Virus record (IMG/VR): IMGVR_UViG_3300032401_001514
Span: 32,001 to 96,000 of that record
Strand: one strand, 5' to 3'
DNA from: a virus
Length of the DNA stretch: 64,000 nucleotides
Shown: positions 1 through 64,000 of the stretch, piece after piece
Position numbering within the stretch: position 1 is the first letter of the stretch
How the letters are laid out: each line of letters begins with the position of its first letter
Position numbers and translations under genes: made by a program
Notes under the pieces: model-generated
What the model saw: only the letters and a program-made list of their open reading frames with translations
Told to the model about the DNA's origin: nothing
Database searches by the model: none

Positions 1-164
1 TGCCGCTCTTTAGTTGAGAGGGGGATGCGGCAGGAGGGGCAGAGAGCATATATGTAGCCACCATCCGTTAAATTGTCAAGAGCTACTTGCAACTCTTCTA
101 CGGATTCGGAAATTTGTTCAGATAAAAAATTATCGTCAGGTTTTATAAAAATAGTTTGCTTCAT
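1..164 (-). CDS. Hypothetical protein with CPSC zinc-ribbon-like motif, 3' end outside window
   Basis: Manual translation from ATG at 164: MKQTIFIKPDDNFLSEQISESVEELQVALDNLTDGGYIYALCPSCRIPLSTKER..., open to the window edge; not in the ORF track. Confidence 0.5.
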   Translation of the reverse strand, partial: MKQTIFIKPDDNFLSEQISESVEELQVALDNLTDGGYIYALCPSCRIPLSTKER

Positions 165-220
165 AAAAAATATTACTTCGAAGCAAAAGCATCTCGACAA
201 TCATATTGAATTAATAATTA

Positions 221-397
221 TTATGATAATAATTTTTCTGTTCCAATTATTCTTTGAATAAAATAAATTTCTACAGTATCATCATCTTTAAATCTTGCTT
301 CAAGTGTTCCTTGCGCCTCATTTGGCAAGCTGTTTGAAGCATGTTGTATTAAAATTTCAAGTATGTCTTTTTCCGTAAATTTTTTAACCAATATCAT
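221..397 (-). CDS. Small hypothetical protein (58 aa)
   Basis: Manual translation MILVKKFTEKDILEILIQHASNSLPNEAQGTLEARFKDDDTVEIYFIQRIIGTEKLLS*; fills the gap in a co-oriented gene string. Confidence 0.5.
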   Translation of the reverse strand: MILVKKFTEKDILEILIQHASNSLPNEAQGTLEARFKDDDTVEIYFIQRIIGTEKLLS

Positions 398-409
398 TAA
401 ATGATCAAA

Positions 410-736
410 TTATCTATTAAGATGATCTCGACAAGTAATTTTAAACTTTCCTGTATCCCAAAGCTTAATAAATTTTGTTCCCATATGTGGCGCTTCTAAT
501 ATTAATTTAATTCTCCAGTTTTTCATATTTGAAATTTTCTCAATAATAACCAAATTATTATGATCTATTTCAGATAATATAGATACTGAATTTGTTATTT
601 CTATATGTTGTTCATCTGAAAATTTTAATAAAACTAAATTACTAGCAAATATCGGACGTATGATAACAACTGCTTCAAAGACAGAATAGCGCAATACTGC
701 TATTAAGTCATCGTGTAATAAAAATAAACCGTTCAT
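410..736 (-). CDS. Hypothetical protein
   Basis: 108-aa ORF co-oriented with neighbours; no motif recognised. Confidence 0.55.
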   Translation of the reverse strand: MNGLFLLHDDLIAVLRYSVFEAVVIIRPIFASNLVLLKFSDEQHIEITNSVSILSEIDHNNLVIIEKISNMKNWRIKLILEAPHMGTKFIKLWDTGKFKITCRDHLNR

Positions 737-747
737 TTACGGAAGTG

Positions 748-775
748 AATGTAATCACTTGAAATCAATTGTCAA
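748..775 (-). promoter_or_regulatory. Possible sigma70-type promoter
   Basis: TTGACA (775-770), 16-nt spacer, TACATT (753-748) in the intergenic gap upstream of the ORF starting at 736. Confidence 0.3.
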
Positions 776-789
776 CCTCATAATGATTA

Positions 790-1416
790 TCAACCTTTTT
801 GAATTCTTTCTTTTATCTTGTATAACGCATTTTTAATATCAGAAGGTCTTTTTAAAAGATCAAGGTCGAAATGAACGGCATCAAATTTTTGCTTAGCGGC
901 GGCTATTATATTTTCTTTTCTGTCATCTAAAAAAACACATCCGGCAAAATCTTCATTGCTCAAAAGAAAACTTTGATAATATAACATTTGTGGTTTAGCC
1001 GAGCCGACTTCGAAACTAAAATGTTGGATACATTTATTTATTACTTCATTGCAATTAGATCGTATAAAATTTATGTGATCTAATCCCATGTTGCTTAGTA
1101 ATGCTACTTTTACGCCTTCGTCTTTTAGATTAGTAACGAAGTTCATCATTATATCATTCTCTGTTAAAGAATCATTCCATGCTTCCAAAATTTCTCCCCA
1201 ATGTTTTTTCATTTTTCCATTTGCAAATATTTCTGGAAATCGAACTCTGAGAGCTTGGCAAAGTGTTAACATACCCATATGACAACTATATTCTAAATCA
1301 TTAATAAACTCTGATATTTCCTCTTCAGTAAGACCATGGCTTTGCATTACATCGTAAAATTTATTAAAATTTACATGTATAAGAACGTTGCCTATATCAA
1401 AAGCTATATGTTGCAT
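790..1416 (-). CDS. HAD-superfamily phosphatase (YihX/glucose-1-phosphatase-like)
   Basis: Motif I FDIGNVL, motif II LLSN, motif III K in AKP, motif IV FLDDRKENI. Confidence 0.85.
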   Translation of the reverse strand: MQHIAFDIGNVLIHVNFNKFYDVMQSHGLTEEEISEFINDLEYSCHMGMLTLCQALRVRFPEIFANGKMKKHWGEILEAWNDSLTENDIMMNFVTNLKDEGVKVALLSNMGLDHINFIRSNCNEVINKCIQHFSFEVGSAKPQMLYYQSFLLSNEDFAGCVFLDDRKENIIAAAKQKFDAVHFDLDLLKRPSDIKNALYKIKERIQKG

Positions 1417-2477
1417 AAATTATTTATCTTATCGTGTAGGAGGAGATTTTTTTGTACGCTTAAATAATCTTTCTTTAATTTTTTAAAGAAAGATTTTTCT
1501 ATAGTTTCTGTTGCAAAATTTTGACTAAGTTCAACTTGAGCAACATCAACGCCTATGCCATAAATTTTACACAAAATAGCATTAAGTAATGTTTCTGAAT
1601 CCGTTAATGTTGGGGCTATACAAATATCTTTCAAATTATAAAAAGCGTCAGAAACATAGCTGGTTTCGCCAGTTGTAAATAACCATTTGGCATTAGTTAA
1701 TTTGTCTCGATATTTTAATTTATTATTAATGTTTTCAACGAAAAGATTATTGTATTGATCAGTAAATGGGCTAAACAAATTTATAGTAAATTTTGAATTA
1801 ATTGAATTTAATATTTTAGTTAACGCGGAGTAACGATTTGTATCATTAATAATAGCTATATTACTATTTGATAAAGTAATACCGACCGATCTTGATTTTA
1901 TTATTACTGTTGGTCCTTCTTCAACATCAATATGATATGGCTGAATCCATTCAAATCCATTTTTCAAATATGGTCTAAATTTTATGTCTCCAAAAGGAGA
2001 ATAAATAAAGGCGGCATCTGGCTCGGGCATAGATCTAAGCATATGTCGCAGGGATGTCAATCTAGAAATGTATCTAAGTTGTCCTTTTTCCCACTCTAAA
2101 CCATTTAATAAATGCAACGGGCTGTAGTACCATAATTTAATACCAAGTTTTTTAGCTATATGAGCGGTCGTAGGTTCTCCGTCCACTATAAATAATTCTG
2201 GTTCAAATTGCTCTATTTCTTGTAACAAAATACGAACGTTATTTATATTAACAAAAGGAACTCCACGATGACCAAATAACTTAAACATTTCTGCATTTGC
2301 TGTAGCTGGTTTATTATAATGTAGTGCGTCCAAAGTCCAGTCTATATGTGGTATAGAATCGCTTGACTTTAAATAAGCAGCTATTTTTATCTCATGTTTG
2401 GAGCCTGCGTGCTGAAGAAACCTTGATAGCTGGCTATTTGCGCCAACTCTATTACCTGCGCTATAGAGAATTCTCAT
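1404..2477 (-). CDS. GT-B fold glycosyltransferase-like protein (MJ1255-like)
   Basis: N-terminal MRILYS..G, FEPELFIVDGEPTTAHIAKKLGI, C-terminal LFTTGETSYVSDAFY resembling the GT28-like donor site. Confidence 0.6.
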   Translation of the reverse strand: MRILYSAGNRVGANSQLSRFLQHAGSKHEIKIAAYLKSSDSIPHIDWTLDALHYNKPATANAEMFKLFGHRGVPFVNINNVRILLQEIEQFEPELFIVDGEPTTAHIAKKLGIKLWYYSPLHLLNGLEWEKGQLRYISRLTSLRHMLRSMPEPDAAFIYSPFGDIKFRPYLKNGFEWIQPYHIDVEEGPTVIIKSRSVGITLSNSNIAIINDTNRYSALTKILNSINSKFTINLFSPFTDQYNNLFVENINNKLKYRDKLTNAKWLFTTGETSYVSDAFYNLKDICIAPTLTDSETLLNAILCKIYGIGVDVAQVELSQNFATETIEKSFFKKLKKDYLSVQKNLLLHDKINNLCNI

Positions 2478-3115
2478 TCGTTATAACAATTTTTAAAAGC
2501 TTCAATAAGAACGGCTTTTAATGGCGCTAATTGTATTAACAAAAGATCTTTTGTCATAATAACATCTTCTTCCGCTCTGTGTGCCTTTCGTGATTTTACG
2601 CCAAAAGATTTTACTAAAGAGCCTAGATTATATCTTTCTCGTTTCTTACCAGTACATAGATCAATTAAAACAGCTATATCTTTTGTATCTAAAGTAAATT
2701 TGTTAGGGCCAGTCTGGAAAGGAAAGGTATCGTAAGCATTATGTCTTTTCCAAAGAGCTTCTAACATGTTATAATCGAACAATACGTTCTGTCCAACCAT
2801 CACCCTATCTGTTACTGCCATATTATCTTCCATAATCCAATTTTCTATATTTGGCAGAACTTTTTTTGGATGTATATAATTTTCTTTTCCAAACTTGGAT
2901 AGGTTTAAGATATCCTCACGTTTGTGCCCGCTAATTTTTAGAGCAGCGTCCTCTATTGTATCTGGCTTTACTGCTTGCAATAGCCATGTTTTAATTTCCT
3001 CTTTGCTATCTTTAATATCAAGGAAAAGCCTGCACATAGCTACTTCAATTACTTCGTTGTTATTTGGATCCAACCCAGTAGTTTCGGTATCAACAACATA
3101 GACGACATAGCCCAT
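2474..3115 (-). CDS. DEDDh 3'-5' exonuclease (DnaQ/epsilon-like)
   Basis: ExoI VVDTETTGLD, ExoII VGQNVLFD, ExoIII AHRAEEDV. Confidence 0.9.
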   Translation of the reverse strand: MGYVVYVVDTETTGLDPNNNEVIEVAMCRLFLDIKDSKEEIKTWLLQAVKPDTIEDAALKISGHKREDILNLSKFGKENYIHPKKVLPNIENWIMEDNMAVTDRVMVGQNVLFDYNMLEALWKRHNAYDTFPFQTGPNKFTLDTKDIAVLIDLCTGKKRERYNLGSLVKSFGVKSRKAHRAEEDVIMTKDLLLIQLAPLKAVLIEAFKNCYNE

Positions 3116-3137
3116 TTAATAGCCTCCTTTAAGGTTA

Positions 3138-3326
3138 TTATTCAGATGGCTCGTCGTTTTTTCGCTCGACAGGTATCGACGCCGTAGTTGAAATCTTGGA
3201 AATATACTTACCTATAATATTAGCCATAGAAGCATCAATAGGAATCCAAACTTCCTTATTTATTTCATTTGACATAACAAGATAAGAATATCCGTTTTTA
3301 TCTTTTATACCTTCGTATTTAATCAT
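3138..3326 (-). CDS. Hypothetical protein
   Basis: 62-aa ORF with ATGA overlap to upstream gene. Confidence 0.6.
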   Translation of the reverse strand: MIKYEGIKDKNGYSYLVMSNEINKEVWIPIDASMANIIGKYISKISTTASIPVERKNDEPSE

Positions 3327-3694
3327 TTTATTTTAATAGCAAGCAATGCTTTTTTAAATTTAACAACAGATTTGATATCAGATTTATAACTATCCATAAG
3401 AAACTTTACGCCATTAACAGTTCTGAGAAATTCACGTTGTGACTTAGAAAATCTAGTACCTTTTAATGTTAGAACAACTTTCTTGTCCTCTAATATTTCC
3501 CAATCTTCTCCGTTTCTTGGCAGCTTAATTCTTTTTATGTTTAAAACTTTTTGTTTAATATCATCTTCTTCTTTAAACAACTCGTGATCTGTTCTTAATA
3601 TATTAAGATTTAAATATTTAGAATTGTTAAAGTTTGTTTCTGAATTTGCTTCATTAACAGTATTGCTACCAGAAGTTATATTATATTTATTCAT
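3323..3694 (-). CDS. Hypothetical protein
   Basis: 123-aa ORF in a tightly packed operon. Confidence 0.65.
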   Translation of the reverse strand: MNKYNITSGSNTVNEANSETNFNNSKYLNLNILRTDHELFKEEDDIKQKVLNIKRIKLPRNGEDWEILEDKKVVLTLKGTRFSKSQREFLRTVNGVKFLMDSYKSDIKSVVKFKKALLAIKIK

Positions 3695-3702
3695 GATAAT
3701 CC

Positions 3703-4914
3703 TTATTTACAAGCGCTATCCATTGCTATTGCGCCTGTAATTGCAGCAGCTGCTATTCCTTGTATTCCAGCACTTTCTCCTGCGATAAATAAATTTTCAA
3801 TCTCTGATTCTAAATTGGAGCCTAGTCTAACTTGAGATGCCATCGGCAGTATATCAGGTGAATGATAATATGCCTTTGTTGGCATTGATGGAATAATTTC
3901 TGTCAGTTCAGTTAAAACCGGAATTAACCAATTATATTCTGGCAATACAGATAATTGGCCAACGTTTTTTAAAATGCTTCTTACTTTTTCTCGGCCTATT
4001 CTATCGTTAAATAACAAGAATGCTAATTTCCCTAATCTATCAGTTTGTCTACAACCGTCATTTTGAAAATATTGTTTACTTAAAATTGAAAAAGAAACCT
4101 TGTCTGTTTTCCACCTGTCTTCATTAGAGCGAAATGATGATATTACTAAATCAGCATGGTCTTCTGGAATGACAGTTCCGTTCCAATTAAATGGGCCAAT
4201 CTCTAGATTATCCTTTTTTAATTTGCAATGAGTTTTATTAAAATCTTTCATTTGTTGAGCAGACAATTCAACTCTAATTCCATAAATTGCAAAATCGTCA
4301 TTTGCAAGAATTCCAAGTTCTTTATATAATTTATTTGTCCAACGCCATCCGCTTCTGCCAGCACACAATATAAGTTTTTTACAAGTATAATTTCCGTCAG
4401 CTGTAGTTACCAAAAACGTATCTTTTTGTTTAAATATTTTGAATACCTCATTATCAAACGAAAATGTAATATTGCCGGCAGTATCAATCACCTCTGTTAT
4501 TAACCTTGATAGCTGATGGACACTATCAGGTTTCCATTGGACGTAATTATTTAATTCAATTTCATAATTTAAAGAAGATAATTTCTTTTGAATAGCAGCG
4601 CTTGGAAGCTTGTCTTTAATAATCTTCATTGGGTTTACTTCTTCAAACCATTTTGTTACCCATTTGTTCGCAGGGTTTGCTTTCCTGCCATCTACTATAT
4701 CTAATACTTTATCGATATCGCCAGTGTATATTTTACCATCACCTGTGGGAAAACAGCCTAGAAACCCCTCTATTTGTCGTCTTCTTTTTGACGGAGGACG
4801 ACCTAATTCAAACAATATGACTTTTGAGTCTTTATGAATCTCTGCTGCTCTTAACGCTGCGAACGTACCAGAAATACCAGCTCCTATTATTCCGATATCA
4901 TAGTTTATTGTCAT
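3703..4914 (-). CDS. FAD-dependent oxidoreductase (COG2509-like)
   Basis: GAGISG dinucleotide motif, TGDGK, AGRSG, GIRVE, C-terminal LFIAGESAG..GIAAAA; start moved to ATG 4914, which forms an ATGA overlap with the upstream stop. Confidence 0.8.
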   Translation of the reverse strand: MTINYDIGIIGAGISGTFAALRAAEIHKDSKVILFELGRPPSKRRRQIEGFLGCFPTGDGKIYTGDIDKVLDIVDGRKANPANKWVTKWFEEVNPMKIIKDKLPSAAIQKKLSSLNYEIELNNYVQWKPDSVHQLSRLITEVIDTAGNITFSFDNEVFKIFKQKDTFLVTTADGNYTCKKLILCAGRSGWRWTNKLYKELGILANDDFAIYGIRVELSAQQMKDFNKTHCKLKKDNLEIGPFNWNGTVIPEDHADLVISSFRSNEDRWKTDKVSFSILSKQYFQNDGCRQTDRLGKLAFLLFNDRIGREKVRSILKNVGQLSVLPEYNWLIPVLTELTEIIPSMPTKAYYHSPDILPMASQVRLGSNLESEIENLFIAGESAGIQGIAAAAITGAIAMDSACK

Positions 4915-5264
4915 ATATGTTTCCAACTTTCTTTATTAATAATTCGTCTGACTTGAGTTCTTCCAACTTTATATTCACGAGCCAGCTGAGTTTTTGTAAA
5001 TCCATTTTTGTATTTATTACGTATACTTATAACAACGTCTTCTGATATTTTTACTAATGGATTCTTTTCTCCAATAAATTTGCCTTTTCTGGCGGCGCAC
5101 CTTTCCTCACTTAATTTTCTACCCCTATGCAAATAAAATTTTTCGCGCTTTCTTTTACTTTGCGCTATGTTCTTATGCTTAATCCAGCGTTTTATCGGAT
5201 TTGCAGATTTACCAACGTAAATTTTATTATAAATTATATTGTGAATTATGTAAATTTGGTGCAT
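4911..5264 (-). pseudogene. Internally deleted GIY-YIG homing endonuclease retaining NUMOD3-like and HTH DNA-binding parts
   Basis: IYIIHN..NKIYVGKS..RW..H then joins directly to RKLSEE..GEKNP and an HTH (TQLAREYKVGRTQVRRIINKESWKH); the helix with the catalytic Glu and the GYN Asn are absent; frame is intact. Confidence 0.75.
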
Positions 5265-5946
5265 ATATTATCTGTCTAGATGTTTGCAAAGACTCTAGTA
5301 CGTCTTTGTACAAACTATCCACGCTGAATATATCACCACTAATTATTTTATCAATAGTTTCACTTAGTTCTTTGTCAACACCAAACGGCCACATAAAATA
5401 ATAATTTGAATTTATAAAATGTTGATTGAAATTTTTAGCTGCTTTCTCTAGTGTTTCTTTGATTTTTTCTTCGCTATAATTTAATTCTTTCATCAACTCA
5501 GCATAAGTAAATAAAGACATTTGATATCCACGCACTTCATAAAGTTTTCGCCAATATGCAGGCATTGGAGATAAAAATACTACAAATAATAATAAAGAAA
5601 CTATAATATTTATTGGTAATAATAATAACATTAATATTGATAAGCTTTGTGGGAATAAATAAAAGAATGAAAATATAATTTGTCCTTGTCTTTCAGAATC
5701 GCTTGCATGCACAAATTCATGAGATAAAATATCTATGGCATCAAAATCTCTATCTTGTATAAACTTTCTATTTGGAAAATATACGGTCTTGCCAATGGTA
5801 GTTGTATAACTAGTCATAAATGTTTTATTATAAAACAAAAAATAACTTATTAACTTCATAAGCCAAGATTCATCTTTATATGCTATCTTGAGACCTGGAA
5901 GTTTTTTATTTAATTCTGCATAAAAATTATCGAATCTTGTTGTCAT
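5227..5946 (-). CDS. Membrane-associated HExxH zinc-metallopeptidase-like protein
   Basis: ILSHEFVHA, then a long hydrophobic hairpin, then YEVRGY (candidate third ligand). Confidence 0.6.
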   Translation of the reverse strand: MTTRFDNFYAELNKKLPGLKIAYKDESWLMKLISYFLFYNKTFMTSYTTTIGKTVYFPNRKFIQDRDFDAIDILSHEFVHASDSERQGQIIFSFFYLFPQSLSILMLLLLPINIIVSLLLFVVFLSPMPAYWRKLYEVRGYQMSLFTYAELMKELNYSEEKIKETLEKAAKNFNQHFINSNYYFMWPFGVDKELSETIDKIISGDIFSVDSLYKDVLESLQTSRQIIYAPNLHNSQYNL

Positions 5947-6440
5947 ACTACACTTAATCCATTAATCCACTGCCAAGTAATAGGCCCTGATGGACGCATT
6001 ATAGCATTTGTTTTTGTTGCGTTAATAATAGCTTGTTTCATTTGTGGAGCAACACTGCTTTGCAACATTTTTAATATAGCCCCACTCTTTACAGCAGGGT
6101 GATTTCCAGATATATTAAATTGCACATTCAAATTTGGTAAAACAGATATGCCAATATTAACATTTCCTGCTTTATCTCCCATTGCAGCAAAGATGCTTTC
6201 TATTGTAGGATTATTTAATAATATTTGTTGAGCTTCAATATCTACGCCTGACAAATTCTTGTTGCCAGTAAATTTAGCAAACGTACCATAACCAGCTAAT
6301 AATTCTTGATACTCTCCAACACCTCCGCCAACAACAGTTGGAGGGCCTGCGTCTGCAAATGTTAGTAAATTGAACTTAGTTGCTGCTGATAATAATTTGT
6401 TATACATGGCATAGATATATTGGTTTATTCGTTGTTCCAC
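5943..6440 (-). CDS. Hypothetical protein
   Basis: 165-aa ORF (GTG start; ATG at 6407 is an alternative); ATGA overlap with the next gene. Confidence 0.6.
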   Translation of the reverse strand: MEQRINQYIYAMYNKLLSAATKFNLLTFADAGPPTVVGGGVGEYQELLAGYGTFAKFTGNKNLSGVDIEAQQILLNNPTIESIFAAMGDKAGNVNIGISVLPNLNVQFNISGNHPAVKSGAILKMLQSSVAPQMKQAIINATKTNAIMRPSGPITWQWINGLSVV

Positions 6441-6485
6441 CAGAGGCGCGCTGTAACGTTTTGCGTGCTTCGTCTCCTAAGAGGC

Positions 6486-6725
6486 ATGAGCCAACTAAAA
6501 CTAATTCCTACGTGGGTCCTGGAGCTATCAATGGCGGATCTTCACCTTGTTCTTCGGGCTCTAGGTGACCGAATAACTGAAGAAGCCGAAATGGCCGAAG
6601 CTAAGGCTTTGGGAAATAAATTAACGTTAGATCGAGTTAAATCTACAGAGATTGAATTAGGAAAGCTTAAAAAAGCTCTTGCTCAAGGATCCCAGGATTC
6701 CCAAGAATTTGGCCCGGTGGTGTAA
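6486..6725 (+). CDS. Small helical hypothetical protein; only credible plus-strand gene
   Basis: AAGAGG RBS before ATG 6486; MSQLKLIPTWVLELSMADLHLVLRALG...; a G-U containing hairpin upstream (6443-6471) pairs fully only on the plus strand. Confidence 0.5.
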   Translation: MSQLKLIPTWVLELSMADLHLVLRALGDRITEEAEMAEAKALGNKLTLDRVKSTEIELGKLKKALAQGSQDSQEFGPVV

Positions 6726-7024
6726 TATACTTTCTTTACACCCTTGTTTATTATTAGAGTTTCACAATGTTTACATGGTTTTGCCATAGCCCATGAGCCA
6801 TCTCTTAACACCCTGGCTACCCACAATATGGCTCCAAATCCAGCCTTGCGTAAACTGCGGGCTTCAGCATGAGCGCTAGCCGAAGGAGTGCGCACTTCCG
6901 CATTAGTGGATTTAACTAATGTTCCATCTTGTCTTTCAGCGATACAACCTAGTAAAAAATGTTTATCATTTTGCCTAGAATTAGCCGCTAACTTTGCCGC
7001 GTCTTCTAGTTTTTTCATATTCAT
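6683..7024 (-). CDS. Cytidine/dCMP deaminase-fold zinc protein
   Basis: HAE and PCxxC zinc motifs (HAEARSL; AKPCKHCE). Confidence 0.8.
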   Translation of the reverse strand: MNMKKLEDAAKLAANSRQNDKHFLLGCIAERQDGTLVKSTNAEVRTPSASAHAEARSLRKAGFGAILWVARVLRDGSWAMAKPCKHCETLIINKGVKKVYYTTGPNSWESWDP

Positions 7025-7034
7025 ATTATCCACC

Positions 7035-7064
7035 AAAACAAAAAACCCGCTGTTGGCGGGTTTT
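7035..7064 (-). terminator. Intrinsic terminator
   Basis: Minus strand AAAACCCGC-CAACA-GCGGGTTTT followed by TTGTTTT. Confidence 0.75.
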
Positions 7065-7081
7065 AATTAAAAAGCCCTTAG

Positions 7082-7450
7082 TTATGCCGGATTTACAGGC
7101 GATAAAATAGCTTTAAAAAAAGAACCAATTTGAATGGCAACTTCAGGGTTGAAATTAGCGGCAGGACTATTAATTGTTCCTAAAAGTAAATCGTATGCCT
7201 CTTGCTCTATTTCAATAAAGCCATTAGGTTCACAAGATTTTATTTTATCTTTAATATCTATTGCATGCATAACAGTAACTGCGTTCTTACCAAAAGAAGG
7301 ATCCTTTAAAAGAGTACCAACTACAAAAGTTAAAAATGATATTTTTATTTGTAAAAGCTGTTTTGTATCAGGATCTTCCATTAATAAAGGCTGATCATTA
7401 ATTAAATTTTTCAGCGCTATTGTTTCAGGGACTAATATTTTTTTGTTCAT
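7082..7450 (-). CDS. Hypothetical protein
   Basis: AAGGAG RBS upstream of ATG 7450. Confidence 0.7.
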   Translation of the reverse strand: MNKKILVPETIALKNLINDQPLLMEDPDTKQLLQIKISFLTFVVGTLLKDPSFGKNAVTVMHAIDIKDKIKSCEPNGFIEIEQEAYDLLLGTINSPAANFNPEVAIQIGSFFKAILSPVNPA

Positions 7451-7487
7451 GTTTTGCTCCTTTCCCGTATATATCAAGCTACTTATA

Positions 7488-8363
7488 TTATTTTAATATA
7501 TTTTCAATTATTGATATAAAACTTTCTCCCCAAATTTCATATTTACGAGTAGACGCTATTTGTAAAGCTGTGCCAGATAAATCTTTTTGTAACTGTTTTG
7601 ATTCTATTAGTTTTATTATGCCATTTCTTAAACTCAATATATCTCTATCAACATAAATTGCGGAATCTTTGCACGTATCTATATTTGCCTGAATGTTTGT
7701 AACAATACACGGTAGGCCAACAGCCATTGCTTCTAATAAAGCAAGTGACATACCTTCTGTTATACTGGGGAAAACGAAAATATCAGCAGACCTTAAATGT
7801 TTGATTATTTCATTTTCGTTTTTAATTCCAAGAAATTTAACATTTCTATATTTAGACTTGTTTATATTTCCTTTGCCTATTAACCAAAGTTCGCATTTCA
7901 AATCCTTAACCGCTTCTATTAATTTATCAGTTCCTTTATGAGAGCTAAAATTACCACAATAAATTAATATTGGAACATCTCTTATAAGTTTAACATCTTT
8001 ATCTCCTGGAGAAAAACTCGGTCTTGCAACATTTTCTATTAACTCAGTTTTGTAACCAAAATCTCTGAACATTTTCCATGTATGTTCAGCAACAGTTACT
8101 AGCATATCATGATCTTTGTATATAAAAACACTTTCTGGAATTACTTCAGTTATAACATGACATATACGAGGAATAGTAAGCCAGGGCCATTTATTTAATT
8201 GATAAACTACACTAATAGAAGCTTTTTTTATTTGTGTAACATCATTATTGATCCAATTTATTTTATGACTTGTTGCGTTTTGTAACATCTGTCCAACAAT
8301 GCCTGCCCCTCCTATTGGGCACTTTGTTTTATTGTTAACTACGTGTATTGCGTTTATTTGCAT
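7488..8363 (-). CDS. Glycosyltransferase family 4
   Basis: HKG, ADIFVFPSITEGMSLALLEAMAVGLPCIVTNI (EX7E motif). Confidence 0.9.
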   Translation of the reverse strand: MQINAIHVVNNKTKCPIGGAGIVGQMLQNATSHKINWINNDVTQIKKASISVVYQLNKWPWLTIPRICHVITEVIPESVFIYKDHDMLVTVAEHTWKMFRDFGYKTELIENVARPSFSPGDKDVKLIRDVPILIYCGNFSSHKGTDKLIEAVKDLKCELWLIGKGNINKSKYRNVKFLGIKNENEIIKHLRSADIFVFPSITEGMSLALLEAMAVGLPCIVTNIQANIDTCKDSAIYVDRDILSLRNGIIKLIESKQLQKDLSGTALQIASTRKYEIWGESFISIIENILK

Positions 8364-8366
8364 ATA

Positions 8367-9212
8367 TCAACTTTCATATAAAGCTTTTGATAAAATTTTG
8401 GCCAAAACTTTATGGTCGAAAAACTGTTCAGCGATTTTTCTATTTTCAATTCCCATACGCTGGCGCTCCTGTGGATCATTTTGTAACCATATAATTGCGT
8501 CTAGAAATTCTTTTTTAGTTTTAGCTAAGACGCCTTGACATTTATATTGATCAAAAATTTCCTTATTAGCCCCAATAGAAGAAGATATAACAGGTAGACC
8601 TGCTGCCATATATTGAATAATTTTAAATGCACATTTGTAACGAGTCCAATTATTATCAATAAGTGGGGCAAGACCTATTGAACATCCTAAAAGACCAGAT
8701 GTTTGAGTTTCTTTTGACCAAGGAATAAAATCAGTGTTTATGTTCCATATAGGTTTTAAATCACAAATAACACGAATTGGAATTTTAGATTGCTCCAAAA
8801 CGTCAGAAATGCTTATTAAATATTGAAGCGTTGAAGAGGATCCTGTCCATACCAGTGGATCATTTTGTTTATGAATATTTATTTCATAAGAGTTTATATC
8901 AACCCCAGTTCTCCAAATACGAACGTCTTTTGCTCCAGCGTCTAAAGCCGATTCAGCTAAAGCGTCGCAGCCAGCTAAAACAATTTTTGTTCGTTTAATT
9001 GTATGCTTAAAAAAGTTTTGCTTTCCTAAATGAATTCCGTCGTCATAATCAAAAACAAGAGATTCTTTCCTATAAAAAACTCGGTGTACCCAAAGTTTAT
9101 CTGATGTTGGTTTATGAACAATTTCAATTGGTAACAACTTTGTATAAGGTGCCACTCTTGCTAAATATGAAGGACAATTACCAGTGCAATTTGTAATGCA
9201 TTGAGCCAGCAT
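8367..9212 (-). CDS. Glycosyltransferase family 4
   Basis: LVWTGS, IGLAPL...YKCAFKIIQYMAAGLPVISS. Confidence 0.85.
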   Translation of the reverse strand: MLAQCITNCTGNCPSYLARVAPYTKLLPIEIVHKPTSDKLWVHRVFYRKESLVFDYDDGIHLGKQNFFKHTIKRTKIVLAGCDALAESALDAGAKDVRIWRTGVDINSYEINIHKQNDPLVWTGSSSTLQYLISISDVLEQSKIPIRVICDLKPIWNINTDFIPWSKETQTSGLLGCSIGLAPLIDNNWTRYKCAFKIIQYMAAGLPVISSSIGANKEIFDQYKCQGVLAKTKKEFLDAIIWLQNDPQERQRMGIENRKIAEQFFDHKVLAKILSKALYES

Positions 9213-9214
9213 GT

Positions 9215-11821
9215 TTATGCCATTAAACCATATGCCTGCAAATCAGCAATAATAGTACCAACTACTTCTGCTAAGTTTTGTGTAGTAATTGTTGTTGTAT
9301 CAAAGCTTCGATCAGTTACCGGGTTAGTAACAGTATATGTTTGGCGAGCAACTGGTGTGCTTGCAAAGAAACCAATACCAACTGTATTAACTTCAAATTT
9401 AATTGCCGCAGCGCTATCTTGTAGCTTCACTGAGCCAACAGTTCCTGAACCAGTTTTGGAACCAGGCTTGATAGTTATACTACCACCATTGCCATTAATA
9501 CTAGCTGCAATACCGGCCGTTACTGTTATTGATGCACCATCGCCTGTAGCTCCAACACCAGAATTGCCTCCTGTAATTGATATAGCTCCGGCAAAACCAG
9601 TTCCTGTTGCCGCACCAGACGTAATGTTAACAAGGCCACCACTACGGTCTGTACCGACAGCATCAGATCCTGTAACATAAATTGGGCCACCATCTCCGTC
9701 TGTTGGTATGCCGCCGGAAATATTAACAATTCCTCCTGCACCAGAAGTGTTTCCTCCAGTGCCACCAACAATAGTAGCGCTTCCTCCGGCTGCACCACCA
9801 CCTCCATTTCCTCCATGCCCACCTTGCAGAATAGCTTCGCCGCCAACGCCTGTACCAGCTCCTGGTCCACCTAAAATAGAAGCTTGTCCACCAGTCCTAG
9901 TTGACCCTGTTGCAACTCCTCCTTTGAGGAGTGCTATGCCTCCATCCCCTCCAGAGAAACCTCCAGAACCACCAGCTATAGTAAGATTTCCTCCAGATAA
10001 AATACCAGTACCGCCGCCACTGCCAGCTGTTATATTAAGAGCGCCACCAATTGCTGTAGAACCGCCATTACCAGCGTTTATATTAAGGGCTCCGCCTATT
10101 CCAGATCCTGTACCAGTTCCGGATTTTAGGGAAAGAATGCCACCCGCTCCTGATGTTGCGCCACCAACTCCAGCAGTTATATTAAGTGCGCCTCCTGTTA
10201 AGGTTGCCCCACCAACACCAGCAGTTATATTAAGTATGCCCCCAACTGCCGAAGCTCCCCCATCTCCAGAAATTATACTAAGCGTGCCTGCTAAACCAGT
10301 TCCAGTTCCGGCACCAGATGTAATGGTAAGCGCGCCTCCAGCACCGTTAGTACTATTCGCGTTACCTGATGTAATGCTTAATGCTCCACCATAACCTGTA
10401 GATCCGCTTCCGCTATCTCCAGCTAAAATCGAAAGTAATCCTCCATTTCCGGTACCAGCGCCAGTTCCAGTTGCAATTACTGCTGCCCCTCCATCACCAT
10501 TAGTACTAGCTGCGTTATTAGCTCCTATAGATATTGAGCCTCCGTTTCCACTAGCTCCGGATCCGCTGGCACCTGATATTATAATTATATCTCCACCATT
10601 TGCGACACCATTACCTGGCGCTGCAAATAAATAAATATTACCGCCTTTAAAACCGGAAGCTGCGGTCCCTCCTGATACAACAACAGTGCCGCCAGAATTG
10701 TCTAATGAGTTTGTTGCATGAATTAAAAATATGTTTGTTGCTAAGGTGGATTGATCCGCTTGTCTAAGCTCAACTATGCCTGCTCCAATAGTGCCAGTTC
10801 CGTATTCAATTACGGTAGCTGTAGCTCCGGCCGCAACAAAACAACTTGTGACTCCATTAGGACTGTGTTTTACAGTGCTAGCACTTTTATATTGAAAATC
10901 AATAACTCCGTTTCCATAACCATCATCACTATTAATGTTTAAATTAATATTCCCAGCAAGCCCAGATGTATTATCGCCTATTTCTAAATTTATGCTACCA
11001 ACTTTAACTCCATTACCACTTGAAGACACACCAGTAACAAATGAAATATCCCCTGTTGTAGAACCATCGCCTGTAGCAATATAAATGTTCCCGCTTTTTC
11101 CTGTTCCACCCGAAATGCCACCATCACCAGTGTATAAAGTAAAATCACCACTAGTTGATGTTAAAGATAAAGGATTAGCATTACCAGTTGCAACAGTTAT
11201 GTCACCACCATAATTACCATTAATTCCATCGCCTGCCGTAATGTTTATTGCTCCTCCACCAAAGACAGCCTCTCCAGCAGCCGGAGAACTGCCAGCTGAT
11301 ATATCAATATTTCCACCGGTTCCAACAACATCATTACCGCCATAAGCAACAACTTGCGCAGGTGATGCGGTTTCACCACCATTAGGATCTCCGCCCTTCA
11401 ATATAGCTAGGCCACCGATACCAGTATAAGAATTTCCACCAGCAATTAATGTTGTGCCACCAGAAAAGCCAGCCGTACCAACTCCTCCAACAATATTAAC
11501 GTATCCTCCATCGCTAGCTACGCCAGGTTCTCCAATAATTGATTGTCCATTTACAATTTTTATATCGTAAGCTCCGGTAGAATTCCCAATAGCTAAAACA
11601 GACTCTAAAGTTGATGCCGACCCTAATATATGATCAACGCCAGTTTCATCAGTAAACAATAAACGATTAGGGGATGTGGTGTTGTCGATCCAAACAATAC
11701 CTTTCCCGGCGGCCACATGTCCTGCGCCGAAACCTGGGCTTTGCTCGTTAAGCACTAAACCTTCAGAAAGCTTTGCGTTTATCGGAGTGTTTGCTATTTG
11801 CTCTCGTCTAGATTTAACCAT
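9215..11821 (-). CDS. Gly-rich repetitive fibre/virion protein
   Basis: Many ~15-17 aa GG-x-hydrophobic-x-I-x-(A/S/T)-G repeats; C-terminal GFFASTPVARQ...VVGTIIADLQAYGL resembling phage fibre termini. Confidence 0.7.
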   Translation of the reverse strand: MVKSRREQIANTPINAKLSEGLVLNEQSPGFGAGHVAAGKGIVWIDNTTSPNRLLFTDETGVDHILGSASTLESVLAIGNSTGAYDIKIVNGQSIIGEPGVASDGGYVNIVGGVGTAGFSGGTTLIAGGNSYTGIGGLAILKGGDPNGGETASPAQVVAYGGNDVVGTGGNIDISAGSSPAAGEAVFGGGAINITAGDGINGNYGGDITVATGNANPLSLTSTSGDFTLYTGDGGISGGTGKSGNIYIATGDGSTTGDISFVTGVSSSGNGVKVGSINLEIGDNTSGLAGNINLNINSDDGYGNGVIDFQYKSASTVKHSPNGVTSCFVAAGATATVIEYGTGTIGAGIVELRQADQSTLATNIFLIHATNSLDNSGGTVVVSGGTAASGFKGGNIYLFAAPGNGVANGGDIIIISGASGSGASGNGGSISIGANNAASTNGDGGAAVIATGTGAGTGNGGLLSILAGDSGSGSTGYGGALSITSGNANSTNGAGGALTITSGAGTGTGLAGTLSIISGDGGASAVGGILNITAGVGGATLTGGALNITAGVGGATSGAGGILSLKSGTGTGSGIGGALNINAGNGGSTAIGGALNITAGSGGGTGILSGGNLTIAGGSGGFSGGDGGIALLKGGVATGSTRTGGQASILGGPGAGTGVGGEAILQGGHGGNGGGGAAGGSATIVGGTGGNTSGAGGIVNISGGIPTDGDGGPIYVTGSDAVGTDRSGGLVNITSGAATGTGFAGAISITGGNSGVGATGDGASITVTAGIAASINGNGGSITIKPGSKTGSGTVGSVKLQDSAAAIKFEVNTVGIGFFASTPVARQTYTVTNPVTDRSFDTTTITTQNLAEVVGTIIADLQAYGLMA

Positions 11822-11839
11822 TTAAATACCCATTTGTGT

Positions 11840-13708
11840 TTATACAACTCTCCAAGCGCCTGTTATACTGTCATATTCAATATCGGCGGATGCGTTAGGG
11901 TTTAATACCAAATCCCCTCCGGCTATAAGAAACCTATTAGCAGCCGAAGAGCTAACGCTTTGATTTTTTATAGTGACCGATGTAGCTCCAATATAAATTA
12001 GAGTTTTTCTTGTGTTGACAGCTGTTGCATCAAATCCAGTAATATCCCATGCTGCATTGCTATCGATTCTAATAACATCAGCAAAATTAAAGTCTGTTGG
12101 TGCCCAATTATTAATACTAGCTGTGAGAGAAGTTGGTGATATTATAGTTCGTTTAATAAATGTTCCGTCAGATGTAACATGTACTTTTAGAACGTTATAT
12201 CCGTCATATATTTTTAAAGATCCATCATTGCCACTTAGGCCACCAGTGCCAATATTAATGATAATATCGCCTCCGTTACCAAGGCTGTTTCCATTCCCAC
12301 TAGTGATATTAATATTGCCGCCATAACCATCATCAATATATATGCCTGTCCCACTAGTTGTAATAATATTAACATCGCCACCGTTTCCATTCAAAGTAGA
12401 GCCGCTTTGTATTATTACATTGCCTCCTGGTCCGATATCAGAGCCTCCTCCTTCAACAATTGTTTTTCCACCACCGCTGGTTCCGTATGCTCCTATTAAG
12501 CCTACGTCTCCGGCATGGATACCATCCATACCGGTATAAATTGTAGTAGCGCCATCAGATTCGGTAAGAGGCCTAGAATGAATTAAAGAAGTTTGATAGT
12601 TGGTATATCTAAAATACAATGTTGTACTTAATGTTCCTAAAACAGCACTGCTTGTATAAGATGGCGAGTCGTTAGAATCTATATATAATATTGGAAATTG
12701 ACCTTCTCCAACAGCCGGAGGTCCCCATATAGAAAATACCCCATTTGTTGTTCCTCCCACCCCAAATGATAAATATATATTACCAGCATCTCCGGAAGTA
12801 CCAGTTCCCGCTTCTATTAAAACGTCCCCACAAACATTTGACACACTGTTTCCGGCTAATATTAAAACGTCCCCTCCACCATCAGCGCCAACACCATCGC
12901 TTGCATTAATATTAATATTACCGCTTATTCCAGTACCATTGCCTATTTGGCTTTTAATAAAAACGGATGAGCCATTAGCATTTAATGTTGGCTGACCACT
13001 TTTATAAAGTATGCTAAAGTTCCCAGCATTATCAGCAAGAGTCATATTAACGCTTGCACTTGGATTAAACGTTAAAAAATCAGATCCGTCTTTTTTAAAC
13101 CTAATTAATTCTGGATTTAGCCCGCTACTTAAAACGTTTAAATCTAAATATCCATCTGGGGCAATAACCATATCTCCATTAGTCATGGATATGTTTGTTC
13201 CGCCAGTTACATTTCCAAGTATCAAAGTTTGAGCGAGCGTTTGGCTTCCGCCGCCGCCTCCACCACTACCACTTGTAATATACCAAAATTCAACAACGTC
13301 AGTAGTTTGAAGTGAAAAATCTGTACTAATCCATGTAACAGTTAAGCCTGATACAGTATAATCAGCGCCATAATTTTCTTTATTACCATTAACAAACATT
13401 TCAACTGCGGATCCTTTAGATGGCGAGGATCCTAATGTGATGCTTGTCTGTCCGTTAGTAGAAATTGCAATAGTCTCTTGAACCTGACCTATGCTGCCGC
13501 CACCTCCGCCACCACCAGCTTCTAAAGCATCAATGCGCGCCTTTACTGTCCCATAATCTCTAGAAGGGTCGGAACCCAATTCAGATTCTATTGCAATAAT
13601 GGCACCACGTAGGTTATTTACGACAGCTGCATTAACAGGAGTCACCAAATCAATTGAAACCGGAAGTTCGGTTTGTCCATCTATTGAGTTAGGGTATTTT
13701 GTAGACAA
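11840..13708 (-). CDS. Gly-rich fibre/virion protein (TTG start)
   Basis: N-terminal YPNSID anchor-like motif, poly-Gly linkers, the same GG..I..G repeats, and a C-terminal beta domain ending YDSITGAWRVV. Confidence 0.7.
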   Translation of the reverse strand: MSTKYPNSIDGQTELPVSIDLVTPVNAAVVNNLRGAIIAIESELGSDPSRDYGTVKARIDALEAGGGGGGGSIGQVQETIAISTNGQTSITLGSSPSKGSAVEMFVNGNKENYGADYTVSGLTVTWISTDFSLQTTDVVEFWYITSGSGGGGGGSQTLAQTLILGNVTGGTNISMTNGDMVIAPDGYLDLNVLSSGLNPELIRFKKDGSDFLTFNPSASVNMTLADNAGNFSILYKSGQPTLNANGSSVFIKSQIGNGTGISGNININASDGVGADGGGDVLILAGNSVSNVCGDVLIEAGTGTSGDAGNIYLSFGVGGTTNGVFSIWGPPAVGEGQFPILYIDSNDSPSYTSSAVLGTLSTTLYFRYTNYQTSLIHSRPLTESDGATTIYTGMDGIHAGDVGLIGAYGTSGGGKTIVEGGGSDIGPGGNVIIQSGSTLNGNGGDVNIITTSGTGIYIDDGYGGNINITSGNGNSLGNGGDIIINIGTGGLSGNDGSLKIYDGYNVLKVHVTSDGTFIKRTIISPTSLTASINNWAPTDFNFADVIRIDSNAAWDITGFDATAVNTRKTLIYIGATSVTIKNQSVSSSAANRFLIAGGDLVLNPNASADIEYDSITGAWRVV

Positions 13709-13759
13709 TTGTTTTCCAGAATGATAATTTTAAAGTCAATTATATTCCTTAATATGCAC

Positions 13760-13790
13760 AAAAAAAGCCCAGAGCTTAAGCGCTGGGCTA
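13760..13790 (-). terminator. Intrinsic terminator
   Basis: Minus strand AGCCCAG-N10-CTGGGCT followed by a T-run. Confidence 0.65.
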
Positions 13791-13820
13791 AATATCCAAT
13801 GTTATGAATTTTGGATATAA

Positions 13821-13852
13821 AATAAAAAGGCCCAGTACTTTCGTACCAGGCC
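13821..13852 (-). terminator. Intrinsic terminator with GAAA tetraloop
   Basis: Minus strand GGCCTGGTAC-GAAA-GTACTGGGCC-TTTTTATT. Confidence 0.8.
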
Positions 13853-13897
13853 CGTATATAACTAAATTAATTAAATTATATTATTCTATAATGAGGC

Positions 13898-14206
13898 TTA
13901 AACCACCCCCTTAAAGATGCTTTCGAGTTTATTAACCGATAAATCCTTTAATGGCAATCGGTAATAAAACGTGTGACGACCTCCGGCTAGGCCTAAGCTT
14001 GTGGCGGAACGGCATTGAATGTCGAATCCTCCAAAGCTATCCTTGCGCAAATCTCGAAGCCTAGAGCCGGCAGAGGCGACACGGAAAGCAGACCGTGGGG
14101 TCCACTCGCTCTTCGCAGTGATCAGAGTGTGCAAAACACGCTGAGTGTTGTTCGAAAATCTACGACGATTTAGTTTAGTCATTAATGTAACTAATGTTCT
14201 ACTCAT
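13898..14206 (-). CDS. Winged helix-turn-helix DNA-binding protein
   Basis: TQRVLHTL...SRLRDLRK...IQC...YYRL pattern typical of small phage wHTH proteins; GGAG RBS 7 nt before ATG 14206. Confidence 0.6.
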   Translation of the reverse strand: MSRTLVTLMTKLNRRRFSNNTQRVLHTLITAKSEWTPRSAFRVASAGSRLRDLRKDSFGGFDIQCRSATSLGLAGGRHTFYYRLPLKDLSVNKLESIFKGVV

Positions 14207-14222
14207 ATTCATTCTCCGTCTT

Positions 14223-14241
14223 TCCAACTTTTTTAGTTGGA
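14223..14241. promoter_or_regulatory. Perfect inverted repeat (possible operator)
   Basis: TCCAACT-N5-AGTTGGA just upstream of the RBS of the wHTH gene. Confidence 0.4.
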
Positions 14242-14299
14242 TTGTTTGTTGTTTAAAACTAAAGTTATATCGAAAAGGACGCTCGACATTTTAGAACTA

Positions 14300-14479
14300 T
14301 TATTTTTTCAAAACAGGAATTTCTTCCGTTAATTTAATCCATTCTTCTAAACTAACTTCAGCAGAATTTACTATTTTCTTAAGAGAGTTATTAGAATCTT
14401 TTGCCCCAAGAATAATAGCTATCTTATCTTCGGAATAATAAATTTCTATAAAGCTGTTGTTATCAAAATCTATTCTCAT
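14300..14479 (-). CDS. Small hypothetical protein (59 aa)
   Basis: Manual translation MRIDFDNNSFIEIYYSEDKIAIILGAKDSNNSLKKIVNSAEVSLEEWIKLTEEIPVLKK*; ATGA overlap with the LAGLIDADG stop. Confidence 0.6.
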   Translation of the reverse strand: MRIDFDNNSFIEIYYSEDKIAIILGAKDSNNSLKKIVNSAEVSLEEWIKLTEEIPVLKK

Positions 14480-15297
14480 AATTTCCTATTTAAATATTTT
14501 TTTCTAGTAACAACAATTGATTGACACAGATCATATTTTCGTTTCAAATATATTGTTGAATCATTATACAAATAATCTTTTATTTCGGTGCAAATTATAT
14601 TTCCTGAATATTTTAACATTCCGAAACCACTGTTTATTTTTGGTCTTGTTTTTGAATTTATATGCAAATTATTTTCAAAAATATTCATAAATTGGGTTAA
14701 CACAGATATTGTCCCACGTATATTAATCTCTGCTTTTCTTGGCAATTTAGAAAATGTAATACATCCATCACCATCAAAATAACCTCGAATAAAATGGTTT
14801 ACTAATTTATGAGTAATTAACCAATTAGGCATATCATATATATGGGTTTTTCTTTGTGTTAAATTAAATCTATTTAAATCATCAAATAATTGACTTGATG
14901 ATATGCATATAGTATGTTTTATACTATCTTTCCATTTGCTGTTTGTAAGACTATGTTTTGTTATTGATTTACTAATTGGGCCACTATAATTTAATGTATT
15001 TTTTAATAATTGCACATGGCTTAAATCTTTTTCTGCTAATGACAAAATTAATCTTTTAGAATTTTGTTTTTTATATAAACAGCCATCAGCTGCTAAAAAT
15101 CCGGCCCAATAAAAACTAGCCTCATTATCTTTTGAAAAAAAATAATGATTGCATTCATATCTGCTTCTTGTTGTAAATAAATGACTTAAATCATTAAGCT
15201 CAAATAATAAATCTTTATAATTTATATTAAATTTATCAGATATATTTTTCAATAAATTATTTTTAATAATTTCTAAACTTATTTTTTCATTCGTCAT
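14476..15297 (-). mobile_element. Free-standing two-motif LAGLIDADG homing endonuclease
   Basis: YWAGFLAADGCL and FIRGYFDGDGCI motifs. Confidence 0.9.
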
Positions 15298-16102
15298 TAG
15301 TTATTTCTGTTATAATATGATTTCCGTCTTCCATGATTGTAATAGAATGTTCAAAATGAGCATTAATATCTTCTGTCGTTACAGTCCAATTATCTGGTGA
15401 AATCTTTGTTTTAGTAGATCCTATTACTAATAATGGTTCTATTGCAATGGATAATCCTGGCTGTATTGTAATTCCTTCATTTTGATTAGCTTTGTTAGCA
15501 ACGAATGGTTCGGAGTGCGGTTTGTTATAATCTATCCCGTGCCCTCCGTAGGTTTCTATTACATTAAACCCAGTAGCTTGAGCATGTTTATAAATGGCAT
15601 TACCTATTACGCCAAGTTTTTTGCCTATTGCAACAGATTTGATTGCTAGCCTTAATGCTTCTTTACAAGCATTAACTAACCGAACGTGTTCCGGATTTTT
15701 TGGAACGCCATATATAGCTGTGCGAGCAGCATCTGCAATTGCTCCCTCATAAGTGGCTCCAAGATCCAAACTAACAATATCACCATCACATAAGATATAA
15801 TCATTTGGTATTCCATGAACTAATTGTTTATTTACTGAAAGGCAAACAGACCCTGGAAAGCCTTTATAATTTTTAAATGTTGGTGTACAATTATAAAATC
15901 TCATATAAGTAAGAGCCATTTGTTCAATGTCTATCAAAGATAAATTAGGTGTTTTATCTTTGATCATTTGATCAAATGCTTTAAGTATATTAGATACGCA
16001 TCGCCCAGCATGTTTTTGACGATTTAGCCAAACATAATCTTTTAATATAATAAGATTATGATTATCAAACGTTGGCAGCAGGTTCTTTTGAAGTTTTGAC
16101 AT
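15287..16102 (-). CDS. map: Methionine aminopeptidase type I
   Basis: CLSVNKQLVHGIP, SLDLG, DAART, GHGI, IEP, AHFEHSI metal-ligand motifs. Confidence 0.95.
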   Translation of the reverse strand: MSKLQKNLLPTFDNHNLIILKDYVWLNRQKHAGRCVSNILKAFDQMIKDKTPNLSLIDIEQMALTYMRFYNCTPTFKNYKGFPGSVCLSVNKQLVHGIPNDYILCDGDIVSLDLGATYEGAIADAARTAIYGVPKNPEHVRLVNACKEALRLAIKSVAIGKKLGVIGNAIYKHAQATGFNVIETYGGHGIDYNKPHSEPFVANKANQNEGITIQPGLSIAIEPLLVIGSTKTKISPDNWTVTTEDINAHFEHSITIMEDGNHIITEITNDE

Positions 16103-16115
16103 TTTTCTTAAGCTT

Positions 16116-16184
16116 CTTTACAGGAGCTTCCCGCGAGTCTTTACAGGAGCTTCCCGCGAGTCTTTACAGGAGCTTCCCGTGAGT
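16116..16184. repeat. 23-bp tandem repeat x3
   Basis: CTTTACAGGAGCTTCCCG(C/T)GAGT at 16116, 16139 and 16162; no spacers. Confidence 0.95.
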
Positions 16185-16479
16185 CATTAACAGCAGCAAC
16201 CGTAGCTTCCTCGACAGAAATTCTCTTTACTGAAGTTCTATCAAGCTTTGATCTTTCTTCCGCTATTCTCTTGTTAATATCTTCTATGTCATCTTTATCT
16301 TGTTGAGACGAGCTGCTTAATAATAAATCAACAAACATTTTATCTAACTTCATACCTTCTTGTTGCAGTTTATGAAGTTGAGGTTTCGGAACAACGCCAC
16401 GACCTGTATTTAAAATGCTTGCTATATGATTTTTTACAGAGGCGATATTAGCTAGCTGTTGTAAGTCTTTACTGTCCAT
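16141..16479 (-). CDS. Hypothetical protein whose C-terminus is set by the 23-bp repeat
   Basis: 112-aa ORF terminating inside the second repeat unit. Confidence 0.7.
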   Translation of the reverse strand: MDSKDLQQLANIASVKNHIASILNTGRGVVPKPQLHKLQQEGMKLDKMFVDLLLSSSSQQDKDDIEDINKRIAEERSKLDRTSVKRISVEEATVAAVNDSREAPVKTRGKLL

Positions 16480-16744
16480 TTTCTAATTCCTTTATCTCGG
16501 GTTGCTCAGGTTGTTCAGGTTGCTTTGCTCTTGAAATTTTACCATCATCTCTGATGTCATCTTTGCCTGGTATAAGATTATATTTCATAAATAATGATAA
16601 AACTACATATTTAGCTTCCATTTGAGCAGCTTTGCTTTCAGCAATAGCTTTATCTGCCATAGAAGATGCTAACATAGAGTTTGATACTATTTGTCTATAA
16701 GCTAGTAAATCATTAGCCGACAAGTGTTCTTCTTCTAAAGTCAT
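16469..16744 (-). CDS. Hypothetical protein with QPEQPEQPE linker
   Basis: 91-aa ORF with RBS GGAAA. Confidence 0.7.
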   Translation of the reverse strand: MTLEEEHLSANDLLAYRQIVSNSMLASSMADKAIAESKAAQMEAKYVVLSLFMKYNLIPGKDDIRDDGKISRAKQPEQPEQPEIKELENGQ

Positions 16745-16785
16745 ATTTTCCTATATATCATCTCTCATAATTATTACTCTTTGTG

Positions 16786-17181
16786 CTAATCAGTATCGCT
16801 AGTATTGTCATCTTGTTCATCAAAAACTGACCAAAATTCAATGTTGATAAGGGTATATATTTTTTTTTTCGGATCCAATTGAGATAGATCTTCATGCAAT
16901 TCATATTTTGGTTTTTTCCATTTTCCAATAATATGTTTCTCTAAATATATTGTTATTCCTCCATCCTTATCATCTAACACTAACAAGTCATTAAAATTAA
17001 GTATTTTGCGAAGCTTAATTTTTTGTTCTATTGTCATGTCCTCATTGTTTTCAGAAAAACAATCGCTTAATTCTAGACCGCATTGTAATAATACATTTTT
17101 GGTCCAAGAAAATTGATATTGTGTAGCTATTTGCTTAGCATTCTCTCTATCAACCGCTAATGTTTCTTTGTTCCAGTTCAT
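16786..17181 (-). CDS. Hypothetical protein
   Basis: 131-aa ORF abutting the nrdJ stop. Confidence 0.7.
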   Translation of the reverse strand: MNWNKETLAVDRENAKQIATQYQFSWTKNVLLQCGLELSDCFSENNEDMTIEQKIKLRKILNFNDLLVLDDKDGGITIYLEKHIIGKWKKPKYELHEDLSQLDPKKKIYTLINIEFWSVFDEQDDNTSDTD

Positions 17182-19649
17182 TAACTACAACCGGACCATG
17201 GACATTCAGTGCAACGAACGCACCCCTCTTCATAAATTTTTTCAGAGGAACATGTTTCTGGGTTTTTACAAGCTATCTTACGTGACACATTATGTTTTTT
17301 CTCTTGTTCAGATCCGAGAATGTTCTTCGTAATTGGCTTAATAAGCGTATGTTGTTTTGTGGGCAATACGGTCTGAATAACAATCTCATTTTCATGTTTT
17401 GTATTTTCCGTTTTGGTGTATGACCTGAGTGCTTTAGCAATACTAACCGGGATAGAGTACAGATATTGCCCATCAACTTTTTCCAATTGTTTAGAGACGA
17501 ATTCAACCGGCACTCCATGACGCAAAGCTAAGCTTGCTAATCTAGAAGCCACTTCCAAAATTTGTATATCCTTCATATTACTGGCTACAGGAGCATTAAT
17601 AAATACTTCATATGGGTCATTAGTATCGGGGAAGAACGAAACTGTAATGTAAGCATTCTTTAATTCGGAATCTCCGGTATCAATTTTAATTTTGTGTGTT
17701 TGTGATTGTAGAGTCATTTGACGCTCTGGGACAATTCTATCATTGTCTTTAGTATCGCTTTCTGTCAATAGAACCCCGTCACGACTACCATCAACATATA
17801 CAGTAATGCCTTTCAATCCGTTTTTCCAGGCGTCCATATACAGCTTGCCGACCACTTCAGATTTTGTCCCTTTAGGAAGATTTATTGTTGAAGAGATCGA
17901 GTGGTCCAAGTATAGTTGTTCTACGCCTTGTAATCTAACTCTTGCGTTTGCATCAATCTGATCTGATGTCACAAAATAATCAGGAAGATTGCTATCATTT
18001 TCGTTTTGAAACTTCTTTTTATAAGCTTCAACATTAGGATGATAAATTTTATACTCTTGCCATTTATCACCCACGACATCTATGAAATCAACTCTTACAT
18101 TTTGATCATTTGGATTTATCTTTTTTCTTCTAATCAAAAAATTTCTGAAAACAGGTTCTACTCCAGAGGATGTATAAAATCTATTAAATTGTCCAACCTT
18201 GCTAATTGCTGATACTGACCCTGTAGGCGCCTGAGTTAAAATAGATATATTTCTGCGACCATGTTCGCTTATGTCTTTTTGTATTTTTTTAGGAAGTCTT
18301 TTAATAAATGGGCAGTTTTTTTCAATAGACCAATCAAAAGCGGGAAATGGGCCACGAATTTTTGCAAGGTCAACCGATTTAGAATATGCTGTATCTCTAA
18401 ATATAGAATATATCTTATCTATAATTTCAATAGATTCTTCACTGTCATATTTTATTTTAAGCTGAGCAAGAGCGTCTGCTAAAGCGTGTGTTCCTAATCC
18501 TGTTCTTCTACCTTGCTCTCCAGCATTTCTAAGCTTGTTCCACAATTTAGTTTCATGTTCGCTACCACAAGCTAATTTAATTTTGTCAATTAGCTCCAAC
18601 TCTATATCAACTAAATTGTCAATCATTTGCATAGCTGTACAAATATCTTCTTTGAATAAATCAAAATCAAATGAGACATCTTCTTCAAAGGCGTTGCGAA
18701 TATAACCAGTTAGGTTTAATGATATTAATCGGCAACTGTCATATGGCGAAAGGCAAATTTCTGAGCATGGATTTGTGCTTTGGCTTTTAAATTGTGGATA
18801 ATAATGTGCTGGCAAATTCTCAGTCATGCTATCCCACATGATCAATCCTGGCTCGGCTGTAGTTGTTGCGGATTCGATAATCTCATTCCATATTTGTTTA
18901 GCCGAAACCATTTTTCTAATTTTCGGTTCTCCTTCACATGGCCATCGTTGTTCATATAACGAATCAGTTTCTACCGCTTTTAAAAACTCATTACTTAAAC
19001 GAACAGATATATTAGCTCCCGTCACTTTAGTTTTATCATGTTTCATATTGATAAAATTTATAATATCTGGATGATGTACATCCAGTGTTATCATAAGTGC
19101 GCCTCTGCGAGAATTTTGCCCAATCATTCTTGTTATATATGAGAAAAAATCAGAAAAACTCCAGGCCCCACTAGTTGTGCGAGCGGCGTTATTTACCAAT
19201 GCTCCATCCGGACGAAGGGTGGATAGATCAATTCCTACACCAGCTCTTCGTTTCATTAACTGCGCTAAGTCAAGCCCAGACATTATAATGCCTTCTATAC
19301 TATCTATTGGGCTTTGTATCACTACACAATTTGAAGCGCTCATAATTTGATATGGATTGCCAACGGCCGACATAGGGCTGCCTTGTGGGACAATCCTAGC
19401 AAATTTATCCATGGCATTACGATATATCTTGAACCGCTCATCATAATTCAAACCATACTTTTCAGCGTCTATTCTGGCAAATTCAGATGCTAAACGATCA
19501 TGCATATAATCTGGTGTTGGTTCCAGAATATTTAAGTCATTATCGCGCAAAGCATATTTGCTTAGGAATACACTTGTGGTATATTCTGCGCCATTAAAAT
19601 ACTCTAAAGACTGATTCCACGCTTCATCAAAAGAAAAAACTTTAGTCAT
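17181..19649 (-). CDS. nrdJ: Class II (B12-dependent) ribonucleotide reductase
   Basis: PQGSP, SNC, TNPCSE, RRTGLG, APTGS, DHSISSTINL, C-terminal TSCPD-like domain and CxxC tail; no small subunit nearby. Confidence 0.9.
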   Translation of the reverse strand: MTKVFSFDEAWNQSLEYFNGAEYTTSVFLSKYALRDNDLNILEPTPDYMHDRLASEFARIDAEKYGLNYDERFKIYRNAMDKFARIVPQGSPMSAVGNPYQIMSASNCVVIQSPIDSIEGIIMSGLDLAQLMKRRAGVGIDLSTLRPDGALVNNAARTTSGAWSFSDFFSYITRMIGQNSRRGALMITLDVHHPDIINFINMKHDKTKVTGANISVRLSNEFLKAVETDSLYEQRWPCEGEPKIRKMVSAKQIWNEIIESATTTAEPGLIMWDSMTENLPAHYYPQFKSQSTNPCSEICLSPYDSCRLISLNLTGYIRNAFEEDVSFDFDLFKEDICTAMQMIDNLVDIELELIDKIKLACGSEHETKLWNKLRNAGEQGRRTGLGTHALADALAQLKIKYDSEESIEIIDKIYSIFRDTAYSKSVDLAKIRGPFPAFDWSIEKNCPFIKRLPKKIQKDISEHGRRNISILTQAPTGSVSAISKVGQFNRFYTSSGVEPVFRNFLIRRKKINPNDQNVRVDFIDVVGDKWQEYKIYHPNVEAYKKKFQNENDSNLPDYFVTSDQIDANARVRLQGVEQLYLDHSISSTINLPKGTKSEVVGKLYMDAWKNGLKGITVYVDGSRDGVLLTESDTKDNDRIVPERQMTLQSQTHKIKIDTGDSELKNAYITVSFFPDTNDPYEVFINAPVASNMKDIQILEVASRLASLALRHGVPVEFVSKQLEKVDGQYLYSIPVSIAKALRSYTKTENTKHENEIVIQTVLPTKQHTLIKPITKNILGSEQEKKHNVSRKIACKNPETCSSEKIYEEGCVRCTECPWSGCS

Positions 19650-19659
19650 TGCTATTCTA

Positions 19660-20310
19660 CTACTCTCTGATTGTTTGTAAATTGTTTCTTAAAATACTTT
19701 CAGCTTCGTCCAAAATTTTCATACATGCCGGTCTTGATATTTTCAATTGTTCTGAAATTTTACTGATTGATGAATTAGATTCGCTTCTAGTAAATTCGTG
19801 CTTCATCATTATTGCTTTTTTATGAATTTCAGGAAGATTGTCTATAGCCTCAATGACCTTTTTTCTTTTTTCAGAAATTTCAATATTTTGTTGTGGGTCA
19901 CGTAAATCCACTATTATTGGCATATTGCTAATTTTATAAGGCTGTAGCAGCTTTGCTTTTTTTAATGGATATCTGATAGTGCTGTGAGCGTTTGCGGCTC
20001 TCGATATTCTTGTTGAGATGTATTGGTGAGCCCATCCTACGAAATTGCCTTTGCTTGCATCAAAAGTTTTAAGAGCTTGAATTAAAGCTTCAAATCCATC
20101 TTGATTTAAATCTGGATAGTTAGAGTATTTTCTGTATTTATTTGTCCTCATTGTAATTAGAGGCTCTAATTTTTTCATACAATAATTTTGATAGTTAATA
20201 AACTCATTTTGAGTTTTGAAGTTTTTAGATTTTTCGGCTTTATTTTTTAATTTTATATATTCATTAGCCAAATCGTCTATCTCTTGTTGGGTAAGATTGT
20301 TAGCACTCAT
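19660..20310 (-). CDS. Sigma-70 family RNA polymerase sigma factor
   Basis: Region 2 DLNQDGFEAL..FD..KGNF..WA and region 4 LPEIHKKAI...SKISEQLKISRPAC. Confidence 0.85.
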   Translation of the reverse strand: MSANNLTQQEIDDLANEYIKLKNKAEKSKNFKTQNEFINYQNYCMKKLEPLITMRTNKYRKYSNYPDLNQDGFEALIQALKTFDASKGNFVGWAHQYISTRISRAANAHSTIRYPLKKAKLLQPYKISNMPIIVDLRDPQQNIEISEKRKKVIEAIDNLPEIHKKAIMMKHEFTRSESNSSISKISEQLKISRPACMKILDEAESILRNNLQTIRE

Positions 20311-20462
20311 GTATCTCCTTTTAAAGAATCTGCATCAGAATCGGGCTCGTCCTTAAGATCATCGATAATTGATTCGATAGTACATTTTATTATTTCAATA
20401 TCTTCGATATTTAATAAAACATTAAGAACTTTTATTAAATATTGATGATCAATTTTTTTCAT
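20307..20462 (-). CDS. Small acidic protein (51 aa)
   Basis: Manual translation MKKIDHQYLIKVLNVLLNIEDIEIIKCTIESIIDDLKDEPDSDADSLKGDT*; ATGA-coupled to the sigma gene. Confidence 0.6.
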   Translation of the reverse strand: MKKIDHQYLIKVLNVLLNIEDIEIIKCTIESIIDDLKDEPDSDADSLKGDT

Positions 20463-20742
20463 CTCTTAATTTCATTTGATGATAAGCTGTTTCGCCAACA
20501 ACATTGGCTCTTAGATTTTCATTTTTTCGCATTTCTCTACGAAGATTTACGCGATCTTCTTTAACCTTGGCTTTAAATTCCTGGTGCCCAAGTTCTACGC
20601 GCCCTGCTACTGGGGATATTAAACGTACCACTTTGCCTTTAGTGTTACATAATGGGCAAATATTAGGTGGATCAACTTTTATTGAATAAGAAGCTTCAAA
20701 TTCTTTATTACAGGCTTTACAGAGATGTTCATAGACGGGCAT
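20449..20742 (-). CDS. FmdB-family zinc-ribbon protein
   Basis: MPVYEHLCKAC..FE...CPLC...VRLIS. Confidence 0.85.
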   Translation of the reverse strand: MPVYEHLCKACNKEFEASYSIKVDPPNICPLCNTKGKVVRLISPVAGRVELGHQEFKAKVKEDRVNLRREMRKNENLRANVVGETAYHQMKLRDEKN

Positions 20743-20743
20743 T

Positions 20744-20926
20744 TCATTCCTTTGAAATTATTAACTTTCTGTCAATAATTTTTAGTTCTATATCTTTGGT
20801 CCAATCTTTTTTAATTGATTTTTTAAAATCTTCATCGACAATTTCAAAAACTAAATATACTTCATCAGTATCTTTTATATATTCTACTCTGACGGCCTCT
20901 GCCACAATATGAAAATTATCGGACAT
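20744..20926 (-). CDS. Hypothetical protein
   Basis: 60-aa ORF directly after dnaB. Confidence 0.65.
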   Translation of the reverse strand: MSDNFHIVAEAVRVEYIKDTDEVYLVFEIVDEDFKKSIKKDWTKDIELKIIDRKLIISKE

Positions 20927-22372
20927 TTATTCTCCAGATATTATATTGCTTATTATATCTGCCATATCCAGTGATATATCATCTCTTGAACTAAGGTAAT
21001 TAGACATGCCTCTATCTCCTTCGCAATTATAAGGCTTGTCTGTAATACGAGAATGAGCGAAATTCTTAGTAACAGAATGTGTTCCTACCTGCCCGTCTCT
21101 GTTCTTTATTATATGATAAGCTAAATCCGGCCTTTCTTTTTCGCCCTTTCTATTTGCGATTTGAATAACAATAGAAGCGTGATGGGCAATTAAAGCGGAT
21201 CTGCCAATCCTATGTAATCCAATATCATCCTCGTCAGTCTTATCTTTAAATTTTTTATCAGACTTATTTAATTGAACGGCAGTTAATATCGGAATTTGAT
21301 GGGTTCTAGCAAACTCATGAACCCGGCCCGTTAATTCGCCTAACTTTAACCAATCTTGCTGATCCGCTCCATCTTGATTAATGTTGTCCATTAATCCTAA
21401 ATAATCAATAACAATAACGTCTGGCCTGTATCTAGATTTAGCTTCTTGGTAATGTAGTTCTAATTCATCTGTAGTAAAACCACGAGCCACATCTATAATA
21501 TCAAATTCATGTGGGTATCTTTCCATGAATTTAAGAGACCTGGCCATAGATTTAGCTTCTAATGCATTTAATTTAGAGTCTCTAATGCCATAGGACGGAA
21601 TGTCTGCTATTTGTGATATGGTCCTTCTGAAACAATCTTGATAAGGCATTTCTAAACTGAAATACATAACATTGTAACCAGTAGTAAGTTCTTCTTGAGG
21701 AGTATCTATCGTATTATTTTGCATCCACATATTAATTGCCATGTTGTTTAACATCATGCTTTTACCATTACCAGTTTCTCCGCACACTATTAATAAATCT
21801 GCTGGACGCAATCCGTTCTTCAAAAAATCAAGACAAGAATAACCTGTTAAAATTCCCTTTCCTAATTCTGGGTTTTTAAATTTAGCTGTGTACTCCTTCT
21901 TAAATTCAGGGACATATTGACGAAGTGTTTTCTTTTCAAAAGAACGCTCCTTGCTTAAAGAGCGAATATCTGCCATTGTTGTTTCAATGGAGTTTATATG
22001 CTGTCCTACATCGTTTGTAATTTCTTCTGGTAGAGTAGATCTTAAATTACCAATAATATTTTGAACATATCTGGTTTTTAGTTTTTCTATATCAAAATTA
22101 TAATCTGATTCATCGTATGTAAAATCAGATGTATATTCCCAATACCTATCAATTTCTTCTGATAAATTTCTATTCCTTGAAAAATCTATTAAAGAATCTT
22201 TTGTTGGTTTGCTTCTATAAATCTTTACATAATCAATCATGCAATTAATTATTTGTTTATTTACTGGATCAAGAAACAGTTTAGAACTATGTAAGTAGGC
22301 AAAATCCATGGCCAAACGTTGATGATCTATAATGGCCTTCATAATACGCATTTCTAAATCTAATTTGCTCAT
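20927..22372 (-). CDS. dnaB: DnaB-like replicative helicase
   Basis: GETGNGKS, FSLEM, VIVIDYLGL, AVQLN, IIKNRDG. Confidence 0.92.
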   Translation of the reverse strand: MSKLDLEMRIMKAIIDHQRLAMDFAYLHSSKLFLDPVNKQIINCMIDYVKIYRSKPTKDSLIDFSRNRNLSEEIDRYWEYTSDFTYDESDYNFDIEKLKTRYVQNIIGNLRSTLPEEITNDVGQHINSIETTMADIRSLSKERSFEKKTLRQYVPEFKKEYTAKFKNPELGKGILTGYSCLDFLKNGLRPADLLIVCGETGNGKSMMLNNMAINMWMQNNTIDTPQEELTTGYNVMYFSLEMPYQDCFRRTISQIADIPSYGIRDSKLNALEAKSMARSLKFMERYPHEFDIIDVARGFTTDELELHYQEAKSRYRPDVIVIDYLGLMDNINQDGADQQDWLKLGELTGRVHEFARTHQIPILTAVQLNKSDKKFKDKTDEDDIGLHRIGRSALIAHHASIVIQIANRKGEKERPDLAYHIIKNRDGQVGTHSVTKNFAHSRITDKPYNCEGDRGMSNYLSSRDDISLDMADIISNIISGE

Positions 22373-23082
22373 TAAAACTTCCTTTCGGCCTGACCAATTT
22401 TTCTATGATCATTGCCAAGAACAATAATCGTATTCACCTCATTCATAAGGCTCGAAATACTTTCTTTGATTGTTCCGTGAAACGCATCTGTCAAGCTTTG
22501 CGAATTGGTACACATAAATGTTGGCAAGCAATTTTGAGAGCGTGTTCTAAATATGTCCTCAACAATTCTGCCAAAGAAATCAGAGGCCGTATCTGTATTA
22601 CCCATGTATCTTGGATCAAACTCATCAATAACCAAAAAATCAACAGATATTAATTCATTTCTAACCTCATAACGTTCGTTGGATGTAGAGGCGGATACGA
22701 TATCAGTTAACGTTACATAAAGAGCCGAAAATCCTTTTTCTACCGCACGTTTAAGAATGTTTGAACAAACCGTAGTTTTTCCACATCCGAAAGAACCAGC
22801 AAAACAAAGTCCTGCGCCTTTTTGATAAGTTTTCTTAAGATCCTTTACTACATTTTCATAATGTTTTTTCAATACATCATCTCCGGAAAAGTTATTCATC
22901 TCAAGCTCCCAATAACGCACCGGGATATTTGCTTCGCCGTATCTGGTAAAAGCTTTATTTAATGTAATGCAACGTTGGCATTTGATACTGCTTCCTTTAC
23001 ATTGCTCACATGAATTATAAACATTATATAAAATATCGTTTATTTTTTTTTCTGGTATATTTCTTAAAGCATTGCGACTCAT
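22372..23082 (-). CDS. DnaC/IstB-like AAA+ helicase loader
   Basis: N-terminal CxxC-x5-CxxC, Walker A GSFGCGKT, Walker B FLVIDEF. Confidence 0.85.
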   Translation of the reverse strand: MSRNALRNIPEKKINDILYNVYNSCEQCKGSSIKCQRCITLNKAFTRYGEANIPVRYWELEMNNFSGDDVLKKHYENVVKDLKKTYQKGAGLCFAGSFGCGKTTVCSNILKRAVEKGFSALYVTLTDIVSASTSNERYEVRNELISVDFLVIDEFDPRYMGNTDTASDFFGRIVEDIFRTRSQNCLPTFMCTNSQSLTDAFHGTIKESISSLMNEVNTIIVLGNDHRKIGQAERKF

Positions 23083-23088
23083 ATTGTC

Positions 23089-23544
23089 CTACTTCTTTAA
23101 TTTAAGAAAGCCGGGAGAATTATAATTAAGTGGATATTTTTTTAAAAACTGTGTTTTATTAAAATGTTTTTCTACATTTTTTCGTTCATTACTAATTCTA
23201 TCAAGATGAGCATCTGCTGTTTTTAAAGCGTGAAATTTAATTGACCCATCAGCTTGAACGTCTTTTGATGGTTTAATAGGATAGTTAAGTTGTTCTGCCT
23301 GAACACCTTTTATACTAACTGGTTCCTCTTCGTCTTCGTCTTCAGTTTCATATTCATTAATAGCTGCTTTTTCATCTAATATTTTGAATCCAACAACATA
23401 TTTTTCTTTAATACAGCTTGTTAAATCAGTATTAGGATCTCTAATTTCAATCCATTCATCACCCCATTCTTCTACAAATCCGCTTTCTGTTATAGCTCCT
23501 TCTAAAACAACAGTAACCATATTTCCGATTTTTGGATATTTCAT
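23089..23544 (-). CDS. Hypothetical protein
   Basis: 151-aa ORF with an Sm-like N-terminal beta pattern and acidic linker. Confidence 0.65.
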   Translation of the reverse strand: MKYPKIGNMVTVVLEGAITESGFVEEWGDEWIEIRDPNTDLTSCIKEKYVVGFKILDEKAAINEYETEDEDEEEPVSIKGVQAEQLNYPIKPSKDVQADGSIKFHALKTADAHLDRISNERKNVEKHFNKTQFLKKYPLNYNSPGFLKLKK

Positions 23545-24164
23545 TTTACTCCTTCAAGTGTTGATTCTTCGAATCCTAATGATCTTAGATGTAAGAACAG
23601 TTTGCGATATGGCGCTCGTGACTCGCTATCTGGCGCTTGGTCTAAAGCTTTTTTGATAAAAGCTAACTCCCCATACGTATTAACATTTATTCCAATCGAT
23701 TCGGCTAATGATTTGTATTCATCAGGAAGGACGGAGCTACGGGTTATTTGGTTGTTCTTCTCTCGTTCAAAATAAAATTCATTTCCTATCCCGGATATCA
23801 TAAAATAAGCAAGAGTTCTTATGTTTTTTTTCTGAGGGATAATCTTCTTATCGTAAATCCAGTCAACATATTCTTTAATGATATGCATATTAGTAGTGCC
23901 CAACATAGCCATCATGTTATTAGTTAAACGAACATCTGGACTTTTAGAAGGCGCGTTTTTTATGGTTACAGAAAATTTTCTGCCATAATGTTGCTGAAAT
24001 CTTTTACAGATATAAGCTAAAACATGCACATCTTTCCATTGGGATACTTTAAGAGTTTCTATCTCTTCAAATTTCTTAAAGAACTTTTGCCAAGGCTTGC
24101 TTAAAGCGGCCAATGGGTCGTTTGAATTTTCTGTTTGGTCTGACACTTTATTCACCAGGACCAA
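23541..24164 (-). CDS. Hypothetical protein in replication block
   Basis: 207-aa ORF (GTG start), ATGA-coupled downstream. Confidence 0.7.
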   Translation of the reverse strand: MVLVNKVSDQTENSNDPLAALSKPWQKFFKKFEEIETLKVSQWKDVHVLAYICKRFQQHYGRKFSVTIKNAPSKSPDVRLTNNMMAMLGTTNMHIIKEYVDWIYDKKIIPQKKNIRTLAYFMISGIGNEFYFEREKNNQITRSSVLPDEYKSLAESIGINVNTYGELAFIKKALDQAPDSESRAPYRKLFLHLRSLGFEESTLEGVK

Positions 24165-24186
24165 ACCAAACGAGGCTCGATTTTTC

Positions 24187-25707
24187 TCATTTCATTTCTT
24201 TAGATTTTATTACTTTAAATCCATCTTCGCTAGAATAAATATTATAACGTAGCACAGAATGCTTCTTTAAAAATTTTACCTGATCATAAAAATCTACAAT
24301 AGCAGCAAATTTTTTATTTTTGTAAGATCTAATAACCCTTCCTATTCTTTGCAAAGCTCTAATACTACTTTTGCCGCCGCTACATAAAACAAGACCATCA
24401 AGAATAGGAATATCAACGCCCAAATCAAAAATAGTGCTTGCTAAAATAACATCAATTTTTTTGTTACTAATTAATTCTTTTACTTCGGTTCTTCTTTCTA
24501 ACGAATCTGCTCCATATAACATTTCGCACTTAATGCCATTATCTTTCATAAGATCAAATAACTTTTGCCCATGTTTAATTTGTTTAAATAATACTAATGG
24601 AGTATAACCCTTCTCTAACAATTCTTTAACATTTTTTATTATAAGATTGTTTCTTGTGTTATTTTCTACAATGTAATTTTTGTATACAGTTTGATATGGA
24701 TCATCCGTTTTTATTTTTGGCACAGAAACAAATTTAATTATTGGTTGTGCTAAAAGCTTTTCATTTATTAATTTTGATGCGCTTATGTTAATTATTTGTT
24801 CTCCAAGAATACTGTTTATTAACAAATCTGTATTATCGTCTCTAAATGGTGTGCCGCTAAATCCATAAATATTTTCAAAATTAATAGTTTTATATATTGA
24901 TTTTATTGTATTTGTTGTTACAACATGGCTTTCGTCAAAAATATGAATTTTAGTATTTTGAAGCATTTTCAATATTTCATAAGTTTGATTTTGATCAGGT
25001 TTGGCTTCTTCTATATCATATTCATCATCTGTGATAATATCTTTTTTGTCCACTTTTAATGCAGCGCCAATTGTCCAAATGCTTGCAATATTTATCCTTT
25101 GTATATTACAAACGCCATTACCAATAAAACCAATAGGCTCATCGAATATGGATGAAAATAAATCATGAAACTGTTTTAATAAGTCAATGCCTATTACATA
25201 TATAATAGTTGGTTTATTAAATTTAGCTGTAATCATAGCTGTACATAATGTTTTTCCAGAACCAGTACAAGCCCTTATAATTCCTCTTTCGTTAGCACAA
25301 GCAGCTTCGACTATTTGTATTTGATGATTTCTTGGAGTTAAGTTTAATGACTTTAGTTTTTCATCAATATTTATACTGTTATCACTATTGTTATATTTAT
25401 CTCTATTATCTTTTTCGATAAAAACTATTTCTTTTTCATTTAAAAAACGTTTTACTTTAAAAAGCAATCCTGTATAAAAATATCCGTCATCTTTGATTAA
25501 ATATGTAATTCCGCTCCAACCATTTTTATATGCTGTTGTATATTCAACCCCAGCAATTTTATATGATAGTTCGGATTTTAATGAATTAAATAGTTTAGTA
25601 TCGCTGGTTATAAATTGACAAAATTTATTGTTGTGAATTATAATTTGGTTTTCTAAATCGTCTTGATTATTTATTACATTAATTTTTATTTTACGTTTTT
25701 TATTCAT
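24187..25707 (-). CDS. SF2 helicase (UvsW/XPB-like)
   Basis: TGSGKT, DESH, GFSGTP, FDLGVD, QRIGR. Confidence 0.9.
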   Translation of the reverse strand: MNKKRKIKINVINNQDDLENQIIIHNNKFCQFITSDTKLFNSLKSELSYKIAGVEYTTAYKNGWSGITYLIKDDGYFYTGLLFKVKRFLNEKEIVFIEKDNRDKYNNSDNSINIDEKLKSLNLTPRNHQIQIVEAACANERGIIRACTGSGKTLCTAMITAKFNKPTIIYVIGIDLLKQFHDLFSSIFDEPIGFIGNGVCNIQRINIASIWTIGAALKVDKKDIITDDEYDIEEAKPDQNQTYEILKMLQNTKIHIFDESHVVTTNTIKSIYKTINFENIYGFSGTPFRDDNTDLLINSILGEQIINISASKLINEKLLAQPIIKFVSVPKIKTDDPYQTVYKNYIVENNTRNNLIIKNVKELLEKGYTPLVLFKQIKHGQKLFDLMKDNGIKCEMLYGADSLERRTEVKELISNKKIDVILASTIFDLGVDIPILDGLVLCSGGKSSIRALQRIGRVIRSYKNKKFAAIVDFYDQVKFLKKHSVLRYNIYSSEDGFKVIKSKEMK

Positions 25708-25731
25708 ATTTGTGTCGCAAACAATGACACA

Positions 25732-27102
25732 CTATTTCTTTCTAAGATCTGTTACTCCGGAACCAAACACCTTGCTGAATTTAGAACTCTTCTTTTTAAT
25801 CTGTTGACGAATACGATCTGCCTCAGATGTAGCCTTCTCTGTTCCAGTATCAAGTGTTAGATTTAGATTGCGAGTATCCGCTCTATCTTTTGCCTTTGCG
25901 GCATCAGCTTGTGCTTCAGTCTTTAATTGTTTAACTCTAATGTCGGGCAATCCTAAACCCGAGAACATAGAGTAAACCTTAACAACATCCTCTTCTATAT
26001 CCGCAGTATAAATGCCTTTGAATACAGCTTCGGCATGCCCACAAACATCACGAATTAATTCCATAGCCAAATTAACACTGCCATTTGGTATTTCGCTCCA
26101 AACTTTTTTATTGGCTACAAAAAATACCCCGGCGTATCTCGTTTGTTTCAAATCAAATCCGCTAGCAAGCAAACCTGAATCCAAGTTATCTACAACTGAT
26201 TCGGCTAGCGCCATTGATTCTTGATAGTTAGCAATAGTCATTTCTCCATAAACGGATAATCCCTCGCCATCAATAAATAATTTCGCAAACTCCATTGAGT
26301 CCAAGCTCTTAACGGCCGAAGCTTCAGAAGAAAATCTATTAAATGCGTCAATTGGTTCAACGATTGCCTGATTACTTATGTTAAAGAAATCCATTATTCC
26401 AACGTCATTATATATGGATTCAATTTTAGCATTATCCACAACAATAAGGTTACTGATAGATTTGCTTTGTGTAAGTTTGGCTAACTTAGACAATGTATGA
26501 AGGGCATTGTTTTTTGTCTGTGTATCATCTGTGCTCATAGGGAGAACAGTAATAACAGTAACTGGCTTTCCTGTAGCAGTTAATACATCAATCATTGTTT
26601 CACACGAGCCAGCTCCTGATCCTCCGCCTAAGCTGAGACACAATAGAAATACTTGCGAGTCTCCAAGCTTATCGTGAACCAATTGATTAATACCGTCGCG
26701 ATGTTTTTCGGCAGCTTCGGCTCCAATGTCAATATCTTTTGCTGCACCGCCAATGCCATGCTCTAATAAATATTTGTTATCTTCTGGAATTTTAATATGT
26801 TCTAAATCCTGAGAGGCAGTATTAAAACAAATGGAAGAATAACCTAAATTATAAAAAGACTCTGCCAATCTAGAGCCAGCCTGCCCCGTTCCTACTACAC
26901 CGAATTCAATACTTCGTTTCTTCTTCTGTATAATTTTTGGCGGCATGGCGTTTTCCTTTTGTTTGCTAGCGAGCTTTGCTCTTAGTTCTTGAAGCTTCTG
27001 TTGATCCACTTCGTCATCTTTTTGACTTACATCTTCGTTTGATATATCATCATGGATTTGCTTTTGTTCTTGTGTTATATCTTCGTTTTTTACACCACTC
27101 AT
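25732..27102 (-). CDS. Tubulin/FtsZ-family GTPase (PhuZ/TubZ-like)
   Basis: VVGTGQAGSRL, signature GGGSGAG, T7-like LDSMEF; ATG 27102 forms an ATGA overlap with the upstream stop and has an AAGGA RBS. Confidence 0.9.
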   Translation of the reverse strand: MSGVKNEDITQEQKQIHDDISNEDVSQKDDEVDQQKLQELRAKLASKQKENAMPPKIIQKKKRSIEFGVVGTGQAGSRLAESFYNLGYSSICFNTASQDLEHIKIPEDNKYLLEHGIGGAAKDIDIGAEAAEKHRDGINQLVHDKLGDSQVFLLCLSLGGGSGAGSCETMIDVLTATGKPVTVITVLPMSTDDTQTKNNALHTLSKLAKLTQSKSISNLIVVDNAKIESIYNDVGIMDFFNISNQAIVEPIDAFNRFSSEASAVKSLDSMEFAKLFIDGEGLSVYGEMTIANYQESMALAESVVDNLDSGLLASGFDLKQTRYAGVFFVANKKVWSEIPNGSVNLAMELIRDVCGHAEAVFKGIYTADIEEDVVKVYSMFSGLGLPDIRVKQLKTEAQADAAKAKDRADTRNLNLTLDTGTEKATSEADRIRQQIKKKSSKFSKVFGSGVTDLRKK

Positions 27103-28079
27103 TGCTTTTTTCCTTCTGTTAATCTTAGAAACCATTGATTGTTATTATACCAATCCAAAGTTTGTTTTAACCCTTGTTTAAATTTGAATTTTGGTTCCCA
27201 TCCAAGGGTTTTAAGTTTATCGTTGGTTGTTGAATATCTATAATCATGCCAAGATCTATCTTTTACAAATTTAAGCAGATTATGTCCTCGACCTAATATA
27301 TTAGCTATTTGTTGGAACATCTCTACGTTAGTAATTTCTTGCTTGGCCGAAATATTATAAACTTCATTTAACGGCGCATGTTCAATTATTTTTATTATTG
27401 CATCACAATTATCCTGAACATGAATCCAACTTCTTATCTCCATTCCTTGACCATAAATAGGAGCCTCATATCCATCCAATATATGCGAAATTATTGACGG
27501 AATTAGATTTTTATTAGACTGTCTTGGGCCATAATTATTACAAGATCTAGTAATGTTAAATGGCAGTCCATAAGTTTCATGGGCGGCTTTTACGATTAGC
27601 TCTCCAGCTGCTTTGGATGCCGAGAAAGCGTTTCGTGGATTTAATGGAGAGTCCTCTGTCCAAGATGGAGAGTCCTCACTAGTTAGCTGTCCGTATACTT
27701 CGTCAGTGCTAGTATAGATGAATCGCTCAACTCCCCAACGAACAGCGGCATCAGCCATTGTTTGTGTGCCAAGAACATTAGATGTAATAAATTTTTGAGA
27801 CTCATCTATAGAATGGTCGCTATAATTTTCAACAGCTCCATGTATAACAATATCCGGCCTTTCGACTTCAAATACTATATTAACAAAATGTTTATCAGCA
27901 GCATCACCAACATAAAATATATGGTTCTTATTGGTATATATTGTATTAAGAACGCTACTATTAGTTATTTTATCTATACTAACAATTTGGTAAGCCGAAG
28001 AATCCTTTAAAACTTTACGAATAAAGTTAGAAAAAATAAATCCTCCAGAACCTGATATTAATATTTTCTTTTTTGTCAT
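27099..28079 (-). CDS. dTDP-glucose 4,6-dehydratase (RmlB)-like SDR with catalytic Tyr replaced by Phe
   Basis: STDEVYG, SCNNYGPRQ, DYRY conserved; YxxxK reads FSASK. Confidence 0.85.
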   Translation of the reverse strand: MTKKKILISGSGGFIFSNFIRKVLKDSSAYQIVSIDKITNSSVLNTIYTNKNHIFYVGDAADKHFVNIVFEVERPDIVIHGAVENYSDHSIDESQKFITSNVLGTQTMADAAVRWGVERFIYTSTDEVYGQLTSEDSPSWTEDSPLNPRNAFSASKAAGELIVKAAHETYGLPFNITRSCNNYGPRQSNKNLIPSIISHILDGYEAPIYGQGMEIRSWIHVQDNCDAIIKIIEHAPLNEVYNISAKQEITNVEMFQQIANILGRGHNLLKFVKDRSWHDYRYSTTNDKLKTLGWEPKFKFKQGLKQTLDWYNNNQWFLRLTEGKKQ

Positions 28080-28103
28080 ACATTTTTATGATTGTAAAGG
28101 TTG

Positions 28104-28940
28104 TTAATAGCAACGCTTAAACATTTGGCGTTTGGCAGCATCGCTTATTGGCCCGATAGAATTTGCTGAGCGCCCACGACCGTTAGAATCGGAAGGGAAT
28201 AGTTCATTGGCCAAGGTATCTGTAATAACACTATGAATTTCCTCTTTGCTTGGGAGCTTTATATTTTCTACATCTTCCGTTTCAAGACTCTTATAAGCAG
28301 AAGCTAATATTTTATTAACTAGTAATAGCTTTCGTTTTGCTTGCCAATACTCTTTGGTAGCATCAGCAACTAGATTCTCAAACTGCTGAACCCTTTGCAA
28401 AGCAGAGCGAGTGATGAGCCATGCAGCTAAACCGGCTGTTGCATTGCCATCATTTTCTGAACTAGTAGCACCGGCTGTTGCATTGCCATCATTTTCTGAA
28501 CTAGTAGCACCGGCTGTTGCATTGCCATCATTTTCTGAACTAGTAGCTCCATATGTATTTTGGAAAGCATCAGCTACACTTTCCGGTAATTCATATTGGT
28601 ACGGTCCTTCGAGGCCCCCGGCAAGGTCGTTGTGCCCATAGTCAAACCCAATAACCTTCTTTAATTTTCTGATGGTTTGATCGATTGTGTTACCAGATTT
28701 GGTTTTAACAAAATCAGGAACAACCGCCTTTGGTTGCGAAGTTAAATCCTGTGCTAAATTATCATAACCCAATTGTGAGGCTATTGAGCTAGCCATATTA
28801 GGCCTGGCTTCATTTACTCTGCGCACTCGTATAGTTGCTTTCTTGCCAAGCTTGCTTTTTTGAGATTTGATTTTAGATTTGGCGCGGCTTACAGACCGGG
28901 CTACGTTAACTTCGGAAGAGCTTCTTGTTTTATTTTTCAT
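28104..28940 (-). CDS. Hypothetical protein with basic N-terminus and 13-aa tandem repeat
   Basis: K/R-rich first ~47 aa; GATSSENDGNATA x3. Confidence 0.7.
   Translation of the reverse strand: MKNKTRSSSEVNVARSVSRAKSKIKSQKSKLGKKATIRVRRVNEARPNMASSIASQLGYDNLAQDLTSQPKAVVPDFVKTKSGNTIDQTIRKLKKVIGFDYGHNDLAGGLEGPYQYELPESVADAFQNTYGATSSENDGNATAGATSSENDGNATAGATSSENDGNATAGLAAWLITRSALQRVQQFENLVADATKEYWQAKRKLLLVNKILASAYKSLETEDVENIKLPSKEEIHSVITDTLANELFPSDSNGRGRSANSIGPISDAAKRQMFKRCY
28431..28547. repeat. 39-bp perfect tandem repeat x3 (in frame)
   Basis: ACCGGCTGTTGCATTGCCATCATTTTCTGAACTAGTAGC at 28431, 28470 and 28509. Confidence 0.95.
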
Positions 28941-29877
28941 GATTAATCCTATTTACATACCATTGAATTGTTTTAATCAGCCCATCAGTAAAAGGAGTTT
29001 CCGCCTTCCAGTTGAGCAAATCCGCAGCCCTAGAAACGTCTAATCGTCTTTTTGGTTGTCCATCAGAAACTTCGCCAGTAAATACGATTTTGCCCTTATA
29101 GTTTGTTAGATTTGCTATTAAGTGAGCCAGGTTTTTTATAGATATATCACAACCTGTTCCAAGATTAATAGGTTCGGGATAATCTAAGCCAGTCGCTACA
29201 GCTTTGACAATTGCTTGAGCAGCATCTCCGGCATATAAGAATTCACGAGTGGCTTCGCCGGTCCCCCAGCATTCAACAGTCGGTTTATCTTCTTTAACGG
29301 CAGAACAAAATTTATTAATTAAAGCTGGTATAACATGGCTGTTTTCTAAATCTGTATTATCATGCGGGCCGTACATATTTACAGGAACTAAATGAGCGCC
29401 TTTTAATCCATATTGTTTGCGATATTCCTTCTGTAACATAAACAACATTTTTTTCGATAAACCATATCCGGAATTAGTTTTTTCTGGAAAACCGTTCCAA
29501 AAATCATCTTCTTTAAATGGGACTGGACAATTTTCTGGATATGAACACACGCTTCCTAAAGTATAAACATATTCTGGTGTATATTTAAAAATGGCATCAA
29601 ATAAATTGATTGCCATTTTTAAATTAACATGTGTTAAATCGGCCGAGCATTTTTTATTTAAACCAATTCCTCCACAATAAGCAGCCATATGTAAAACAAC
29701 ATCTGGCCTATTTTTATCGAAATAATCTATGACAGAACTTTGATTGGTCAAATCAAGCTGGCTACTACTCGGAGTTAATATAGAACTTGAATTAGTGCCG
29801 AATGATTTGTTTGCATATATTGTGTGCATCACATGTTTGCCCAAGAAGCCATTTGCTCCTGTTATTAATAATTTCAT
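28930..29877 (-). CDS. fcl: GDP-L-fucose synthase (epimerase/reductase)
   Basis: GANGFLG, SVCSYP (catalytic Cys), GYGLSK, SHVIPAL (catalytic His), WGTGEATREFLY, DGQPKR. Confidence 0.92.
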   Translation of the reverse strand: MKLLITGANGFLGKHVMHTIYANKSFGTNSSSILTPSSSQLDLTNQSSVIDYFDKNRPDVVLHMAAYCGGIGLNKKCSADLTHVNLKMAINLFDAIFKYTPEYVYTLGSVCSYPENCPVPFKEDDFWNGFPEKTNSGYGLSKKMLFMLQKEYRKQYGLKGAHLVPVNMYGPHDNTDLENSHVIPALINKFCSAVKEDKPTVECWGTGEATREFLYAGDAAQAIVKAVATGLDYPEPINLGTGCDISIKNLAHLIANLTNYKGKIVFTGEVSDGQPKRRLDVSRAADLLNWKAETPFTDGLIKTIQWYVNRINHEK

Positions 29878-30872
29878 TTACTTTCCTTTATTAATTTTTC
29901 TTCTTGGGCTAATTTAAGATCTTCTGTAACCATTTCATCAATCAATTGTTCAAAAGAATATTTTGGTGTCCAGCCAAGTTCTGTTCTTAGTTTTGTAGAA
30001 TCGCCTTGTAGAGAATCAACCTCTGCTGGACGAAGATATTTTGAATCAAACTCAATGTATTTATTTGGATCAAGATCTAATTTTGCGAACGCCAGATCAA
30101 CAAAGTCTCTAACGGAATATTGAGTCCCGGTTGAAACAACATAATCATCTGATTTTTCGGCGGTTGCGATCAAATATACTGCATTAGCCGTATCTTTTGC
30201 GTGACCCCAGTCTCGTCTTGCGTCTAAATTACCAAGGTAAAGTTTATGCTGTAGACCCAGCTTTATTCTGGTAGCAGCGCGAGTGATTTTTCTGGTAACA
30301 AATGTTTCCCCTCTTTTTGGACTTTCGTAATTAAACATAATGATATTTGAAGCAAATAAATTATATGATTCTCTATAGTTAACAGTTGCATAATAACCTG
30401 CAACCTTAGCGACTCCATATGGGCTTCTTGGTCTAAATTTTGTTTCTTCGTTTTGCGGAGGAAGAGTTGAGCCAAACATTTCTGATGACGAACATTGAAC
30501 AAATCTTGTATTTGGGCTGTATTTACGAATAGCTTCAAGGCATCTGATTACACCAGTTCCTGTGATATCCATTGTGTATTCGGGTATATCGAATGAAACA
30601 CGGACATGAGATTGCGCCCCAGCATTAATAAAGATATCTGGTTTTATACTTGAAACAAAATTAATAATAGATGTAGCGTCAGATAAATCACCATATACTA
30701 ATTCTAATTTGTTATCTATATGAGGATCTATATAGAGATGATCTATTCGTTCTGTGTTTAAAGTAGAGCTGCGCCTTTTAAGACCATATATTTTATAGTT
30801 TTTTTCTAGAAATAACTCGGCTAAATAAGAACCTAGTTGGCCATTTATACCTGTGATACAAACTGTTTTCAT
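29874..30872 (-). CDS. gmd: GDP-mannose 4,6-dehydratase
   Basis: AQSHVRVSF, SSSEMFG, PRSPYGVAK, FVTRKIT, LGNLDARRDWGHAKD. Confidence 0.95.
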   Translation of the reverse strand: MKTVCITGINGQLGSYLAELFLEKNYKIYGLKRRSSTLNTERIDHLYIDPHIDNKLELVYGDLSDATSIINFVSSIKPDIFINAGAQSHVRVSFDIPEYTMDITGTGVIRCLEAIRKYSPNTRFVQCSSSEMFGSTLPPQNEETKFRPRSPYGVAKVAGYYATVNYRESYNLFASNIIMFNYESPKRGETFVTRKITRAATRIKLGLQHKLYLGNLDARRDWGHAKDTANAVYLIATAEKSDDYVVSTGTQYSVRDFVDLAFAKLDLDPNKYIEFDSKYLRPAEVDSLQGDSTKLRTELGWTPKYSFEQLIDEMVTEDLKLAQEEKLIKESK

Positions 30873-31123
30873 GTTTTTCCGTACATTTTAGTTGAGCCTT
30901 GTTTATATAGCTTTTGTAATTCACCTGTTTTTATAAGATGATTAATTTTCTCATCAATTTCTTGAATCAAATCATTTCTTTGTTGATTAGCTATATTTGT
31001 TATTTGGGTTGCTTTCGCCATCTCTTCATTAGATACGTCTTCTTTTCTTTTAATATCTTCTGCCATCCATATGCGTAAGTTCACCACGGTAAGCTTATCT
31101 ATTAAATTACCTATTGTTTCCAT
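30869..31123 (-). CDS. Small helical protein (DUF4254-like)
   Basis: METIGNLIDKLTVVNLRIW...NQQRNDLIQEID pattern; coupled to gmd. Confidence 0.6.
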   Translation of the reverse strand: METIGNLIDKLTVVNLRIWMAEDIKRKEDVSNEEMAKATQITNIANQQRNDLIQEIDEKINHLIKTGELQKLYKQGSTKMYGKT

Positions 31124-31908
31124 ATGTTTCCATTTTCTTTTATATCACCAATGGTATCAGATAATAAATTATCATAAGAATATTTCCATTCTACATCAGC
31201 CATAATTAATTTTTGTTTATCTTGCGCTTTATTGCTTTTTTCATTTACAAAATAATTAAAATCTAATTCATTTAATTTATAAAGATCTTTAATAAAATCT
31301 CCAACATGAAATAATCTACCAGCACCAACAACGCAATCATTATTTTTTTCTATACTCTTTGTAACTAAAAATTTAGTATGTATCATGTCTCGATAAAAAT
31401 CTAAATTTCCTACATTTATTTTTGTTTTATTAATAATTGAATTAAAAATTTTACCAAACAAAAAACATTCATTTCTATATACAGAATTAAAATAAAAAGG
31501 ATGTATAAGAACAACCTTATAATATGTATCATCTATCAATCTTCGTTCTTTTATTTTATTTAAAAGCAATAATTTTGATATGGCATATTCATTATTTATG
31601 TTAAAATAAGGATTGGAATTTAAAGATATATGCCCAGATAATTTGTTCCAAAGTTCACAGCTAGTATAGCATACTATTTTATTTGAATTTTTTAATAATG
31701 CCTCAATAATATTTAGCGTATAAATATAATTAGGCGTAATATAATCTATATTTGTTTCATAAATTCTTTGTTCAGCAAAGGTAATATAAACTGATTCCCA
31801 TATGTTATTTTTTAAATAATCAAAATCAATATTTCTTGAGGATATTTTCGTGAATCCTTCATTTGGAAAATATTTTGAAAGCTGAGAATTACCTATTACC
31901 AAATGCAT
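31111..31908 (-). CDS. Atypical NAD-dependent epimerase/SDR-like protein
   Basis: YAISK motif and RDMIH; degenerate Gly-rich loop. Confidence 0.6.
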   Translation of the reverse strand: MHLVIGNSQLSKYFPNEGFTKISSRNIDFDYLKNNIWESVYITFAEQRIYETNIDYITPNYIYTLNIIEALLKNSNKIVCYTSCELWNKLSGHISLNSNPYFNINNEYAISKLLLLNKIKERRLIDDTYYKVVLIHPFYFNSVYRNECFLFGKIFNSIINKTKINVGNLDFYRDMIHTKFLVTKSIEKNNDCVVGAGRLFHVGDFIKDLYKLNELDFNYFVNEKSNKAQDKQKLIMADVEWKYSYDNLLSDTIGDIKENGNIWKQ

Positions 31909-33127
31909 ATGAGCTATCTATAACCTCGAATTTAGGACATGGAACAATAAATTTCCCACCATTAGCCAAGTACTCTTTTTCTCTATCGCAAAATTCGTTA
32001 ATGAAATGCCATGGAAGAACTAATAAATAATCAGGTTTTGCTTTGTGCATATCTTCTTCTGAGTAAATTATGATGTTAGTACCCAAAGTTTTTAAACCAA
32101 ATTTATAAGGATTTCTTTCAGCTATACCATCTATTAAAGTATTATCTAATCCAAAATATTGTAATAATGTATTTCCTTTGGTAGATGCTCCATAAGCCCA
32201 TATTGTTTTTCCATTGCTTCTTTCTTGTTTTATAAAAGAAACAGTTTGTTCTTTTAATTGATTGATCTTATTATAAAAATCTAACCAAGTGTTTACCTCA
32301 TCTAATTTCAATGTTTTTTCATATTCTAATAATGATTTGATTCTAAAATTAGAAACGTCTCTATGAGATTGTGTGGCAAATTTTTTTAAATTAGCCACAT
32401 CTTTCATTATATAAATTCTAAAAGAACCGCCATTAATATCATTCAATTGACAATCAACGATTTTAAAATTATTTTTTTCTAATATAGATTTTAAATTGAA
32501 TAATGAGTAATAAAAAATATGTTCATGGCATATATTATCGAAAGCTAATTGTTCTAACATTAGCGGCGTATAACTCAATTGCATCACCCATAAACCATTA
32601 TCATCTAATATTTCATTGATATCTTTTATAAACTGTTCTGGATATTCAAGATCGTAAAACATTGCTATTGAAGTAATAATTTTAGCTTTTAAATTTCCAT
32701 ATTTGGTTAATTTAAATGTGGTGGCTTTAAAAAAATCTTGAATAATCAAATTCGCATGTTTTTCGGATTCAACCTTGTAAGTGTCGTCAGCTGGATCGAT
32801 GCCTATTCTAATCAAATTGGTAGGCACAAAACTAAGCAGCGTGCCATCGTTTGCAGCTATGTCTATCCATAAATCATCTTGTTGTAATTTATATACAGAA
32901 GTTATTGAATTAACAATTTGATTCAATTCATTTTTCATTGTTGTATTAATACCACTGCGGTACCAATATTTACCATACATTGAATCAAACGGAGCAATTT
33001 TATTTAATCGAATATTTCCATCATCAGTTAAGAATAAATTCATTTCTATTTTATCGCTTCGGGGTACATCTTCGTCCTTGATAAAATCAGAAACGTATAG
33101 TTCTCCCAAAGTAAATAGCTCTTTCAT
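31889..33127 (-). CDS. NDP-hexose C-methyltransferase-like SAM-dependent enzyme
   Basis: DIAANDGTLL, FDNICHEHIFYY, AYGASTKGNTLL, LLVLPWHF. Confidence 0.85.
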   Translation of the reverse strand: MKELFTLGELYVSDFIKDEDVPRSDKIEMNLFLTDDGNIRLNKIAPFDSMYGKYWYRSGINTTMKNELNQIVNSITSVYKLQQDDLWIDIAANDGTLLSFVPTNLIRIGIDPADDTYKVESEKHANLIIQDFFKATTFKLTKYGNLKAKIITSIAMFYDLEYPEQFIKDINEILDDNGLWVMQLSYTPLMLEQLAFDNICHEHIFYYSLFNLKSILEKNNFKIVDCQLNDINGGSFRIYIMKDVANLKKFATQSHRDVSNFRIKSLLEYEKTLKLDEVNTWLDFYNKINQLKEQTVSFIKQERSNGKTIWAYGASTKGNTLLQYFGLDNTLIDGIAERNPYKFGLKTLGTNIIIYSEEDMHKAKPDYLLVLPWHFINEFCDREKEYLANGGKFIVPCPKFEVIDSSYAFGNR

Positions 33128-33140
33128 TATTAACCTAAGC

Positions 33141-34037
33141 TTAGAATTTGTCTAATGTTTCTTGGACAGCGCGCTCAAATCCACGATTCATTTGTTCTAA
33201 TGACATATTATCACAAACGAAGCTATTAACGGAACCATTAGCAATAACCGAACTTACTATGGTTTGGCCACAAAGCTCAACTCTTGGCACTGGTTTATTG
33301 TTCCAACAGCTAACGGCCACGGTAATGCCACTAGACACTCCAATAAACAAATCACAATAATTATGAATTAAAGCTGTTTGTCTTACTGTAAAATCAGAAC
33401 AAGAAACAACGCCTGAATCATCAATATATTTTACATAATCTATTTTGCTAGCAAAAATAAAATTACATTTTCCAAATTTATTTCGACATAATTGCATTAT
33501 ATTTTTGGTTACATCTTCGCTTAATTGAAAATTACCAGCTGATCTTAGTTGCGATTCGAACATAACAGTTTTTGTATGCGGTAAACTGGAACAAAAATCT
33601 TTTGCTTTATTTCGTTCTTCATCAGAAAATCCTAAGTATGGATGCCACTCCCAAGATGGATCTGCACCGTAAACCATTCTTGGTATGTTTGAATAATTTA
33701 CATTATCGAATATTTTATTAGGCAGCATGGCCCAAGGAGCTGGAAAATATCCATTATGCAAATCTTTCATAGACTCAAAAGCGTCCCTTTTGTCTAAACA
33801 AAGCTGTCCATTTGCATTCATTATTTCTCTAAAATCTACACGCGGCCAATCTCTTACCTCAGTAATAGCATCATTAAATTTCAACATATCTAAGTAAGTG
33901 TGTTTATCAGCAGAATGATTACAATACCATATAATCTCTTTACCAGGCCATAATATATCTTTATATTTCAAAACACAAGTACACAACCCAATATCTCCAT
34001 GTTGTCCATGAACGAAAATTCCAATTTTATCTGCCAT
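33141..34037 (-). CDS. GT9-like glycosyltransferase
   Basis: N-terminal GQHGD and C-terminal CDLFIGVSSGI. Confidence 0.55.
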   Translation of the reverse strand: MADKIGIFVHGQHGDIGLCTCVLKYKDILWPGKEIIWYCNHSADKHTYLDMLKFNDAITEVRDWPRVDFREIMNANGQLCLDKRDAFESMKDLHNGYFPAPWAMLPNKIFDNVNYSNIPRMVYGADPSWEWHPYLGFSDEERNKAKDFCSSLPHTKTVMFESQLRSAGNFQLSEDVTKNIMQLCRNKFGKCNFIFASKIDYVKYIDDSGVVSCSDFTVRQTALIHNYCDLFIGVSSGITVAVSCWNNKPVPRVELCGQTIVSSVIANGSVNSFVCDNMSLEQMNRGFERAVQETLDKF

Positions 34038-34046
34038 ATACTCTCC

Positions 34047-34847
34047 TTAAAATCCAGGGCAATCTAAAATAACATTTTTTTCTTGTGCATATTTTTTCAC
34101 AACTTCTAAAGCGCGCGGCGGAATATGCTCAGTAATTCCACCAATTAAAACATCATGATGCTTCTTACAATGAGCGCAGAAAAATGTATTCAATTTATTT
34201 GCTTCACGAAATGATAGGCCGGGCACTGGTTCATCATTTTCCACGTATGATGGAATAGGAACTCCGCCATCATTAAAATAACCATTAACTATTTGTCCTT
34301 GGTTATTATATTGAGGGTGACCATAATGAACAATTAAATCATGTGTAATATTTGGGTAAATTTCGTTGGCTAAAAACCCTTGATCATAAGTGTTATCTTT
34401 GCTAAATTTTTCTACCATTTCATTCATTTTTGAAAGAATATAATTTCTAACACCCCACATGCCACCCATTATTTTTTGACTATGATAACAATGGTCTCTT
34501 ATAATATGAAAATTCTTTTTGCCATCAAGCCATTGGTCTACACAAACTTTCTCTCTTGATGATACCCAAGAATCAGCGTCTCTAGATATCATAACGACAC
34601 CATACTCAGAGGCGGGCAAGAATCTCCATAACATAGCTTCGCTGCCACGATGAGTTGGCATAACTACAATTTCTACATGTTCGAATGTTCTAAGAAGTTT
34701 TTCTATACACGACGGAATAGTGTCATCAATATAAAATCTAGCAATCCAATCAGGATAAATATAAGGGATTAATAAACAATTTATAATTGCGTTAATTGTG
34801 TCTTTTGGTCTATTATTGTAAAGTGAGTAACTTATTATTTTTTTCAT
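34047..34847 (-). CDS. Unclassified GT-A-like glycosyltransferase
   Basis: KKIISYSLY, WRFLP, SRDADS (DxD), FHIIRDH, GGMWG, DQGFL. Confidence 0.6.
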   Translation of the reverse strand: MKKIISYSLYNNRPKDTINAIINCLLIPYIYPDWIARFYIDDTIPSCIEKLLRTFEHVEIVVMPTHRGSEAMLWRFLPASEYGVVMISRDADSWVSSREKVCVDQWLDGKKNFHIIRDHCYHSQKIMGGMWGVRNYILSKMNEMVEKFSKDNTYDQGFLANEIYPNITHDLIVHYGHPQYNNQGQIVNGYFNDGGVPIPSYVENDEPVPGLSFREANKLNTFFCAHCKKHHDVLIGGITEHIPPRALEVVKKYAQEKNVILDCPGF

Positions 34848-34857
34848 TAATAACCTC

Positions 34858-35487
34858 TTATAATACGTATGTATCTGCCATTTTCTTTAATGTATCTACT
34901 ATGTTATCTGGATATAATTTATCTCCACACAGTCTGTGTAATTTGTCCATATTAAAAACAGAGGCATCAACCCACCAATCTTCAAACGGAAGATTTGGTC
35001 CCATACCACAACCTAGTGGCACAAGCACATCTGAACATAATAATGAGTAACTATGCCCGCTTAAAATAGCTCTTTCTTCATCTTTAAGTTTATTTCCAAA
35101 TCTATAAGCGTCATGTTCTATAGTAATAACGCTAAATCTATAGTCATTCAATGGTAATATTTTTAATACTTCTGCGCTATTTTCGTCTATATCTATAGAT
35201 AAATAATCTATTCTTGATGGATATTTTTCTTTATTTAATATGGTTTTATAATCAATTTTTGTAGCATCATCATTTATAAAATGACAAGTTCTACTTTTAT
35301 AACCCTCGTTATGATCTAAACTTTTTTCTACACAAATCCCATGCCATTTTAACTCATCTTCAAAATAATATGAATTACTTGTAGAAATTGCACTAAAACT
35401 TCCAATGTCTAAATAATAACCATTACGTTTAAAATTTAATACATTAGATACAAACTCATCTTGCCACGCCTGTGAATGATATACCAT
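34858..35487 (-). CDS. FkbM-like methyltransferase
   Basis: SQAWQD, YLDIGS, SNSYYFE, IDYLSIDID. Confidence 0.75.
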   Translation of the reverse strand: MVYHSQAWQDEFVSNVLNFKRNGYYLDIGSFSAISTSNSYYFEDELKWHGICVEKSLDHNEGYKSRTCHFINDDATKIDYKTILNKEKYPSRIDYLSIDIDENSAEVLKILPLNDYRFSVITIEHDAYRFGNKLKDEERAILSGHSYSLLCSDVLVPLGCGMGPNLPFEDWWVDASVFNMDKLHRLCGDKLYPDNIVDTLKKMADTYVL

Positions 35488-35517
35488 TTATTTTCCTTTG
35501 TTGTTTATACTAGTTAA

Positions 35518-36294
35518 TTAATAAAAATATTTCAAAAACAAATCCATTCTTTTTTTGTGTCCATCAGCAAATACTGGATTGGCAGCATTCCATTGCGAGC
35601 CTGCCATATAATGATAAAACCCTTCGGCTATCCAGCCAGCACTTAAACCATGTGTTCTGCAAATGTCTAAGTCAGCTTTAAAATACTCAGCGAAAGGCCC
35701 TTTGCCTTCTAATGTAGCAAGAAAATAAGAAGTTTGATGATTAGCCATAAATTTAACTGAATTAGGATTTTTTTCGATAAATGTTTTAGTTTTTCCTCCG
35801 GTGTCCAATCCCGTATCTAAACCAAAATCTAATTCACGAACATTGTTTAAAAGTTTCATATTAACAATTGTAAAAGCTGGATAAAAATAATTAACGCCCT
35901 TGCCATTTAAAATCCTAAACTCGGTAGTACTTGCGGCAATGTTGCCAGCTATGATATCCGATATTGATACATCACATATAGGAAACACATCCGAGTGAAC
36001 AAGAACTATAATCTCACAATTATTATTTACAGCATAATTATGTACGGCCCAATTTAATGCTGATGCATAACACTCAGAGGGATTTTGAACAGTATGGATA
36101 TTTTGAGGTATTCTTACGCAGTTAATATTATTATAAGAAGCTATTTCATTAATGTTCTTTTCCATTTTAGAATCAAATGCATCGTTTAATAATACAAAAT
36201 CAAAATCTTCTTTCATATATTTTTTGAACTGTCTATGCATGATATCAAGAGGAAATTTATCATTTACAGCGAAAGAAAGAATAGATATTTTCAT
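35518..36294 (-). CDS. Putative glycosyltransferase
   Basis: GT-A-like pattern DFDFVLLND, LVHSDVFP, DTGG, YHY; location within the island. Confidence 0.5.
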   Translation of the reverse strand: MKISILSFAVNDKFPLDIMHRQFKKYMKEDFDFVLLNDAFDSKMEKNINEIASYNNINCVRIPQNIHTVQNPSECYASALNWAVHNYAVNNNCEIIVLVHSDVFPICDVSISDIIAGNIAASTTEFRILNGKGVNYFYPAFTIVNMKLLNNVRELDFGLDTGLDTGGKTKTFIEKNPNSVKFMANHQTSYFLATLEGKGPFAEYFKADLDICRTHGLSAGWIAEGFYHYMAGSQWNAANPVFADGHKKRMDLFLKYFY

Positions 36295-37187
36295 AAATGC
36301 TCCATGTGATTAATAGTATCTATTAAACCAGATTCTATTTTTGTAAAAGAAAGGGTTGGCATTATGCCTTTCAAATAATAATTGCTTACGGTTTTTTTAA
36401 AGTTTCCATCTTGTTTGCTTGTGTCAAATTTAATTTCATTTTTAAATTGTGTTATTTTGCCAATGCATCTTGCTAAATCAGAGATGGTAATTTCCTCATC
36501 ACTACAACATATGATTGGTTTATCACCAGAATAATTCATAACTAAATGTTTAATTATTTTAGCTAAATCCATAGAATAAATAAATTGTCTCAAAGGCTTT
36601 CCTGTGCCATTAATTACGACATCTGTATTTGTTTTATTAGCTTCTTTGAATTTAGAAACCAAACTCGGTATCAATCTGCCAGATTTTATATTATCGTTCG
36701 CCCCATAAATATTACAAGGTATAATGCCAAAATATTTTCTATTATATTGCGCATTGTAATTTTGGCATTGTAACGCAAGCATTCTTTTTGAATAAGCATA
36801 TCCAGCAAAAGCTCCGGTTAAATTGCTTTCAAAAATCATAGATTCGTCCATTGGAAATTTTGAAGGCATCTCTGGAAACATATTTACCGACAAACAAAAC
36901 ATTCCATTTTGTATTCCGGCTAAATTTGAGGCCTCTAATACGTTTTCATTTATTCTAACATTATTCGAAAACGAAGACACTTTGTCAATATTATAAAAAC
37001 CAGGAACATATGAAGCCAAATGAATAATATAATCTGGACCTATAGTCCTCACCAAATCAATCGTTCGTTCTCTATTAGTTAGATCGCAGTCCTTTCTTTC
37101 AATAAAAACCCAATTATCTTCTTCTGAACACAAAGACTTTAAAGAACTGCCTACGCATCCGTTGCTGCCTGTAACAAGAATTTTCAT
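36291..37187 (-). CDS. Fcl/ColC-family GDP-sugar 4-reductase lacking both epimerase residues
   Basis: GSNGCVG, GYAYSKR, PCNIYG, GTGKPLRQFIY; the Cys position reads N (SVNMFP) and the His position reads R (SGRLIP). Confidence 0.85.
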   Translation of the reverse strand: MKILVTGSNGCVGSSLKSLCSEEDNWVFIERKDCDLTNRERTIDLVRTIGPDYIIHLASYVPGFYNIDKVSSFSNNVRINENVLEASNLAGIQNGMFCLSVNMFPEMPSKFPMDESMIFESNLTGAFAGYAYSKRMLALQCQNYNAQYNRKYFGIIPCNIYGANDNIKSGRLIPSLVSKFKEANKTNTDVVINGTGKPLRQFIYSMDLAKIIKHLVMNYSGDKPIICCSDEEITISDLARCIGKITQFKNEIKFDTSKQDGNFKKTVSNYYLKGIMPTLSFTKIESGLIDTINHMEHL

Positions 37188-38368
37188 GGTTTATAACTCA
37201 ATAGTATATCGATTAATTCTTCAACTAAAAAGTCTGGCATCAAGTTACTTGATAGTCCAATAAACAAACCGTGAAAATGACATTGCTCAGCTCCTGGAAA
37301 ATTTAACGGATTTAAACTTGGATAAAGATCCTTAATAACTGGCTGTCTTATAATATTACCAGTAATAATTGGTCTATTTTCAACTCCGTTATTTGTTAGA
37401 TAAGATAAATAATTTGGTAAAGATACGCTTTTATCTAAAAACAAAACAATGCCAAACCATATAGCATCGGTGTCCTCGCTTGATTCAGCAAAAGAAAGAA
37501 AAGTATTTCTTGGGTCAGTCTCTATTCTATATTTAATATAATTGTAATTTATCTTTCTATTATTGTTTTTTTCTTGAAGTTTGTTTAGCTGACTAATGCC
37601 CATTGAGGCTTGTATTTCCATCGGTCTTACATTATATCCTAAATTAACAAATGTAAATCTAGGATCTAAATCAGGGTATTGTTTTTGTATCTCTTCTTTA
37701 TTTGTTAGGTTTCTTGACCACCCATGAGCACGAAGGCACTTCATTAACTCATAACTCTCATCATTATTACATACCACCATGCCTCCCTCCATAGTAGTTA
37801 AATGATGAGAATAATAAAATGAATACGTTCCAATATCTCCAAATGTTCCGAGATATTTAGTTTTGTACTTTGAGCCTAGAGATTCACAAGTATCTTCTAT
37901 TAAAAGTAAATTATAGCGATTAACAATATTCATTAACTTTTCCATGTTAGTAGAGTTTCCTAGAACATGAACAAGCATAATAGCTTTTGTTTTATTCGTA
38001 ATTTTATTTTCAAGATCTTCTAAATTTATATTCAATGTTTTTGAATCTACATCTACAAATATAGGTGTGAGATTTGATTGAATAATTGGGAATACACTAG
38101 TAGACCAGCATAAAGCCGGAACCAAAACTTCATCGCCAGGCATTAATCTATTAGCACATTTGTAATTAGAAAGAGTAGATAGTGCTATTAAATTAGCTGA
38201 TGATCCAGAATTTACCATCAGCGCATGTTTTGCTCCAATATATTCTGCAAATATTTTTTCGAATTCATTTACTTGCTCACCCATAGTAAAATTTTCAGTA
38301 AGCAAAGTCTTAACCATCTCTATAATATCATTAGAGTCATGAACATTTTGGCCTAATGGAAATTTCAT
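37184..38368 (-). CDS. colD: GDP-4-keto-6-deoxymannose 3-dehydratase (ColD), PLP-dependent
   Basis: FTMGE, EDTCESLG, SFYYSHHLTTMEGG (His in place of the Schiff-base Lys), LRAHGWSR, GYNVRP; no RfbH-type Fe-S Cys motif. Confidence 0.85.
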   Translation of the reverse strand: MKFPLGQNVHDSNDIIEMVKTLLTENFTMGEQVNEFEKIFAEYIGAKHALMVNSGSSANLIALSTLSNYKCANRLMPGDEVLVPALCWSTSVFPIIQSNLTPIFVDVDSKTLNINLEDLENKITNKTKAIMLVHVLGNSTNMEKLMNIVNRYNLLLIEDTCESLGSKYKTKYLGTFGDIGTYSFYYSHHLTTMEGGMVVCNNDESYELMKCLRAHGWSRNLTNKEEIQKQYPDLDPRFTFVNLGYNVRPMEIQASMGISQLNKLQEKNNNRKINYNYIKYRIETDPRNTFLSFAESSEDTDAIWFGIVLFLDKSVSLPNYLSYLTNNGVENRPIITGNIIRQPVIKDLYPSLNPLNFPGAEQCHFHGLFIGLSSNLMPDFLVEELIDILLSYKP

Positions 38369-39432
38369 AATTGGCTCTCAATGCTAGTAAGAATCTGTTT
38401 CCAACTTATATAAATTGATTCTTTTCTTAACACATTATAGTTGGCCATATTATTGCTAATTTCTTTTAAATTTACTGTGTTTAATAGGTGTTGCAAATGA
38501 GACTGGGAATCAAAATATTGAACATGTTTCATGTTTTCTGTATCATAAAAATCACAAGTATCTATCCACATATCTAAAATTTTTGGATTACGTAGACTGT
38601 TCGGATTATCTAAATCATCAGGCTCTTTAACTTTTTCAATTTTATAAAAAGTCAAGTCAGAAAACATTTTATTTTGACAGATAAGTTCTTTGGCATATTG
38701 TTTTGAAGGCATAAACAGCGGAACATTTGCTGTATATTGTTCGAATATAGACATACTGCCATTATGATAAGGCAGATGAATTATACCTTTGTAACTATAA
38801 AGATCTTTCCAATCGTATCTCCAAGAAGCATTTCTAACTGTGCCCAGCCCAACACATAAATTACCGGGCACTGTTATATCTGAGCGATCATGTATAACAT
38901 ATTTATTTTTTGTTCCTGTGTATTTGGCATTTGTGTACTCGCATAAATTTGGAATATGCATTCCTAAAATGCCATTCAAATAATGCGAATAATACTGATC
39001 TCCTTTGTTATTACAAACATAATATAGTTTACCTTCATTATGCTTTAGTTTTAAAAAATCATTTAATCTGTCTCTAATTGCTGGAGTAAAAGTATTTGGA
39101 TGGTCATATCTTACACAATTAACTATTATGATTGGCTTATTCCACCTTTCATAAAGCATAGCAAATTCTACTGGATAACACGCAATAAACCCGTCATATT
39201 TGCTAAGCTCGTCTTTATTCTGTTCATAAAACATATCACAGACTTCTTGGGTACAAACCCCTGAACAAGTTAACTGTGTGCCATTGCTAAGCATAATTTG
39301 GGACTTTGGTTTGTTCATAACCCAATGATGGCCAGATAAAGACCAATCATCAACTTCATGTCCTAAATTTTTGAAAATGTGAGCTATGTCAGAGATGACC
39401 GATACATGCTGATCTATATTGAAAAACTTCAT
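38365..39432 (-). CDS. Putative GT-B glycosyltransferase
   Basis: FFNIDQHVSVI start, KGIIHLPY..MSIFEQYTANVPLF donor-site-like motif; island context. Confidence 0.5.
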   Translation of the reverse strand: MKFFNIDQHVSVISDIAHIFKNLGHEVDDWSLSGHHWVMNKPKSQIMLSNGTQLTCSGVCTQEVCDMFYEQNKDELSKYDGFIACYPVEFAMLYERWNKPIIIVNCVRYDHPNTFTPAIRDRLNDFLKLKHNEGKLYYVCNNKGDQYYSHYLNGILGMHIPNLCEYTNAKYTGTKNKYVIHDRSDITVPGNLCVGLGTVRNASWRYDWKDLYSYKGIIHLPYHNGSMSIFEQYTANVPLFMPSKQYAKELICQNKMFSDLTFYKIEKVKEPDDLDNPNSLRNPKILDMWIDTCDFYDTENMKHVQYFDSQSHLQHLLNTVNLKEISNNMANYNVLRKESIYISWKQILTSIESQL

Positions 39433-40088
39433 AACGCTTCTTTTAATGTAATATGTAGTACGCTTTCTTTATCAGTAAAATCATGCCACGTTATTTTTTC
39501 TACCTTTGGGTTTGATAGAATAAATTTTTCTATTTTATCAATAGCATATACATTATGATATAAATCTTCTTCTTCCCAATAGTTAATCTGATCTTCGCCA
39601 GCAGCCGTCCATGGCTTTTGTTTTAATGATTCTGGTAGTTCGTCATCATATAATGGAATAGAGCCAGGCTTTAAAAACCAAACTATAATTACTTCTTTTT
39701 TGCCGATTCTAATAAATTCATTTATTGCATTTTCATAATATGACAAATGCTCAACAACTTCCCTACAAAATACACACTCATATGCATTGTCCCCAATTGG
39801 CAAAGTGCAATCTAAATCAGCTTCAACCATATGAATGCCCTGTGAGGCATTAAAATCTATAAAGTATTTACAGCTGTCAGCCCCAGTATACTTTATATCA
39901 TAATTGTCATTATACTTATATCCATAATATTCTGTTGCGAAACCGCATCCGCAATCTAAAATGCTTTTATAGTTCTTTTTTATAACATGGTTTCTGCAAT
40001 AAACTTTATTTGGGTTATTAAAATCTTTAACCCACCCAAAAAAAGTTTCAAGATTATTTTTTACATTTTTATTCCACCAAGTTGTCAT
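39429..40088 (-). CDS. Class I SAM-dependent methyltransferase
   Basis: SILDCGCG, FCREVVEHL. Confidence 0.8.
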   Translation of the reverse strand: MTTWWNKNVKNNLETFFGWVKDFNNPNKVYCRNHVIKKNYKSILDCGCGFATEYYGYKYNDNYDIKYTGADSCKYFIDFNASQGIHMVEADLDCTLPIGDNAYECVFCREVVEHLSYYENAINEFIRIGKKEVIIVWFLKPGSIPLYDDELPESLKQKPWTAAGEDQINYWEEEDLYHNVYAIDKIEKFILSNPKVEKITWHDFTDKESVLHITLKEAL

Positions 40089-40816
40089 ATTTTATTCCAC
40101 GTAATAGGAGTTAAATTTTTTGTATTATGTTGTAATTTTGGCCCAAACCAATTTTTTGGCGCAATTATTTTTTTATTAGTGTTTTTGTTTAAATACGCCG
40201 CCCACCACGAATAACTACTATTAGCTATAATATTATTTTCGCACGACGACATTAAAGACATATCAATATGCGGCTCATTGCCTTCTATAAAAACAAATTT
40301 ATCGCCCTTGAATTTTTCTTTGCACCAATTTATATCATCAGAAAACACAAAATAACAATCAGATTTGATAATATTCATTGCTTCTTCATAATAACTTGTA
40401 TTTGCTAAATCTGTATAATAAGAATTGCCAAGTTTAGTATAATCACCTCTTCTTATATGCATAGAGGTAACGCCTGTATTTTCAGGAAAACATTGTTTAT
40501 ATTCAAACAATGTTTTTATTTCTTTTTCATATTCTTTAAAATATAATTCTGATTGATAATACCCAGATAAATTCAAATTTGGTTGATATGGAATTGTAGC
40601 ATAATGAAAAAATGGCTCGACATATGTTTTAGAATATTGTATGGTTTCTTTTGTGAATTTGTCATCGGGGATATTAAAATGCTCTCTGTCTTTCCAATTA
40701 TCAGGAAAAATATAATCATCATTATTTTTTAAAGCCGTAGCAATTGTCGCTGCCGCCTGAAAAAGACAATTTCCAGTCCTGCCACAATTTCCAAAATCTA
40801 AATATGTAACAACCAT
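40085..40816 (-). CDS. Alpha-1,2-fucosyltransferase family (GT11)
   Basis: GRTGNCLFQ, GYYQSELYF, HIRRGDY, FSDDINWC, IIANSSYSWWAAYL. Confidence 0.92.
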   Translation of the reverse strand: MVVTYLDFGNCGRTGNCLFQAAATIATALKNNDDYIFPDNWKDREHFNIPDDKFTKETIQYSKTYVEPFFHYATIPYQPNLNLSGYYQSELYFKEYEKEIKTLFEYKQCFPENTGVTSMHIRRGDYTKLGNSYYTDLANTSYYEEAMNIIKSDCYFVFSDDINWCKEKFKGDKFVFIEGNEPHIDMSLMSSCENNIIANSSYSWWAAYLNKNTNKKIIAPKNWFGPKLQHNTKNLTPITWNKI

Positions 40817-43602
40817 TATGTTCTTATTTTTTCATGATGTTTTTCTAATAACAATATTATTGGATCGAAATTATCGCTTTTCCATAAATGTTTGAATTTT
40901 TCAATGTTTTGCGGGTAATGATAGCTTGGGCTTAATGATAAAGGAGCGTGATCTAAGAAATATCTATTTATAGCCGTTTCGTCATGCCATAATGGAATTA
41001 TACCGTTTTTAACATCTTGTTCTATTTTAGATGCGCACCACTCGGAAAGCTCTAAATATTTATCCTTTCTGCCACCGCTAAACCCGCCTCCATAATAATA
41101 AGTATATTTATCAGACGGTGTATATAAACAAGAGCTTGTATTTGTTTCAAATGTGCCGCCGCCATGATAATAACCACAATGTCTTACACCAACTAAATCA
41201 CCAAGAGTCTCACCAGAAACTCTATTTATAAACAGGCAGTCAGCATCAATATAGTACAAATAATCCATGTCATTAAATATTTCTTTATTTTCGCTGAAAT
41301 ATTTAAACCTATTCATACTAGCAAAAGGAAATGGAACATGCTCTATATGAACTTGTTTAACACTTCTTGTTGTTAATATATCTTGAGTTTCGTCAGAAAA
41401 TACAAAATATGACACCTCTGAGTCGGCATTATTGAAAAAATATCTATCGGCTGACGAAATCAACGGGGCAATAAAAGATTGATATTTTGATGTGCCTATA
41501 ATTATCAATCCAATTTTATGTTTAATTTCTTGTTTTTTATTTTCAACTGAGGTTTTGTTATATTTAGTTTTTCTTCTTATTAAACCATCCAAGCTAGCTT
41601 GTAACTGTTTATTAACTTTATGATCGTTTATTGGATTTTGAAGATTATAAGTATATAAAGCTTCGCTTATAAATTTCGAATGAATTCCAGACATTTCTAA
41701 CATTGGATACATAATGGCCAGATCCCATGTCATAGCGAAAAACTTTCCATCATTATTAATTAAGTCATTTTTATTTATCTTTTTAAATAACCAGGCATAG
41801 AAAGTTCTCAAATGTGAAGAACACCATGTAAAAGATCTATATGTATTTGATTGTGTAATTTTATCAGGAATTTGTTGTGATACGCCGAGCGCTCCATCTG
41901 GATAATTTTGATATTGCCCATAAGTTAACCATATGTCTTTGTTTTTATAAACATTATTTAAATAATTCAAGACATTTTCGTTTGATAACCAATCATCTCC
42001 ATCCAATGTTAAAATTATTTCATCATCAGCGCAACTATGTATTGCATTATACAAATTTTCTAAAGCGCCAAGACGATTTATATTTTTAACAATAATTGTT
42101 TTTATATTGCCTTTATATTTGTCTATAATTTCACGGGCTTTAATAAACGTTTTATCAGATGAACAATCGTCAATATATATAATTCTATAGTTTACGTAAT
42201 TTTGTTGTATTGCAGAACGTAAATTATTTTCCACCCATTGCTCATTATTATAACTAGGAATAACAATAACAAACTTTTTATCTTTACCAACAGATAAATT
42301 AATATTATCACTTAACGGCACGTTACTTAATGTATTTAATATAATCGGATTCTGTATTATATTATCTGTATTATAATTAAAATTAACTGGTTGATAAAAA
42401 AGTGCTGCATTTATTTTTGCTGTCGGTACTGCTGCTACCGCCGTTGCTGATGCGTTTTTTATACCATTTATTAATTTAATACGCTCAACAAATAATTCGC
42501 CAACTGAATTTGACCCTCTACTTATTTTTATTTTATAACTAGCTGCTGGACTTCCTGATTTAAGTTTAAAAAATAATTCAGATTTTTTTTGATGTGCTAA
42601 CAATGTTATAACACTTTTTATATTATTATCATCATCAATAATACTAACTTCTAATTTCCCATTCCCGTTTATTTTATTAGCAGTGATAACAACTACATAT
42701 TCAAAATCAGGCTGTATAGTTGTAATTGGTATGCAAAAAGAAGAGCCTCTTGGCATAATGATACCATTTGCCACATTAGATAATGATCCAACAACAGACC
42801 CGAAGGCGTTTATGTTTAAACCGCTTTGTGATGAATCGTACATAATAGATGATACAAATATATTGTTTGTTATTACTTGTGAAAATGTCTTATTTTTAAT
42901 TAATTCATTTGGCGACTTGTTAGAATTAATATCATAATTTGTTGTAATCGTTGGCGGAGACTCCATATTACGATACATTGGCTCAGAATGTATTTTATCT
43001 AAACTCGACAATTTAATATCAAGTATTTCACATGGTATCATAAATTTTATAAATCCGTCTTTATTAACAATTACATTAGGAGGCTGGGTAATTATAGATT
43101 CAATATTAGATGATTTTAAACTGCCTCCCTCTGATGCGAATAATTTGTTTTTTACTATCCTTACATTTTTACAAGGCTCACATTGTGCTATAATATTTCG
43201 CCAACTCATTGATTTAACCACTTCTTCATCTTGCATTATTTCTATATCCTCATTAGTTTCAATAATTATTCCAGATATTAATATCTTTCCAAATGTTCCA
43301 GGCTGTCGCATAATTTTAATTTTATCATATGATGTTGGAACTTGTATTGTTTCTTCATGCATTGAAGAAAACTTTGTATTAATATGAGATGATTCAGTTG
43401 CTATTATTATAGTGCCATTGCCAGATAAACGCCGTCCTTTAAAAGTAATACATTTTGCTATATTATTAAAATCCGAAAAATCAAAACTAACACTACCTGA
43501 TGGTTCTATTTCAATGGATCCATCAGATATATATCTACAAGAGCGTATAGAAGATACGTATTGTTTTAAATCATTGGCTGCTATTTCATATTTTTTATTC
43601 AT
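40816..43602 (-). CDS. Multidomain glycosyltransferase: N-terminal beta-sandwich pair + GT2 + C-terminal GT6 (ABO-type)
   Basis: GT2: VIPSYNN, IDDCSSD, LDGDDWL. GT6 (40816-41520): KIGLIIIGTSKY, YIDAD, YYGGGFSGG, WHDETAINRYF. Confidence 0.9.
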   Translation of the reverse strand: MNKKYEIAANDLKQYVSSIRSCRYISDGSIEIEPSGSVSFDFSDFNNIAKCITFKGRRLSGNGTIIIATESSHINTKFSSMHEETIQVPTSYDKIKIMRQPGTFGKILISGIIIETNEDIEIMQDEEVVKSMSWRNIIAQCEPCKNVRIVKNKLFASEGGSLKSSNIESIITQPPNVIVNKDGFIKFMIPCEILDIKLSSLDKIHSEPMYRNMESPPTITTNYDINSNKSPNELIKNKTFSQVITNNIFVSSIMYDSSQSGLNINAFGSVVGSLSNVANGIIMPRGSSFCIPITTIQPDFEYVVVITANKINGNGKLEVSIIDDDNNIKSVITLLAHQKKSELFFKLKSGSPAASYKIKISRGSNSVGELFVERIKLINGIKNASATAVAAVPTAKINAALFYQPVNFNYNTDNIIQNPIILNTLSNVPLSDNINLSVGKDKKFVIVIPSYNNEQWVENNLRSAIQQNYVNYRIIYIDDCSSDKTFIKAREIIDKYKGNIKTIIVKNINRLGALENLYNAIHSCADDEIILTLDGDDWLSNENVLNYLNNVYKNKDIWLTYGQYQNYPDGALGVSQQIPDKITQSNTYRSFTWCSSHLRTFYAWLFKKINKNDLINNDGKFFAMTWDLAIMYPMLEMSGIHSKFISEALYTYNLQNPINDHKVNKQLQASLDGLIRRKTKYNKTSVENKKQEIKHKIGLIIIGTSKYQSFIAPLISSADRYFFNNADSEVSYFVFSDETQDILTTRSVKQVHIEHVPFPFASMNRFKYFSENKEIFNDMDYLYYIDADCLFINRVSGETLGDLVGVRHCGYYHGGGTFETNTSSCLYTPSDKYTYYYGGGFSGGRKDKYLELSEWCASKIEQDVKNGIIPLWHDETAINRYFLDHAPLSLSPSYHYPQNIEKFKHLWKSDNFDPIILLLEKHHEKIRT

Positions 43603-44348
43603 TCATCTTTGTATGGAATATATATTGATTTCTGTTTAGTCATGTAAAGCCTTGAATTTTCATAAAATTTTGGCAAATTTTCCTTATGATGCTTATTTTT
43701 AAACTCTCTGTACTCCCCTATATCATTTTCGCCTTCGCCAATATGCTTTCCCATCTCTTTTATGTATCCTAGTTGATGCCCTAATACCCTGGCGCGCATG
43801 CCAAAATCTGCGTCCTCATGTGCGTAGGTTTTATATTCAGTATTAAAGAACCCCAGCATCTTATGTAAACTCTTTGGGAAAACCATGCAGGCTGTCCCTA
43901 GATTGCCCTGTGGCTTTCTTTGGAATTCCTTGCCGCCCTCGGACACCAACCCATACGCAGAGCCCTCCATATTGACTCCTATCATCGCGTATTTGGGATT
44001 TGCTTTAAGAATAGCTATACATTCGTCAAGCCATCCATCCGGCACCAGAATATCATTATCAATCGTTGCGTACCAAGAAGTATCTAAATTATCAGCCAAT
44101 AATAATGCCTGGTTCCTACCAATAGCTATTCCTTTATTTTCATTATTATATTGGCATACAATTTTGCCACCATCATATTTATTAACTAATTCGGATAAAT
44201 ATTGTTTGGTATCATCGGTAGAACCATTATCAACAATAGCCAGGTTATAAGGTTGTTTTGTATTTATTAATATGTTATTTATTGTTTGTTTGGTAAGCTC
44301 TAATCTGTTATATGTTACCATCATTAATGTAGCAATATCTTCTTTCAT
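43599..44348 (-). CDS. Glycosyltransferase family 2
   Basis: VTYNR, IVDNGSTD, TIDND, HEDADF. Confidence 0.88.
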   Translation of the reverse strand: MKEDIATLMMVTYNRLELTKQTINNILINTKQPYNLAIVDNGSTDDTKQYLSELVNKYDGGKIVCQYNNENKGIAIGRNQALLLADNLDTSWYATIDNDILVPDGWLDECIAILKANPKYAMIGVNMEGSAYGLVSEGGKEFQRKPQGNLGTACMVFPKSLHKMLGFFNTEYKTYAHEDADFGMRARVLGHQLGYIKEMGKHIGEGENDIGEYREFKNKHHKENLPKFYENSRLYMTKQKSIYIPYKDE

Positions 44349-45319
44349 TTAATCTCCGAAAAAACAGATAATGGAGTTAACATACCTGGCTTAGCAATAA
44401 ACATTGGCGGACCATTATCGTCTTTAAAAACAAACTTCTTATTTTTGGTTAAACTAAATTCACCCTCTTGTTTCAAAGCTATTATTTTTGCCTTAGATAT
44501 CAGGAGTGACATCAGCAATATATCAATCTCGTTTGCCATTATTGCTTTTGCGAATGGTAATACGTACAAAATATAATCAAGCCTCATTGGTAATAGATGC
44601 AGCTTCATTCCATAATATTGAGATTCATTTTGCGTGCATATCACAAGCTCAATTCCAGATTGGTGCAACATCGCGGCTAATGATTTGACTTGCTGTGATG
44701 TCCATTCTAGACAATTGTTTTTGTGATTTGACCATCCAGTATGGCTTGGTACAATAAAAACAAATGGCTTATTTAAAAAAAACTTATCACGTTTGGCCCA
44801 GTTTTCAAATTCAGATATTGTTATTTTATTCCTCATTTTTGGAACGTAATTTGTGTTCCATTCAACTAATGAGTTCTCGAAAATTTGTTTAATAACAGCT
44901 CGTTGATCATGATATCCAAATTTGTTATAACAAGTAAACACAGATATATAATTATTAAGATAATTAAAAAATACAAATTTGTTTTTATCCATAAATAACG
45001 GAGTTGTATATTCTTTTAAAGTTTGTTCATTAATATTTGCATTTAATATATTTGCTAAACCATTTGAGCGAACTATATAATTAAAACGATTATCACCTAT
45101 CCAATGAAGTTTTTTATTTGGACTTAGATTGTTTATTGTTTCCAAAATCGTTAAAGACATAAATGATTCGAATAAGCCTCCGAACCCAGCTACTACAACT
45201 TCTTTGTTATCTAAAGCTTTGTTCCATGATACACCGTCTATTTTTGGAATTATATATCTGCCATTTTTAACGTGCCATGGAACAGATGGAGCAAATGGAA
45301 AATACTTAATCGATGACAT
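44345..45319 (-). CDS. GT9-like glycosyltransferase
   Basis: GFGGLFES N-terminal loop and two-domain pattern; weak. Confidence 0.45.
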   Translation of the reverse strand: MSSIKYFPFAPSVPWHVKNGRYIIPKIDGVSWNKALDNKEVVVAGFGGLFESFMSLTILETINNLSPNKKLHWIGDNRFNYIVRSNGLANILNANINEQTLKEYTTPLFMDKNKFVFFNYLNNYISVFTCYNKFGYHDQRAVIKQIFENSLVEWNTNYVPKMRNKITISEFENWAKRDKFFLNKPFVFIVPSHTGWSNHKNNCLEWTSQQVKSLAAMLHQSGIELVICTQNESQYYGMKLHLLPMRLDYILYVLPFAKAIMANEIDILLMSLLISKAKIIALKQEGEFSLTKNKKFVFKDDNGPPMFIAKPGMLTPLSVFSEIK

Positions 45320-46133
45320 TGTATTTTGGATTTTTAATATATGAATCGTGATCTATTTGATATAGAGGGCTTCCGTTTTTCCACCAACGCTTTTTAAAAC
45401 AACCAACGTTATGACTCATAAACATTTTATTAACAGGATTTAGTTTTAATGTAGCGCTTTCTTCATGAGTTATTTTTGTTTCGCCAGCGTAAACAATTTT
45501 CTCATCCTTACCTATACGTAAACACAGATCGATATCTTCAAAAGCCCAGTTTAAATCTTCGCACATGCCGCCAGCTCGTTTAAAACTAGAAACCTTCATT
45601 AAACATACAGCGGCAGTTACGGCCTGAAAATATCTGTCTGCATAAGAAGCTGCATCCGCTTCTTCATGACGCCTATAGTGCCATGGCATTTTACCATACT
45701 GATTGCTAAAAATTACTCCGGCATGTTGTAATTTATTATCATTATCCATAAGTTTAGCACCAACAACAGCTGCATTAGTTTTCTTCATTAAATTCCACAT
45801 TTTTAATAAAGATACTTCTTCGTTAAATATCACATCATTATTCAAAAGTAAAATTAAATCATCATCATTTGGATCAGCTTGTTTAAATAAATAATTAACA
45901 CATGTGGCAAAATTATCTCTATTATGACCTGCTTCATACAGATTTAATTCGGATTGTTCCCACAAAGGTGTTGATAATATTGCTTTAGTATTATCTTTTG
46001 ACCCATTATCTCTTACGTGCCATATAAAATCCATATCATTTTTAAGTTGGATAAAATTTTGTTTCAATCCATATTGTAACTTTTGTAATTTTTGCTCACC
46101 ATTCCAAGTTAATGTTAATGCATGTAATTTCAT
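45306..46133 (-). CDS. Glycosyltransferase family 2
   Basis: RDNGSKD, LLNND, AVTAA, FEDIDLCLR. Confidence 0.88.
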   Translation of the reverse strand: MKLHALTLTWNGEQKLQKLQYGLKQNFIQLKNDMDFIWHVRDNGSKDNTKAILSTPLWEQSELNLYEAGHNRDNFATCVNYLFKQADPNDDDLILLLNNDVIFNEEVSLLKMWNLMKKTNAAVVGAKLMDNDNKLQHAGVIFSNQYGKMPWHYRRHEEADAASYADRYFQAVTAAVCLMKVSSFKRAGGMCEDLNWAFEDIDLCLRIGKDEKIVYAGETKITHEESATLKLNPVNKMFMSHNVGCFKKRWWKNGSPLYQIDHDSYIKNPKYNVID

Positions 46134-46327
46134 AATAGTTCCAGTAAATTTCTAACAACAAGGAATATAGCTATTGCACACCCAATTATTCCAGAACCAA
46201 ACATAATATGCAGTCCGTCATAAGTGCTAATGCTTGGACCTAATGATATCAAAAATCCTATTAATATCCCGTATAACGGATATAGAAAATAGGAAACAGA
46301 TTTTAAGAAGATGTCTTTGAAAGCCAT
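46130..46327 (-). CDS. Small two-TM membrane protein
   Basis: Two hydrophobic stretches; ATGA overlap with the downstream GT2. Confidence 0.5.
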   Translation of the reverse strand: MAFKDIFLKSVSYFLYPLYGILIGFLISLGPSISTYDGLHIMFGSGIIGCAIAIFLVVRNLLELL

Positions 46328-47037
46328 TTGTTTACAAAAATAGTTCGTGCATTTAAATATAGCTCGGATATATTTAATTTTTTACTGGTCATCTTGCCAA
46401 AATGAATTACCGGAACTGGAACAATTTGCGTTGGTATACCGGCGTCCCTGGCCCTGAATCCCAAATCCGTATCTTCAAAATAACAAAAAAATTCTTCGCT
46501 AAATATTTCATTATCAGAAATGTCTAGTTTCTTCCAAGTCTCTTTAGAAGCAGTAATACACCAACCAGACATATAAGAATTGCCATCTAAATTTGTATTT
46601 GCTTCTTTAACAAAATTTAAATTATTATCTAACTGTCCCATGGTCGGCCCAACAATAGCGCCGTAACCATTAATAATATCATTTTTAGCTGCTGCAATTA
46701 ATGGCTGTGTCCATGTTTTATAGTTGTCCTGCACTCTGACATCATTGTTTAAAAACATTGCATACTGGCCTTTTGATGCCTTAAAACCCTTATTGCAAGC
46801 TTTACCGAATCCTTCGTTGATTTCGTTTCTAATATAACGAAATCCACCAGGCAATATTGGTCCGCCAGAACCATCAAAAAACATTGTGGTTAACATCATT
46901 TCAGTATCATCAGTGCTGCCATTATCAACAATAATCACTTCGTGATCATCAGGTAATTCTGACAAATCTTTTAATGTAGCTTTGGTGAGGTTCCAGTTGT
47001 TAAAAACCGGTATTATAATACTTAATTTAATGGTCAT
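46303..47037 (-). CDS. Glycosyltransferase family 2
   Basis: SIIIPVFN, IVDNGSTD, FLNND, YFEDTDL. Confidence 0.9.
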   Translation of the reverse strand: MTIKLSIIIPVFNNWNLTKATLKDLSELPDDHEVIIVDNGSTDDTEMMLTTMFFDGSGGPILPGGFRYIRNEINEGFGKACNKGFKASKGQYAMFLNNDVRVQDNYKTWTQPLIAAAKNDIINGYGAIVGPTMGQLDNNLNFVKEANTNLDGNSYMSGWCITASKETWKKLDISDNEIFSEEFFCYFEDTDLGFRARDAGIPTQIVPVPVIHFGKMTSKKLNISELYLNARTIFVNKWLSKTSS

Positions 47038-47519
47038 TTTTGCTCTTTATTTTTAATAATCCATTCTTTCCAGCATTTATCGTTAGCATCTTTACAGAAG
47101 CCACTGATGTCATCCGCTATGTGTTTCTTACAATTCTTACATTTTGCAAACGAGGCGATCTCATTTAACTTTTCCATAATGAGTTTATCTTCTTCTTCAA
47201 GAATTGAAGCAGCCCCTGAGCTAGCTGCCGTTTCTTCATACATGGCATGCCGCTTAGACATTTTAATTCGTCTTGCGGCTCTTAACAACAATAAGCAACA
47301 AATTAAATCAAGCTCTTCCTCATGAGTTGGATAACCAGATGCTATTTTTGTAATGTTTAGATCAGCAAACATTGCAATTCTTTCCTCAATAGAAAGATAA
47401 GAATATGTATTACATTCGTCTAATTCATCAATTTTCTTTTGTATATATTTATTTAATCTATCACATTCGCTAGCAGCCTCAGCAAGAATGCCAATCTGTA
47501 CATTTATATCTTCTTTCAT
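47034..47519 (-). CDS. Hypothetical protein with C-terminal Cys cluster
   Basis: CKNC...C...C near the C-terminus; ATGA overlaps on both sides. Confidence 0.65.
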   Translation of the reverse strand: MKEDINVQIGILAEAASECDRLNKYIQKKIDELDECNTYSYLSIEERIAMFADLNITKIASGYPTHEEELDLICCLLLLRAARRIKMSKRHAMYEETAASSGAASILEEEDKLIMEKLNEIASFAKCKNCKKHIADDISGFCKDANDKCWKEWIIKNKEQK

Positions 47520-47932
47520 TTGTGTCCTTTTAATCTTTGATGTAAATCTTCCTCATACTCATGCACGCGCCAACCAAACTTATTAATTCTAGCCTGAGCC
47601 TCTTCCATATCAATCGGTCTTAGTCCATCAGCATCTCCAATTGATATAAAGTATGGTTTAAATGATTTTGTAAAAGAATCAAATTCGCCGCATGCTTTCC
47701 ATGCTGGCTTCCAATTTCTTAAACGAAAATAATCATCCGTGTATTGTTTAATTGATCCTAATATATTTTCTTTTATTAAAGGCGTGTATGGTTGATTCAC
47801 GAATTCTTTGCTTATTCTAATTATTCCGTCAATAAATGTTTCGTTTTCTGGATTAATACCTTTATCAATAGTATTAAATATGCTATCATAAAAATAAGGA
47901 GTTTGATATATTATTTTATTACTCATTGACAC
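47516..47932 (-). CDS. Hypothetical protein
   Basis: 138-aa ORF, coupled. Confidence 0.6.
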   Translation of the reverse strand: MSMSNKIIYQTPYFYDSIFNTIDKGINPENETFIDGIIRISKEFVNQPYTPLIKENILGSIKQYTDDYFRLRNWKPAWKACGEFDSFTKSFKPYFISIGDADGLRPIDMEEAQARINKFGWRVHEYEEDLHQRLKGHK

Positions 47933-49011
47933 AATCCTATTATTTGATCAACAATCTTATCCCATGTTAAACGCGCTAGTTGCTCTTGCATATTGGGACG
48001 GAACTTATTCATTAAATCATCATAGTTGCCTACTGCAAGCTTTAATTTACTAGCAGCATCCTCAATGCTTGGTTCGAACGTCTTGGCATAAGGAGATGGA
48101 ACCCAATATTGCATTTTCTTTGGCGCTCTAACCTCTTTGCCTTCTATAAGCAACGAATTGTTTTCGTTCATATATTCAAGCTGTCCTCCCCAATTAGGAG
48201 CTATTACCAAGTTGTTTGTAGCCATACCCTCTAATCCAGGCAACCAAAAGCACTCTGCGTGAGTAGCTGAGAACACGATATCGCAGGCATTATACAAAGG
48301 AACCATGCTATCTAAGAACTTTGTAATAATTTCTACCTCAGCATGATCAGGATATTTCTTACAAAATGTATTATAAATATCCCAAAAATCAACAACAAAA
48401 GAACGCAGATTATTTGTGGTTTTATTTATGCTTATTTTAACTACCAAACAAACATCATCTTTTTTTGTAAAAGCTTTTCCGAATGATTCTAATAAACCAT
48501 CTATATTTTTTCTAACATGAGGTTGAGCAATATTGGCAAGTATCTTATATTTCTTTTTTGTATTAAGCTTATATATTTCTTTTGATGAATATTCTTCTGT
48601 ATTAATTCCGTGTGGCACAACAACCATATGTTCTTTCGGAACGCCGTTACTACTATATATAGATTCCATAAATTTAGAGCTTGGCAATAATTTATCGGTT
48701 GCTTTATAATATTTAGCAAACCCTGGCGGCAAAACAGTTGTTTCGTAATTCCAAATACCAAATCTATTTTTTGTTCCATGAGATAAATAACCTGCAAAAT
48801 TTCTCATAGCCGTATAACTAATTTGCATATCGTAATTATTATCTAATTTTTCATTTATATATGGCTTTAAATCTAATGGAAATAAATCGTAACCATTTGT
48901 AGATTTTAAATGAACTTCGTGATTTTTCTTAATTAAAGCTCTAGCTATATTTTGTCCAACAATTGACCAAGAATGATTCTGAGATAAAAATTGTTCCATA
49001 CATACTTTCAT
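47923..49011 (-). CDS. Glycosyltransferase family 4
   Basis: VVPHGIN, VRKNID, AECFWLPGLEGMA. Confidence 0.88.
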   Translation of the reverse strand: MKVCMEQFLSQNHSWSIVGQNIARALIKKNHEVHLKSTNGYDLFPLDLKPYINEKLDNNYDMQISYTAMRNFAGYLSHGTKNRFGIWNYETTVLPPGFAKYYKATDKLLPSSKFMESIYSSNGVPKEHMVVVPHGINTEEYSSKEIYKLNTKKKYKILANIAQPHVRKNIDGLLESFGKAFTKKDDVCLVVKISINKTTNNLRSFVVDFWDIYNTFCKKYPDHAEVEIITKFLDSMVPLYNACDIVFSATHAECFWLPGLEGMATNNLVIAPNWGGQLEYMNENNSLLIEGKEVRAPKKMQYWVPSPYAKTFEPSIEDAASKLKLAVGNYDDLMNKFRPNMQEQLARLTWDKIVDQIIGLCQ

Positions 49012-49050
49012 AAAATGAATAGTATTAAAATAATTTTTGCTCGAAATATT

Positions 49051-51999
49051 TTATGCAGATATAAGGCCAGAAATACTAGTCGATGGCACAACCAGAATTG
49101 AATTGTTCCATCCGGCCTTTTTCAAATATACTGTAATCTGTATCTTAGATACTAATGTCAAATATATAGGATCAACGCTCAAATCTTTAACGGTCAAGCT
49201 AAGGATGCCGTTGTTTTGGTCCATGTATATGCCGATGATGTCATCAACAATAATTCCATAACCATCTGTGTCATAGCCGTCCAAATTTGGAACGAATGAT
49301 TGCAACGCCACTCCAAAACGAATCTTATTCAAAAACAAATCTTCAGCTTGTACTGTTGTGCAATCTGCATATTTACATGCGGGATATCCAGCACTTGTAA
49401 ATCCGTTCCCTTGATCCGCTACCAATTTATGGAATACATCTATGCTTGATTCTTCAAAAGGCATCTGAGGAAGCTCAAGTATTATATGCTGAATTTCTAT
49501 GTCAGTCTTATACATATCCCCGTTAGGCCTGATTATATGTCCTGAACCAATGATTAAATTATCTGGCACAAAGAAGTCATTTCTACCAGGATCACACGTT
49601 GGACTAATAGTACCCCTATCTTCGCATTCAAAAGTTAATGGTATAGAACAAGATGCTGGTTTTATCTCGTTTCTATAAGTAAATGTTTGCGGAACTATTC
49701 TGGCATGTGAATCAACTCCTAATTGATAGTCTTGCCAGAATGGCTGAGGTTGAATTTCAAATGTAACTCCTGGGAATGGAACGATATTAAATGTTCCAGG
49801 GTCAGCGCCATCTATACTCGGAACCACAATATATCCGTCATATATTATTTCAGTCGTGCTTAATGATGACGTGGGAACTACATTGTCAGATTGATAACCA
49901 TCTAATCTAATATATCCATCGCCACAATCATAATAACCATCATAACGACCAATGCTTTGCTGCACTTGCAAACAAAGATGATTAAATGAATATCCAACAG
50001 TAAAAGAATTAATTGATCTATCTACGAAGCTTTGAATCAAATTAACGTCATCAGCAGAAACATATCCGTCACCATCAACATCCGCTCTTAATAATTCTAA
50101 AGTGCTAATATAGCCATCTACAATTTTTTGTTGTGTAGACGATAAAGCTAATCCCTCTCCAATAAGTTCTGCCGCTCTGGTTACATCCAAGTTATTAATT
50201 TCGCCGTCTCCATTAACATCTCCGTAACCATCTGTACAAAGTGTTGCTCTAAAAATTCTATAATTATATGCTCTGCAATCTACGCTTGGAAATAATTTGC
50301 TACCAATTAAATTCAGTGACAAAAGATCTGCATCAGGATTTACTATACAGTAAGTATCTCCTTTAGCTAAACCTGGAAGGCTTTGAGTCTTAATTAATAA
50401 TGTATTGTTCTTCGGGTTTGAATCAACAACGCAACCTATAACTAGCGGCTCCGAAATTTGCTGCAAATCTTCTAATGAAGCCTCAGTAACGAAACTAAAT
50501 GAAGGAATCGTTTGTTGACGCGAAAATACATTATTGCCAGTTCTCTCATCTTGTACTGTTAAACTTTCTTGGAAAGTGGCCTGTAGCACACCTATATTGT
50601 TGACATTCTCGCCAGTTGTAGAAAATGAGAAGTATCTTTCTTGATTATCAATGGTAGCGCCAGTTGCTGGGTCTACTGTTGTTTTGGCGAAAGATATACC
50701 GTTTCCAGCATCATAACCTTGGCCATCAGCTATTTTGGAGGCGTCTGTCCAAATTTGGAACCACATATCATCTTCTGGAACATCGGTCCAAATGCCAGTG
50801 AATATTGTTAATCTAGAATCTGGTGTCCAGTCATTTCCTGTCTCAGCAAAAATAGAGCCGACACTTGCGTCACCAGAACGTCTAAATGTAACGGTGTAAT
50901 AATGATCAGGATTTATTCCGCCTGGTTTTGATATCGAAGTATTATTAAATACAAAATCAACCGGCTGAGCCACGTCATTAAGAACATAGCCAAGGTTTGA
51001 TAATTCAGTAATGCTAACACTAAATTCTACTAACGGGTTTGGCTCAGGCTCAAATTCAATAGTTAGATCGGGGATGATATCAGTTGGGCAATCTACCGTG
51101 GTTTGCAACTTATGAATGCTAATAATTAAATTGCCTGACCAATCAAATCGATGCTCAATAGATGCCGCATCATCTCGTCCGACGCCTAACAACAATGTTA
51201 TTTTTTGAATATTATTTGTGGTTGTTTTAAACTTTTGTCCATAACGTGTGACTACATCGCCGGCCTCAATAGAGCGAACTTGTTTTCCAGTTATATTTAT
51301 ATTTAATGCATCAACGCTATATTCCGGCCCTATTGCATCTTGTAACGTAGCGTATAATTCTGAAATGCCAGGTTGTGAAGGAATTACAATTCCACTAGTT
51401 TTGAAATCCCTAAAGAAAATATCAGGCATCACATCCTGAGATGTCATAATTACATCGCGTGATAACTGAAAAGAAGCTACTTCGCTAATGTATACTTCGC
51501 CGCCTTGATTTCTGGAACAATTATTATTGCCTTTAAAATCATTAAATAATACAGTTAACAATCTTTTATAATGATTGGCAGTTACTTGCTTTTCATTTTT
51601 ATGAAACGTCAGACGATCCATAATTAAGGTGCCATCAAATGACAATCCAATAATAAGAATTTTTACTTGTAATCTACCAAAAACACTAGAGCCTGTTAGC
51701 TCAACTTCTAATTGGTTGCCAAGATTGGTATCACTTGGTTGTGCATGAAAATCTAATCCAGTTCCATCAAAATTATTAGCTGCCAATAACGCCGCTTGTT
51801 CCGCTGTTAATTCGGTGGTATCAAAAAGTACACGTTGTTCTGGGGATTCTAAAAGAACGCCAGAGCCAAAATGATTTTGAATAATGGACGCATCTATTTG
51901 ATTGTTATTGGTTTGCTCAGTGTCTAGATCGGCTTTATCTACACGTTGAGCATCACTCCATTTGTTTTCTATTACTGATACTTGGTTTCGTATGGTCAT
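49051..51999 (-). CDS. Large virion/baseplate-associated protein with dockerin-like domain
   Basis: GDVNGDGEINNLD and ADVDGDGYVSADD paired loops (~50030-50226); directly downstream of the baseplate genes. Confidence 0.7.
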   Translation of the reverse strand: MTIRNQVSVIENKWSDAQRVDKADLDTEQTNNNQIDASIIQNHFGSGVLLESPEQRVLFDTTELTAEQAALLAANNFDGTGLDFHAQPSDTNLGNQLEVELTGSSVFGRLQVKILIIGLSFDGTLIMDRLTFHKNEKQVTANHYKRLLTVLFNDFKGNNNCSRNQGGEVYISEVASFQLSRDVIMTSQDVMPDIFFRDFKTSGIVIPSQPGISELYATLQDAIGPEYSVDALNINITGKQVRSIEAGDVVTRYGQKFKTTTNNIQKITLLLGVGRDDAASIEHRFDWSGNLIISIHKLQTTVDCPTDIIPDLTIEFEPEPNPLVEFSVSITELSNLGYVLNDVAQPVDFVFNNTSISKPGGINPDHYYTVTFRRSGDASVGSIFAETGNDWTPDSRLTIFTGIWTDVPEDDMWFQIWTDASKIADGQGYDAGNGISFAKTTVDPATGATIDNQERYFSFSTTGENVNNIGVLQATFQESLTVQDERTGNNVFSRQQTIPSFSFVTEASLEDLQQISEPLVIGCVVDSNPKNNTLLIKTQSLPGLAKGDTYCIVNPDADLLSLNLIGSKLFPSVDCRAYNYRIFRATLCTDGYGDVNGDGEINNLDVTRAAELIGEGLALSSTQQKIVDGYISTLELLRADVDGDGYVSADDVNLIQSFVDRSINSFTVGYSFNHLCLQVQQSIGRYDGYYDCGDGYIRLDGYQSDNVVPTSSLSTTEIIYDGYIVVPSIDGADPGTFNIVPFPGVTFEIQPQPFWQDYQLGVDSHARIVPQTFTYRNEIKPASCSIPLTFECEDRGTISPTCDPGRNDFFVPDNLIIGSGHIIRPNGDMYKTDIEIQHIILELPQMPFEESSIDVFHKLVADQGNGFTSAGYPACKYADCTTVQAEDLFLNKIRFGVALQSFVPNLDGYDTDGYGIIVDDIIGIYMDQNNGILSLTVKDLSVDPIYLTLVSKIQITVYLKKAGWNNSILVVPSTSISGLISA

Positions 52000-52003
52000 G
52001 CTT

Positions 52004-55000
52004 TCACGGTATTAAATTAATTGTTACTTTAGATTGAGCAGGTTTAAGCGCGGATATAAGCTCTCTAAGCACTTGTTCTATTTTAGCGTTGCTTAAAACT
52101 ATGCCAAAAGAGTCTAAGATATTTAGAGTAAAGTTGAAAATGCCGAATTTATCATCTCTTAATATAGCGAAGTCTGTATTCTTTGTAACAAGCTGGTCAA
52201 AATCTAATAGAAATGTAGTAAACGCATCTGTAATAGCCGGCCTAGCTTGAGAAATATTCGAAGTATAATTAACATCTTTTGGTTGTCCAGCAATAATAAC
52301 TGGAGAAAGAGCTATATCACTTATTTTTAAATTATCGAATCTAGCCTGTGCTGGCTGCGCTCCCAGATAATCAGAGCCTATAAAAAATTGATTTATAGGA
52401 TCTGTAAAGTTCATATCAGCAACAATACGGCTTATGCCGCCAGAACGCCCCATTCCGAAAACAGCCCCGCTTCCAAATATTAAACCAGCACCAAACATAA
52501 CAGTGGCATTTTCTTCTCCATCTACGAACATTCTTAATTCGTCTTTATTATCAGATCTATTGAATTTATATGTTACACGAATTCGGTGCCACGTATCTCT
52601 TTGCCAGAATATAGATTGGCTAATTTTGTAATCAATATCTCCGATTCTTACGTCAAAATTTATAAAACCGTTTTTATCTTTAAATATAGTAATTCTGTTT
52701 CCAACAAGGCCTGACGTAATATAAATTATTTTTACAGGAGTTTGTTGATAAGGGAGAGCAATTCCTAATTTAATAGTTTGAAAGTCATCCTCAATTCTAC
52801 CACCAGCAAAGTAATTAACGCCAGAATTATCAACATCAGTTTGTAATCTAACGGCCAATACTGTTGAAATTCTTCCTGCTGTTTTAACACTGCCGCTGGT
52901 TATGCTAGTTACTTTTTCAACTGATGAAGAGGCTGCGTCAAAATAAACCCTTACATTTGGATCATTGAATGTATCAAATTTTGGACTAACCCAAAATTCA
53001 ATAGTGCCCTCAGAGGTAGTTGGAAGATATCCGTTGTTATCATATATTAATGGTTTATCCATAATAACAACGCTTTGATTAAAAGTTTCATTAACACTAT
53101 CACTTGATTGAATAAATTCTTTAGTTGAGCTAATATAATAATCTGAGTCATTATTAAATGGAAATTCATCAAGGTGCAATAACATTAAAGTTTTACTGTT
53201 TTTATCAAATGGTCTTAAAGATGTGAAATCACTTGTGATAGAATCTTGCCCTTCCGGTAAAATCTCACCAACGCGCACATCCGTTAACATATTTGATAGA
53301 ATCCTAACCTCGTCTATAATAGCTTTAGCTTGTTCTCCACCATTAAAATTAGAACCTACATACGCTGTTAAATCATTTGTTGGAGCAAAAGGAATTTCTA
53401 GATGAGCAGAATAATCCAACTCATACACTCCTTGCTTTAATGGATAATCAGTATCTACGGATCCTGCCAATTCAAATGTAAAGAATCCATTTTGGAACCC
53501 ACTTCGTCCCAAACTGATATCAAATATATCATAAATGCCATCAGTAAACGCTGAGCCGGGAGCTGGAGATATTGTAAGCGTGTGTTCATCCGGTCTGGAA
53601 ACTATATTATATGTTCCAACAACAAGTGCCGGAGATGATATTGCTAATTTATTCCCTATGTCAGAATCTAAAAATAGCCTCTGTGAATCTGTTATAACAG
53701 CGCTGCCATCACCCTGCAATGTTATACCGTGTGCAGTCTTAAAACTGAATCTAACAATAGGGAAATTGTTGTTACCATCAGGCTCGGTAATAGAATAAGC
53801 TTCTTTAATTTCTATAGATGCTGAATTTTTTACTGGATTAAAAACTTCCATTACTGCTGTTGCGGAAGTAATAGTCTTAAATTTCTCAACACCAATTATT
53901 GCCCCAGACGCAGTGAATGTAAAGATTTCAAATACAGCCCCGCTAAAGGTTGTTCCAAATACCGTCACAGTAGCAGGCGTAGAGAAGTTTATATTACCAC
54001 CAGTCATATAAACAGAAAGTCTGCGGCCCTCTGTAGAATTTGATGTTTGTGTAGGAGCGAGTCCAGCCGCTGTATATGTATTGCCAAAAATTACTGCATT
54101 ACCAGGGCCAATTACAACAGAAGGCAACAATATAGCGGTTATCTTTGCTTCATCCAAATTGATTGGTGGAGGCAATTGAGATCTAAGGATGCTTGTTGTA
54201 TCACCCCATACAAATTGTCTGCTTCTGGCCCTTCTATGATTTAGCCCAAGTGTTCTAATAACAATCTGATCGCCAGCTATTGCGTTGCCCAATAATGTTA
54301 AAACGTCTTGATTATAAAGATTTTTCCCAATTGAATACGAAGGAATATCTGCTCGCAACCCTGGTATTTCTGTTTCGACTAAACCGCTAATAATAGATAC
54401 AGCAATATTTGAAGATAAATTTATTTCACTTGAAACTACTACTGAATATGGATTTACAGAGAATCTTACGTTAGACAATGTGGCAGGCATTGGTAAATTC
54501 AAAGTTAATGCATAACCATTAACAGCTGTTATATTATATGACCCAAATCCTATTTCAATAATATCTATCGTATCTCCTGGTAAAATACCGGAGGTCTGAA
54601 AATTAACGCTATCAGAAAATACTATTGAAGAACCATTTGTTACATTTAAATCTTTGTTTGTTATTGTTGTTAACGGCACAGTTCCAGCAACAATTTCAGC
54701 GCTAATAGTTCTAAATCTATCCGTAGATGTAGCTATAGGTCTGCCGCCATACCTTAATAAATTCGGAACCTCAAAACCGTCAATAAATAAATGCATTTCA
54801 TCTCTGCGCTCAACAGAACTTAATCTCCAAGAAGCCGCAATATGATGTTTTTGTCCAGACTTCCAGTCAGAAATATCAGAGCTTATCTTAAAAGAACTTA
54901 TTGGATTTTCAGGAATTGTCGGATTCCCTTTGCTAAATGTCTGGAAATTTAAATATCCTTTTCCGTCTTTGAATATAGAGAACCTATTTGTAGTATTAGT

Positions 55001-58000
55001 TTTAGCAAAATCAAAAATATAATGTTTATCATCAGACATAAATATAATGCCATCAAATGAGAATCCAGGCACATATCCATCCGTATATCCATCATATCCA
55101 TCAGCGTAACCATCAGCGTCATTAGAATTTAAATTAAAAGTAAATTGAATTTTGTTATTTAAAGTTCTTAATACATCGTCTGGTTCGCCAAGATTTTGTT
55201 TAAAACCAACATCATAGAATTCGCCAGAAGTTAGTATCTCGCCTCTATATGCATATCCGTCTACTATTGGAACATCTTTTGCTAAAATTTCCCAATGTTT
55301 TGTATCTGTGTTATAAAAAATGAACACACCAGTTTTTGTAAAAATAGCTGATGGCAATCCTAATGGACTTAATTCATCGTTACGATTAATTGAGAAAGAA
55401 TTATTGCTGTCATAAATTGGATTAAAACTTGACGCACCAATAAAAACGCTGCTTGCTGGTAATACATATCCATCCTTTGTTAAGGATATGGTTAATGTAG
55501 AGTCATTATCTAAACCGTCCCATTCAGGAATGACCCATGCTTCCCAAGTGCCTTCTTCAAGTTTAAAATTGCTTGAAATCGGGAACGTAATAGTTTCGTC
55601 TGGATTTGCAATCAACGCTCCGTTATCGAATTTACCAGGCAACAAAGCAATATCACCAGTCCAATCAACGGCATTTTGAAATAGATGACTGATGCCTAAA
55701 GACCATATATCAAAAACAGATTCTATAATTTCCGGGTCAACATGCGTGATACGTGATACCAACTCTGTAATAGCCGGAATTGTTGGACCTTTTGTGAATG
55801 ATTGAAGTGCCGCCTGTAAAGCATCACGATAATTCTCTCGTGGTAATGATGTATCAAACGTATTTAAAATTGGCAGATCAACTAATGTTCCAAAGTTTTT
55901 TAACAATGAATCTCTAACTGCTCCAATAGTATATGTAACGAAATACTCTTCCCCTTCGTTCAATGCTCCGCTTTCTCTAAAATCTAATACGTTATCACCA
56001 TGTTCATAACTAACCAATATTTCATCAGCCAAATATGTATAATTAACGAAATAATCTCCTCTGTTGTAGTCAACAACTGGAGTGGCCGCCCCATTCAATT
56101 TCATACGATAAATAACCAATACCGAGTCCCCTGGAACCGGAGATCCAAGACCAGATAGATTAATTGTGTATCCAGAAAATGTTCCAGAAGAATCCCATAG
56201 TTCGACATTATCAGTAGTACGAATAACATTGGTAACATCAGAAAGTTCAGCCCCAGTAGAAATAAACGATACAACAATTGATGGACCAGTAATAACTGTA
56301 TTTAATTCTTTCTTTTCAACTCCAGTAGAATCCAATGTAATAACGTTGCCAGAAGATGTTGAACCTTCCGCAAAATCGGTTATATCAGCGTGGTTATTTA
56401 AATCAAATGCATCGAATATATGACGAACACGTTTGATATCATTCGTAACAGTAATTTGACCATTATCAACTATGTATGGCAAAGAAACGTCATCATTTAA
56501 AAAACGCTCATCAGAAATATCAAATTTATTTGGCGTGATAATCCCTTCTCCAAACGAAGAGAAATCCATGATCTTGCTAGAGCCGGCTACAGCATTAATA
56601 CTATAAAACAATTCTGACACACTAATGACGTGTGGATTTTCAGGACTAATTGTTGGCTTGGCATAATTTACAGTTCCTACATTTAAAACTTGAGATGAAG
56701 TTACGCCAACATAAATTAACCCATTTCTATAATCTATTTGATATTGTCCAACGAGCAACCTGTCCGTATTGGTGGCTACATCAAAAATTTGAGCATCATA
56801 ATATAATTCTTTTTCAAATATATCAATTCTGCTAAAAGACACACTTGAGTTGAAACTTGATCCTATTGCATCATCTGTGGTTGATATAATTTTATTATTA
56901 ACAAGCGGTAAACGATATATTCTGGTACTAAGAATATTAATAAATTCTAAATCAACTAATAATGTTTCGTTAGATACTTCTGTAAATTTTATAGACTCTT
57001 GTAATTTATCAATAATTCTCGGAGATGTATTGGCTGTAAAATATACGGTATTATCAGAGAATCTATTTAAGGCATATACCTCACCACTTGTTTCATTAAA
57101 TATTCTAAATACATTGGTGATTGGAGAGTTTTTAACTAGAAATGAGGCTGTGCTTGTTAATCTATTTTCTATACGCTCGTCTAATTCTTCTTGATGAATT
57201 TGTGATTTAAAATCAACTCCAGGTACCAATGTCTGTTCAAAATCAAATGACACTTTAACAGATTGGCTAATCAATTCTCTTAATGGATTAGCAACTAAAT
57301 CAGAGCCGGTTGATGTAGAATTATGTATTGGATCAGTATCTAAATCGAATGTATAATCAATCCTGTTACTAAATGATTTTCTATAATTATATGTAGCTCC
57401 AGGAGGAAATACACCAGAACCATCATTTGTAGTTGCTCCATAAACATATACTTCGCCTTTAGAATAATCAACAGAATAATCCCCAGTAACCCTTGGAAGC
57501 CCTTCTAACCTAAATGGTATCTCATGTTTAAAGGCTGGATGAACGCTAGAGAATGGTGGATTAGCTTGAGGGTCTAAAAATTCAATACCATCAGACGTAG
57601 GGATTTGATCAGAGTCTGTCACAACTGGTGCGTGTTTTAATATAAATCGGTTTAATATTGGAGGAACAGCCTCTCGGGTTGCCTCCAACACCTGTGACAC
57701 TAATACAGAATTTGGATCAATAATTCTGCCTAAAGACTTGTATTCATAATCAACAACTAATGTATCTCCAGACTGAGGTACAGGTAAATCGGGATTATCT
57801 AAAACCGCCGAATTTAAATTAAATTGATTGTCTTGCAACGTAAATAATGCTGATGCAACATTTGTATCATAATTAGGATTTTTAATTTGATACCCAAGAG
57901 TAGAAAGGTCATATTCGAAACTGCCACCAGATTCAAAATATAAAATTGCTTTATTAAGTTTTGTTACCGGTCCATGTTTAACAGTTAATATTAAATTATC

Positions 58001-58708
58001 AAATGTGCCAGCAATAGTTCCAGCAAACAATTTCTCTTTAATTACATCTGTTCTTAACAAAGTAATAGGGTCTTTAGGAAAGCTGGTATAACTAAAACTT
58101 GTACTTAAATTAGTAGCAGTTCTATTTCTTCCAACGCGATCTACTTGATACGCGCCCTCTTCATTTAATCTATCATACGGTCCCAAACCTCTAGTTTTTT
58201 TCTCATCCTGTATTAAAATTTCTAAATAATTATCACTTAATGATTGACCAATATCATGTAAAGCTTTGCCGATATATTTAGATTGTAAATTAACAATATC
58301 TCTAGCAATGGTATTATTATCAAGACTTAATATGCTTTGTTTATCTAAATAACTTAATAAAATATCTCTTGTTATATCTGCTGGATCTTCCGGCCCCAAT
58401 AATAAAGAAACGTTTGTATTGCCGTCTTCAAGAAGAAATGATTGACCATTTTGTGATTTAAATCTGCTGGTTTGTGAAGATTTGAAAGTAACAAAATATG
58501 CAGCGTTCGGCGTCATTGGTCGAACGATAACATTCATAATATCATTTGATATTGTTACTTTTAAAACTTCAGCATCAGGAACGCCAGGAACGTTTGATAC
58601 AACGGTGACATTCGTTGCATTTAACAACGAATCTAATGTGCCAGTAAATTGAGCACGAATAAGCTGGCTATCCGATGCTTTTATTCTGACCAATCTTAAG
58701 TTAGCCAT
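52004..58708 (-). CDS. Giant baseplate wedge-like protein with LamG/ConA-like domains
   Basis: RENYRDAL..GPT..AI wedge-like segment; EGTWEAWV/EGTIEFWV, WHRI, LFIDG/MFVDG, IDEVRI/FDNLKI LamG-like motifs. Confidence 0.7.
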   Translation of the reverse strand: MANLRLVRIKASDSQLIRAQFTGTLDSLLNATNVTVVSNVPGVPDAEVLKVTISNDIMNVIVRPMTPNAAYFVTFKSSQTSRFKSQNGQSFLLEDGNTNVSLLLGPEDPADITRDILLSYLDKQSILSLDNNTIARDIVNLQSKYIGKALHDIGQSLSDNYLEILIQDEKKTRGLGPYDRLNEEGAYQVDRVGRNRTATNLSTSFSYTSFPKDPITLLRTDVIKEKLFAGTIAGTFDNLILTVKHGPVTKLNKAILYFESGGSFEYDLSTLGYQIKNPNYDTNVASALFTLQDNQFNLNSAVLDNPDLPVPQSGDTLVVDYEYKSLGRIIDPNSVLVSQVLEATREAVPPILNRFILKHAPVVTDSDQIPTSDGIEFLDPQANPPFSSVHPAFKHEIPFRLEGLPRVTGDYSVDYSKGEVYVYGATTNDGSGVFPPGATYNYRKSFSNRIDYTFDLDTDPIHNSTSTGSDLVANPLRELISQSVKVSFDFEQTLVPGVDFKSQIHQEELDERIENRLTSTASFLVKNSPITNVFRIFNETSGEVYALNRFSDNTVYFTANTSPRIIDKLQESIKFTEVSNETLLVDLEFINILSTRIYRLPLVNNKIISTTDDAIGSSFNSSVSFSRIDIFEKELYYDAQIFDVATNTDRLLVGQYQIDYRNGLIYVGVTSSQVLNVGTVNYAKPTISPENPHVISVSELFYSINAVAGSSKIMDFSSFGEGIITPNKFDISDERFLNDDVSLPYIVDNGQITVTNDIKRVRHIFDAFDLNNHADITDFAEGSTSSGNVITLDSTGVEKKELNTVITGPSIVVSFISTGAELSDVTNVIRTTDNVELWDSSGTFSGYTINLSGLGSPVPGDSVLVIYRMKLNGAATPVVDYNRGDYFVNYTYLADEILVSYEHGDNVLDFRESGALNEGEEYFVTYTIGAVRDSLLKNFGTLVDLPILNTFDTSLPRENYRDALQAALQSFTKGPTIPAITELVSRITHVDPEIIESVFDIWSLGISHLFQNAVDWTGDIALLPGKFDNGALIANPDETITFPISSNFKLEEGTWEAWVIPEWDGLDNDSTLTISLTKDGYVLPASSVFIGASSFNPIYDSNNSFSINRNDELSPLGLPSAIFTKTGVFIFYNTDTKHWEILAKDVPIVDGYAYRGEILTSGEFYDVGFKQNLGEPDDVLRTLNNKIQFTFNLNSNDADGYADGYDGYTDGYVPGFSFDGIIFMSDDKHYIFDFAKTNTTNRFSIFKDGKGYLNFQTFSKGNPTIPENPISSFKISSDISDWKSGQKHHIAASWRLSSVERRDEMHLFIDGFEVPNLLRYGGRPIATSTDRFRTISAEIVAGTVPLTTITNKDLNVTNGSSIVFSDSVNFQTSGILPGDTIDIIEIGFGSYNITAVNGYALTLNLPMPATLSNVRFSVNPYSVVVSSEINLSSNIAVSIISGLVETEIPGLRADIPSYSIGKNLYNQDVLTLLGNAIAGDQIVIRTLGLNHRRARSRQFVWGDTTSILRSQLPPPINLDEAKITAILLPSVVIGPGNAVIFGNTYTAAGLAPTQTSNSTEGRRLSVYMTGGNINFSTPATVTVFGTTFSGAVFEIFTFTASGAIIGVEKFKTITSATAVMEVFNPVKNSASIEIKEAYSITEPDGNNNFPIVRFSFKTAHGITLQGDGSAVITDSQRLFLDSDIGNKLAISSPALVVGTYNIVSRPDEHTLTISPAPGSAFTDGIYDIFDISLGRSGFQNGFFTFELAGSVDTDYPLKQGVYELDYSAHLEIPFAPTNDLTAYVGSNFNGGEQAKAIIDEVRILSNMLTDVRVGEILPEGQDSITSDFTSLRPFDKNSKTLMLLHLDEFPFNNDSDYYISSTKEFIQSSDSVNETFNQSVVIMDKPLIYDNNGYLPTTSEGTIEFWVSPKFDTFNDPNVRVYFDAASSSVEKVTSITSGSVKTAGRISTVLAVRLQTDVDNSGVNYFAGGRIEDDFQTIKLGIALPYQQTPVKIIYITSGLVGNRITIFKDKNGFINFDVRIGDIDYKISQSIFWQRDTWHRIRVTYKFNRSDNKDELRMFVDGEENATVMFGAGLIFGSGAVFGMGRSGGISRIVADMNFTDPINQFFIGSDYLGAQPAQARFDNLKISDIALSPVIIAGQPKDVNYTSNISQARPAITDAFTTFLLDFDQLVTKNTDFAILRDDKFGIFNFTLNILDSFGIVLSNAKIEQVLRELISALKPAQSKVTINLIP

Positions 58709-58710
58709 TA

Positions 58711-61700
58711 TTAACGCTCTTCAATGTTTATAGTTACTACATTTGCTGTAATAAATTCGTTATCCTTGGCAGTAATACTTAATACAGAACCTGCCGTATT
58801 AGCATAATTAAAATATAGTATTATAGCTCTATCCACTCCGTTAACTGTATATGCAACATTTATTAAATCCGAAGAATCAATTGTAGTTCCTAAATTCTTA
58901 GCATTTAAAGCTGTTGTAACTGCGTCCTGTACATTTTGTTTAACTGTTGTTGTGTTGTTAATGAATTCTGTTGTAACAACAATATTCATAGTAACATCAA
59001 TCGGAATTGAAGTTGCTGCTTTAACCAAAACGTCAGCTGTTATAGGCCTTGAATTTTCAATATTTAATGTTGAATCAGATATTAATTTATTAAAATTATA
59101 TCTAATTATAATGCGCTCATTTGGTTTAGGCGCTAGATAATTATATGTCGTAGTATACCTAGCTCCAGTAATCGGTTGATTAGTATTTGTAATTGATAAT
59201 GTGGCGCTGGATGAAGATCCGGATGTAAACCCGCTAGATATGGATACAGTGTCAACAATTGCGAATATTTTATTTGTAAATAATGTTCCTCCACGACTGA
59301 AATAAACACTTTCGTTATCACTGTCAAATATAATATGAAAAGTCACTCTTATCTTTTGACCAACGGTAGGCAAATTGGCTTCATTGTCAGCGGTGCTTGG
59401 CAATATAACTTCAGTATATGTTAATGAAGAATCTGCTATTGATTCGTCTTTAACAAATGTATTCTCTCTAAGATGATAGCCTTTTATATCATACGTATGA
59501 TCAACGCTCAATACATCATTGTTAGATGTAGTAGTTACTCTTTCCATATTTATTATTCTGGCCAATTTCACATTACTTGGAACAGACTGATTGGAATTAA
59601 GTCCCAAAAATATTCGTATTGCTGAAGACAAATTTAATTTTAATCCTGAATTTGTCACTGAAAATACAATGTCAGAAGCGCGGCTGATTGTTATTCCGGA
59701 TATTGTTATGATGCCTGGTGAAATTGAGCCAGCAATACTTAATGCAAGCCTGCTGGGAGCTTGTCGTAAATTTTGAATTACTACGCCTGGAGATGAAAAT
59801 ATATGAGAAGTTGGTTGATTTCCAACACCTGTTGCATTGCTAGTATTAAATACATTGCCGGAACGAACTGCTGGTAAATTAGCAAGTGTCGTAGAAGGCA
59901 ATATAGCACTTACGTTTGCTATGTAATTTACTTCTACAATTGAACCAGCAGTAGCAATTGTTGATGGAACTATATTTATTATATTTTGATTAAAATTACC
60001 TTGGTAACCATCGGCGTTAAAAACATCAACGGCATTATATACTACACTTGTTGTGTCACCAAAAACTGCTACAGTGTCAGTTGGCAAGAATATTGTAAGC
60101 CCGCTAAATGAACCATCAAATTTGCTTGTATCATATAATTCTGCGCCATCAGATGTTCTAATTACACTTACAACGTTTGTGACCGGCTGTGTCACAATTA
60201 CAGACAATCTATTTTGGGTTAATGTTACTGAGCTATTATTTGTTGCAAAAACATTAACATCTACTACTGTGCTTATTGGATGTGTAACAGTAACTAATAA
60301 CGTTGATCCAGAGGCTATTAAAGTGGCAGTCTCTCTTCTTACATTATTGGAGAACCCCCAATCAACGCTATCTTTTACAGATCTGATATTCCTTCCATTC
60401 ATTCTATTATCAAAATCAAAGTCCGCATTATATTGGAAAACCCATGTGTAATCCACTTGTAAAATATCAGTGGCTGCTGGCAATGAATTTCCACTTATTA
60501 TTATTCTTCCGGTTGTATTTACTGTTCCACTGCCATCAGGGTTTTGACTTGTTACGACATATCGCTCGCCAGTCGTTGAATTAAAAACTCTAGTTACATT
60601 CTGTACAGGAGTGTGCGCCAATTGAATTGATGTGCGATCACTGCGGCTTATTTTGCTGTTTTCATTAACTACATTTATATTTTGAGTAACATTTGATATT
60701 TTCAAAACATCTGGGTAACTTAATGCATCTTGACCATTAAAAGTTAATTTAGTATTGTTTTCTTGAAGATCAGAAATTTGATTAGAAATAAAATGTAATT
60801 TATCAAAGCCCCATGGCGAGCCTGCAAACTCTCCAGTATCTCTTATTAATTGGTAATTACCGCTTTCTCTTCCTAATGAATCAACTGTTCTTTCAATAAA
60901 ATTTGAACCGCTAATAGAGCCGCTAATTTTAACAAGGTTATTGACTGGCTGTTCTGGCAAAATATCAGTTTTAAGATCATCTATACGTTTGCGTGTTACT
61001 GTTTTTCCGGCATCAGCATCAATTTGGCCCAATACAAAATCATTAAGATAGTTCGTAGGGTCGCCAGTATTGCTTAAATCTCTATAAATAAAGCTATCTA
61101 CTGTTTCTAATAATCTGGTGCCGAAAATATAAATATCTACTTTGCCACCAGTTCCTTCGGAAATAATTATTTCGTTACCATTTTCATCAGTAATAACCTG
61201 AGTGCCATCACGAGTCATTAAAATATCGCCAGGTTCAATTACAATGGCATCTAAAACAGCAGGATCTATGTTTACAGCATTTCTGTAACCCAAAGATGTA
61301 CCAGTATTAGCTCCGCTGAATATTCCTAAAATACGACCTCTAAAAGAGGCGTCATCTTCAGATTGACCTCCTCCTCCGAACGGCTGTACGTTTGTAATAT
61401 TCGAGACTCCTTGAATTTGTGTTCCGGATAATGAATATTTTGAGATGTTACCTTGCACTCCAGCCGCAGATGATTCTACCAATACTGATACTGCATATTG
61501 ATCTGAAATACCGACAAAATCTAAATCGGACCTATTTTGAGCAGCGATAGCTCTATACGAGTTAGCAAATACTGGATTAACCACGGTACCTGTTGAAACA
61601 ACGAATGAGGCTCCATTTCTAGCCGTCACTATACTTCCTTGATTAATTGGGATATCAGCCTCTAAAGAGGCAAATGTCAATAATGCTGGACCGCTGGATT

Positions 61701-61950
61701 TTGTTCCACGTTGTCTGATTGCCCCGAAGTTAGAACCCAATCTATCTAAATCAATACCAATGGCTAATCGCAAAGATTGTTTGCTAGAAACGCGCGCAAG
61801 CTCTTCATAAAGACGGCTTAATTGAATTGATGGACCATCAATAACCAAATCTCTTGAAACTGTTCCAGGCTTAGTATCTAGATTCGGTTGAGCCGTTCTT
61901 AAATACTCAAGAAGGCTTAATACTATCTCGTTATGAGTGCGAATACGCAT
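58711..61950 (-). CDS. Extended baseplate J-like protein
   Basis: PGTVSRDL, LDRLGSNFG..R..GT.S.G, EDDASFRGRI, GT..G, C-terminal VNGVD; ~700-aa internal insertion of beta repeats. Confidence 0.85.
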   Translation of the reverse strand: MRIRTHNEIVLSLLEYLRTAQPNLDTKPGTVSRDLVIDGPSIQLSRLYEELARVSSKQSLRLAIGIDLDRLGSNFGAIRQRGTKSSGPALLTFASLEADIPINQGSIVTARNGASFVVSTGTVVNPVFANSYRAIAAQNRSDLDFVGISDQYAVSVLVESSAAGVQGNISKYSLSGTQIQGVSNITNVQPFGGGGQSEDDASFRGRILGIFSGANTGTSLGYRNAVNIDPAVLDAIVIEPGDILMTRDGTQVITDENGNEIIISEGTGGKVDIYIFGTRLLETVDSFIYRDLSNTGDPTNYLNDFVLGQIDADAGKTVTRKRIDDLKTDILPEQPVNNLVKISGSISGSNFIERTVDSLGRESGNYQLIRDTGEFAGSPWGFDKLHFISNQISDLQENNTKLTFNGQDALSYPDVLKISNVTQNINVVNENSKISRSDRTSIQLAHTPVQNVTRVFNSTTGERYVVTSQNPDGSGTVNTTGRIIISGNSLPAATDILQVDYTWVFQYNADFDFDNRMNGRNIRSVKDSVDWGFSNNVRRETATLIASGSTLLVTVTHPISTVVDVNVFATNNSSVTLTQNRLSVIVTQPVTNVVSVIRTSDGAELYDTSKFDGSFSGLTIFLPTDTVAVFGDTTSVVYNAVDVFNADGYQGNFNQNIINIVPSTIATAGSIVEVNYIANVSAILPSTTLANLPAVRSGNVFNTSNATGVGNQPTSHIFSSPGVVIQNLRQAPSRLALSIAGSISPGIITISGITISRASDIVFSVTNSGLKLNLSSAIRIFLGLNSNQSVPSNVKLARIINMERVTTTSNNDVLSVDHTYDIKGYHLRENTFVKDESIADSSLTYTEVILPSTADNEANLPTVGQKIRVTFHIIFDSDNESVYFSRGGTLFTNKIFAIVDTVSISSGFTSGSSSSATLSITNTNQPITGARYTTTYNYLAPKPNERIIIRYNFNKLISDSTLNIENSRPITADVLVKAATSIPIDVTMNIVVTTEFINNTTTVKQNVQDAVTTALNAKNLGTTIDSSDLINVAYTVNGVDRAIILYFNYANTAGSVLSITAKDNEFITANVVTINIEER

Positions 61951-61960
61951 TTATTTATAC

Positions 61961-62392
61961 CTATAAATTATTTACCGAAAATGAAGTTCTTACAGTTGAT
62001 AAGCCTTTTGTTAATACTGCCACAAAAACAGAAAACATTGTTGGATCTACCGGGTTTCTATTTACATCAACGCTTCTGATTGCTGCCAACAATTCATTTG
62101 GAGTAACTTTTTGAACTGCTGTTTGGGCCTTTTGAAGATTTTGCATTGTTTCTAACGCGCTATTTATTTGACTACTAGCTATTTTTATTAAAAATTCCTC
62201 TTCAAATACATTACCAACCAACGTGTTAGAAATTAATGATCCGTACCAAGTATGAAAAGGATTGCCGCCAAGTGGTGTTAATAAAATTTTAAGAACATCT
62301 TGAATTAATTTATCGGTATCTTCCACGCGATCAAAATCTGCATCGGAGCCTATTGCTAAATCGCCTTGTGATATTCTTAAATCAAATGACAT
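61961..62392 (-). CDS. gp25/GPW-like baseplate wedge protein
   Basis: QDVLKILLTPLG.NPFH.WYGS motif; start at ATG 62392, one base after the upstream stop. Confidence 0.8.
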   Translation of the reverse strand: MSFDLRISQGDLAIGSDADFDRVEDTDKLIQDVLKILLTPLGGNPFHTWYGSLISNTLVGNVFEEEFLIKIASSQINSALETMQNLQKAQTAVQKVTPNELLAAIRSVDVNRNPVDPTMFSVFVAVLTKGLSTVRTSFSVNNL

Positions 62393-62393
62393 G

Positions 62394-64000
62394 TTATCCC
62401 TGAGTTCCGTCGCCACCATCTGCTTGTGTAGGAGAATTCCTTTTTTGTGTCATAATCTTATCAGCAAATGATAGGATATTAAACAATTTATCTTGAAATT
62501 TTTGCAAAACCAATATGCCGTTTAATTTTTCACCGTTATTTCTACTTTCTACATCGGTGGTTCTAAGATCTGTATTAAAATCATATAAACGATTAAACGC
62601 TGAATCATCCAAAAAACCTATCAAAGTCTTTATATCTATGGCCCATAATGCAGTGTATATAGCCAAAACATCAATTAAACCAAGGCCACTAATTTCCCCT
62701 GTAATTTTTTCTATATCAGCTAAAATCTCTAACATTTTACTAGAATGAGAATCTCTGTCATTTTCTAATCTTTGTATTTCGGTATTATAATCTCTTTCAG
62801 CCGATGCTATTACAGGCACGGCAAATAATGAGCTTATGTCTGTATTGCCTCCGCCAATTGTTTGCGCAGTAACTTTATTTTTATATAATTGTAATTGTTG
62901 TTGTAATTTTAATCTAGCTATTTTTGTATTTAATAAAGAATTTTTCTGAACTGAATTTTCTTGACTTGAAAATGTTCTTATATACGCAGCTGTTTTTCCT
63001 GTTCCTAAAAATTCAGGACCTTCTATACTTGGTACCGGTTCCAAATCATATTCAGAATAAATCTTATTAAATTCTACAATATCTTCATCAAGTTTTTCAA
63101 CAACAGCTTTTATAGTTTTTACTAATGTTGTTAACATTACGGTTTGTGTAGTAGTAAATCCCTGAATGGTTTGTAAAACAACATTGTCATTAACATCATT
63201 TTGACCTACTAATGCTGATACGGTATCACGAATGGTTGTTGCTGACTCTGATTTAGTTGACGGATTTTTGTTAGATAATATATGTTGTGCTTCTTTTAAA
63301 AATTCGGAATCAATAGTAGTATCTGCCAATCTAATACGACAAATAAATTCAATAGCCGGTCGTTTTAATAATTTATCTTTTGATAAACTTGCGTCTTCCA
63401 TAGTTGGTAAAAATGGAACAGCAATCATATATTCGGCAGGATATATCGTATCATTAATCATCGGATCAACTATAAATGGTTTCAAAATATGATTGCCTTC
63501 AGAAAACTTATTAGCAATAGGGTTATTAAATGCTGTTTTTCTATCAGATATTTCGAAATTTTGAGGATCTATATCTAAAGGACCAAGGTTGAGATCCATT
63601 ACCATAAAAGGTTTAATAAATCTTAACGCTAATGCATAAACAGAAGAAGGAAAGTCTTGGTTAGCAAATACTAAACGCCGTTCCTCAACGATAGCTTCTC
63701 GTAACATCAATGCGGTTTGTAGTGGTGACAAAATTATATTGCTTTTTATATATATTTGCATTGTGCTTTCATTGTCTGGGTCAAATCCAGAATTGAAAAA
63801 ATTTCCAGTTTCATCCATAATTGGAAATCCTAACGTTCTTAAAAAAGCACTTATTCTGCTTTCTATTGCTCTATTTGTGTTTATATCAATTCCTGCAAAA
63901 TTATATTTTTTCTTTGAACCATCATTGCGAGTAACTTCAGTAGCAGCAATTGATGCTGGTTTAGACCTGCTACGAACAGCATCAATCGGTGTTAAATACT
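62394..64000 (-). CDS. Hypothetical (probably structural) protein, 5' end outside window
   Basis: The frame stays open from 63818 to the window edge (...YLTPIDAVRSRSKPAS...GFPIMDE). Confidence 0.75.
   Translation of the reverse strand, partial: YLTPIDAVRSRSKPASIAATEVTRNDGSKKKYNFAGIDINTNRAIESRISAFLRTLGFPIMDETGNFFNSGFDPDNESTMQIYIKSNIILSPLQTALMLREAIVEERRLVFANQDFPSSVYALALRFIKPFMVMDLNLGPLDIDPQNFEISDRKTAFNNPIANKFSEGNHILKPFIVDPMINDTIYPAEYMIAVPFLPTMEDASLSKDKLLKRPAIEFICRIRLADTTIDSEFLKEAQHILSNKNPSTKSESATTIRDTVSALVGQNDVNDNVVLQTIQGFTTTQTVMLTTLVKTIKAVVEKLDEDIVEFNKIYSEYDLEPVPSIEGPEFLGTGKTAAYIRTFSSQENSVQKNSLLNTKIARLKLQQQLQLYKNKVTAQTIGGGNTDISSLFAVPVIASAERDYNTEIQRLENDRDSHSSKMLEILADIEKITGEISGLGLIDVLAIYTALWAIDIKTLIGFLDDSAFNRLYDFNTDLRTTDVESRNNGEKLNGILVLQKFQDKLFNILSFADKIMTQKRNSPTQADGGDGTQG

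What the first reader, a model, noticed from the sequence alone, without database searches (positions are those of the whole stretch)
27099..49011. 22-kb all-soluble glycosylation island fused directly to the baseplate operon: candidate virion glycan-shield system
The island has about 11 glycosyltransferase domains, 3 methyltransferases and 6 nucleotide-sugar enzymes, packed with overlaps immediately downstream of the baseplate genes with no terminator between. I see no Wzx flippase, Wzy polymerase, ABC exporter or initiating phosphoglycosyltransferase; the only membrane protein is 65 aa. That argues against O-antigen conversion and for cytoplasmic assembly of a complex methylated, deoxysugar-containing glycan on phage particles, as established for chloroviruses and Megavirinae but little described for tailed phages (inference).
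Basis: partly seen in the sequence, partly recalled or inferred. Interest (0 to 1): 0.85.

Follow-up and report, generated by a model that had tools for sequence, protein, structure and literature searches.

The report
Modular glycan-building island of huge phages
An uncultured huge phage from sediment carries 25 back-to-back genes for making unusual sugars and joining them into a glycan, with no genes for export. Its whole clade keeps a core of this gene set at the same spot, so the glycan probably goes on the phage's own particle, but that target is unproven.

Summary
Window 27099-49011 is a run of 25 minus-strand genes with gaps of at most 30 nt. It has 8 supported glycosyltransferase domains plus one lead, rather than about 11. 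It also has 3 methyltransferases, 6 nucleotide-sugar enzymes and one 65-aa two-helix membrane protein.

No initiating transferase, flippase, polymerase, ABC-2 permease or GT-C enzyme was found on this contig (about 30% of the genome). None was found in a 435-kb complete relative or in two further large relatives.

New here: the island is clade-wide and modular. Four genes (GT4, GT2, GT2-like, RmlB-like dehydratase) sit between the last tail gene and a tubulin gene wherever the region was captured. They are as conserved as replication genes. Between them, cassettes differ from phage to phage, and islands range from about 5 to 22 kb.

The virion-glycan reading is the best single explanation (about 0.45) but is not shown. 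Remodelling of the host envelope remains a serious rival. The "fused to the baseplate operon" argument does not discriminate, because the island overlaps the tubulin gene just as tightly.

Closest known are the cyanophage P-SSM2 cluster, Megavirinae clusters and mycobacteriophage virion glycosylation. This scan has noted similar phage glycan islands on other DNA many times.

The parts
49051..51999 (-). Context: 982-aa distal tail/baseplate-module protein just upstream of the island. It has a dockerin type I domain (residues 592-656) and 9 DGY tripeptides (0.23 expected).
   Evidence: Orthologues at 34-56% identity sit next to the GT4 gene in L001, L015, L017, L018 and L025.
47923..49011 (-). 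Core gene 1: GT4-family (GT-B) glycosyltransferase, 362 aa. It is the first gene of the island.
   Evidence: Pfam Glyco_transf_4 and Glycos_transf_1, below the cut-off here and above it in the L001 orthologue. 929 homologues; the best 120 are at least 54% identical and lie on contigs up to 486 kb. Present in 9 of the sampled loci that reach the island's start and in L025; no such locus lacks it.
47516..47932 (-). 138-aa ORF of unknown function. No homologue in the sampled relatives.
47034..47519 (-). 161-aa ORF of unknown function. No homologue in the sampled relatives.
46303..47037 (-). Core gene 2: GT2 glycosyltransferase, 244 aa.
   Evidence: Pfam Glycos_transf_2, E 7.6e-23. Orthologues in 10 loci, mean identity 46%.
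46130..46327 (-). 65-aa protein with two hydrophobic segments. It is the only membrane-type protein in the island and is not conserved in relatives.
45306..46133 (-). Core gene 3: GT2-like glycosyltransferase, 275 aa.
   Evidence: Pfam Glycos_transf_2, 28.6 bits against a cut-off of 23.3. Orthologues in 10 loci, mean identity 42%.
44345..45319 (-). GT-B fold enzyme closest to GT9 heptosyltransferases (WaaF, WaaC), 324 aa.
   Evidence: Weak Pfam hint to GT9 (E 0.033). AF2 pLDDT 74, pTM 0.75. Foldseek top hits 1psw, 3tov and 2gt1, E 7.6e-9 to 1e-6. Only 8 sequence homologues. Orthologues in L018 and L025.
43599..44348 (-). GT2 glycosyltransferase, 249 aa (accessory module A).
   Evidence: Pfam E 2.3e-19. 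53-58% identical orthologues in L017, L018 and L023.
40816..43602 (-). 928-aa multidomain enzyme: two tandem CBM-like beta-sandwiches (1-385), GT2 (446-563) and GT6 (680-904).
   Evidence: Pfam. AF2 of residues 1-440, pLDDT 80.6. Foldseek matches tandem CBM22/CBM51, SGBP-B and the Cry/Vip3 CBM-like domains. The N-domain family has 166 cluster representatives. The GT6 domain is 34% identical to P-SSM2/P-SSM5 and 37% to 635-642-kb uncultured phages.
40085..40816 (-). GT11-family (alpha-1,2-fucosyltransferase family) enzyme, 243 aa.
   Evidence: Pfam Glyco_transf_11, E 1.5e-23. Orthologues at 47-50% identity in L006, L023, L024 and L025.
39429..40088 (-). SAM methyltransferase (Methyltransf_11), 219 aa.
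   Evidence: Pfam. One homologue of the neighbouring gene is fused to such a domain (P0393).
38365..39432 (-). 355-aa conserved phage protein, a possible glycosyltransferase (lead only). It is the most conserved gene of the island.
   Evidence: Protein atlas score 0.98 to Uroviricota clusters auto-named glycosyltransferase. 334 homologues, about 65 clusters at 70% identity or more, on contigs up to 476 kb. No Pfam, PDB or PHROG assignment.
37184..38368 (-). PLP-dependent sugar 3-dehydratase of the ColD/RfbH (E1) type, 394 aa. His stands where aminotransferases have the Schiff-base Lys.
   Evidence: Pfam DegT_DnrJ_EryC1, E 3.8e-83. NCBIfam RfbH 311 bits, below the cut-off of 423. Sequence motif SFYYSHHLTTMEGG.
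36291..37187 (-). Fcl/ColC-like SDR, 298 aa. It probably reduces the 4-keto-3,6-dideoxy intermediate.
   Evidence: Pfam Epimerase. NCBIfam GDP-L-fucose synthase 156 bits, below the cut-off. 29% identical to the second Fcl-like gene.
35518..36294 (-). 258-aa ORF of unknown function, conserved in module B.
   Evidence: 61-71% identity in L023, L024 and L025.
34858..35487 (-). FkbM-family methyltransferase, 209 aa.
   Evidence: Pfam Methyltransf_21, 25.7 bits against a cut-off of 22.7. 60-66% identity in L024 and L025.
34047..34847 (-). 266-aa ORF of unknown function. It co-occurs with the 38365 gene even in distant phages.
   Evidence: L023-L025 at 62-79% identity; L026, L027 and L031 at 30-37%.
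33141..34037 (-). 298-aa ORF of unknown function, conserved in module B.
   Evidence: 61-74% identity in L024 and L025.
31889..33127 (-). NDP-sugar C-methyltransferase (Methyltransf_23 plus a Methyltransf_14 C-terminal domain), 412 aa. It implies a branched-chain sugar.
   Evidence: Pfam E 4.1e-45. 60-72% identity in L024 and L025.
31111..31908 (-). 265-aa SDR-like protein lacking an evident Rossmann glycine motif (weak match).
   Evidence: Pfam Epimerase, E 8.8e-4, below the cut-off. 23% identical to Gmd. Motif scan.
30869..31123 (-). DUF4254 protein, 84 aa.
   Evidence: Pfam E 2.9e-9. 69-80% identity in L008, L024 and L025.
29874..30872 (-). GDP-mannose 4,6-dehydratase (Gmd), 332 aa.
   Evidence: NCBIfam TIGR01472, 425 bits against a cut-off of 415. 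Pfam E 7e-119.
28930..29877 (-). GDP-L-fucose synthase-like SDR (Fcl), 315 aa.
   Evidence: NCBIfam 237 bits, below the cut-off of 500. Pfam Epimerase, E 1e-47.
28104..28940 (-). 278-aa ORF of unknown function. No homologue in the sampled relatives.
27099..28079 (-). Core gene 4: NDP-glucose 4,6-dehydratase-like SDR (RmlB-like), 326 aa. In this phage alone the catalytic Tyr is Phe.
   Evidence: NCBIfam TIGR01181, 328 bits against a cut-off of 365. Orthologues in 13 loci, mean identity 52%. AFSASK here versus PYSASK/PYAASK/PYSATK in all 11 distinct orthologues.
25732..27135 (-). Context: TubZ/PhuZ-like tubulin gene. Its start overlaps the island's last gene by 37 nt. It marks the downstream border in all relatives.

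Best explanation
The island is a working, phage-encoded, cytoplasmic glycan-assembly line.

Sugar donors. It takes host GDP-mannose, and ancestrally NDP-glucose, and converts them into GDP-L-fucose (Gmd + Fcl). It also makes a GDP-3,6-dideoxyhexose of the colitose type (Gmd + ColD-type dehydratase + Fcl/ColC-like reductase) and a C-methyl branched 6-deoxy sugar (C-methyltransferase).

Assembly. Eight or nine soluble glycosyltransferases and two further methyltransferases then build a complex methylated deoxy-sugar glycan.

Layout. The four clade-wide core genes (GT4, GT2, GT2-like, RmlB-like dehydratase) lay an inner, conserved part on a conserved acceptor. The exchangeable cassettes between them add a lineage-specific outer part. 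One cassette includes a CBM-CBM-GT2-GT6 enzyme that probably binds the growing glycan.

Acceptor. The most likely acceptor is the phage's own virion proteins, chiefly tail, sheath, baseplate and fibre proteins. They would be glycosylated in the cytoplasm before or during assembly, giving particles a variable sugar coat.

Shown: gene content, solubility, absence of export genes, the conserved core with variable cassettes, and synteny. Inferred: the sugar identities, the inner/outer logic and, above all, the acceptor.
For: 1. Enzyme inventory and intact donor pathways.
2. No membrane enzyme, initiating phosphoglycosyltransferase, Wzx, Wzy, ABC-2 permease or GT-C in the contig, in a 100%-complete 435-kb relative, or in two relatives of 62-71% completeness. 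Controls rang in 9-14 of 14 reference genomes.
3. No integrase.
4. The core four genes are present at the same position wherever the region was captured. Mean identity is 42-52%, against 37-56% for DnaB, UvsW, AAA and tubulin and 42% for the adjacent tail protein. They therefore behave like vertically inherited core phage genes acting on a conserved acceptor.
5. The GT4 family has 929 homologues, the best 120 at 54% identity or more, on contigs up to 486 kb.
6. Island content is clade-specific and modular, 4.8 to 22 kb, as in Megavirinae fibril-glycosylation clusters of 6-33 genes (PMC10117803).
7. All GT2 genes of four genomes but one lie in this island.
8. The exact tripeptide DGY is 7-fold over-represented on the contig (43 against 6 expected). 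It is concentrated in the 982-aa and 2234-aa tail-module proteins, the tail sheath and a virion structural protein. It is 5-13-fold enriched in relatives' tail genes. It is not enriched (3 against 2.6) in the tail region of Bacillus phage G, which has no GT4 homologue.
9. Routes to glycosylatable DNA bases were not found.
10. Precedent exists in tailed phages: mycobacteriophages Che8, Corndog and Myrna (as summarised in PMC12363180 and PMC12619734).
Against: - There is no direct evidence of carbohydrate on any virion protein.
- None of the glycosyltransferases resembles the mycobacteriophage virion enzymes at sequence level.
- GT6, GT11, fucose and colitose-type sugars are typical of bacterial O-antigens.
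- Soluble phage enzymes could work on host undecaprenyl-linked intermediates and use host exporters, so absence of export genes is not decisive.
- The published reading of the closest sequence relatives (the P-SSM2-type clusters) is host-surface modification (PMC7824862).
- The DGY link is a correlation with a single outgroup contrast.
- The tight junction with tail genes is matched by an equally tight junction with replication genes.
- In two relatives, two module genes lie on the opposite strand.
- The host is unknown.
Confidence: 0.45

Rival explanations
1. Host-envelope remodelling. The soluble phage enzymes act at the cytoplasmic face on host lipid-linked or polymer intermediates (O-antigen or core, capsule, teichoic acid, or S-layer glycan precursors). 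Host initiating enzymes and exporters carry the altered glycan to the surface. This blocks superinfection, or stops progeny from re-adsorbing to lysed or infected cells.
For: - This is the standard interpretation of the most similar known clusters, the P-SSM2 15-gene cluster and the 22 genes of S-SCSM2R (PMC7824862 section 3.4.10; PMC12801897).
- GT6, GT11, GT9-like enzymes and fucose and colitose-type pathways are hallmarks of O-antigen and LPS-core synthesis.
- Cassette variability resembles that of bacterial surface-glycan loci.
- Soluble prophage glycosyltransferases that modify wall teichoic acid without any exporter of their own are known (TarP of S. aureus prophages; own knowledge).
Against: - A de novo glycan of 8 or more steps with no initiating enzyme, flippase or polymerase anywhere in a complete 435-kb relative would depend wholly on substrate-tolerant host machinery.
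- There is no integrase or sign of lysogeny.
- The core enzymes are conserved like replication genes across phages that presumably infect different hosts. That fits a phage-borne acceptor better than diverse host glycans.
- It does not explain the DGY tag on virion proteins.
Confidence: 0.33
2. Another cytoplasmic target: glycosylation of non-virion phage or host proteins, or synthesis of a soluble or secreted glycoconjugate or glycosylated small molecule during infection.
For: - The system is all-soluble.
- Several conserved ORFs have unknown function.
- C-methyl and 3,6-dideoxy sugars also occur in natural-product glycosides (own knowledge).
- Iyer et al. consider a secondary-metabolite role for a second cyanophage cluster (PMC7824862).
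Against: - There are no aglycone-building genes (PKS, NRPS, terpene) in the island or nearby.
- CBM-like domains and eight glycosyltransferases point to an oligo- or polysaccharide.
- The conserved position next to tail genes is left unexplained.
Confidence: 0.12
3. DNA hypermodification: the enzymes attach sugars to modified bases of phage DNA to evade restriction.
For: Phage glycosyltransferase clusters that put mono- to trisaccharides on 5hmC exist, and some lie near structural genes (bioRxiv 10.1101/2023.12.21.572611).
Against: - No C5-cytosine methyltransferase and no Tet/JBP dioxygenase in four genomes, although the Tet_JBP control rang in no reference genome.
- A thymidylate-synthase-family gene occurs in only one genome, with a canonical-level score.
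- Eight or more glycosyltransferases, fucose and dideoxy-sugar pathways and CBM-like domains far exceed any known DNA glycan.
Confidence: 0.04

Closest known systems
'LPS / cell-wall' gene clusters of large T4-like cyanophages (P-SSM2 15-gene cluster; P-SSM5, ACG-2014f, S-SCSM1, S-SCSM2R)
   Same: A large lytic myovirus with a contiguous block of soluble glycosyltransferases of several families, nucleotide-sugar epimerases/dehydratases and methyltransferases. No export genes are annotated. There is direct homology of the GT6 domain (34% identity). Content differs between related phages (PMC7824862). The function is unproven in both.
   Different: Here the block is larger (25 genes against 15). 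It sits between tail and replication genes rather than among auxiliary metabolic genes. It has a four-gene core conserved across a whole clade of huge phages. It includes ColD-type, C-methyl-sugar and CBM-CBM-GT2-GT6 components. The phage lineage is unrelated (the nearest cultured relative is Bacillus phage G at 23-30% identity).
Megavirinae fibril-glycosylation clusters and chlorovirus capsid glycosylation
   Same: Virus-encoded nucleotide-sugar pathways plus glycosyltransferases, clustered in 6-33 genes, with clade-specific sugar sets. They work without the usual membrane-bound machinery and make bacteria-like rare sugars (PMC10117803, PMC9614988). Multidomain glycosyltransferases occur in both.
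   Different: Those are eukaryotic viruses, and glycans on fibrils or capsid have been shown chemically. No sequence homology was tested here and no chemistry exists for this phage.
Mycobacteriophage virion O-glycosylation (Che8 gp108-110, Corndog gp38, Myrna; Freeman et al. 2023)
   Same: A tailed phage whose own soluble glycosyltransferases would act on its own virion proteins in the cytoplasm. The proposed role as a surface shield is the same.
   Different: The mycobacteriophage systems have only a few genes and use host nucleotide sugars. The acceptor is a C-terminal extension of the capsid and tail-tube subunits. tblastn with the core GT4 and GT2 found no mycobacteriophage genes. The primary paper was not held; this rests on summaries in PMC12363180 and PMC12619734.
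Seroconversion modules of temperate phages (GtrABC, Oac, Wzy/Iap)
   Same: Phage genes that change a glycan, often placed next to tail-spike genes.
   Different: Those rely on integral-membrane enzymes and lysogeny. Here there are no multi-pass membrane proteins and no integrase.

Membership tests
Cyanophage-type phage glycan ('LPS/CWSM') gene cluster | A contiguous cluster of several glycosyltransferase families plus nucleotide-sugar epimerases/dehydratases and methyltransferases in a large lytic tailed phage | tested here: met
   for the window; for the annotated P-SSM2 region 193.4-205.5 kb.
Cyanophage-type phage glycan ('LPS/CWSM') gene cluster | Homologous components shared with the prototype | tested here: inconclusive
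   Only the GT6 domain was compared (34% identity over 235 aa to P-SSM2/P-SSM5). Other genes were not compared one by one, and the phage backbones are unrelated.
Wzx/Wzy- or ABC-transporter-dependent surface-polysaccharide locus | Initiating polyprenyl-phosphate glycosyl-phosphate transferase (Bac_transf or WecA/MraY type) | tested here: not met
   PF02397 and PF00953: no match in G000-G003. Controls rang in 10 and 12 of 14 genomes.
Wzx/Wzy- or ABC-transporter-dependent surface-polysaccharide locus | Flippase or polymerase (Wzx, Wzy), or ABC-2 permease | tested here: not met
   PF01943, PF04932 and PF01061: no match in four genomes. No protein on the contig has more than five hydrophobic segments, and none of those with several lies in the island. 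PF13440 and PF14667 were not searched.
Temperate-phage seroconversion module (Gtr/Oac/Wzy) | Integral-membrane modifying enzymes and a lysogenic lifestyle | tested here: not met
   No multi-pass membrane protein in the island. No GT-C PMT_2. No tyrosine integrase in four genomes. GtrA (PF04138) and serine integrases were not searched.
Phage virion glycosylation system (mycobacteriophage type) | Phage-encoded soluble glycosyltransferases | tested here: met
Phage virion glycosylation system (mycobacteriophage type) | Glycans demonstrated on capsid or tail proteins | not testable with these tools
   This needs purified particles or heterologous co-expression followed by MS. The phage is uncultured.
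Phage virion glycosylation system (mycobacteriophage type) | Sequence relationship to Che8 gp108-110 or Corndog gp38 | tested here: not met
   tblastn of the core GT4 and GT2 against 50,697 phage records returned Streptomyces, Listeria and gut phage records but no mycobacteriophage.
Giant-virus autonomous glycosylation cluster (Megavirinae/chlorovirus) | Own nucleotide-sugar pathways plus glycosyltransferases, clustered, with clade-specific content | tested here: met
   This is a functional analogy only; homology was not tested.
DNA sugar-hypermodification gene cluster (5hmC-dependent) | A partner enzyme that makes the acceptor base (C5-cytosine methyltransferase plus 5mYOX/TET, or dCMP/dUMP hydroxymethylase) | tested here: not met
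   PF00145 found none. PF12851 found none, but its control rang nowhere. PF00303 occurs only in G002, at 339 bits.

The most novel reading that the evidence does not exclude
A whole clade of uncultured huge phages decorates its tail, sheath, baseplate and fibre proteins with a two-layer glycan. A conserved inner part would be laid by the four core enzymes on tyrosines of the over-represented Asp-Gly-Tyr tag. A lineage-specific outer part of fucose, 3,6-dideoxy and C-/O-methylated sugars would be added by cassettes that phages exchange among themselves. That would be a sequon-directed, cytoplasmic tyrosine O-glycosylation system of virions, with serotype-like variation, new for any virus.
Probability: 0.15. 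Interest if true: 0.9.

Novelty: new variant of a known kind. Interest (0 to 1): 0.58.

Why it matters
Large glycan-synthesis clusters in phages have been known since the P-SSM2 genome, but their target has never been established. Virion glycosylation in tailed phages has been shown only for small mycobacteriophage systems.

This clade offers an unusually clear comparative handle:
- a four-gene core fixed between the tail and tubulin genes;
- exchangeable cassettes between them, giving islands of about 5 to 22 kb;
- a candidate acceptor tag on virion proteins.

If the glycan does coat the particle, huge phages would have serotype-like surface variation. That would bear on how they evade host receptors, decoys, grazers or adsorption to debris, on phage-host network inference in sediments, and on the convergence between huge phages and giant eukaryotic viruses. 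If the glycan goes to the host envelope instead, it would be the largest phage-borne surface-remodelling pathway known. Either result would also help interpret the many similar islands this scan has noted in other uncultured phages.

Tried and rejected
- Expression data: no RNA holder was listed for the stretch, so timing could not be addressed.
- Read laying on four sediment DNA runs: the same island is present at near identity and the tail/GT4 junction is bridged. The listed 'joints' have short sides (under 31-48 letters) at 85% likeness, so they were not taken as deletion variants.
- Promoter scan: sigma-70-like sites are at chance level. It is uninformative for a huge phage that may use its own polymerase.
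- Gap-size comparison of the two island borders in relatives: both vary from 2 to 934 nt, so it does not assign the island to the late or early unit.
- Unknown ORFs: Pfam at E up to 5, PHROGs, and single-sequence PDB searches gave nothing usable. Only two could be folded, which is the cap.
- The protein-atlas lead for the 928-aa N-terminus (score 0.85) was too weak alone. It was later supported by the fold.
- Host inference: MAG labels of misbinned homologous contigs conflict (Anaerovoracaceae, Gammaproteobacteria, Chlamydiota). No host is proposed.
Context of the 38365 homologues was obtained with the search for related loci instead.
- Freeman et al. 2023 (PMC10527164) is not held and is cited only through other papers.
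- Considered and rejected: a recent foreign insertion. GC of the accessory part is only slightly lower (0.30 against 0.33-0.37), and its genes are shared with other clade members.
- Considered and rejected: an assembly chimera. Independent runs bridge the junction.

Full report
**What the window is.**
The window is bases 32001-96000 of a single 129,628-bp IMG/VR virus record. GC is 34.5%, there is no terminal repeat, and CheckV completeness is about 30%, so the true genome is probably above 400 kb.

Nearly all genes between 20 and 64 kb are on the minus strand. Upstream of the finding lie:
- a small baseplate protein (PHROG match only, no Pfam family) and a Baseplate_J wedge protein of 1079 aa;
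- a 2234-aa protein with a ConA-like lectin domain;
- a 982-aa protein with a dockerin domain.

Downstream lie a TubZ/PhuZ-like tubulin, a UvsW helicase, an AAA protein, a DnaB helicase and ribonucleotide reductase.

The only cultured relative is Bacillus phage G, at 23-30% protein identity. The phage occurs at near identity in many sediment metagenomes.

**Checking the observation.**
The stretch 27099-49011 holds 25 ORFs. 18 of the 24 internal junctions overlap and no gap exceeds 30 nt.

Glycosyltransferases:
- Pfam supports seven domains: GT4, three single-domain GT2, GT2 plus GT6 inside one 928-aa protein, and GT11.
- An eighth, 44345-45319, has no sequence match. It folds (pLDDT 74) into a GT-B enzyme closest to the GT9 heptosyltransferases WaaF and WaaC.
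- A ninth, 38365-39432, is only a lead from the protein atlas.
- The N-terminal 385 residues of the 928-aa protein are not a transferase. They form two tandem beta-sandwiches matching tandem CBM22 and CBM51 modules, SGBP-B and the CBM-like domains of Cry and Vip3 proteins.

Three methyltransferases are present.

Six nucleotide-sugar enzymes are present:
- a bona fide Gmd, above the NCBIfam cut-off;
- two Fcl-like reductases;
- a ColD/RfbH-type PLP dehydratase, with His at the Schiff-base position;
- an RmlB-like dehydratase;
- a weak SDR remnant.

A Kyte-Doolittle scan finds only the 65-aa ORF with two hydrophobic segments in the island. Terminator-like hairpins occur at chance frequency. The 39-nt gap after the 982-aa gene is AT-rich without a stem. 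Contigs from other runs bridge this junction.

**Export genes in the rest of the genome.**
The contig is only a third of the genome, so I used three large relatives as proxies. They were found through the tubulin gene: G001 (434,688 bp, 100% complete), G002 (301 kb) and G003 (266 kb).

None of the four records has a match to Bac_transf, WecA/MraY, Wzx, Wzy_C, ABC2_membrane or PMT_2. Each of these searches rang in 9-14 of 14 control genomes. There is no tyrosine integrase either. All GT2 genes of the four records but one lie in the syntenic island.

**The island is a clade feature with a core and cassettes.**
Twenty related loci were collected. Wherever the region was captured, the order is the same:
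- last tail gene (the orthologue of the 982-aa protein);
- GT4;
- GT2;
- a variable slot;
- GT2-like;
- a second variable slot;
- RmlB-like dehydratase;
- tubulin.

Mean identities to the window proteins:

| Protein | Mean identity |
|---|---|
| GT4 | 47% |
| GT2 | 46% |
| GT2-like | 42% |
| RmlB-like | 52% |
| Tubulin | 56% |
| UvsW | 51% |
| AAA | 47% |
| DnaB | 37% |
| Tail protein (982 aa) | 42% |

The core therefore evolves like vertically inherited essential genes. The GT4 family has 929 homologues. The best 120 are at least 54% identical and lie on contigs up to 486 kb. None occurs in cultured phages.

Island length runs from 4.8 kb (L001) through 6-8 kb (L005, L011, L013-L015) to about 17 kb (G002), about 21 kb (G003) and 22 kb (window).

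The middle of the window's island looked unique among the first sixteen relatives. It reappears collinearly in three other huge-phage contigs (L023, 252 kb; L024, 428 kb; L025, 126 kb) at 60-79% identity. That is higher than the backbone identity in L025 (tail protein 49%, GT4 51%). The closer backbone relatives G002 and G003 lack this block. This pattern means either exchange of cassettes between clade members or much stronger constraint on the cassette.

Gene 38365 is the most conserved gene of all: about 65 clusters at 70% identity or more, and one homologue fused to a methyltransferase.

**Likely chemistry (inferred from family assignments).**
- Gmd with Fcl gives GDP-L-fucose.
- Gmd with the ColD-type enzyme and the second Fcl/ColC-like reductase gives a GDP-3,6-dideoxyhexose.
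- The Methyltransf_14 enzyme adds a C-methyl branch to a 4-keto-6-deoxy intermediate.
- Two further methyltransferases probably O-methylate.
- No nucleotidyltransferase was seen in the island, so the starting GDP-mannose presumably comes from the host.
- In this phage alone the core RmlB-like protein reads AFSASK where all eleven distinct orthologues have the catalytic Tyr. The ancestral NDP-glucose branch may therefore have been given up here.

**Where does the glycan go?**
Nothing here shows this directly.

In favour of the phage's own particle:
- the complete lack of initiation and export genes in a complete relative;
- the lack of lysogeny genes;
- a core conserved like replication genes, hence a conserved acceptor;
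- clade-specific cassettes, as in Megavirinae fibril glycosylation (PMC10117803);
- a lectin-like tandem CBM on a double transferase.

The DGY tripeptide also favours the particle:
- There are 43 copies on the contig against 6 expected, while the other orders of the same three residues occur 2-12 times.
- The copies sit in the two tail-module proteins next to the island, the tail sheath, a virion structural protein and other very large proteins.
- The tag is 5-13-fold enriched in relatives' tail genes. It is not enriched in phage G's tail region (3 against 2.6), and phage G lacks the GT4.

Against it:
- The link is correlative, with one outgroup.
- GT6, GT11, GT9-like enzymes and fucose and colitose pathways are classic O-antigen and LPS-core chemistry.
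- Soluble enzymes could extend host lipid-linked intermediates and use host exporters.
- The closest sequence relatives of the GT6 domain lie in the P-SSM2-type cyanophage clusters, with 15 soluble genes. The literature reads those as host-surface modification (PMC7824862, PMC12801897).

The island's last gene overlaps the tubulin start by 37 nt. In relatives both borders range from 2 to more than 900 nt.

DNA glycosylation is unlikely. There is no C5-methyltransferase and no Tet/JBP, although that control rang nowhere. A thymidylate-synthase-family gene occurs in one record only (compare bioRxiv 10.1101/2023.12.21.572611).

**Verdict.**
This is a real, intact, very large phage glycan-assembly island. 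My odds for the target are:

| Target | Probability |
|---|---|
| Virion proteins | about 0.45 |
| Host envelope | about 0.33 |
| Other cytoplasmic targets | about 0.12 |
| DNA | about 0.04 |

The kind is known from cyanophage clusters, giant-virus clusters and mycobacteriophage virion glycosylation. New here are the clade-wide four-gene core at a fixed position, the exchangeable cassettes, the size (25 genes), the CBM-CBM-GT2-GT6 enzyme and the candidate DGY acceptor tag.

The scan's notebook holds some 390 earlier notes on phage glycan islands in other genomes. Those are unchecked notes and were not used as evidence. They do indicate that the class is common in uncultured phages and that its target is a general open question.

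Noticed in passing
window 27099-28079 (residues 146-160): The RmlB-like core dehydratase has AFSASK where all 11 distinct orthologues have PYSASK, PYAASK or PYSATK. The catalytic SDR tyrosine is Phe only in this phage, while the STDEVYG motif is kept. The ancestral branch may be inactive here, or this may be a strain polymorphism.
   Followed up: partly
window 49051-51999 and 52004-58708: The 982-aa tail-module protein carries a dockerin type I domain (residues 592-656). The 2234-aa protein carries a ConA-like lectin/Laminin_G_3 domain near its C-terminus. Dockerins are unusual in phage tail proteins.
   Followed up: no
whole contig; window 49051-58708 and L032/L033: The exact tripeptide DGY occurs 43 times against 6 expected. 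It is concentrated in tail-module proteins, the tail sheath and a virion structural protein. The enrichment is shared by relatives (5-13-fold) and absent from the tail region of Bacillus phage G.
   Followed up: partly
window 38365-39432; L023-L031: This unannotated 355-aa protein is the most conserved gene of the island: 70-85% identity in about 65 clusters on contigs up to 476 kb. One homologue is fused to a Methyltransf_11 domain. It co-occurs with the 34047 ORF even in distant phages (30-37% identity).
   Followed up: partly
L016 4222-6168 and 15933-17636 (G003): In this relative the Fcl orthologue and the AAA-ATPase orthologue each match in two pieces about 1 kb apart. This suggests inserted elements (intron, intein or homing endonuclease) or frameshifts.
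   Followed up: no
L023 13916-14713 and L024 13933-15397: In two relatives the 34047 orthologue lies on the opposite strand from the rest of the module, and in L024 the FkbM methyltransferase does too. The cassette is therefore not always a single transcription unit.
   Followed up: no
window 25732-27135: A TubZ/PhuZ-like tubulin gene directly follows the island, overlapping it by 37 nt. It is conserved at 52-60% identity in all relatives. G001 is classed 'provirus' by IMG/VR, yet no tyrosine integrase was found.
   Followed up: partly
window 10001-12000: GC rises to 0.44 in this 2-kb bin against 0.29-0.39 elsewhere. It lies within the 868-aa ORF at 9215-11821.
   Followed up: no

Follow-up and report, generated by a model that had tools for sequence, protein, structure and literature searches.

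A ColD-type dehydratase coupled to an Fcl-family protein with a replaced epimerase dyad suggests GDP-based synthesis of a D-series 3,6-dideoxyhexose in huge phages

A huge phage encodes a predicted ColD-type dehydratase that is translationally coupled to an Fcl-family protein, in which both residues of the epimerase dyad are replaced. We consider it rather probable that this protein acts as a reductase only and that the pair makes a GDP-3,6-dideoxy-D-hexose, of the tyvelose type or its C4 epimer, which a neighbouring GT-A enzyme would transfer. We give an even chance to a wider reading, in which huge phages carry the genes to make a D-series 3,6-dideoxyhexose, as GDP-tyvelose or its D-lyxo isomer, by a natural GDP-linked route. 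This route would have arisen by epimerase loss in a ColD/FX pair of the colitose type that phages and giant viruses have in common, and the sugar would decorate the virion or remodel the host surface via the coupled glycosyltransferases of the phage.

Results

The window, i.e. the whole stretch of DNA analysed, comprises 64,000 nt of the IMG/VR record IMGVR_UViG_3300032401_001514 (positions 32,001 to 96,000). Its source is an uncultured huge tailed phage of ∼430 kb and not a bacterium; the preliminary description of this DNA did not mention the huge-phage origin. Within the window lies a glycan-building island of ∼22 kb, and all genes of the island described here are on the minus strand. The genes for ColD (37184..38368, 394 aa) and the Fcl-like protein (36291..37187, 298 aa) fill 36291-38368 with an ATGA overlap at 37184-37187. 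They belong to a translationally coupled block in the order u355-ColD-reductase-glycosyltransferase.

The ColD-like protein matches Pfam DegT_DnrJ_EryC1 (PF01041) with 280 bits. Among solved structures it is closest to E. coli ColD (2gms, 278 bits, residues 2-372), while the E1 dehydrase 3bcx scores lower (231 bits) and the RfbH model, at 311 bits, stays under its cut-off of 423. In the alignment to the solved chains YYSHH of the phage pairs with FYSHH of ColD, and the first His of SHH (His188 equivalent) is the residue at which the ColD variant chains 3b8x and 2r0t differ. This catalytic His is invariant across the phage homologues; an ordinary DegT protein in contig L015 reads SKH at the site. 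The preliminary description had named a ColD signature (SHH with His in place of Lys, and RAHGW) and the absence of an Fe–S motif. RAHGW is indeed present, at residue 213, and none of the six Cys occurs as a CxC iron-sulfur motif. Identity amounts to 37-38% with ColD of E. coli O55/O111 and to 53% with giant-virus ColD. From signature and context we predict a ColD-type, PMP-dependent GDP-4-keto-6-deoxy-D-mannose 3-dehydratase, which would 3-deoxygenate a GDP-linked substrate. That Gmd supplies this substrate had also been claimed, and the gene for GDP-mannose 4,6-dehydratase (29874..30872), less than 7 kb from ColD, passes the TIGR01472 cut-off (425 bits, cut-off 415). Two other assignments were rejected, an aminotransferase due to the catalytic His, and CDP chemistry of the E1 type due to the missing Fe–S motif, the lower E1 score and the presence of Gmd in the same cluster.

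Compared to human GFS (4b8w, 194 bits), LSTCIFP is changed to LSVNMFP and EDGHVLP to KSGRLIP in the Fcl-like protein. This places Asn102 at the site of the general base (Cys109 in E. coli, Cys116 in human) and Arg171 at that of the general acid (His179, His186), with a 3-residue deletion just ahead of Arg171. The SDR triad Ser100-Tyr130-Lys134 and the GxxGxxG motif (TGSNGCVGS) are retained. The NCBIfam Fcl model NF047922 yields 155.7 bits at a cut-off of 500. These observations agree with the earlier claims that Cys is replaced by Asn and His by Arg beside an intact YxxxK, and that the paralogue at 28930..29877 keeps both residues; this canonical bacterial-type Fcl (GDP-L-fucose synthase) does contain Cys and His. 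A lack of the two residues in characterised ColC had been set beforehand as a possible refutation. The ColC and Fcl controls have the Cys, and ColC of E. coli O55:H7 and O111 carries both Cys (GSSCMYP) and His (SSHMIP), thus the dyad loss is not a general trait of ColC. A decaying pseudo-enzyme was rejected as well, since the clade shows conservation (49-79% identity) and both cofactor motif and triad are intact.

The dyad substitutions are common to ∼100 clusters (90% identity) that share 49-79% identity with the phage protein, and are therefore not due to chance. All 133 full-length aligned family members contain the Ser-Tyr-Lys triad. The Arg is constant in the 98 of these that make up the Arg clade, whereas the Cys site is occupied by N in 90 sequences, T in 5, and S, G and H in one each; given this variation, a catalytic role of the site is unlikely. 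The clade without Cys forms a monophyletic group (SH-aLRT 98-99), and the phage enzyme branches within FX of the eukaryote/giant-virus type, ColC forming a separate bacterial lineage. By this branching, the gene is a derivative of eukaryote/giant-virus-type FX and not an orthologue of ColC. The FX-type ancestry had been missed in the preliminary description.

The nearest canonical relatives of the phage pair are ColD-FX(C/H) pairs of giant viruses. On contigs L038 and L039 ColD (53% identity) is followed by FX with Cys/His (45%) and then by Gmd, and L039 additionally has GT11. Since these are the closest canonical relatives, the dyad loss is derived and the phage pair stems from a canonical pair. 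The sister lineage includes P0124 (718 aa), an in-frame ColD::Fcl-like fusion with a Gly/His dyad; that it comes from one metagenomic sequence counts against our proposal. A pattern-match scan of GTDB species genomes retrieved no relatives of the reductase clade, and the clade may be absent from cellular genomes. The solved C. jejuni-type chains 7anh, 7anc, 7cxt, 7m13 and 8ewu align at residues 2-184 only and reach 68-87 bits against the phage protein, compared to 194 bits for human GFS. Judged by these alignments, the dyad was most likely lost independently of the C. jejuni enzymes.

Human GFS uses Cys116 as base and His186 as acid; C116A is inactive, and the main product of C116S is reduced before C5 epimerisation and was reported as GDP-D-altrose (PMC12362431). 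H186K still epimerises (PMC12362431) and GME works with a Cys/Lys dyad (PMC7949155), thus the Arg at the acid site is not itself disabling and our case rests on the loss of the Cys base. The C. jejuni proteins MlghC (Y/R) and DdahC (T/H) are Fcl-family reductases without epimerase activity, and a Cys introduced into DdahC created none (PMC7949155). We propose that the phage Asn/Arg protein would function as an NADPH-dependent C4 reductase without epimerase activity. It seems unlikely that it is still a bifunctional C5-epimerase/C4-reductase with a different base, forming GDP-L-colitose for transfer by the GT11-family enzyme, although another residue could have become the base and, as H186K GFS is active, Arg might act as acid. 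The gene also follows ColD, much as E. coli has a ColC-ColD pair, its product descends from a ColD-linked C/H enzyme, and GT11 (40085..40816; PF01531, 84 bits), an alpha-1,2-fucosyl/colitosyl-transferase type from a family using GDP-beta-L-fucose or colitose donors, is close by. However, the Cys base is missing at a site that varies in the clade, human GFS is dead as C116A, MlghC and the Cys-bearing DdahC do not epimerise, and both E. coli ColC and the ColD-linked FX of L038 and L039 keep C/H.

ColD is located immediately upstream of the clade reductase in 13 of 13 contigs with a 5' flank, compared to none of the 11 giant-virus C/H loci that a search with the reductase retrieved (Fisher p = 4e-7). 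Adjacency, fusion to ColD in the sister lineage, and descent from giant-virus ColD-FX(C/H) all favour the pairing of ColD with the Asn/Arg paralogue that the preliminary description had put forward. They also bear on the idea that the enzyme does not act after ColD, reducing the Gmd product to GDP-D-rhamnose or GDP-6-deoxy-D-talose, while the canonical Fcl takes the ColD product. We regard this as very unlikely: an infected cell would contain both substrates, and 4-keto sugars derived from mannose are likewise reduced by DdahC and MlghC in vitro, but adjacency to ColD is strict and ATGA-coupled, the sister lineage is fused to ColD, and contig L033 has a compact ColD-reductase-Gmd-Fcl operon.

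For a reductase acting on the ColD product, the downstream gene u258 (35518..36294, 258 aa) provides a candidate transferase. It is translationally coupled to the reductase gene and lies directly downstream of it in 12 of 12 related contigs holding u258, with the identical order in the window. Searches of Pfam, NCBIfam, PHROGs and PDB profiles gave no match for u258; its AlphaFold model (pLDDT 92) matches GT6, GT13 and GT8 enzymes in Foldseek (probability 1.0). The protein is thus predicted to be a GT-A fold glycosyltransferase that likely transfers the reductase product. The conserved 355-aa protein u355 (38365..39432), directly upstream of ColD here and in every relative, is 76-80% identical to its counterparts there. 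Its Atlas neighbours carry phage glycosyltransferase names and its AlphaFold model is poor (pLDDT 43); as a lead, u355 is possibly a glycosyltransferase. The conserved 266-aa protein u266 (34047..34847), which has a DxD-like motif (SRDADS) and belongs to the module of the relatives, gave no match in the same four profile searches, nor did u355 and u298. The GT11 gene is conserved upstream in L003, L013, L025 and L027.

In a further alternative C5 would be epimerised in trans, be it by the canonical Fcl of the phage, by an enzyme of the host or by a phage protein not recognised as an epimerase, and the Asn/Arg enzyme would reduce the epimerised intermediate to an L-series 3,6-dideoxyhexose (L-xylo, i.e. 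colitose, or L-ribo). In the C. jejuni 3,6-dideoxyheptose pathway (PMC10440746) the ColD-like enzyme is indeed followed by a separate C5 epimerase and an Fcl-like reductase. All five contigs that extend past Gmd, the window among them, encode a C/H Fcl nearby, and a novel epimerase among the conserved neighbours u355, u266 and u298, to which no function is assigned, is conceivable. We nevertheless consider epimerisation in trans unlikely. An RmlC-type epimerase (PF00908) was not found in the phage record (G000), its complete 428-kb relative (G001) or G002, and among these three Cupin_2 matches occur only in G001, >100 kb from the module. In addition, u258 is predicted and u355 hinted to be glycosyltransferases, and GFS normally releases the final product only.

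Discussion

In the preferred pathway with a reductase lacking epimerase function, Gmd, by its family assignment, would form GDP-4-keto-6-deoxy-D-mannose. ColD, with its catalytic His signature and solved ColD as best match, would strip off the hydroxyl at C3, yielding GDP-4-keto-3,6-dideoxy-D-mannose. The Asn/Arg enzyme, having the SDR triad and no Cys base, would then reduce C4 by NAD(P)H and not invert C5, and the product would be a GDP-3,6-dideoxy-alpha-D-hexose. The D-arabino form, GDP-tyvelose, is most likely if the hydride is delivered as in GFS reducing a D-series intermediate; otherwise the D-lyxo epimer is expected. Transfer is likely performed by the downstream coupled GT-A enzyme, and the canonical Fcl would separately make GDP-L-fucose in parallel. 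It counts against the proposal that we infer the product and even the substrate.

If true, making a D-series 3,6-dideoxyhexose through GDP-linked intermediates would be a new branch of deoxysugar biosynthesis, and huge phages would carry complete rare-sugar pathways. The clade may represent a natural experiment in turning an SDR epimerase-reductase into a plain reductase, with the canonical giant-virus counterpart and the Gly/His intermediate at hand for comparison. For biocatalysis, the enzyme pair could yield rare GDP-dideoxysugars.

The end sugar may match that of the CDP-tyvelose pathway of Salmonella and Yersinia (RfbF/RfbG, E1/RfbH with E3, Prt, Tyv), namely 3,6-dideoxy-D-arabino-hexose, and E1 is homologous to ColD. 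Unlike the phage module, this pathway has a CDP carrier, a start from glucose, an Fe–S E1 with an E3 reductase and, as last enzyme, a 2-epimerase. The phage has none of these. To our knowledge, the established routes are CDP to tyvelose, abequose and paratose, and GDP to colitose; we know of no GDP route to tyvelose and of no report of the D-lyxo isomer of 3,6-dideoxyhexose in nature. The literature searched did not mention GDP-tyvelose.

With the GDP-L-colitose pathway of E. coli O55/O111 and Yersinia pseudotuberculosis the phage shares Gmd, a catalytic-His ColD, an adjacent Fcl-family SDR and GT11-type transferases in the cluster. However, ColC has Cys/His and belongs to the separate bacterial lineage, while the phage enzyme has Asn/Arg, and the order ColC-ColD is reversed in the phage.

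A close precedent, absent from the preliminary description, are the heptose enzymes of C. jejuni. MlghC and DdahC are also Fcl-like SDRs with the triad and a replaced dyad, and in the HS:5/HS:11 pathway a ColD-like C3-dehydratase feeds non-epimerising C4 reductases, which in vitro and without the epimerase gives 3,6-dideoxy products, GDP-3,6-dideoxy-D-arabino- and D-lyxo-heptose (PMC7949155, PMC10440746). Those enzymes act on heptoses for a bacterial capsule and have a cupin epimerase as partner, whereas the phage enzyme has the Asn/Arg dyad, a substrate that is most likely a hexose, and no cupin epimerase encoded in its record.

The closest relatives of both phage genes are found in the ColD-FX(C/H)-Gmd clusters of giant viruses (GVMAG), which have the same gene order. 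There FX has retained Cys/His and its product is presumably colitose or fucose, while the phage copy has lost both residues.

Results

The region 36291-38368 consists of two minus-strand genes with an ATGA overlap, encoding a ColD-like dehydratase (37184-38368, 394 aa) and an Fcl-like reductase (36291-37187, 298 aa). Together with u355 (38365-39432, minus strand) and u258 (35518-36294, minus strand) they form a run of four coupled genes. Among solved structures the best match of the ColD-like protein was E. coli ColD, with 278 bits versus 231 bits for the Fe–S enzyme E1. Its YYSHH aligned to FYSHH of ColD, RAHGW was found, and none of its six Cys lies in a CxC motif, confirming the ColD signature that the preliminary description had read from the protein (His for Lys, RAHGW, no Fe–S motif). 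At the first His of SHH, the wild-type residue is replaced in the ColD variant chains 3b8x and 2r0t.

The Fcl-like protein aligned over its full length with human GDP-fucose synthase (GFS, 194 bits). With the curated Fcl model it reached 155.7 bits against a cut-off of 500. LSTCIFP and EDGHVLP of the human enzyme correspond to LSVNMFP and KSGRLIP, so that the replacement of Cys by Asn and of His by Arg, with YxxxK intact, holds as first described; Ser100, Tyr130, Lys134 and the cofactor motif are kept. Alignment likewise bore out that the canonical paralogue (28930-29877, minus strand) retains both dyad residues. The ColC enzymes encoded in the colitose loci of E. coli O55:H7 CB9615 and O111:H2, used as controls, both have Cys (GSSCMYP) and His (SSHMIP), so that ColC as such is not characterised by dyad loss.

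Among the best 120 homologues, ∼100 clusters of 49-79% identity carry Arg in place of the His, preceded by a deletion of three residues, and those with ≤50% identity are back to Cys/His. Where Arg is present, the Cys site is occupied by Asn (90 sequences), Thr (5), or Ser, Gly or His (1 each); because the residue varies, a catalytic role of this site in the Arg clade appears unlikely from the alignment. All 133 full-length sequences in the alignment share the Ser-Tyr-Lys triad. In the tree, the non-Cys sequences form a monophyletic group (SH-aLRT 98-99) within eukaryote/giant-virus-type FX, apart from bacterial Fcl, ColC and the phage's own canonical Fcl. Replacement of the dyad is the trait of a conserved clade and no one-off.

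ColD lies directly upstream of the clade member in 13/13 contigs with a 5′ flank, the window counted. They include L033, where a divergent Ser/Arg member (49% identity) is part of a compact ColD-reductase-Gmd-Fcl operon. In the giant-virus C/H loci retrieved with the reductase (n=11) the homologue stands beside Gmd, but ColD is adjacent in 0/11 (Fisher p = 4e-7), and the sole DegT gene nearby carries the ordinary Lys. Searching from the ColD side revealed two GVMAG contigs (L038:3992-7175 and L039:254-4243) with ColD (53% identity, YYSHH), then FX with Cys/His intact (45% identity) and a divergent Gmd, L039 also encoding GT11. These gene sets apparently represent a complete colitose-type pathway in giant viruses. 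Both phage genes have their closest canonical relatives in this giant-virus pair, which shows the same gene order. An exhaustive profile search also found P0124, an ENA metagenome protein of 718 aa on a 38-kb contig, which is an in-frame ColD::Fcl-like fusion (ColD part residues 4-396, 59% identity; eight-residue linker; no internal Met). Its Fcl-like domain has a Gly/His dyad and groups with P0101 in a lineage sister to the Arg clade; since it is a single sequence, the fusion is supportive only. Most likely Cys was lost once, giving the Gly/His stage seen fused to ColD, and His was then replaced by Arg or Lys.

The IMG/VR virus record is 129.6 kb long, with an estimated completeness of about 30%, and the window spans its bases 32001-96000. 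The source genome is that of a huge tailed phage rather than a bacterium: Pfam matches flanking the glycan island comprise Baseplate_J, a tubulin/FtsZ homologue (PhuZ/TubZ-like GTPase, 25732-27135, minus strand) beside UvsW- and DnaB-type helicases, ribonucleotide reductase and a sigma factor. The nearest relatives are a 252-kb and a 428-kb record, the latter with terminal repeats and a completeness judged 100%. A LAGLIDADG homing-endonuclease-like ORF lies at 14476-15297 (minus strand). The island (∼22 kb, 27.1-49.0 kb) encodes Gmd, two Fcl-family proteins, ColD, an RmlB-like SDR, a C-methyltransferase, further methyltransferases and GT2/GT4/GT6/GT11. The RmlB-like dTDP-glucose 4,6-dehydratase homologue (27099-28079, minus strand; TIGR01181 328 bits, just below cut-off) has FSASK at the catalytic YxxxK site (Tyr to Phe at residue 152). 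The sugar C-methyltransferase (Methyltransf_14, 31889-33127, minus strand) lies beside an SDR-like 265-aa protein (31111-31908), a DUF4254 84-aa protein (30869-31123) and a 298-aa protein of no known function (33141-34037). This second module (30869-34037) suggests a branched-chain sugar pathway; it is kept in the related contigs L013, L025 and L026, in L020 with the last gene cut by the contig end, and in L022 as the 298-aa protein and C-methyltransferase only. A 928-aa protein (40816-43602, minus strand) with GT2 (residues 446-563) and GT6 (680-904) domains adjoins GT11, in an enzyme order similar to that for blood-group-like glycans. A gene for a 982-aa protein with a dockerin type I domain (49051-51999, minus strand) separates the island from the baseplate/fibre genes, which encode a Baseplate_J protein and a Laminin_G_3 protein of 2234 aa.

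An epimerase of unrecognised type may be encoded nearby. RmlC-type PF00908, detected in 11/14 control genomes, was not found in the phage record or its 428-kb and 252-kb relatives, and Cupin_2 matches were confined to the 428-kb genome, >100 kb away from the ColD module. A further SDR adjoins a Cupin_2 protein there (G001:C1:191602-193792) and may belong to another sugar pathway. Among the neighbouring genes, u258, directly downstream in all cases, has the predicted fold of a GT-A glycosyltransferase (pLDDT 92), and u266 (34047-34847, minus strand) has a DxD-like motif (SRDADS). For u355, the proteins closest to it in the Atlas are phage glycosyltransferases, which we take as a lead only.

Discussion

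By analogy with the published enzymes described below, we infer a pathway in which Gmd would act first, followed by ColD and a reductase-only step of the Asn/Arg enzyme to GDP-3,6-dideoxy-α-D-hexose. Reductase-only chemistry with a D-series product is the reading we consider rather probable; tyvelose specifically is a tentative assignment. The D-arabino form (tyvelose) is weakly favoured, since, going by standard sugar stereochemistry, C4 is of the manno type in the altrose-type sugar formed by the human GFS variant C116S. To our knowledge, tyvelose is made only via CDP, and no mention of "GDP-tyvelose" was found in the literature searched.

In human GFS, kinetics assigned the role of general base to Cys116 and that of general acid to His186; C116A and H186A had no activity, H186K was nearly normal, and the main product of C116S, reported as GDP-D-altrose, was reduced prior to C5 epimerisation (PMC12362431). 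Two Fcl-family proteins of C. jejuni with a replaced dyad, MlghC (Y/R) and DdahC (T/H), reduce C4 but do not epimerise, and putting Cys back in DdahC did not result in an epimerase (PMC7949155). The 3,6-dideoxyheptose pathway of C. jejuni starts from a ColD-like dehydratase too, after which a distinct C5 epimerase and then an Fcl-like reductase act; without the epimerase, GDP-3,6-dideoxy-D-arabino- and D-lyxo-heptose are formed in vitro (PMC10440746). The C. jejuni enzymes, with their heptose substrates, are a precedent for the phage chemistry, but they gave these D-series dideoxy sugars in enzyme combinations that are not natural. The phage ColD-reductase pairing, in contrast, is natural, conserved, phage-encoded and probably hexose-based, and its reductase originated in a different FX lineage.

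What the first reader, a model, noticed from the sequence alone, without database searches (positions are those of the whole stretch)
49051..58708. DGY tripeptide strongly and specifically enriched in virion proteins: candidate modification sequon
Hand count of DGY: 9 in the 982-aa protein (cluster YDGYYDCGDGYIRLDGY at 49894-49941), 6 in the 2234-aa protein (DADGYADGYDGYTDGY at 55073-55114), 1 in baseplate J (60004), 3 in the 622-aa fibre (12197, 12323, 13148) and 1 in the 868-aa fibre (10916). That is 20 in ~5,800 aa, about 1 expected from composition, versus only 2 in ~15,000 aa of other ORFs. Different synonymous codons are used, so selection is at the protein level. Next to a large soluble glycosylation island, DGY is a plausible acceptor site; Tyr O-glycosylation is known from some Gram-positive S-layer proteins. 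Alternatives are degenerate Ca/metal-binding turns (one or two fall in the dockerin loops) or a protease or assembly tag.
Basis: partly seen in the sequence, partly recalled or inferred. Interest (0 to 1): 0.85.

Follow-up and report, generated by a model that had tools for sequence, protein, structure and literature searches.

The report
DGY tag on huge-phage virion proteins
The tail, baseplate and fibre proteins of this uncultured huge phage and its relatives carry the exact tripeptide Asp-Gly-Tyr about ten times more often than chance, which looks like an undescribed tag that may mark where the phage's own enzymes attach sugars to tyrosine, though no modification has been shown.

Summary
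On the whole 129.6-kb contig, DGY is the most over-represented of all 8,000 tripeptides (43 seen, 6.6 expected). The virion module holds 40 (2.9 expected); the other ORFs hold 3 (3.5 expected). The signal is in frame and uses nine codon combinations. It is exact: DGF, DGW, NGY, EGY, DAY and DSY are not enriched, and the flanks carry no information.

It replicates in a complete 459-kb relative (structural blocks 73 vs 8.2) and in 75 related loci (519 vs 60). T4 virion proteins show only 2.6x.

DGY sites sit in loops. Lineages with few DGY carry unrelated residues at the same positions, so neither the fold nor Ca binding needs the motif. Sites come and go between lineages, and one loop holds 0 to 4 tandem units. 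This is selection on the motif itself.

A GT4-like glycosyltransferase gene was found in every lineage where its locus could be seen. No relative without it was found, so the link between motif and enzyme remains circumstantial. The tyrosine-glycosylation reading is the leading but unproven explanation (about 0.4).

Earlier work in this scan reported the same tag in at least 18 other genomes.

The parts
49051..51999 (-). 982-aa peripheral baseplate protein, the DGY-richest protein (9 sites). Its homologues average 9.0 DGY against 0.22 expected.
   Evidence: The AF2 model has pLDDT 80. Foldseek matches phi812 baseplate proteins, CBM/malectin/discoidin-like sandwiches and a dockerin.
49894..49944 (-). 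DGY cluster YDGYYDCGDGYIRLDGY (residues 686-702), three sites in a loop and short-strand region.
   Evidence: The sites are conserved in 52-59 of 59 aligned homologues. In DGY-poor lineages they are replaced by DEY/DYY, S-GY/E-TY and NPY/YYA/YTP.
50032..50226 (-). Type I dockerin module (residues 592-656). DGY644 occupies positions 5-7 of the second Ca loop, DGY590 lies just before the first loop, and DGY628 lies in the linker.
   Evidence: Pfam PF00404, E 2.4e-7. Fold match to the ScaB dockerin, TM 0.73. In 35 of 59 homologues loop 1 also reads DGY. DGY-poor lineages have the canonical DG-V/I/T/K.
49258..49281 (-). DGYDTDGY pair (residues 907-914) in a long hairpin loop of low model confidence.
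   Evidence: pLDDT below 50 for residues 903-920. Conserved in 56-59 of 59 homologues.
52004..58708 (-). 2234-aa baseplate or fibre-network protein with a ConA-like lectin domain; 6 DGY.
   Evidence: Laminin_G_3, E 3.9e-10. Orthologues carry 0-13 DGY, mostly at lineage-specific positions.
55073..55120 (-). Tandem run DADGYADGYDGYTDGY (residues 1197-1212) in a loop of variable length.
   Evidence: 4 units here, 2 in G006 and L124, 1 in G012, 0 in G011, and the loop is deleted in L005.
58711..61950 (-). Baseplate J-like wedge protein (1079 aa) with 1 DGY at residue 647 (nt 60004-60012).
11840..13708 (-). 622-aa fibre-like protein with 3 DGY (residues 185, 460, 502).
   Evidence: Partial homologues in relatives are very DGY-rich: 12 in a 1637-aa protein of G037 and 6 in a 1002-aa protein of G006.
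9215..11821 (-). 868-aa Gly-rich (25 % Gly) fibre-like protein with 1 DGY (residue 300).
47923..49011 (-). GT4-like (GT-B fold) glycosyltransferase, the first gene after the 982-aa gene and the best-conserved island gene. It is the candidate priming enzyme; this is inference.
   Evidence: Weak Pfam GT4/GT1 matches and PHROG 2170 at 3e-31. 64 % identity to the G006 orthologue. Present in all clade genomes and in 26 of 50 records, including every record that covers the locus. A 33 % identical homologue occurs in the G012 lineage.
43599..47037 (-). Conserved island core: three GT2 genes and a 324-aa protein of unknown function.
   Evidence: 38-49 % identity to G006, same order.
27099..43602 (-). 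Rest of the glycan island: a GT2+GT6 fusion, GT11, methyltransferases, a DegT aminotransferase, GDP-mannose dehydratase and epimerases. The middle is variable and the distal sugar-nucleotide genes are conserved.

Best explanation
DGY is a real short linear motif selected for its own sake on a subset of virion proteins, apparently the outward-facing ones. The carriers are inserted sheath domains, peripheral baseplate proteins, fibres and several unassigned large structural proteins. The motif is found across a clade of uncultured phages of about 390-460 kb. The most likely mechanism has three steps. First, the motif sits at loop tips, where a trans-acting phage enzyme reads it in the cytoplasm. 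Second, the best candidate reader is the GT4-like glycosyltransferase encoded directly after the baseplate genes; it would add the first sugar to the Tyr hydroxyl, with Asp two residues upstream needed for recognition or as a base. Third, the neighbouring GT2, GT6 and GT11 enzymes, methyltransferases and GDP-sugar enzymes would extend and decorate the glycan, giving a sugar coat on the outer virion surface.

Shown: the enrichment and its exactness, restriction to certain virion proteins, loop location, dispensability for the fold, turnover between lineages, and co-inheritance with the transferase island.

Inferred: that the motif is read by an enzyme, that the enzyme is the GT4-like protein, that Tyr is the acceptor, and that the carrier proteins face outward.
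For: Enrichment: 43 vs 6.6 on the whole contig, rank 1 of 8,000 tripeptides. Virion module 40 vs 2.9, the rest 3 vs 3.5. Replication: complete relative G006 has 73 vs 8.2 in its structural blocks (P about 3e-43), 2 vs 2.0 in the island and 9 vs 13.4 elsewhere; 75 clade loci give 519 vs 60. T4 virion control: 5 vs 1.9. Exactness: DGF, DGW, NGY, EGY, DAY and DSY are 0.6-1.8x while DGY is 8.9x, and no flank residue exceeds 2.4x. The sites are not a repeated domain and not a DNA word. Secondary structure from the models puts all 12 modelled sites (9 in the 982-aa protein, 3 in the sheath) in loops or at the ends of strands or helices. The sheath sites lie outside the roughly 320-residue core that aligns to solved sheaths at Z 32.5. 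DGY-poor lineages carry unrelated residues at the homologous sites. Sites are gained and lost between lineages, and one loop varies in DGY copy number. About 6,400 aa of virion-module proteins, including the tape measure and the tube-region ORFs, have none. The island encodes only glycan-building enzymes, and no GT8 or sulfotransferase occurs in five clade genomes. The GT4-like gene is in all five genomes that are at least 91 % complete and in every lineage where the locus is visible. It lies next to the 982-aa homologue in G001, G006, G007 and G009. Phage-encoded virion glycosylation and Tyr-linked bacterial glycans both have precedent (PMC11256854 citing Freeman et al. 2023; PMC2943079).
Against: There is no direct evidence of any modification. 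The GT4-like enzyme has only generic similarity to solved GT4 enzymes and no assigned acceptor. Co-occurrence of motif and island is universal in the clade, so it cannot discriminate: DGY excess does not correlate with GT-B identity (rho -0.19), and the island also sits beside DGY-poor homologues. Non-virion phage proteins are not significantly depleted of DGY (O/E 0.67 and 0.87). Many sites are very strongly conserved within families, more than a pure glycan shield would need. In diverse sheaths the excess also reaches the conserved core. No soluble protein Tyr-glycosyltransferase that recognises a tripeptide is known (own knowledge).
Confidence: 0.4

Rival explanations
1. Adhesive or ligand-binding micro-sites. 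Asp-Gly-Tyr loops on the virion surface could act like small paratopes that bind host-surface or environmental polysaccharide, or a metal ion, giving multivalent weak attachment. No covalent modification would be involved.
For: The motif needs both the Tyr hydroxyl and the Asp carboxylate. It sits in loops of CBM-, lectin- or discoidin-like sandwiches and of inserted sheath domains. It multiplies in expandable loops and turns over between lineages. Tyr, Gly and Asp dominate natural binding loops (own knowledge).
Against: Binding sites normally need a three-dimensional context and tolerate Phe, Trp or Asn variants, but here only the exact linear word is enriched and the flanks are uninformative. 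This reading does not explain the conserved glycosyltransferase island in the same operon.
Confidence: 0.22
2. Docking or processing tag for another phage factor. DGY could be read by an assembly chaperone, a decoration protein, a cross-linking activity or a different Tyr-directed enzyme encoded elsewhere in the roughly 430-kb genome.
For: The same sequon-like behaviour applies. Only about 30 % of this genome is on the contig, and many virion-module and island ORFs have no annotation.
Against: No sulfotransferase or GT8 was found in five clade genomes. No candidate reader other than the transferases was identified. The tag occurs on proteins from sheath, baseplate and fibres, which rarely share one chaperone (own knowledge).
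Confidence: 0.15
3. Structural or Ca-binding turn. DGY would be a favoured beta-turn or EF-hand-like loop element (positions 5-7 of DxDxDG) that stabilises extracellular beta-rich virion proteins, amplified in this clade by descent.
For: DGY644 lies in a dockerin Ca loop, and in most homologues both loops read DGDGY. Several runs are Asp-rich. All modelled sites are turns or loops. T4 virion proteins show a mild 2.6x excess. Sites are highly conserved within families.
Against: DGY-poor lineages have NGA, AGT, QGE, NPY, YYA, YGY and the canonical dockerin DG-V/I/T/K at the same positions, so neither the fold nor Ca binding needs DGY. Conservative variants DGF and NGY are not enriched. D or N at positions -4 and -2, and D or E at +7, are barely enriched, and only one or two of the 43 sites fit DxDxDG. 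Other beta-rich virion proteins have no DGY. Sites are gained and lost freely.
Confidence: 0.12
4. Artefact: compositional bias, low-complexity repeats, a DNA-level word or post-hoc selection of one tripeptide.
For: The motif was picked by eye, and eight of the 43 sites lie in tandem clusters.
Against: An unbiased scan of all tripeptides ranks DGY first in two genomes. Within-protein shuffles reach at most 18 against 43 seen, and the declustered count is 35. The signal is in frame only. The other orderings of D, G and Y occur 2-12 times.
Confidence: 0.01

Closest known systems
Virion glycosylation of mycobacteriophages (Che8, Rita) by phage-encoded glycosyltransferases (Freeman et al. 2023, read only through PMC11256854)
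   Same: Phage-encoded soluble glycosyltransferases act in the cytoplasm on virion structural proteins and give a glycan coat on the particle.
   Different: There glycans are reported on major capsid proteins of roughly 60-kb siphoviruses with two transferase genes. Here the putative targets are sheath, baseplate and fibre proteins of phages of about 430 kb, the island spans roughly 22 kb, and a defined tripeptide containing Tyr is proposed as the site. Modification is shown there and not here.
Tyrosine O-glycosylation of S-layer proteins in Paenibacillus alvei, Thermoanaerobacter and Thermoanaerobacterium (PMC2943079)
   Same: A bacterial-world precedent for stable beta-Gal/beta-Glc-to-Tyr linkages on surface-array proteins.
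   Different: That pathway builds the glycan on a lipid carrier and transfers it outside the membrane with an O-oligosaccharyltransferase, and no sequon is defined. A phage virion assembles in the cytoplasm and would need a soluble, direct transferase.
N-X-S/T sequons and viral glycan shields (own knowledge)
   Same: A three-residue acceptor word with uninformative flanks, located in exposed loops, gained and lost between lineages and accumulating on surface proteins.
   Different: Different residues, chemistry, compartment and enzymes. The analogy concerns evolutionary behaviour only.
DxDxDG / EF-hand-like Ca loops of type I dockerins (Pfam PF00404)
   Same: One or two DGY sites occupy positions 5-7 of such loops in the 982-aa protein.
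   Different: Canonical loops have V, I, T, K or E after DG, as DGY-poor homologues do. Most DGY sites lack the D/N pattern of a Ca loop.

Membership tests
Sequon-like short linear motif (behavioural class, e.g. N-X-S/T) | An exact short word, with neighbouring variants not enriched and uninformative flanks | tested here: met
   DGY is 8.9x while DGF, DGW, NGY, EGY, DAY and DSY are 0.6-1.8x, and the strongest flank enrichment is 2.4x.
Sequon-like short linear motif (behavioural class, e.g. N-X-S/T) | Restricted to one class of substrate proteins | tested here: met
   Virion module 40 vs 2.9 and the rest 3 vs 3.5. G006 structural blocks 73 vs 8.2 and the rest 9 vs 13.4.
Sequon-like short linear motif (behavioural class, e.g. 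N-X-S/T) | Not needed for the fold, with positional turnover between lineages | tested here: met
   Unrelated residues occupy the homologous sites in DGY-poor lineages. Gains and losses are lineage-specific, and one loop holds 0-4 units.
Sequon-like short linear motif (behavioural class, e.g. N-X-S/T) | Motif present only where the reading enzyme is present | tested here: inconclusive
   The GT4-like gene is found in every lineage where the locus is visible. No enzyme-free relative was found, and there is no correlation with GT-B identity.
Sequon-like short linear motif (behavioural class, e.g. N-X-S/T) | Avoided in non-substrate proteins made in the same compartment | tested here: inconclusive
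   O/E is 0.87 (3 vs 3.5) and 0.67 (9 vs 13.4, P 0.14); neither is significant.
Phage virion glycosylation system | Phage-encoded glycosyltransferases and sugar-nucleotide enzymes linked to structural genes | tested here: met
   A GT4-like gene, four GT2 domains, GT6, GT11, methyltransferases, DegT, GDP-mannose dehydratase and epimerases lie directly after the baseplate genes. The core is conserved and syntenic in relatives.
Phage virion glycosylation system | Glycan covalently attached to virion proteins | not testable with these tools
   This needs virion or recombinant glycoproteomics.
Protein tyrosine O-glycosylation | Sugar linked to the Tyr hydroxyl at the motif | not testable with these tools
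   The only indirect support is that Tyr cannot be replaced by Phe or Trp in the enrichment.
Protein tyrosine O-glycosylation | A transferase family known to act on Tyr (GT8 glycogenin-like) | tested here: not met
   No PF01501 match in G000, G006, G007, G008 or G010, although the family was detected in 5 of the 14 control genomes.
Dockerin / DxDxDG Ca-binding loop | D/N at loop positions 1, 3 and 5, Gly at 6 and an acidic residue at 12 | tested here: not met
   The pattern is met by DGY644, and by the loop 1 position in homologues, but by only one or two of the 43 sites. Flank D/N enrichment is at most 2x. Tyr is not required in dockerin loops.
Contractile tail sheath (carrier protein) | Sheath fold | tested here: met
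   Z 32.5, rmsd 2.6 A over 321 residues to the phi812 sheath. Pfam Phage_sheath_1C and PHROG 279 also match.

The most novel reading that the evidence does not exclude
DGY is the acceptor sequon of a new, soluble, cytoplasmic protein tyrosine O-glycosylation system. It would be primed by the conserved GT4-like enzyme at the end of the baseplate operon, and huge phages would use it to coat the outer surface of their tails, baseplates and fibres with a strain-variable glycan.
Probability: 0.4. Interest if true: 0.9.

Novelty: new variant of a known kind. Interest (0 to 1): 0.7.

Why it matters
If DGY is a glycosylation sequon, it would be the first defined acceptor motif for phage virion glycosylation. 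It would also be the first tripeptide sequon for tyrosine O-glycosylation in any system, read by a soluble enzyme that could be moved into E. coli for glycoengineering. It would imply that a widespread clade of 400-kb environmental phages displays a variable sugar coat on the tail surface, with consequences for host recognition, adsorption and defence evasion. The idea can be tested directly with recombinant proteins, although the phages themselves are uncultured.

Tried and rejected
- DNA-level word: rejected. The motif is in frame and on the coding strand only.
- Repeated domain: rejected. Windows of about 30 residues either side of each site share nothing significant beyond DGY.
- Composition or post-hoc choice: rejected by the scan of all tripeptides and by shuffles.
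- General property of tail proteins: T4 shows only 2.6x, and DGY is not among its top tripeptides. The DGY word against its reversed control is 1.3-2.6x in T4, phiKZ, phage G and LE2-3, and about 4x or more in the clade.
- Ca loops as the general explanation: rejected.
- Tyr sulfation or a GT8-type enzyme: no such genes in five clade genomes.
- Search for relatives without the island, none conclusive. G011 has low DGY, but all three assemblies end about 300 bp after the 982-aa homologue. G012 appeared to lack the GT-B, but a 289-kb contig shows a 33 % identical homologue two genes downstream. G037 lacks it on a 76.6-kb contig, but the locus is rearranged and the island probably lies off the contig, while DGY is 13x. 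P0409 and P0418 are DGY-poor homologues with the island present. P0405's contig ends too early.
- Correlation of DGY excess with GT-B identity: none.
- Cultured relatives: none close. The sheath is 29 % identical to Eggerthella phage LE2-3, and the 982-aa protein has no hit.
- Identity of the 543-aa, 1779-aa and 1678-aa proteins: PDB sequence searches (all three) and the protein atlas (the first two) gave nothing.
- Solvent exposure of the tyrosines: not computable, because model coordinates are not exposed.
- Alignment A3 was too diverse for a locus search, and P0326 gave no IMG/VR relatives.
- The phrase 'DGY motif' appears in no paper of the library. Freeman et al. 2023 is not held.
Full report
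THE OBSERVATION

There are 9 DGY in the 982-aa protein, 6 in the 2234-aa protein, 1 in baseplate J, 3 in the 622-aa fibre and 1 in the 868-aa fibre. Composition predicts 1.15 for these five proteins. The other window ORFs counted hold only 2. The quoted clusters and nucleotide positions are right to within a codon or two. Nine different codon triplets encode the motif.

EXTENT AND SIGNIFICANCE

The window is bases 32001-96000 of a single 129,628-bp viral contig. CheckV rates the contig about 30 % complete.

Across 132 called ORFs (41,602 aa) DGY occurs 43 times. The order-0 expectation is 6.6 and the Markov-1 expectation is 11.3. It is the most over-represented of all tripeptides by either model. 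In 2,000 within-protein shuffles the maximum was 18. Counting each cluster once still leaves 35.

After DG, Tyr is 5.1x enriched while Phe is 1.0x and Trp 1.2x. Before GY, Asp is 4.9x, Asn 1.3x and Glu 0.5x.

The DNA word GAYGGNTAY occurs 47 times on the coding strand, 43 of them in frame in called ORFs, and twice on the other strand. The selection therefore acts on the protein.

The split between protein classes is clean:
- Virion module: 40 DGY in 16,938 aa, 2.9 expected.
- Other 102 ORFs: 3 DGY in 24,664 aa, 3.5 expected.

Inside the virion module the motif is also uneven. About 6,400 aa have none, including the tape measure, the ORFs in the tube region, a gp25-like protein, a 1678-aa protein and one of two 702-aa proteins.

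Beyond the window's high-coordinate end, DGY occurs in the sheath (3), a 264-aa protein (1), a 1779-aa protein (6), a 543-aa protein (5), a DUF2345 protein (2) and a 702-aa protein (3).

REPLICATION IN RELATIVES

No cultured phage is close. IMG/VR and metagenomes hold hundreds of relatives. Five of them are genomes of 392-459 kb rated 91-100 % complete.

- In the complete 458,729-bp relative G006, DGY is again the top tripeptide (84 vs 23).
- G006 by compartment: structural blocks 73 vs 8.2 (P about 3e-43), island region 2 vs 2.0, remaining 94,199 aa 9 vs 13.4.
- 75 sheath-centred loci pooled: 519 vs 60. The median of the 57 larger loci (over 3,000 aa) is 7.5x.
- 982-aa family: 115 homologues average 9.0 DGY against 0.22 expected.
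- Sheath family: 120 homologues average 2.9 against 0.13 expected.
- Control: 19 T4 virion proteins have 5 against 1.9, and DGY is not among their top tripeptides.
- The DGY word against its reversed control is 1.3-2.6x in T4, phiKZ, phage G and LE2-3, and about 4x or more in the clade.
- A few lineages at 48 % sheath identity or less are near this baseline: G011 and L116/L117.

WHAT KIND OF FEATURE IT IS

1. It is not a repeated domain. Windows of about 30 residues either side of each site share nothing significant beyond DGY.
2. It is an exact word. In G006's structural blocks DGF, DGW, NGY, EGY, DAY and DSY are 0.6-1.8x while DGY is 8.9x. No flanking position is enriched more than 2.4x over 126 pooled sites.
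3. It sits in loops. In AlphaFold models of the 982-aa protein (pLDDT 80) and the sheath (pLDDT 78), all twelve modelled sites are in loops or at the ends of strands or helices. The DGYDTDGY pair lies in a loop with pLDDT below 50.
4. In the sheath it lies in the inserted domains. The sheath model aligns to solved sheaths at Z 32.5, but over only about 320 of 819 residues. Sites 173, 180 and 197 fall in the inserted domains. In solved sheaths such domains form the outer tail surface; this is established knowledge, not measured here. In the diverse sheath set the excess also reaches the core (O/E 5.6-11), so 'outer only' is a tendency.
5. It is not needed for the fold. At the ten conserved sites of the 982-aa family, DGY-poor lineages have NGA, AGT, QGE, DEY, NPY, YYA, YGY or EGQ. 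In the two dockerin Ca loops they have the canonical DG-V/I/T/K.
6. It turns over. The three sheath sites of this subclade are absent in L011 and L012, which have DGY at other positions. Of 13 DGY columns in six 2234-aa orthologues, most are specific to one lineage. The tandem run is a loop of variable length, with 4 units here, 2, 1 or 0 in relatives, and the loop deleted in one.

Together these results indicate selection for the motif itself at structurally varied loop positions. This is how sites read by a trans-acting factor behave.

THE CANDIDATE READER

The genes after the 982-aa gene encode a GT4-like enzyme, four GT2 domains, GT6, GT11, three methyltransferases, a DegT aminotransferase, GDP-mannose dehydratase and epimerases. 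No sulfotransferase or GT8 is present in five clade genomes.

Comparison with G006 shows a conserved core, a variable middle and conserved distal sugar-nucleotide genes. The core is the GT4-like gene at 64 % identity, three GT2 genes and a 324-aa protein of unknown function.

The GT4-like gene is present in all clade genomes tested. It lies next to the 982-aa homologue in G001, G006, G007 and G009, and within 3-4 kb in G005 and G010. In the most distant genome it is better conserved (51 %) than the baseplate protein (41 %). It was found in 26 of 50 records. All but three of the negative records do not reach the 982-aa homologue at all.

Its sequence gives only generic GT4 similarity.

THE CO-VARIATION TEST

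They could not be decided.

- G011 is near baseline (5 vs 2.1; its 2211-aa protein has 0 DGY). All three assemblies of that lineage end about 300 bp after the 982-aa homologue.
- G012 has an intermediate excess (9 vs about 2.2). It seemed to lack the gene, but a 289-kb contig of the same lineage has a full-length homologue (33 % identity, E 5e-61) two genes downstream, inside a GT2-rich island.
- G037 has no GT4-like gene on its 76.6 kb yet shows a 13x excess. Its gene order is rearranged, and the block that follows the island in my contig sits at the very start of the G037 contig. The island probably lies just off the contig.
- DGY-poor 982-aa homologues P0409 and P0418 still have the island.
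- Among 25 records that carry the GT-B, DGY excess (3.6-16.9x) does not correlate with GT-B identity (rho -0.19, P 0.36).

Co-occurrence is therefore universal and does not discriminate. Non-virion proteins are not significantly depleted of DGY.

VERDICT

The best explanation is a surface tag read by a phage factor. Tyr O-glycosylation primed by the conserved GT4-like enzyme is the leading specific mechanism (about 0.4). Precedents are phage virion glycosylation (PMC11256854, citing Freeman et al. 2023) and Tyr-linked S-layer glycans (PMC2943079).

The remaining rivals are non-covalent binding micro-sites (about 0.22), a tag for another factor (about 0.15) and a structural or Ca turn (about 0.12).

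The same tag was already reported by this scan in at least 18 other genomes of the clade. This window is a further, independently verified member.

Noticed in passing
window 50032-50226 (-): A true type I dockerin module sits inside a peripheral baseplate protein (Pfam E 2.4e-7; fold TM 0.73 to the ScaB dockerin). Precomputed Pfam marks it in most homologues listed. It may bind a host cohesin or plug in an accessory protein.
   Followed up: partly
L122, L123 and G011 (L120:1-330): Three independent assemblies of the DGY-poor G011 lineage (42, 52 and 155 kb) all end about 300 bp after the 982-aa homologue. This is exactly where the glycosyltransferase island starts in relatives. It may be a genome terminus, or a hypervariable region that breaks assembly.
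   Followed up: no
L125-L128 (G037, 76.6 kb): The gene order is rearranged. The 982-aa homologue is followed directly by homologues of window genes 790-4926. The post-island and fibre block (homologues of window 11840-25707) lies upstream of the head genes. The fibre homologue there has 12 DGY in 1637 aa, and a 130-aa ORF has 4.
   Followed up: partly
window 27099-49011 versus G006 317834-346011: The island has a conserved core (GT4-like gene, three GT2 genes, a 324-aa protein of unknown function) and conserved GDP-sugar genes at the far end. The middle is variable: the GT11, methyltransferases, C-methyltransferase and several unknown ORFs have no homologue in G006.
   Followed up: partly
L001:14384-16843 (sheath residues ~116-245); P0373, P0380, P0381: The DGY-bearing inserted domain of the sheath recurs at 45-49 % identity inside other large proteins of 672-1097 aa. 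These are themselves DGY-rich, but at unrelated positions. The domain looks like a mobile surface module.
   Followed up: partly
genome 18691.. (about 13.3 kb before the window start), 370-aa ORF: One 370-aa protein accounts for the next most enriched tripeptides of the contig: GHS 17 times, TSG 13, HST 9 and YGH 7. It is an internally repetitive His/Ser/Gly protein of unknown function.
   Followed up: no
L124:12945-21546: In the P0418 lineage five similar-sized ORFs of 401-455 aa separate the 982-aa homologue from the GT4-like gene. A PolyA_pol-family nucleotidyltransferase gene sits inside the glycosyltransferase island.
   Followed up: no
L002:16317-17183 (-) and L002:14437-16320 (-): A LAGLIDADG homing-endonuclease gene (PHROG 4645, 9e-46) overlaps the start of a 627-aa DUF2345 (VgrG-like) structural gene near the contig end.
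   Followed up: no
G010 311991-313148 and G046 266519-267691: In the most divergent complete genomes the GT4-like domain (36-38 % identity) lies within a longer open frame of about 760 aa, so it may be fused to another domain.
   Followed up: no
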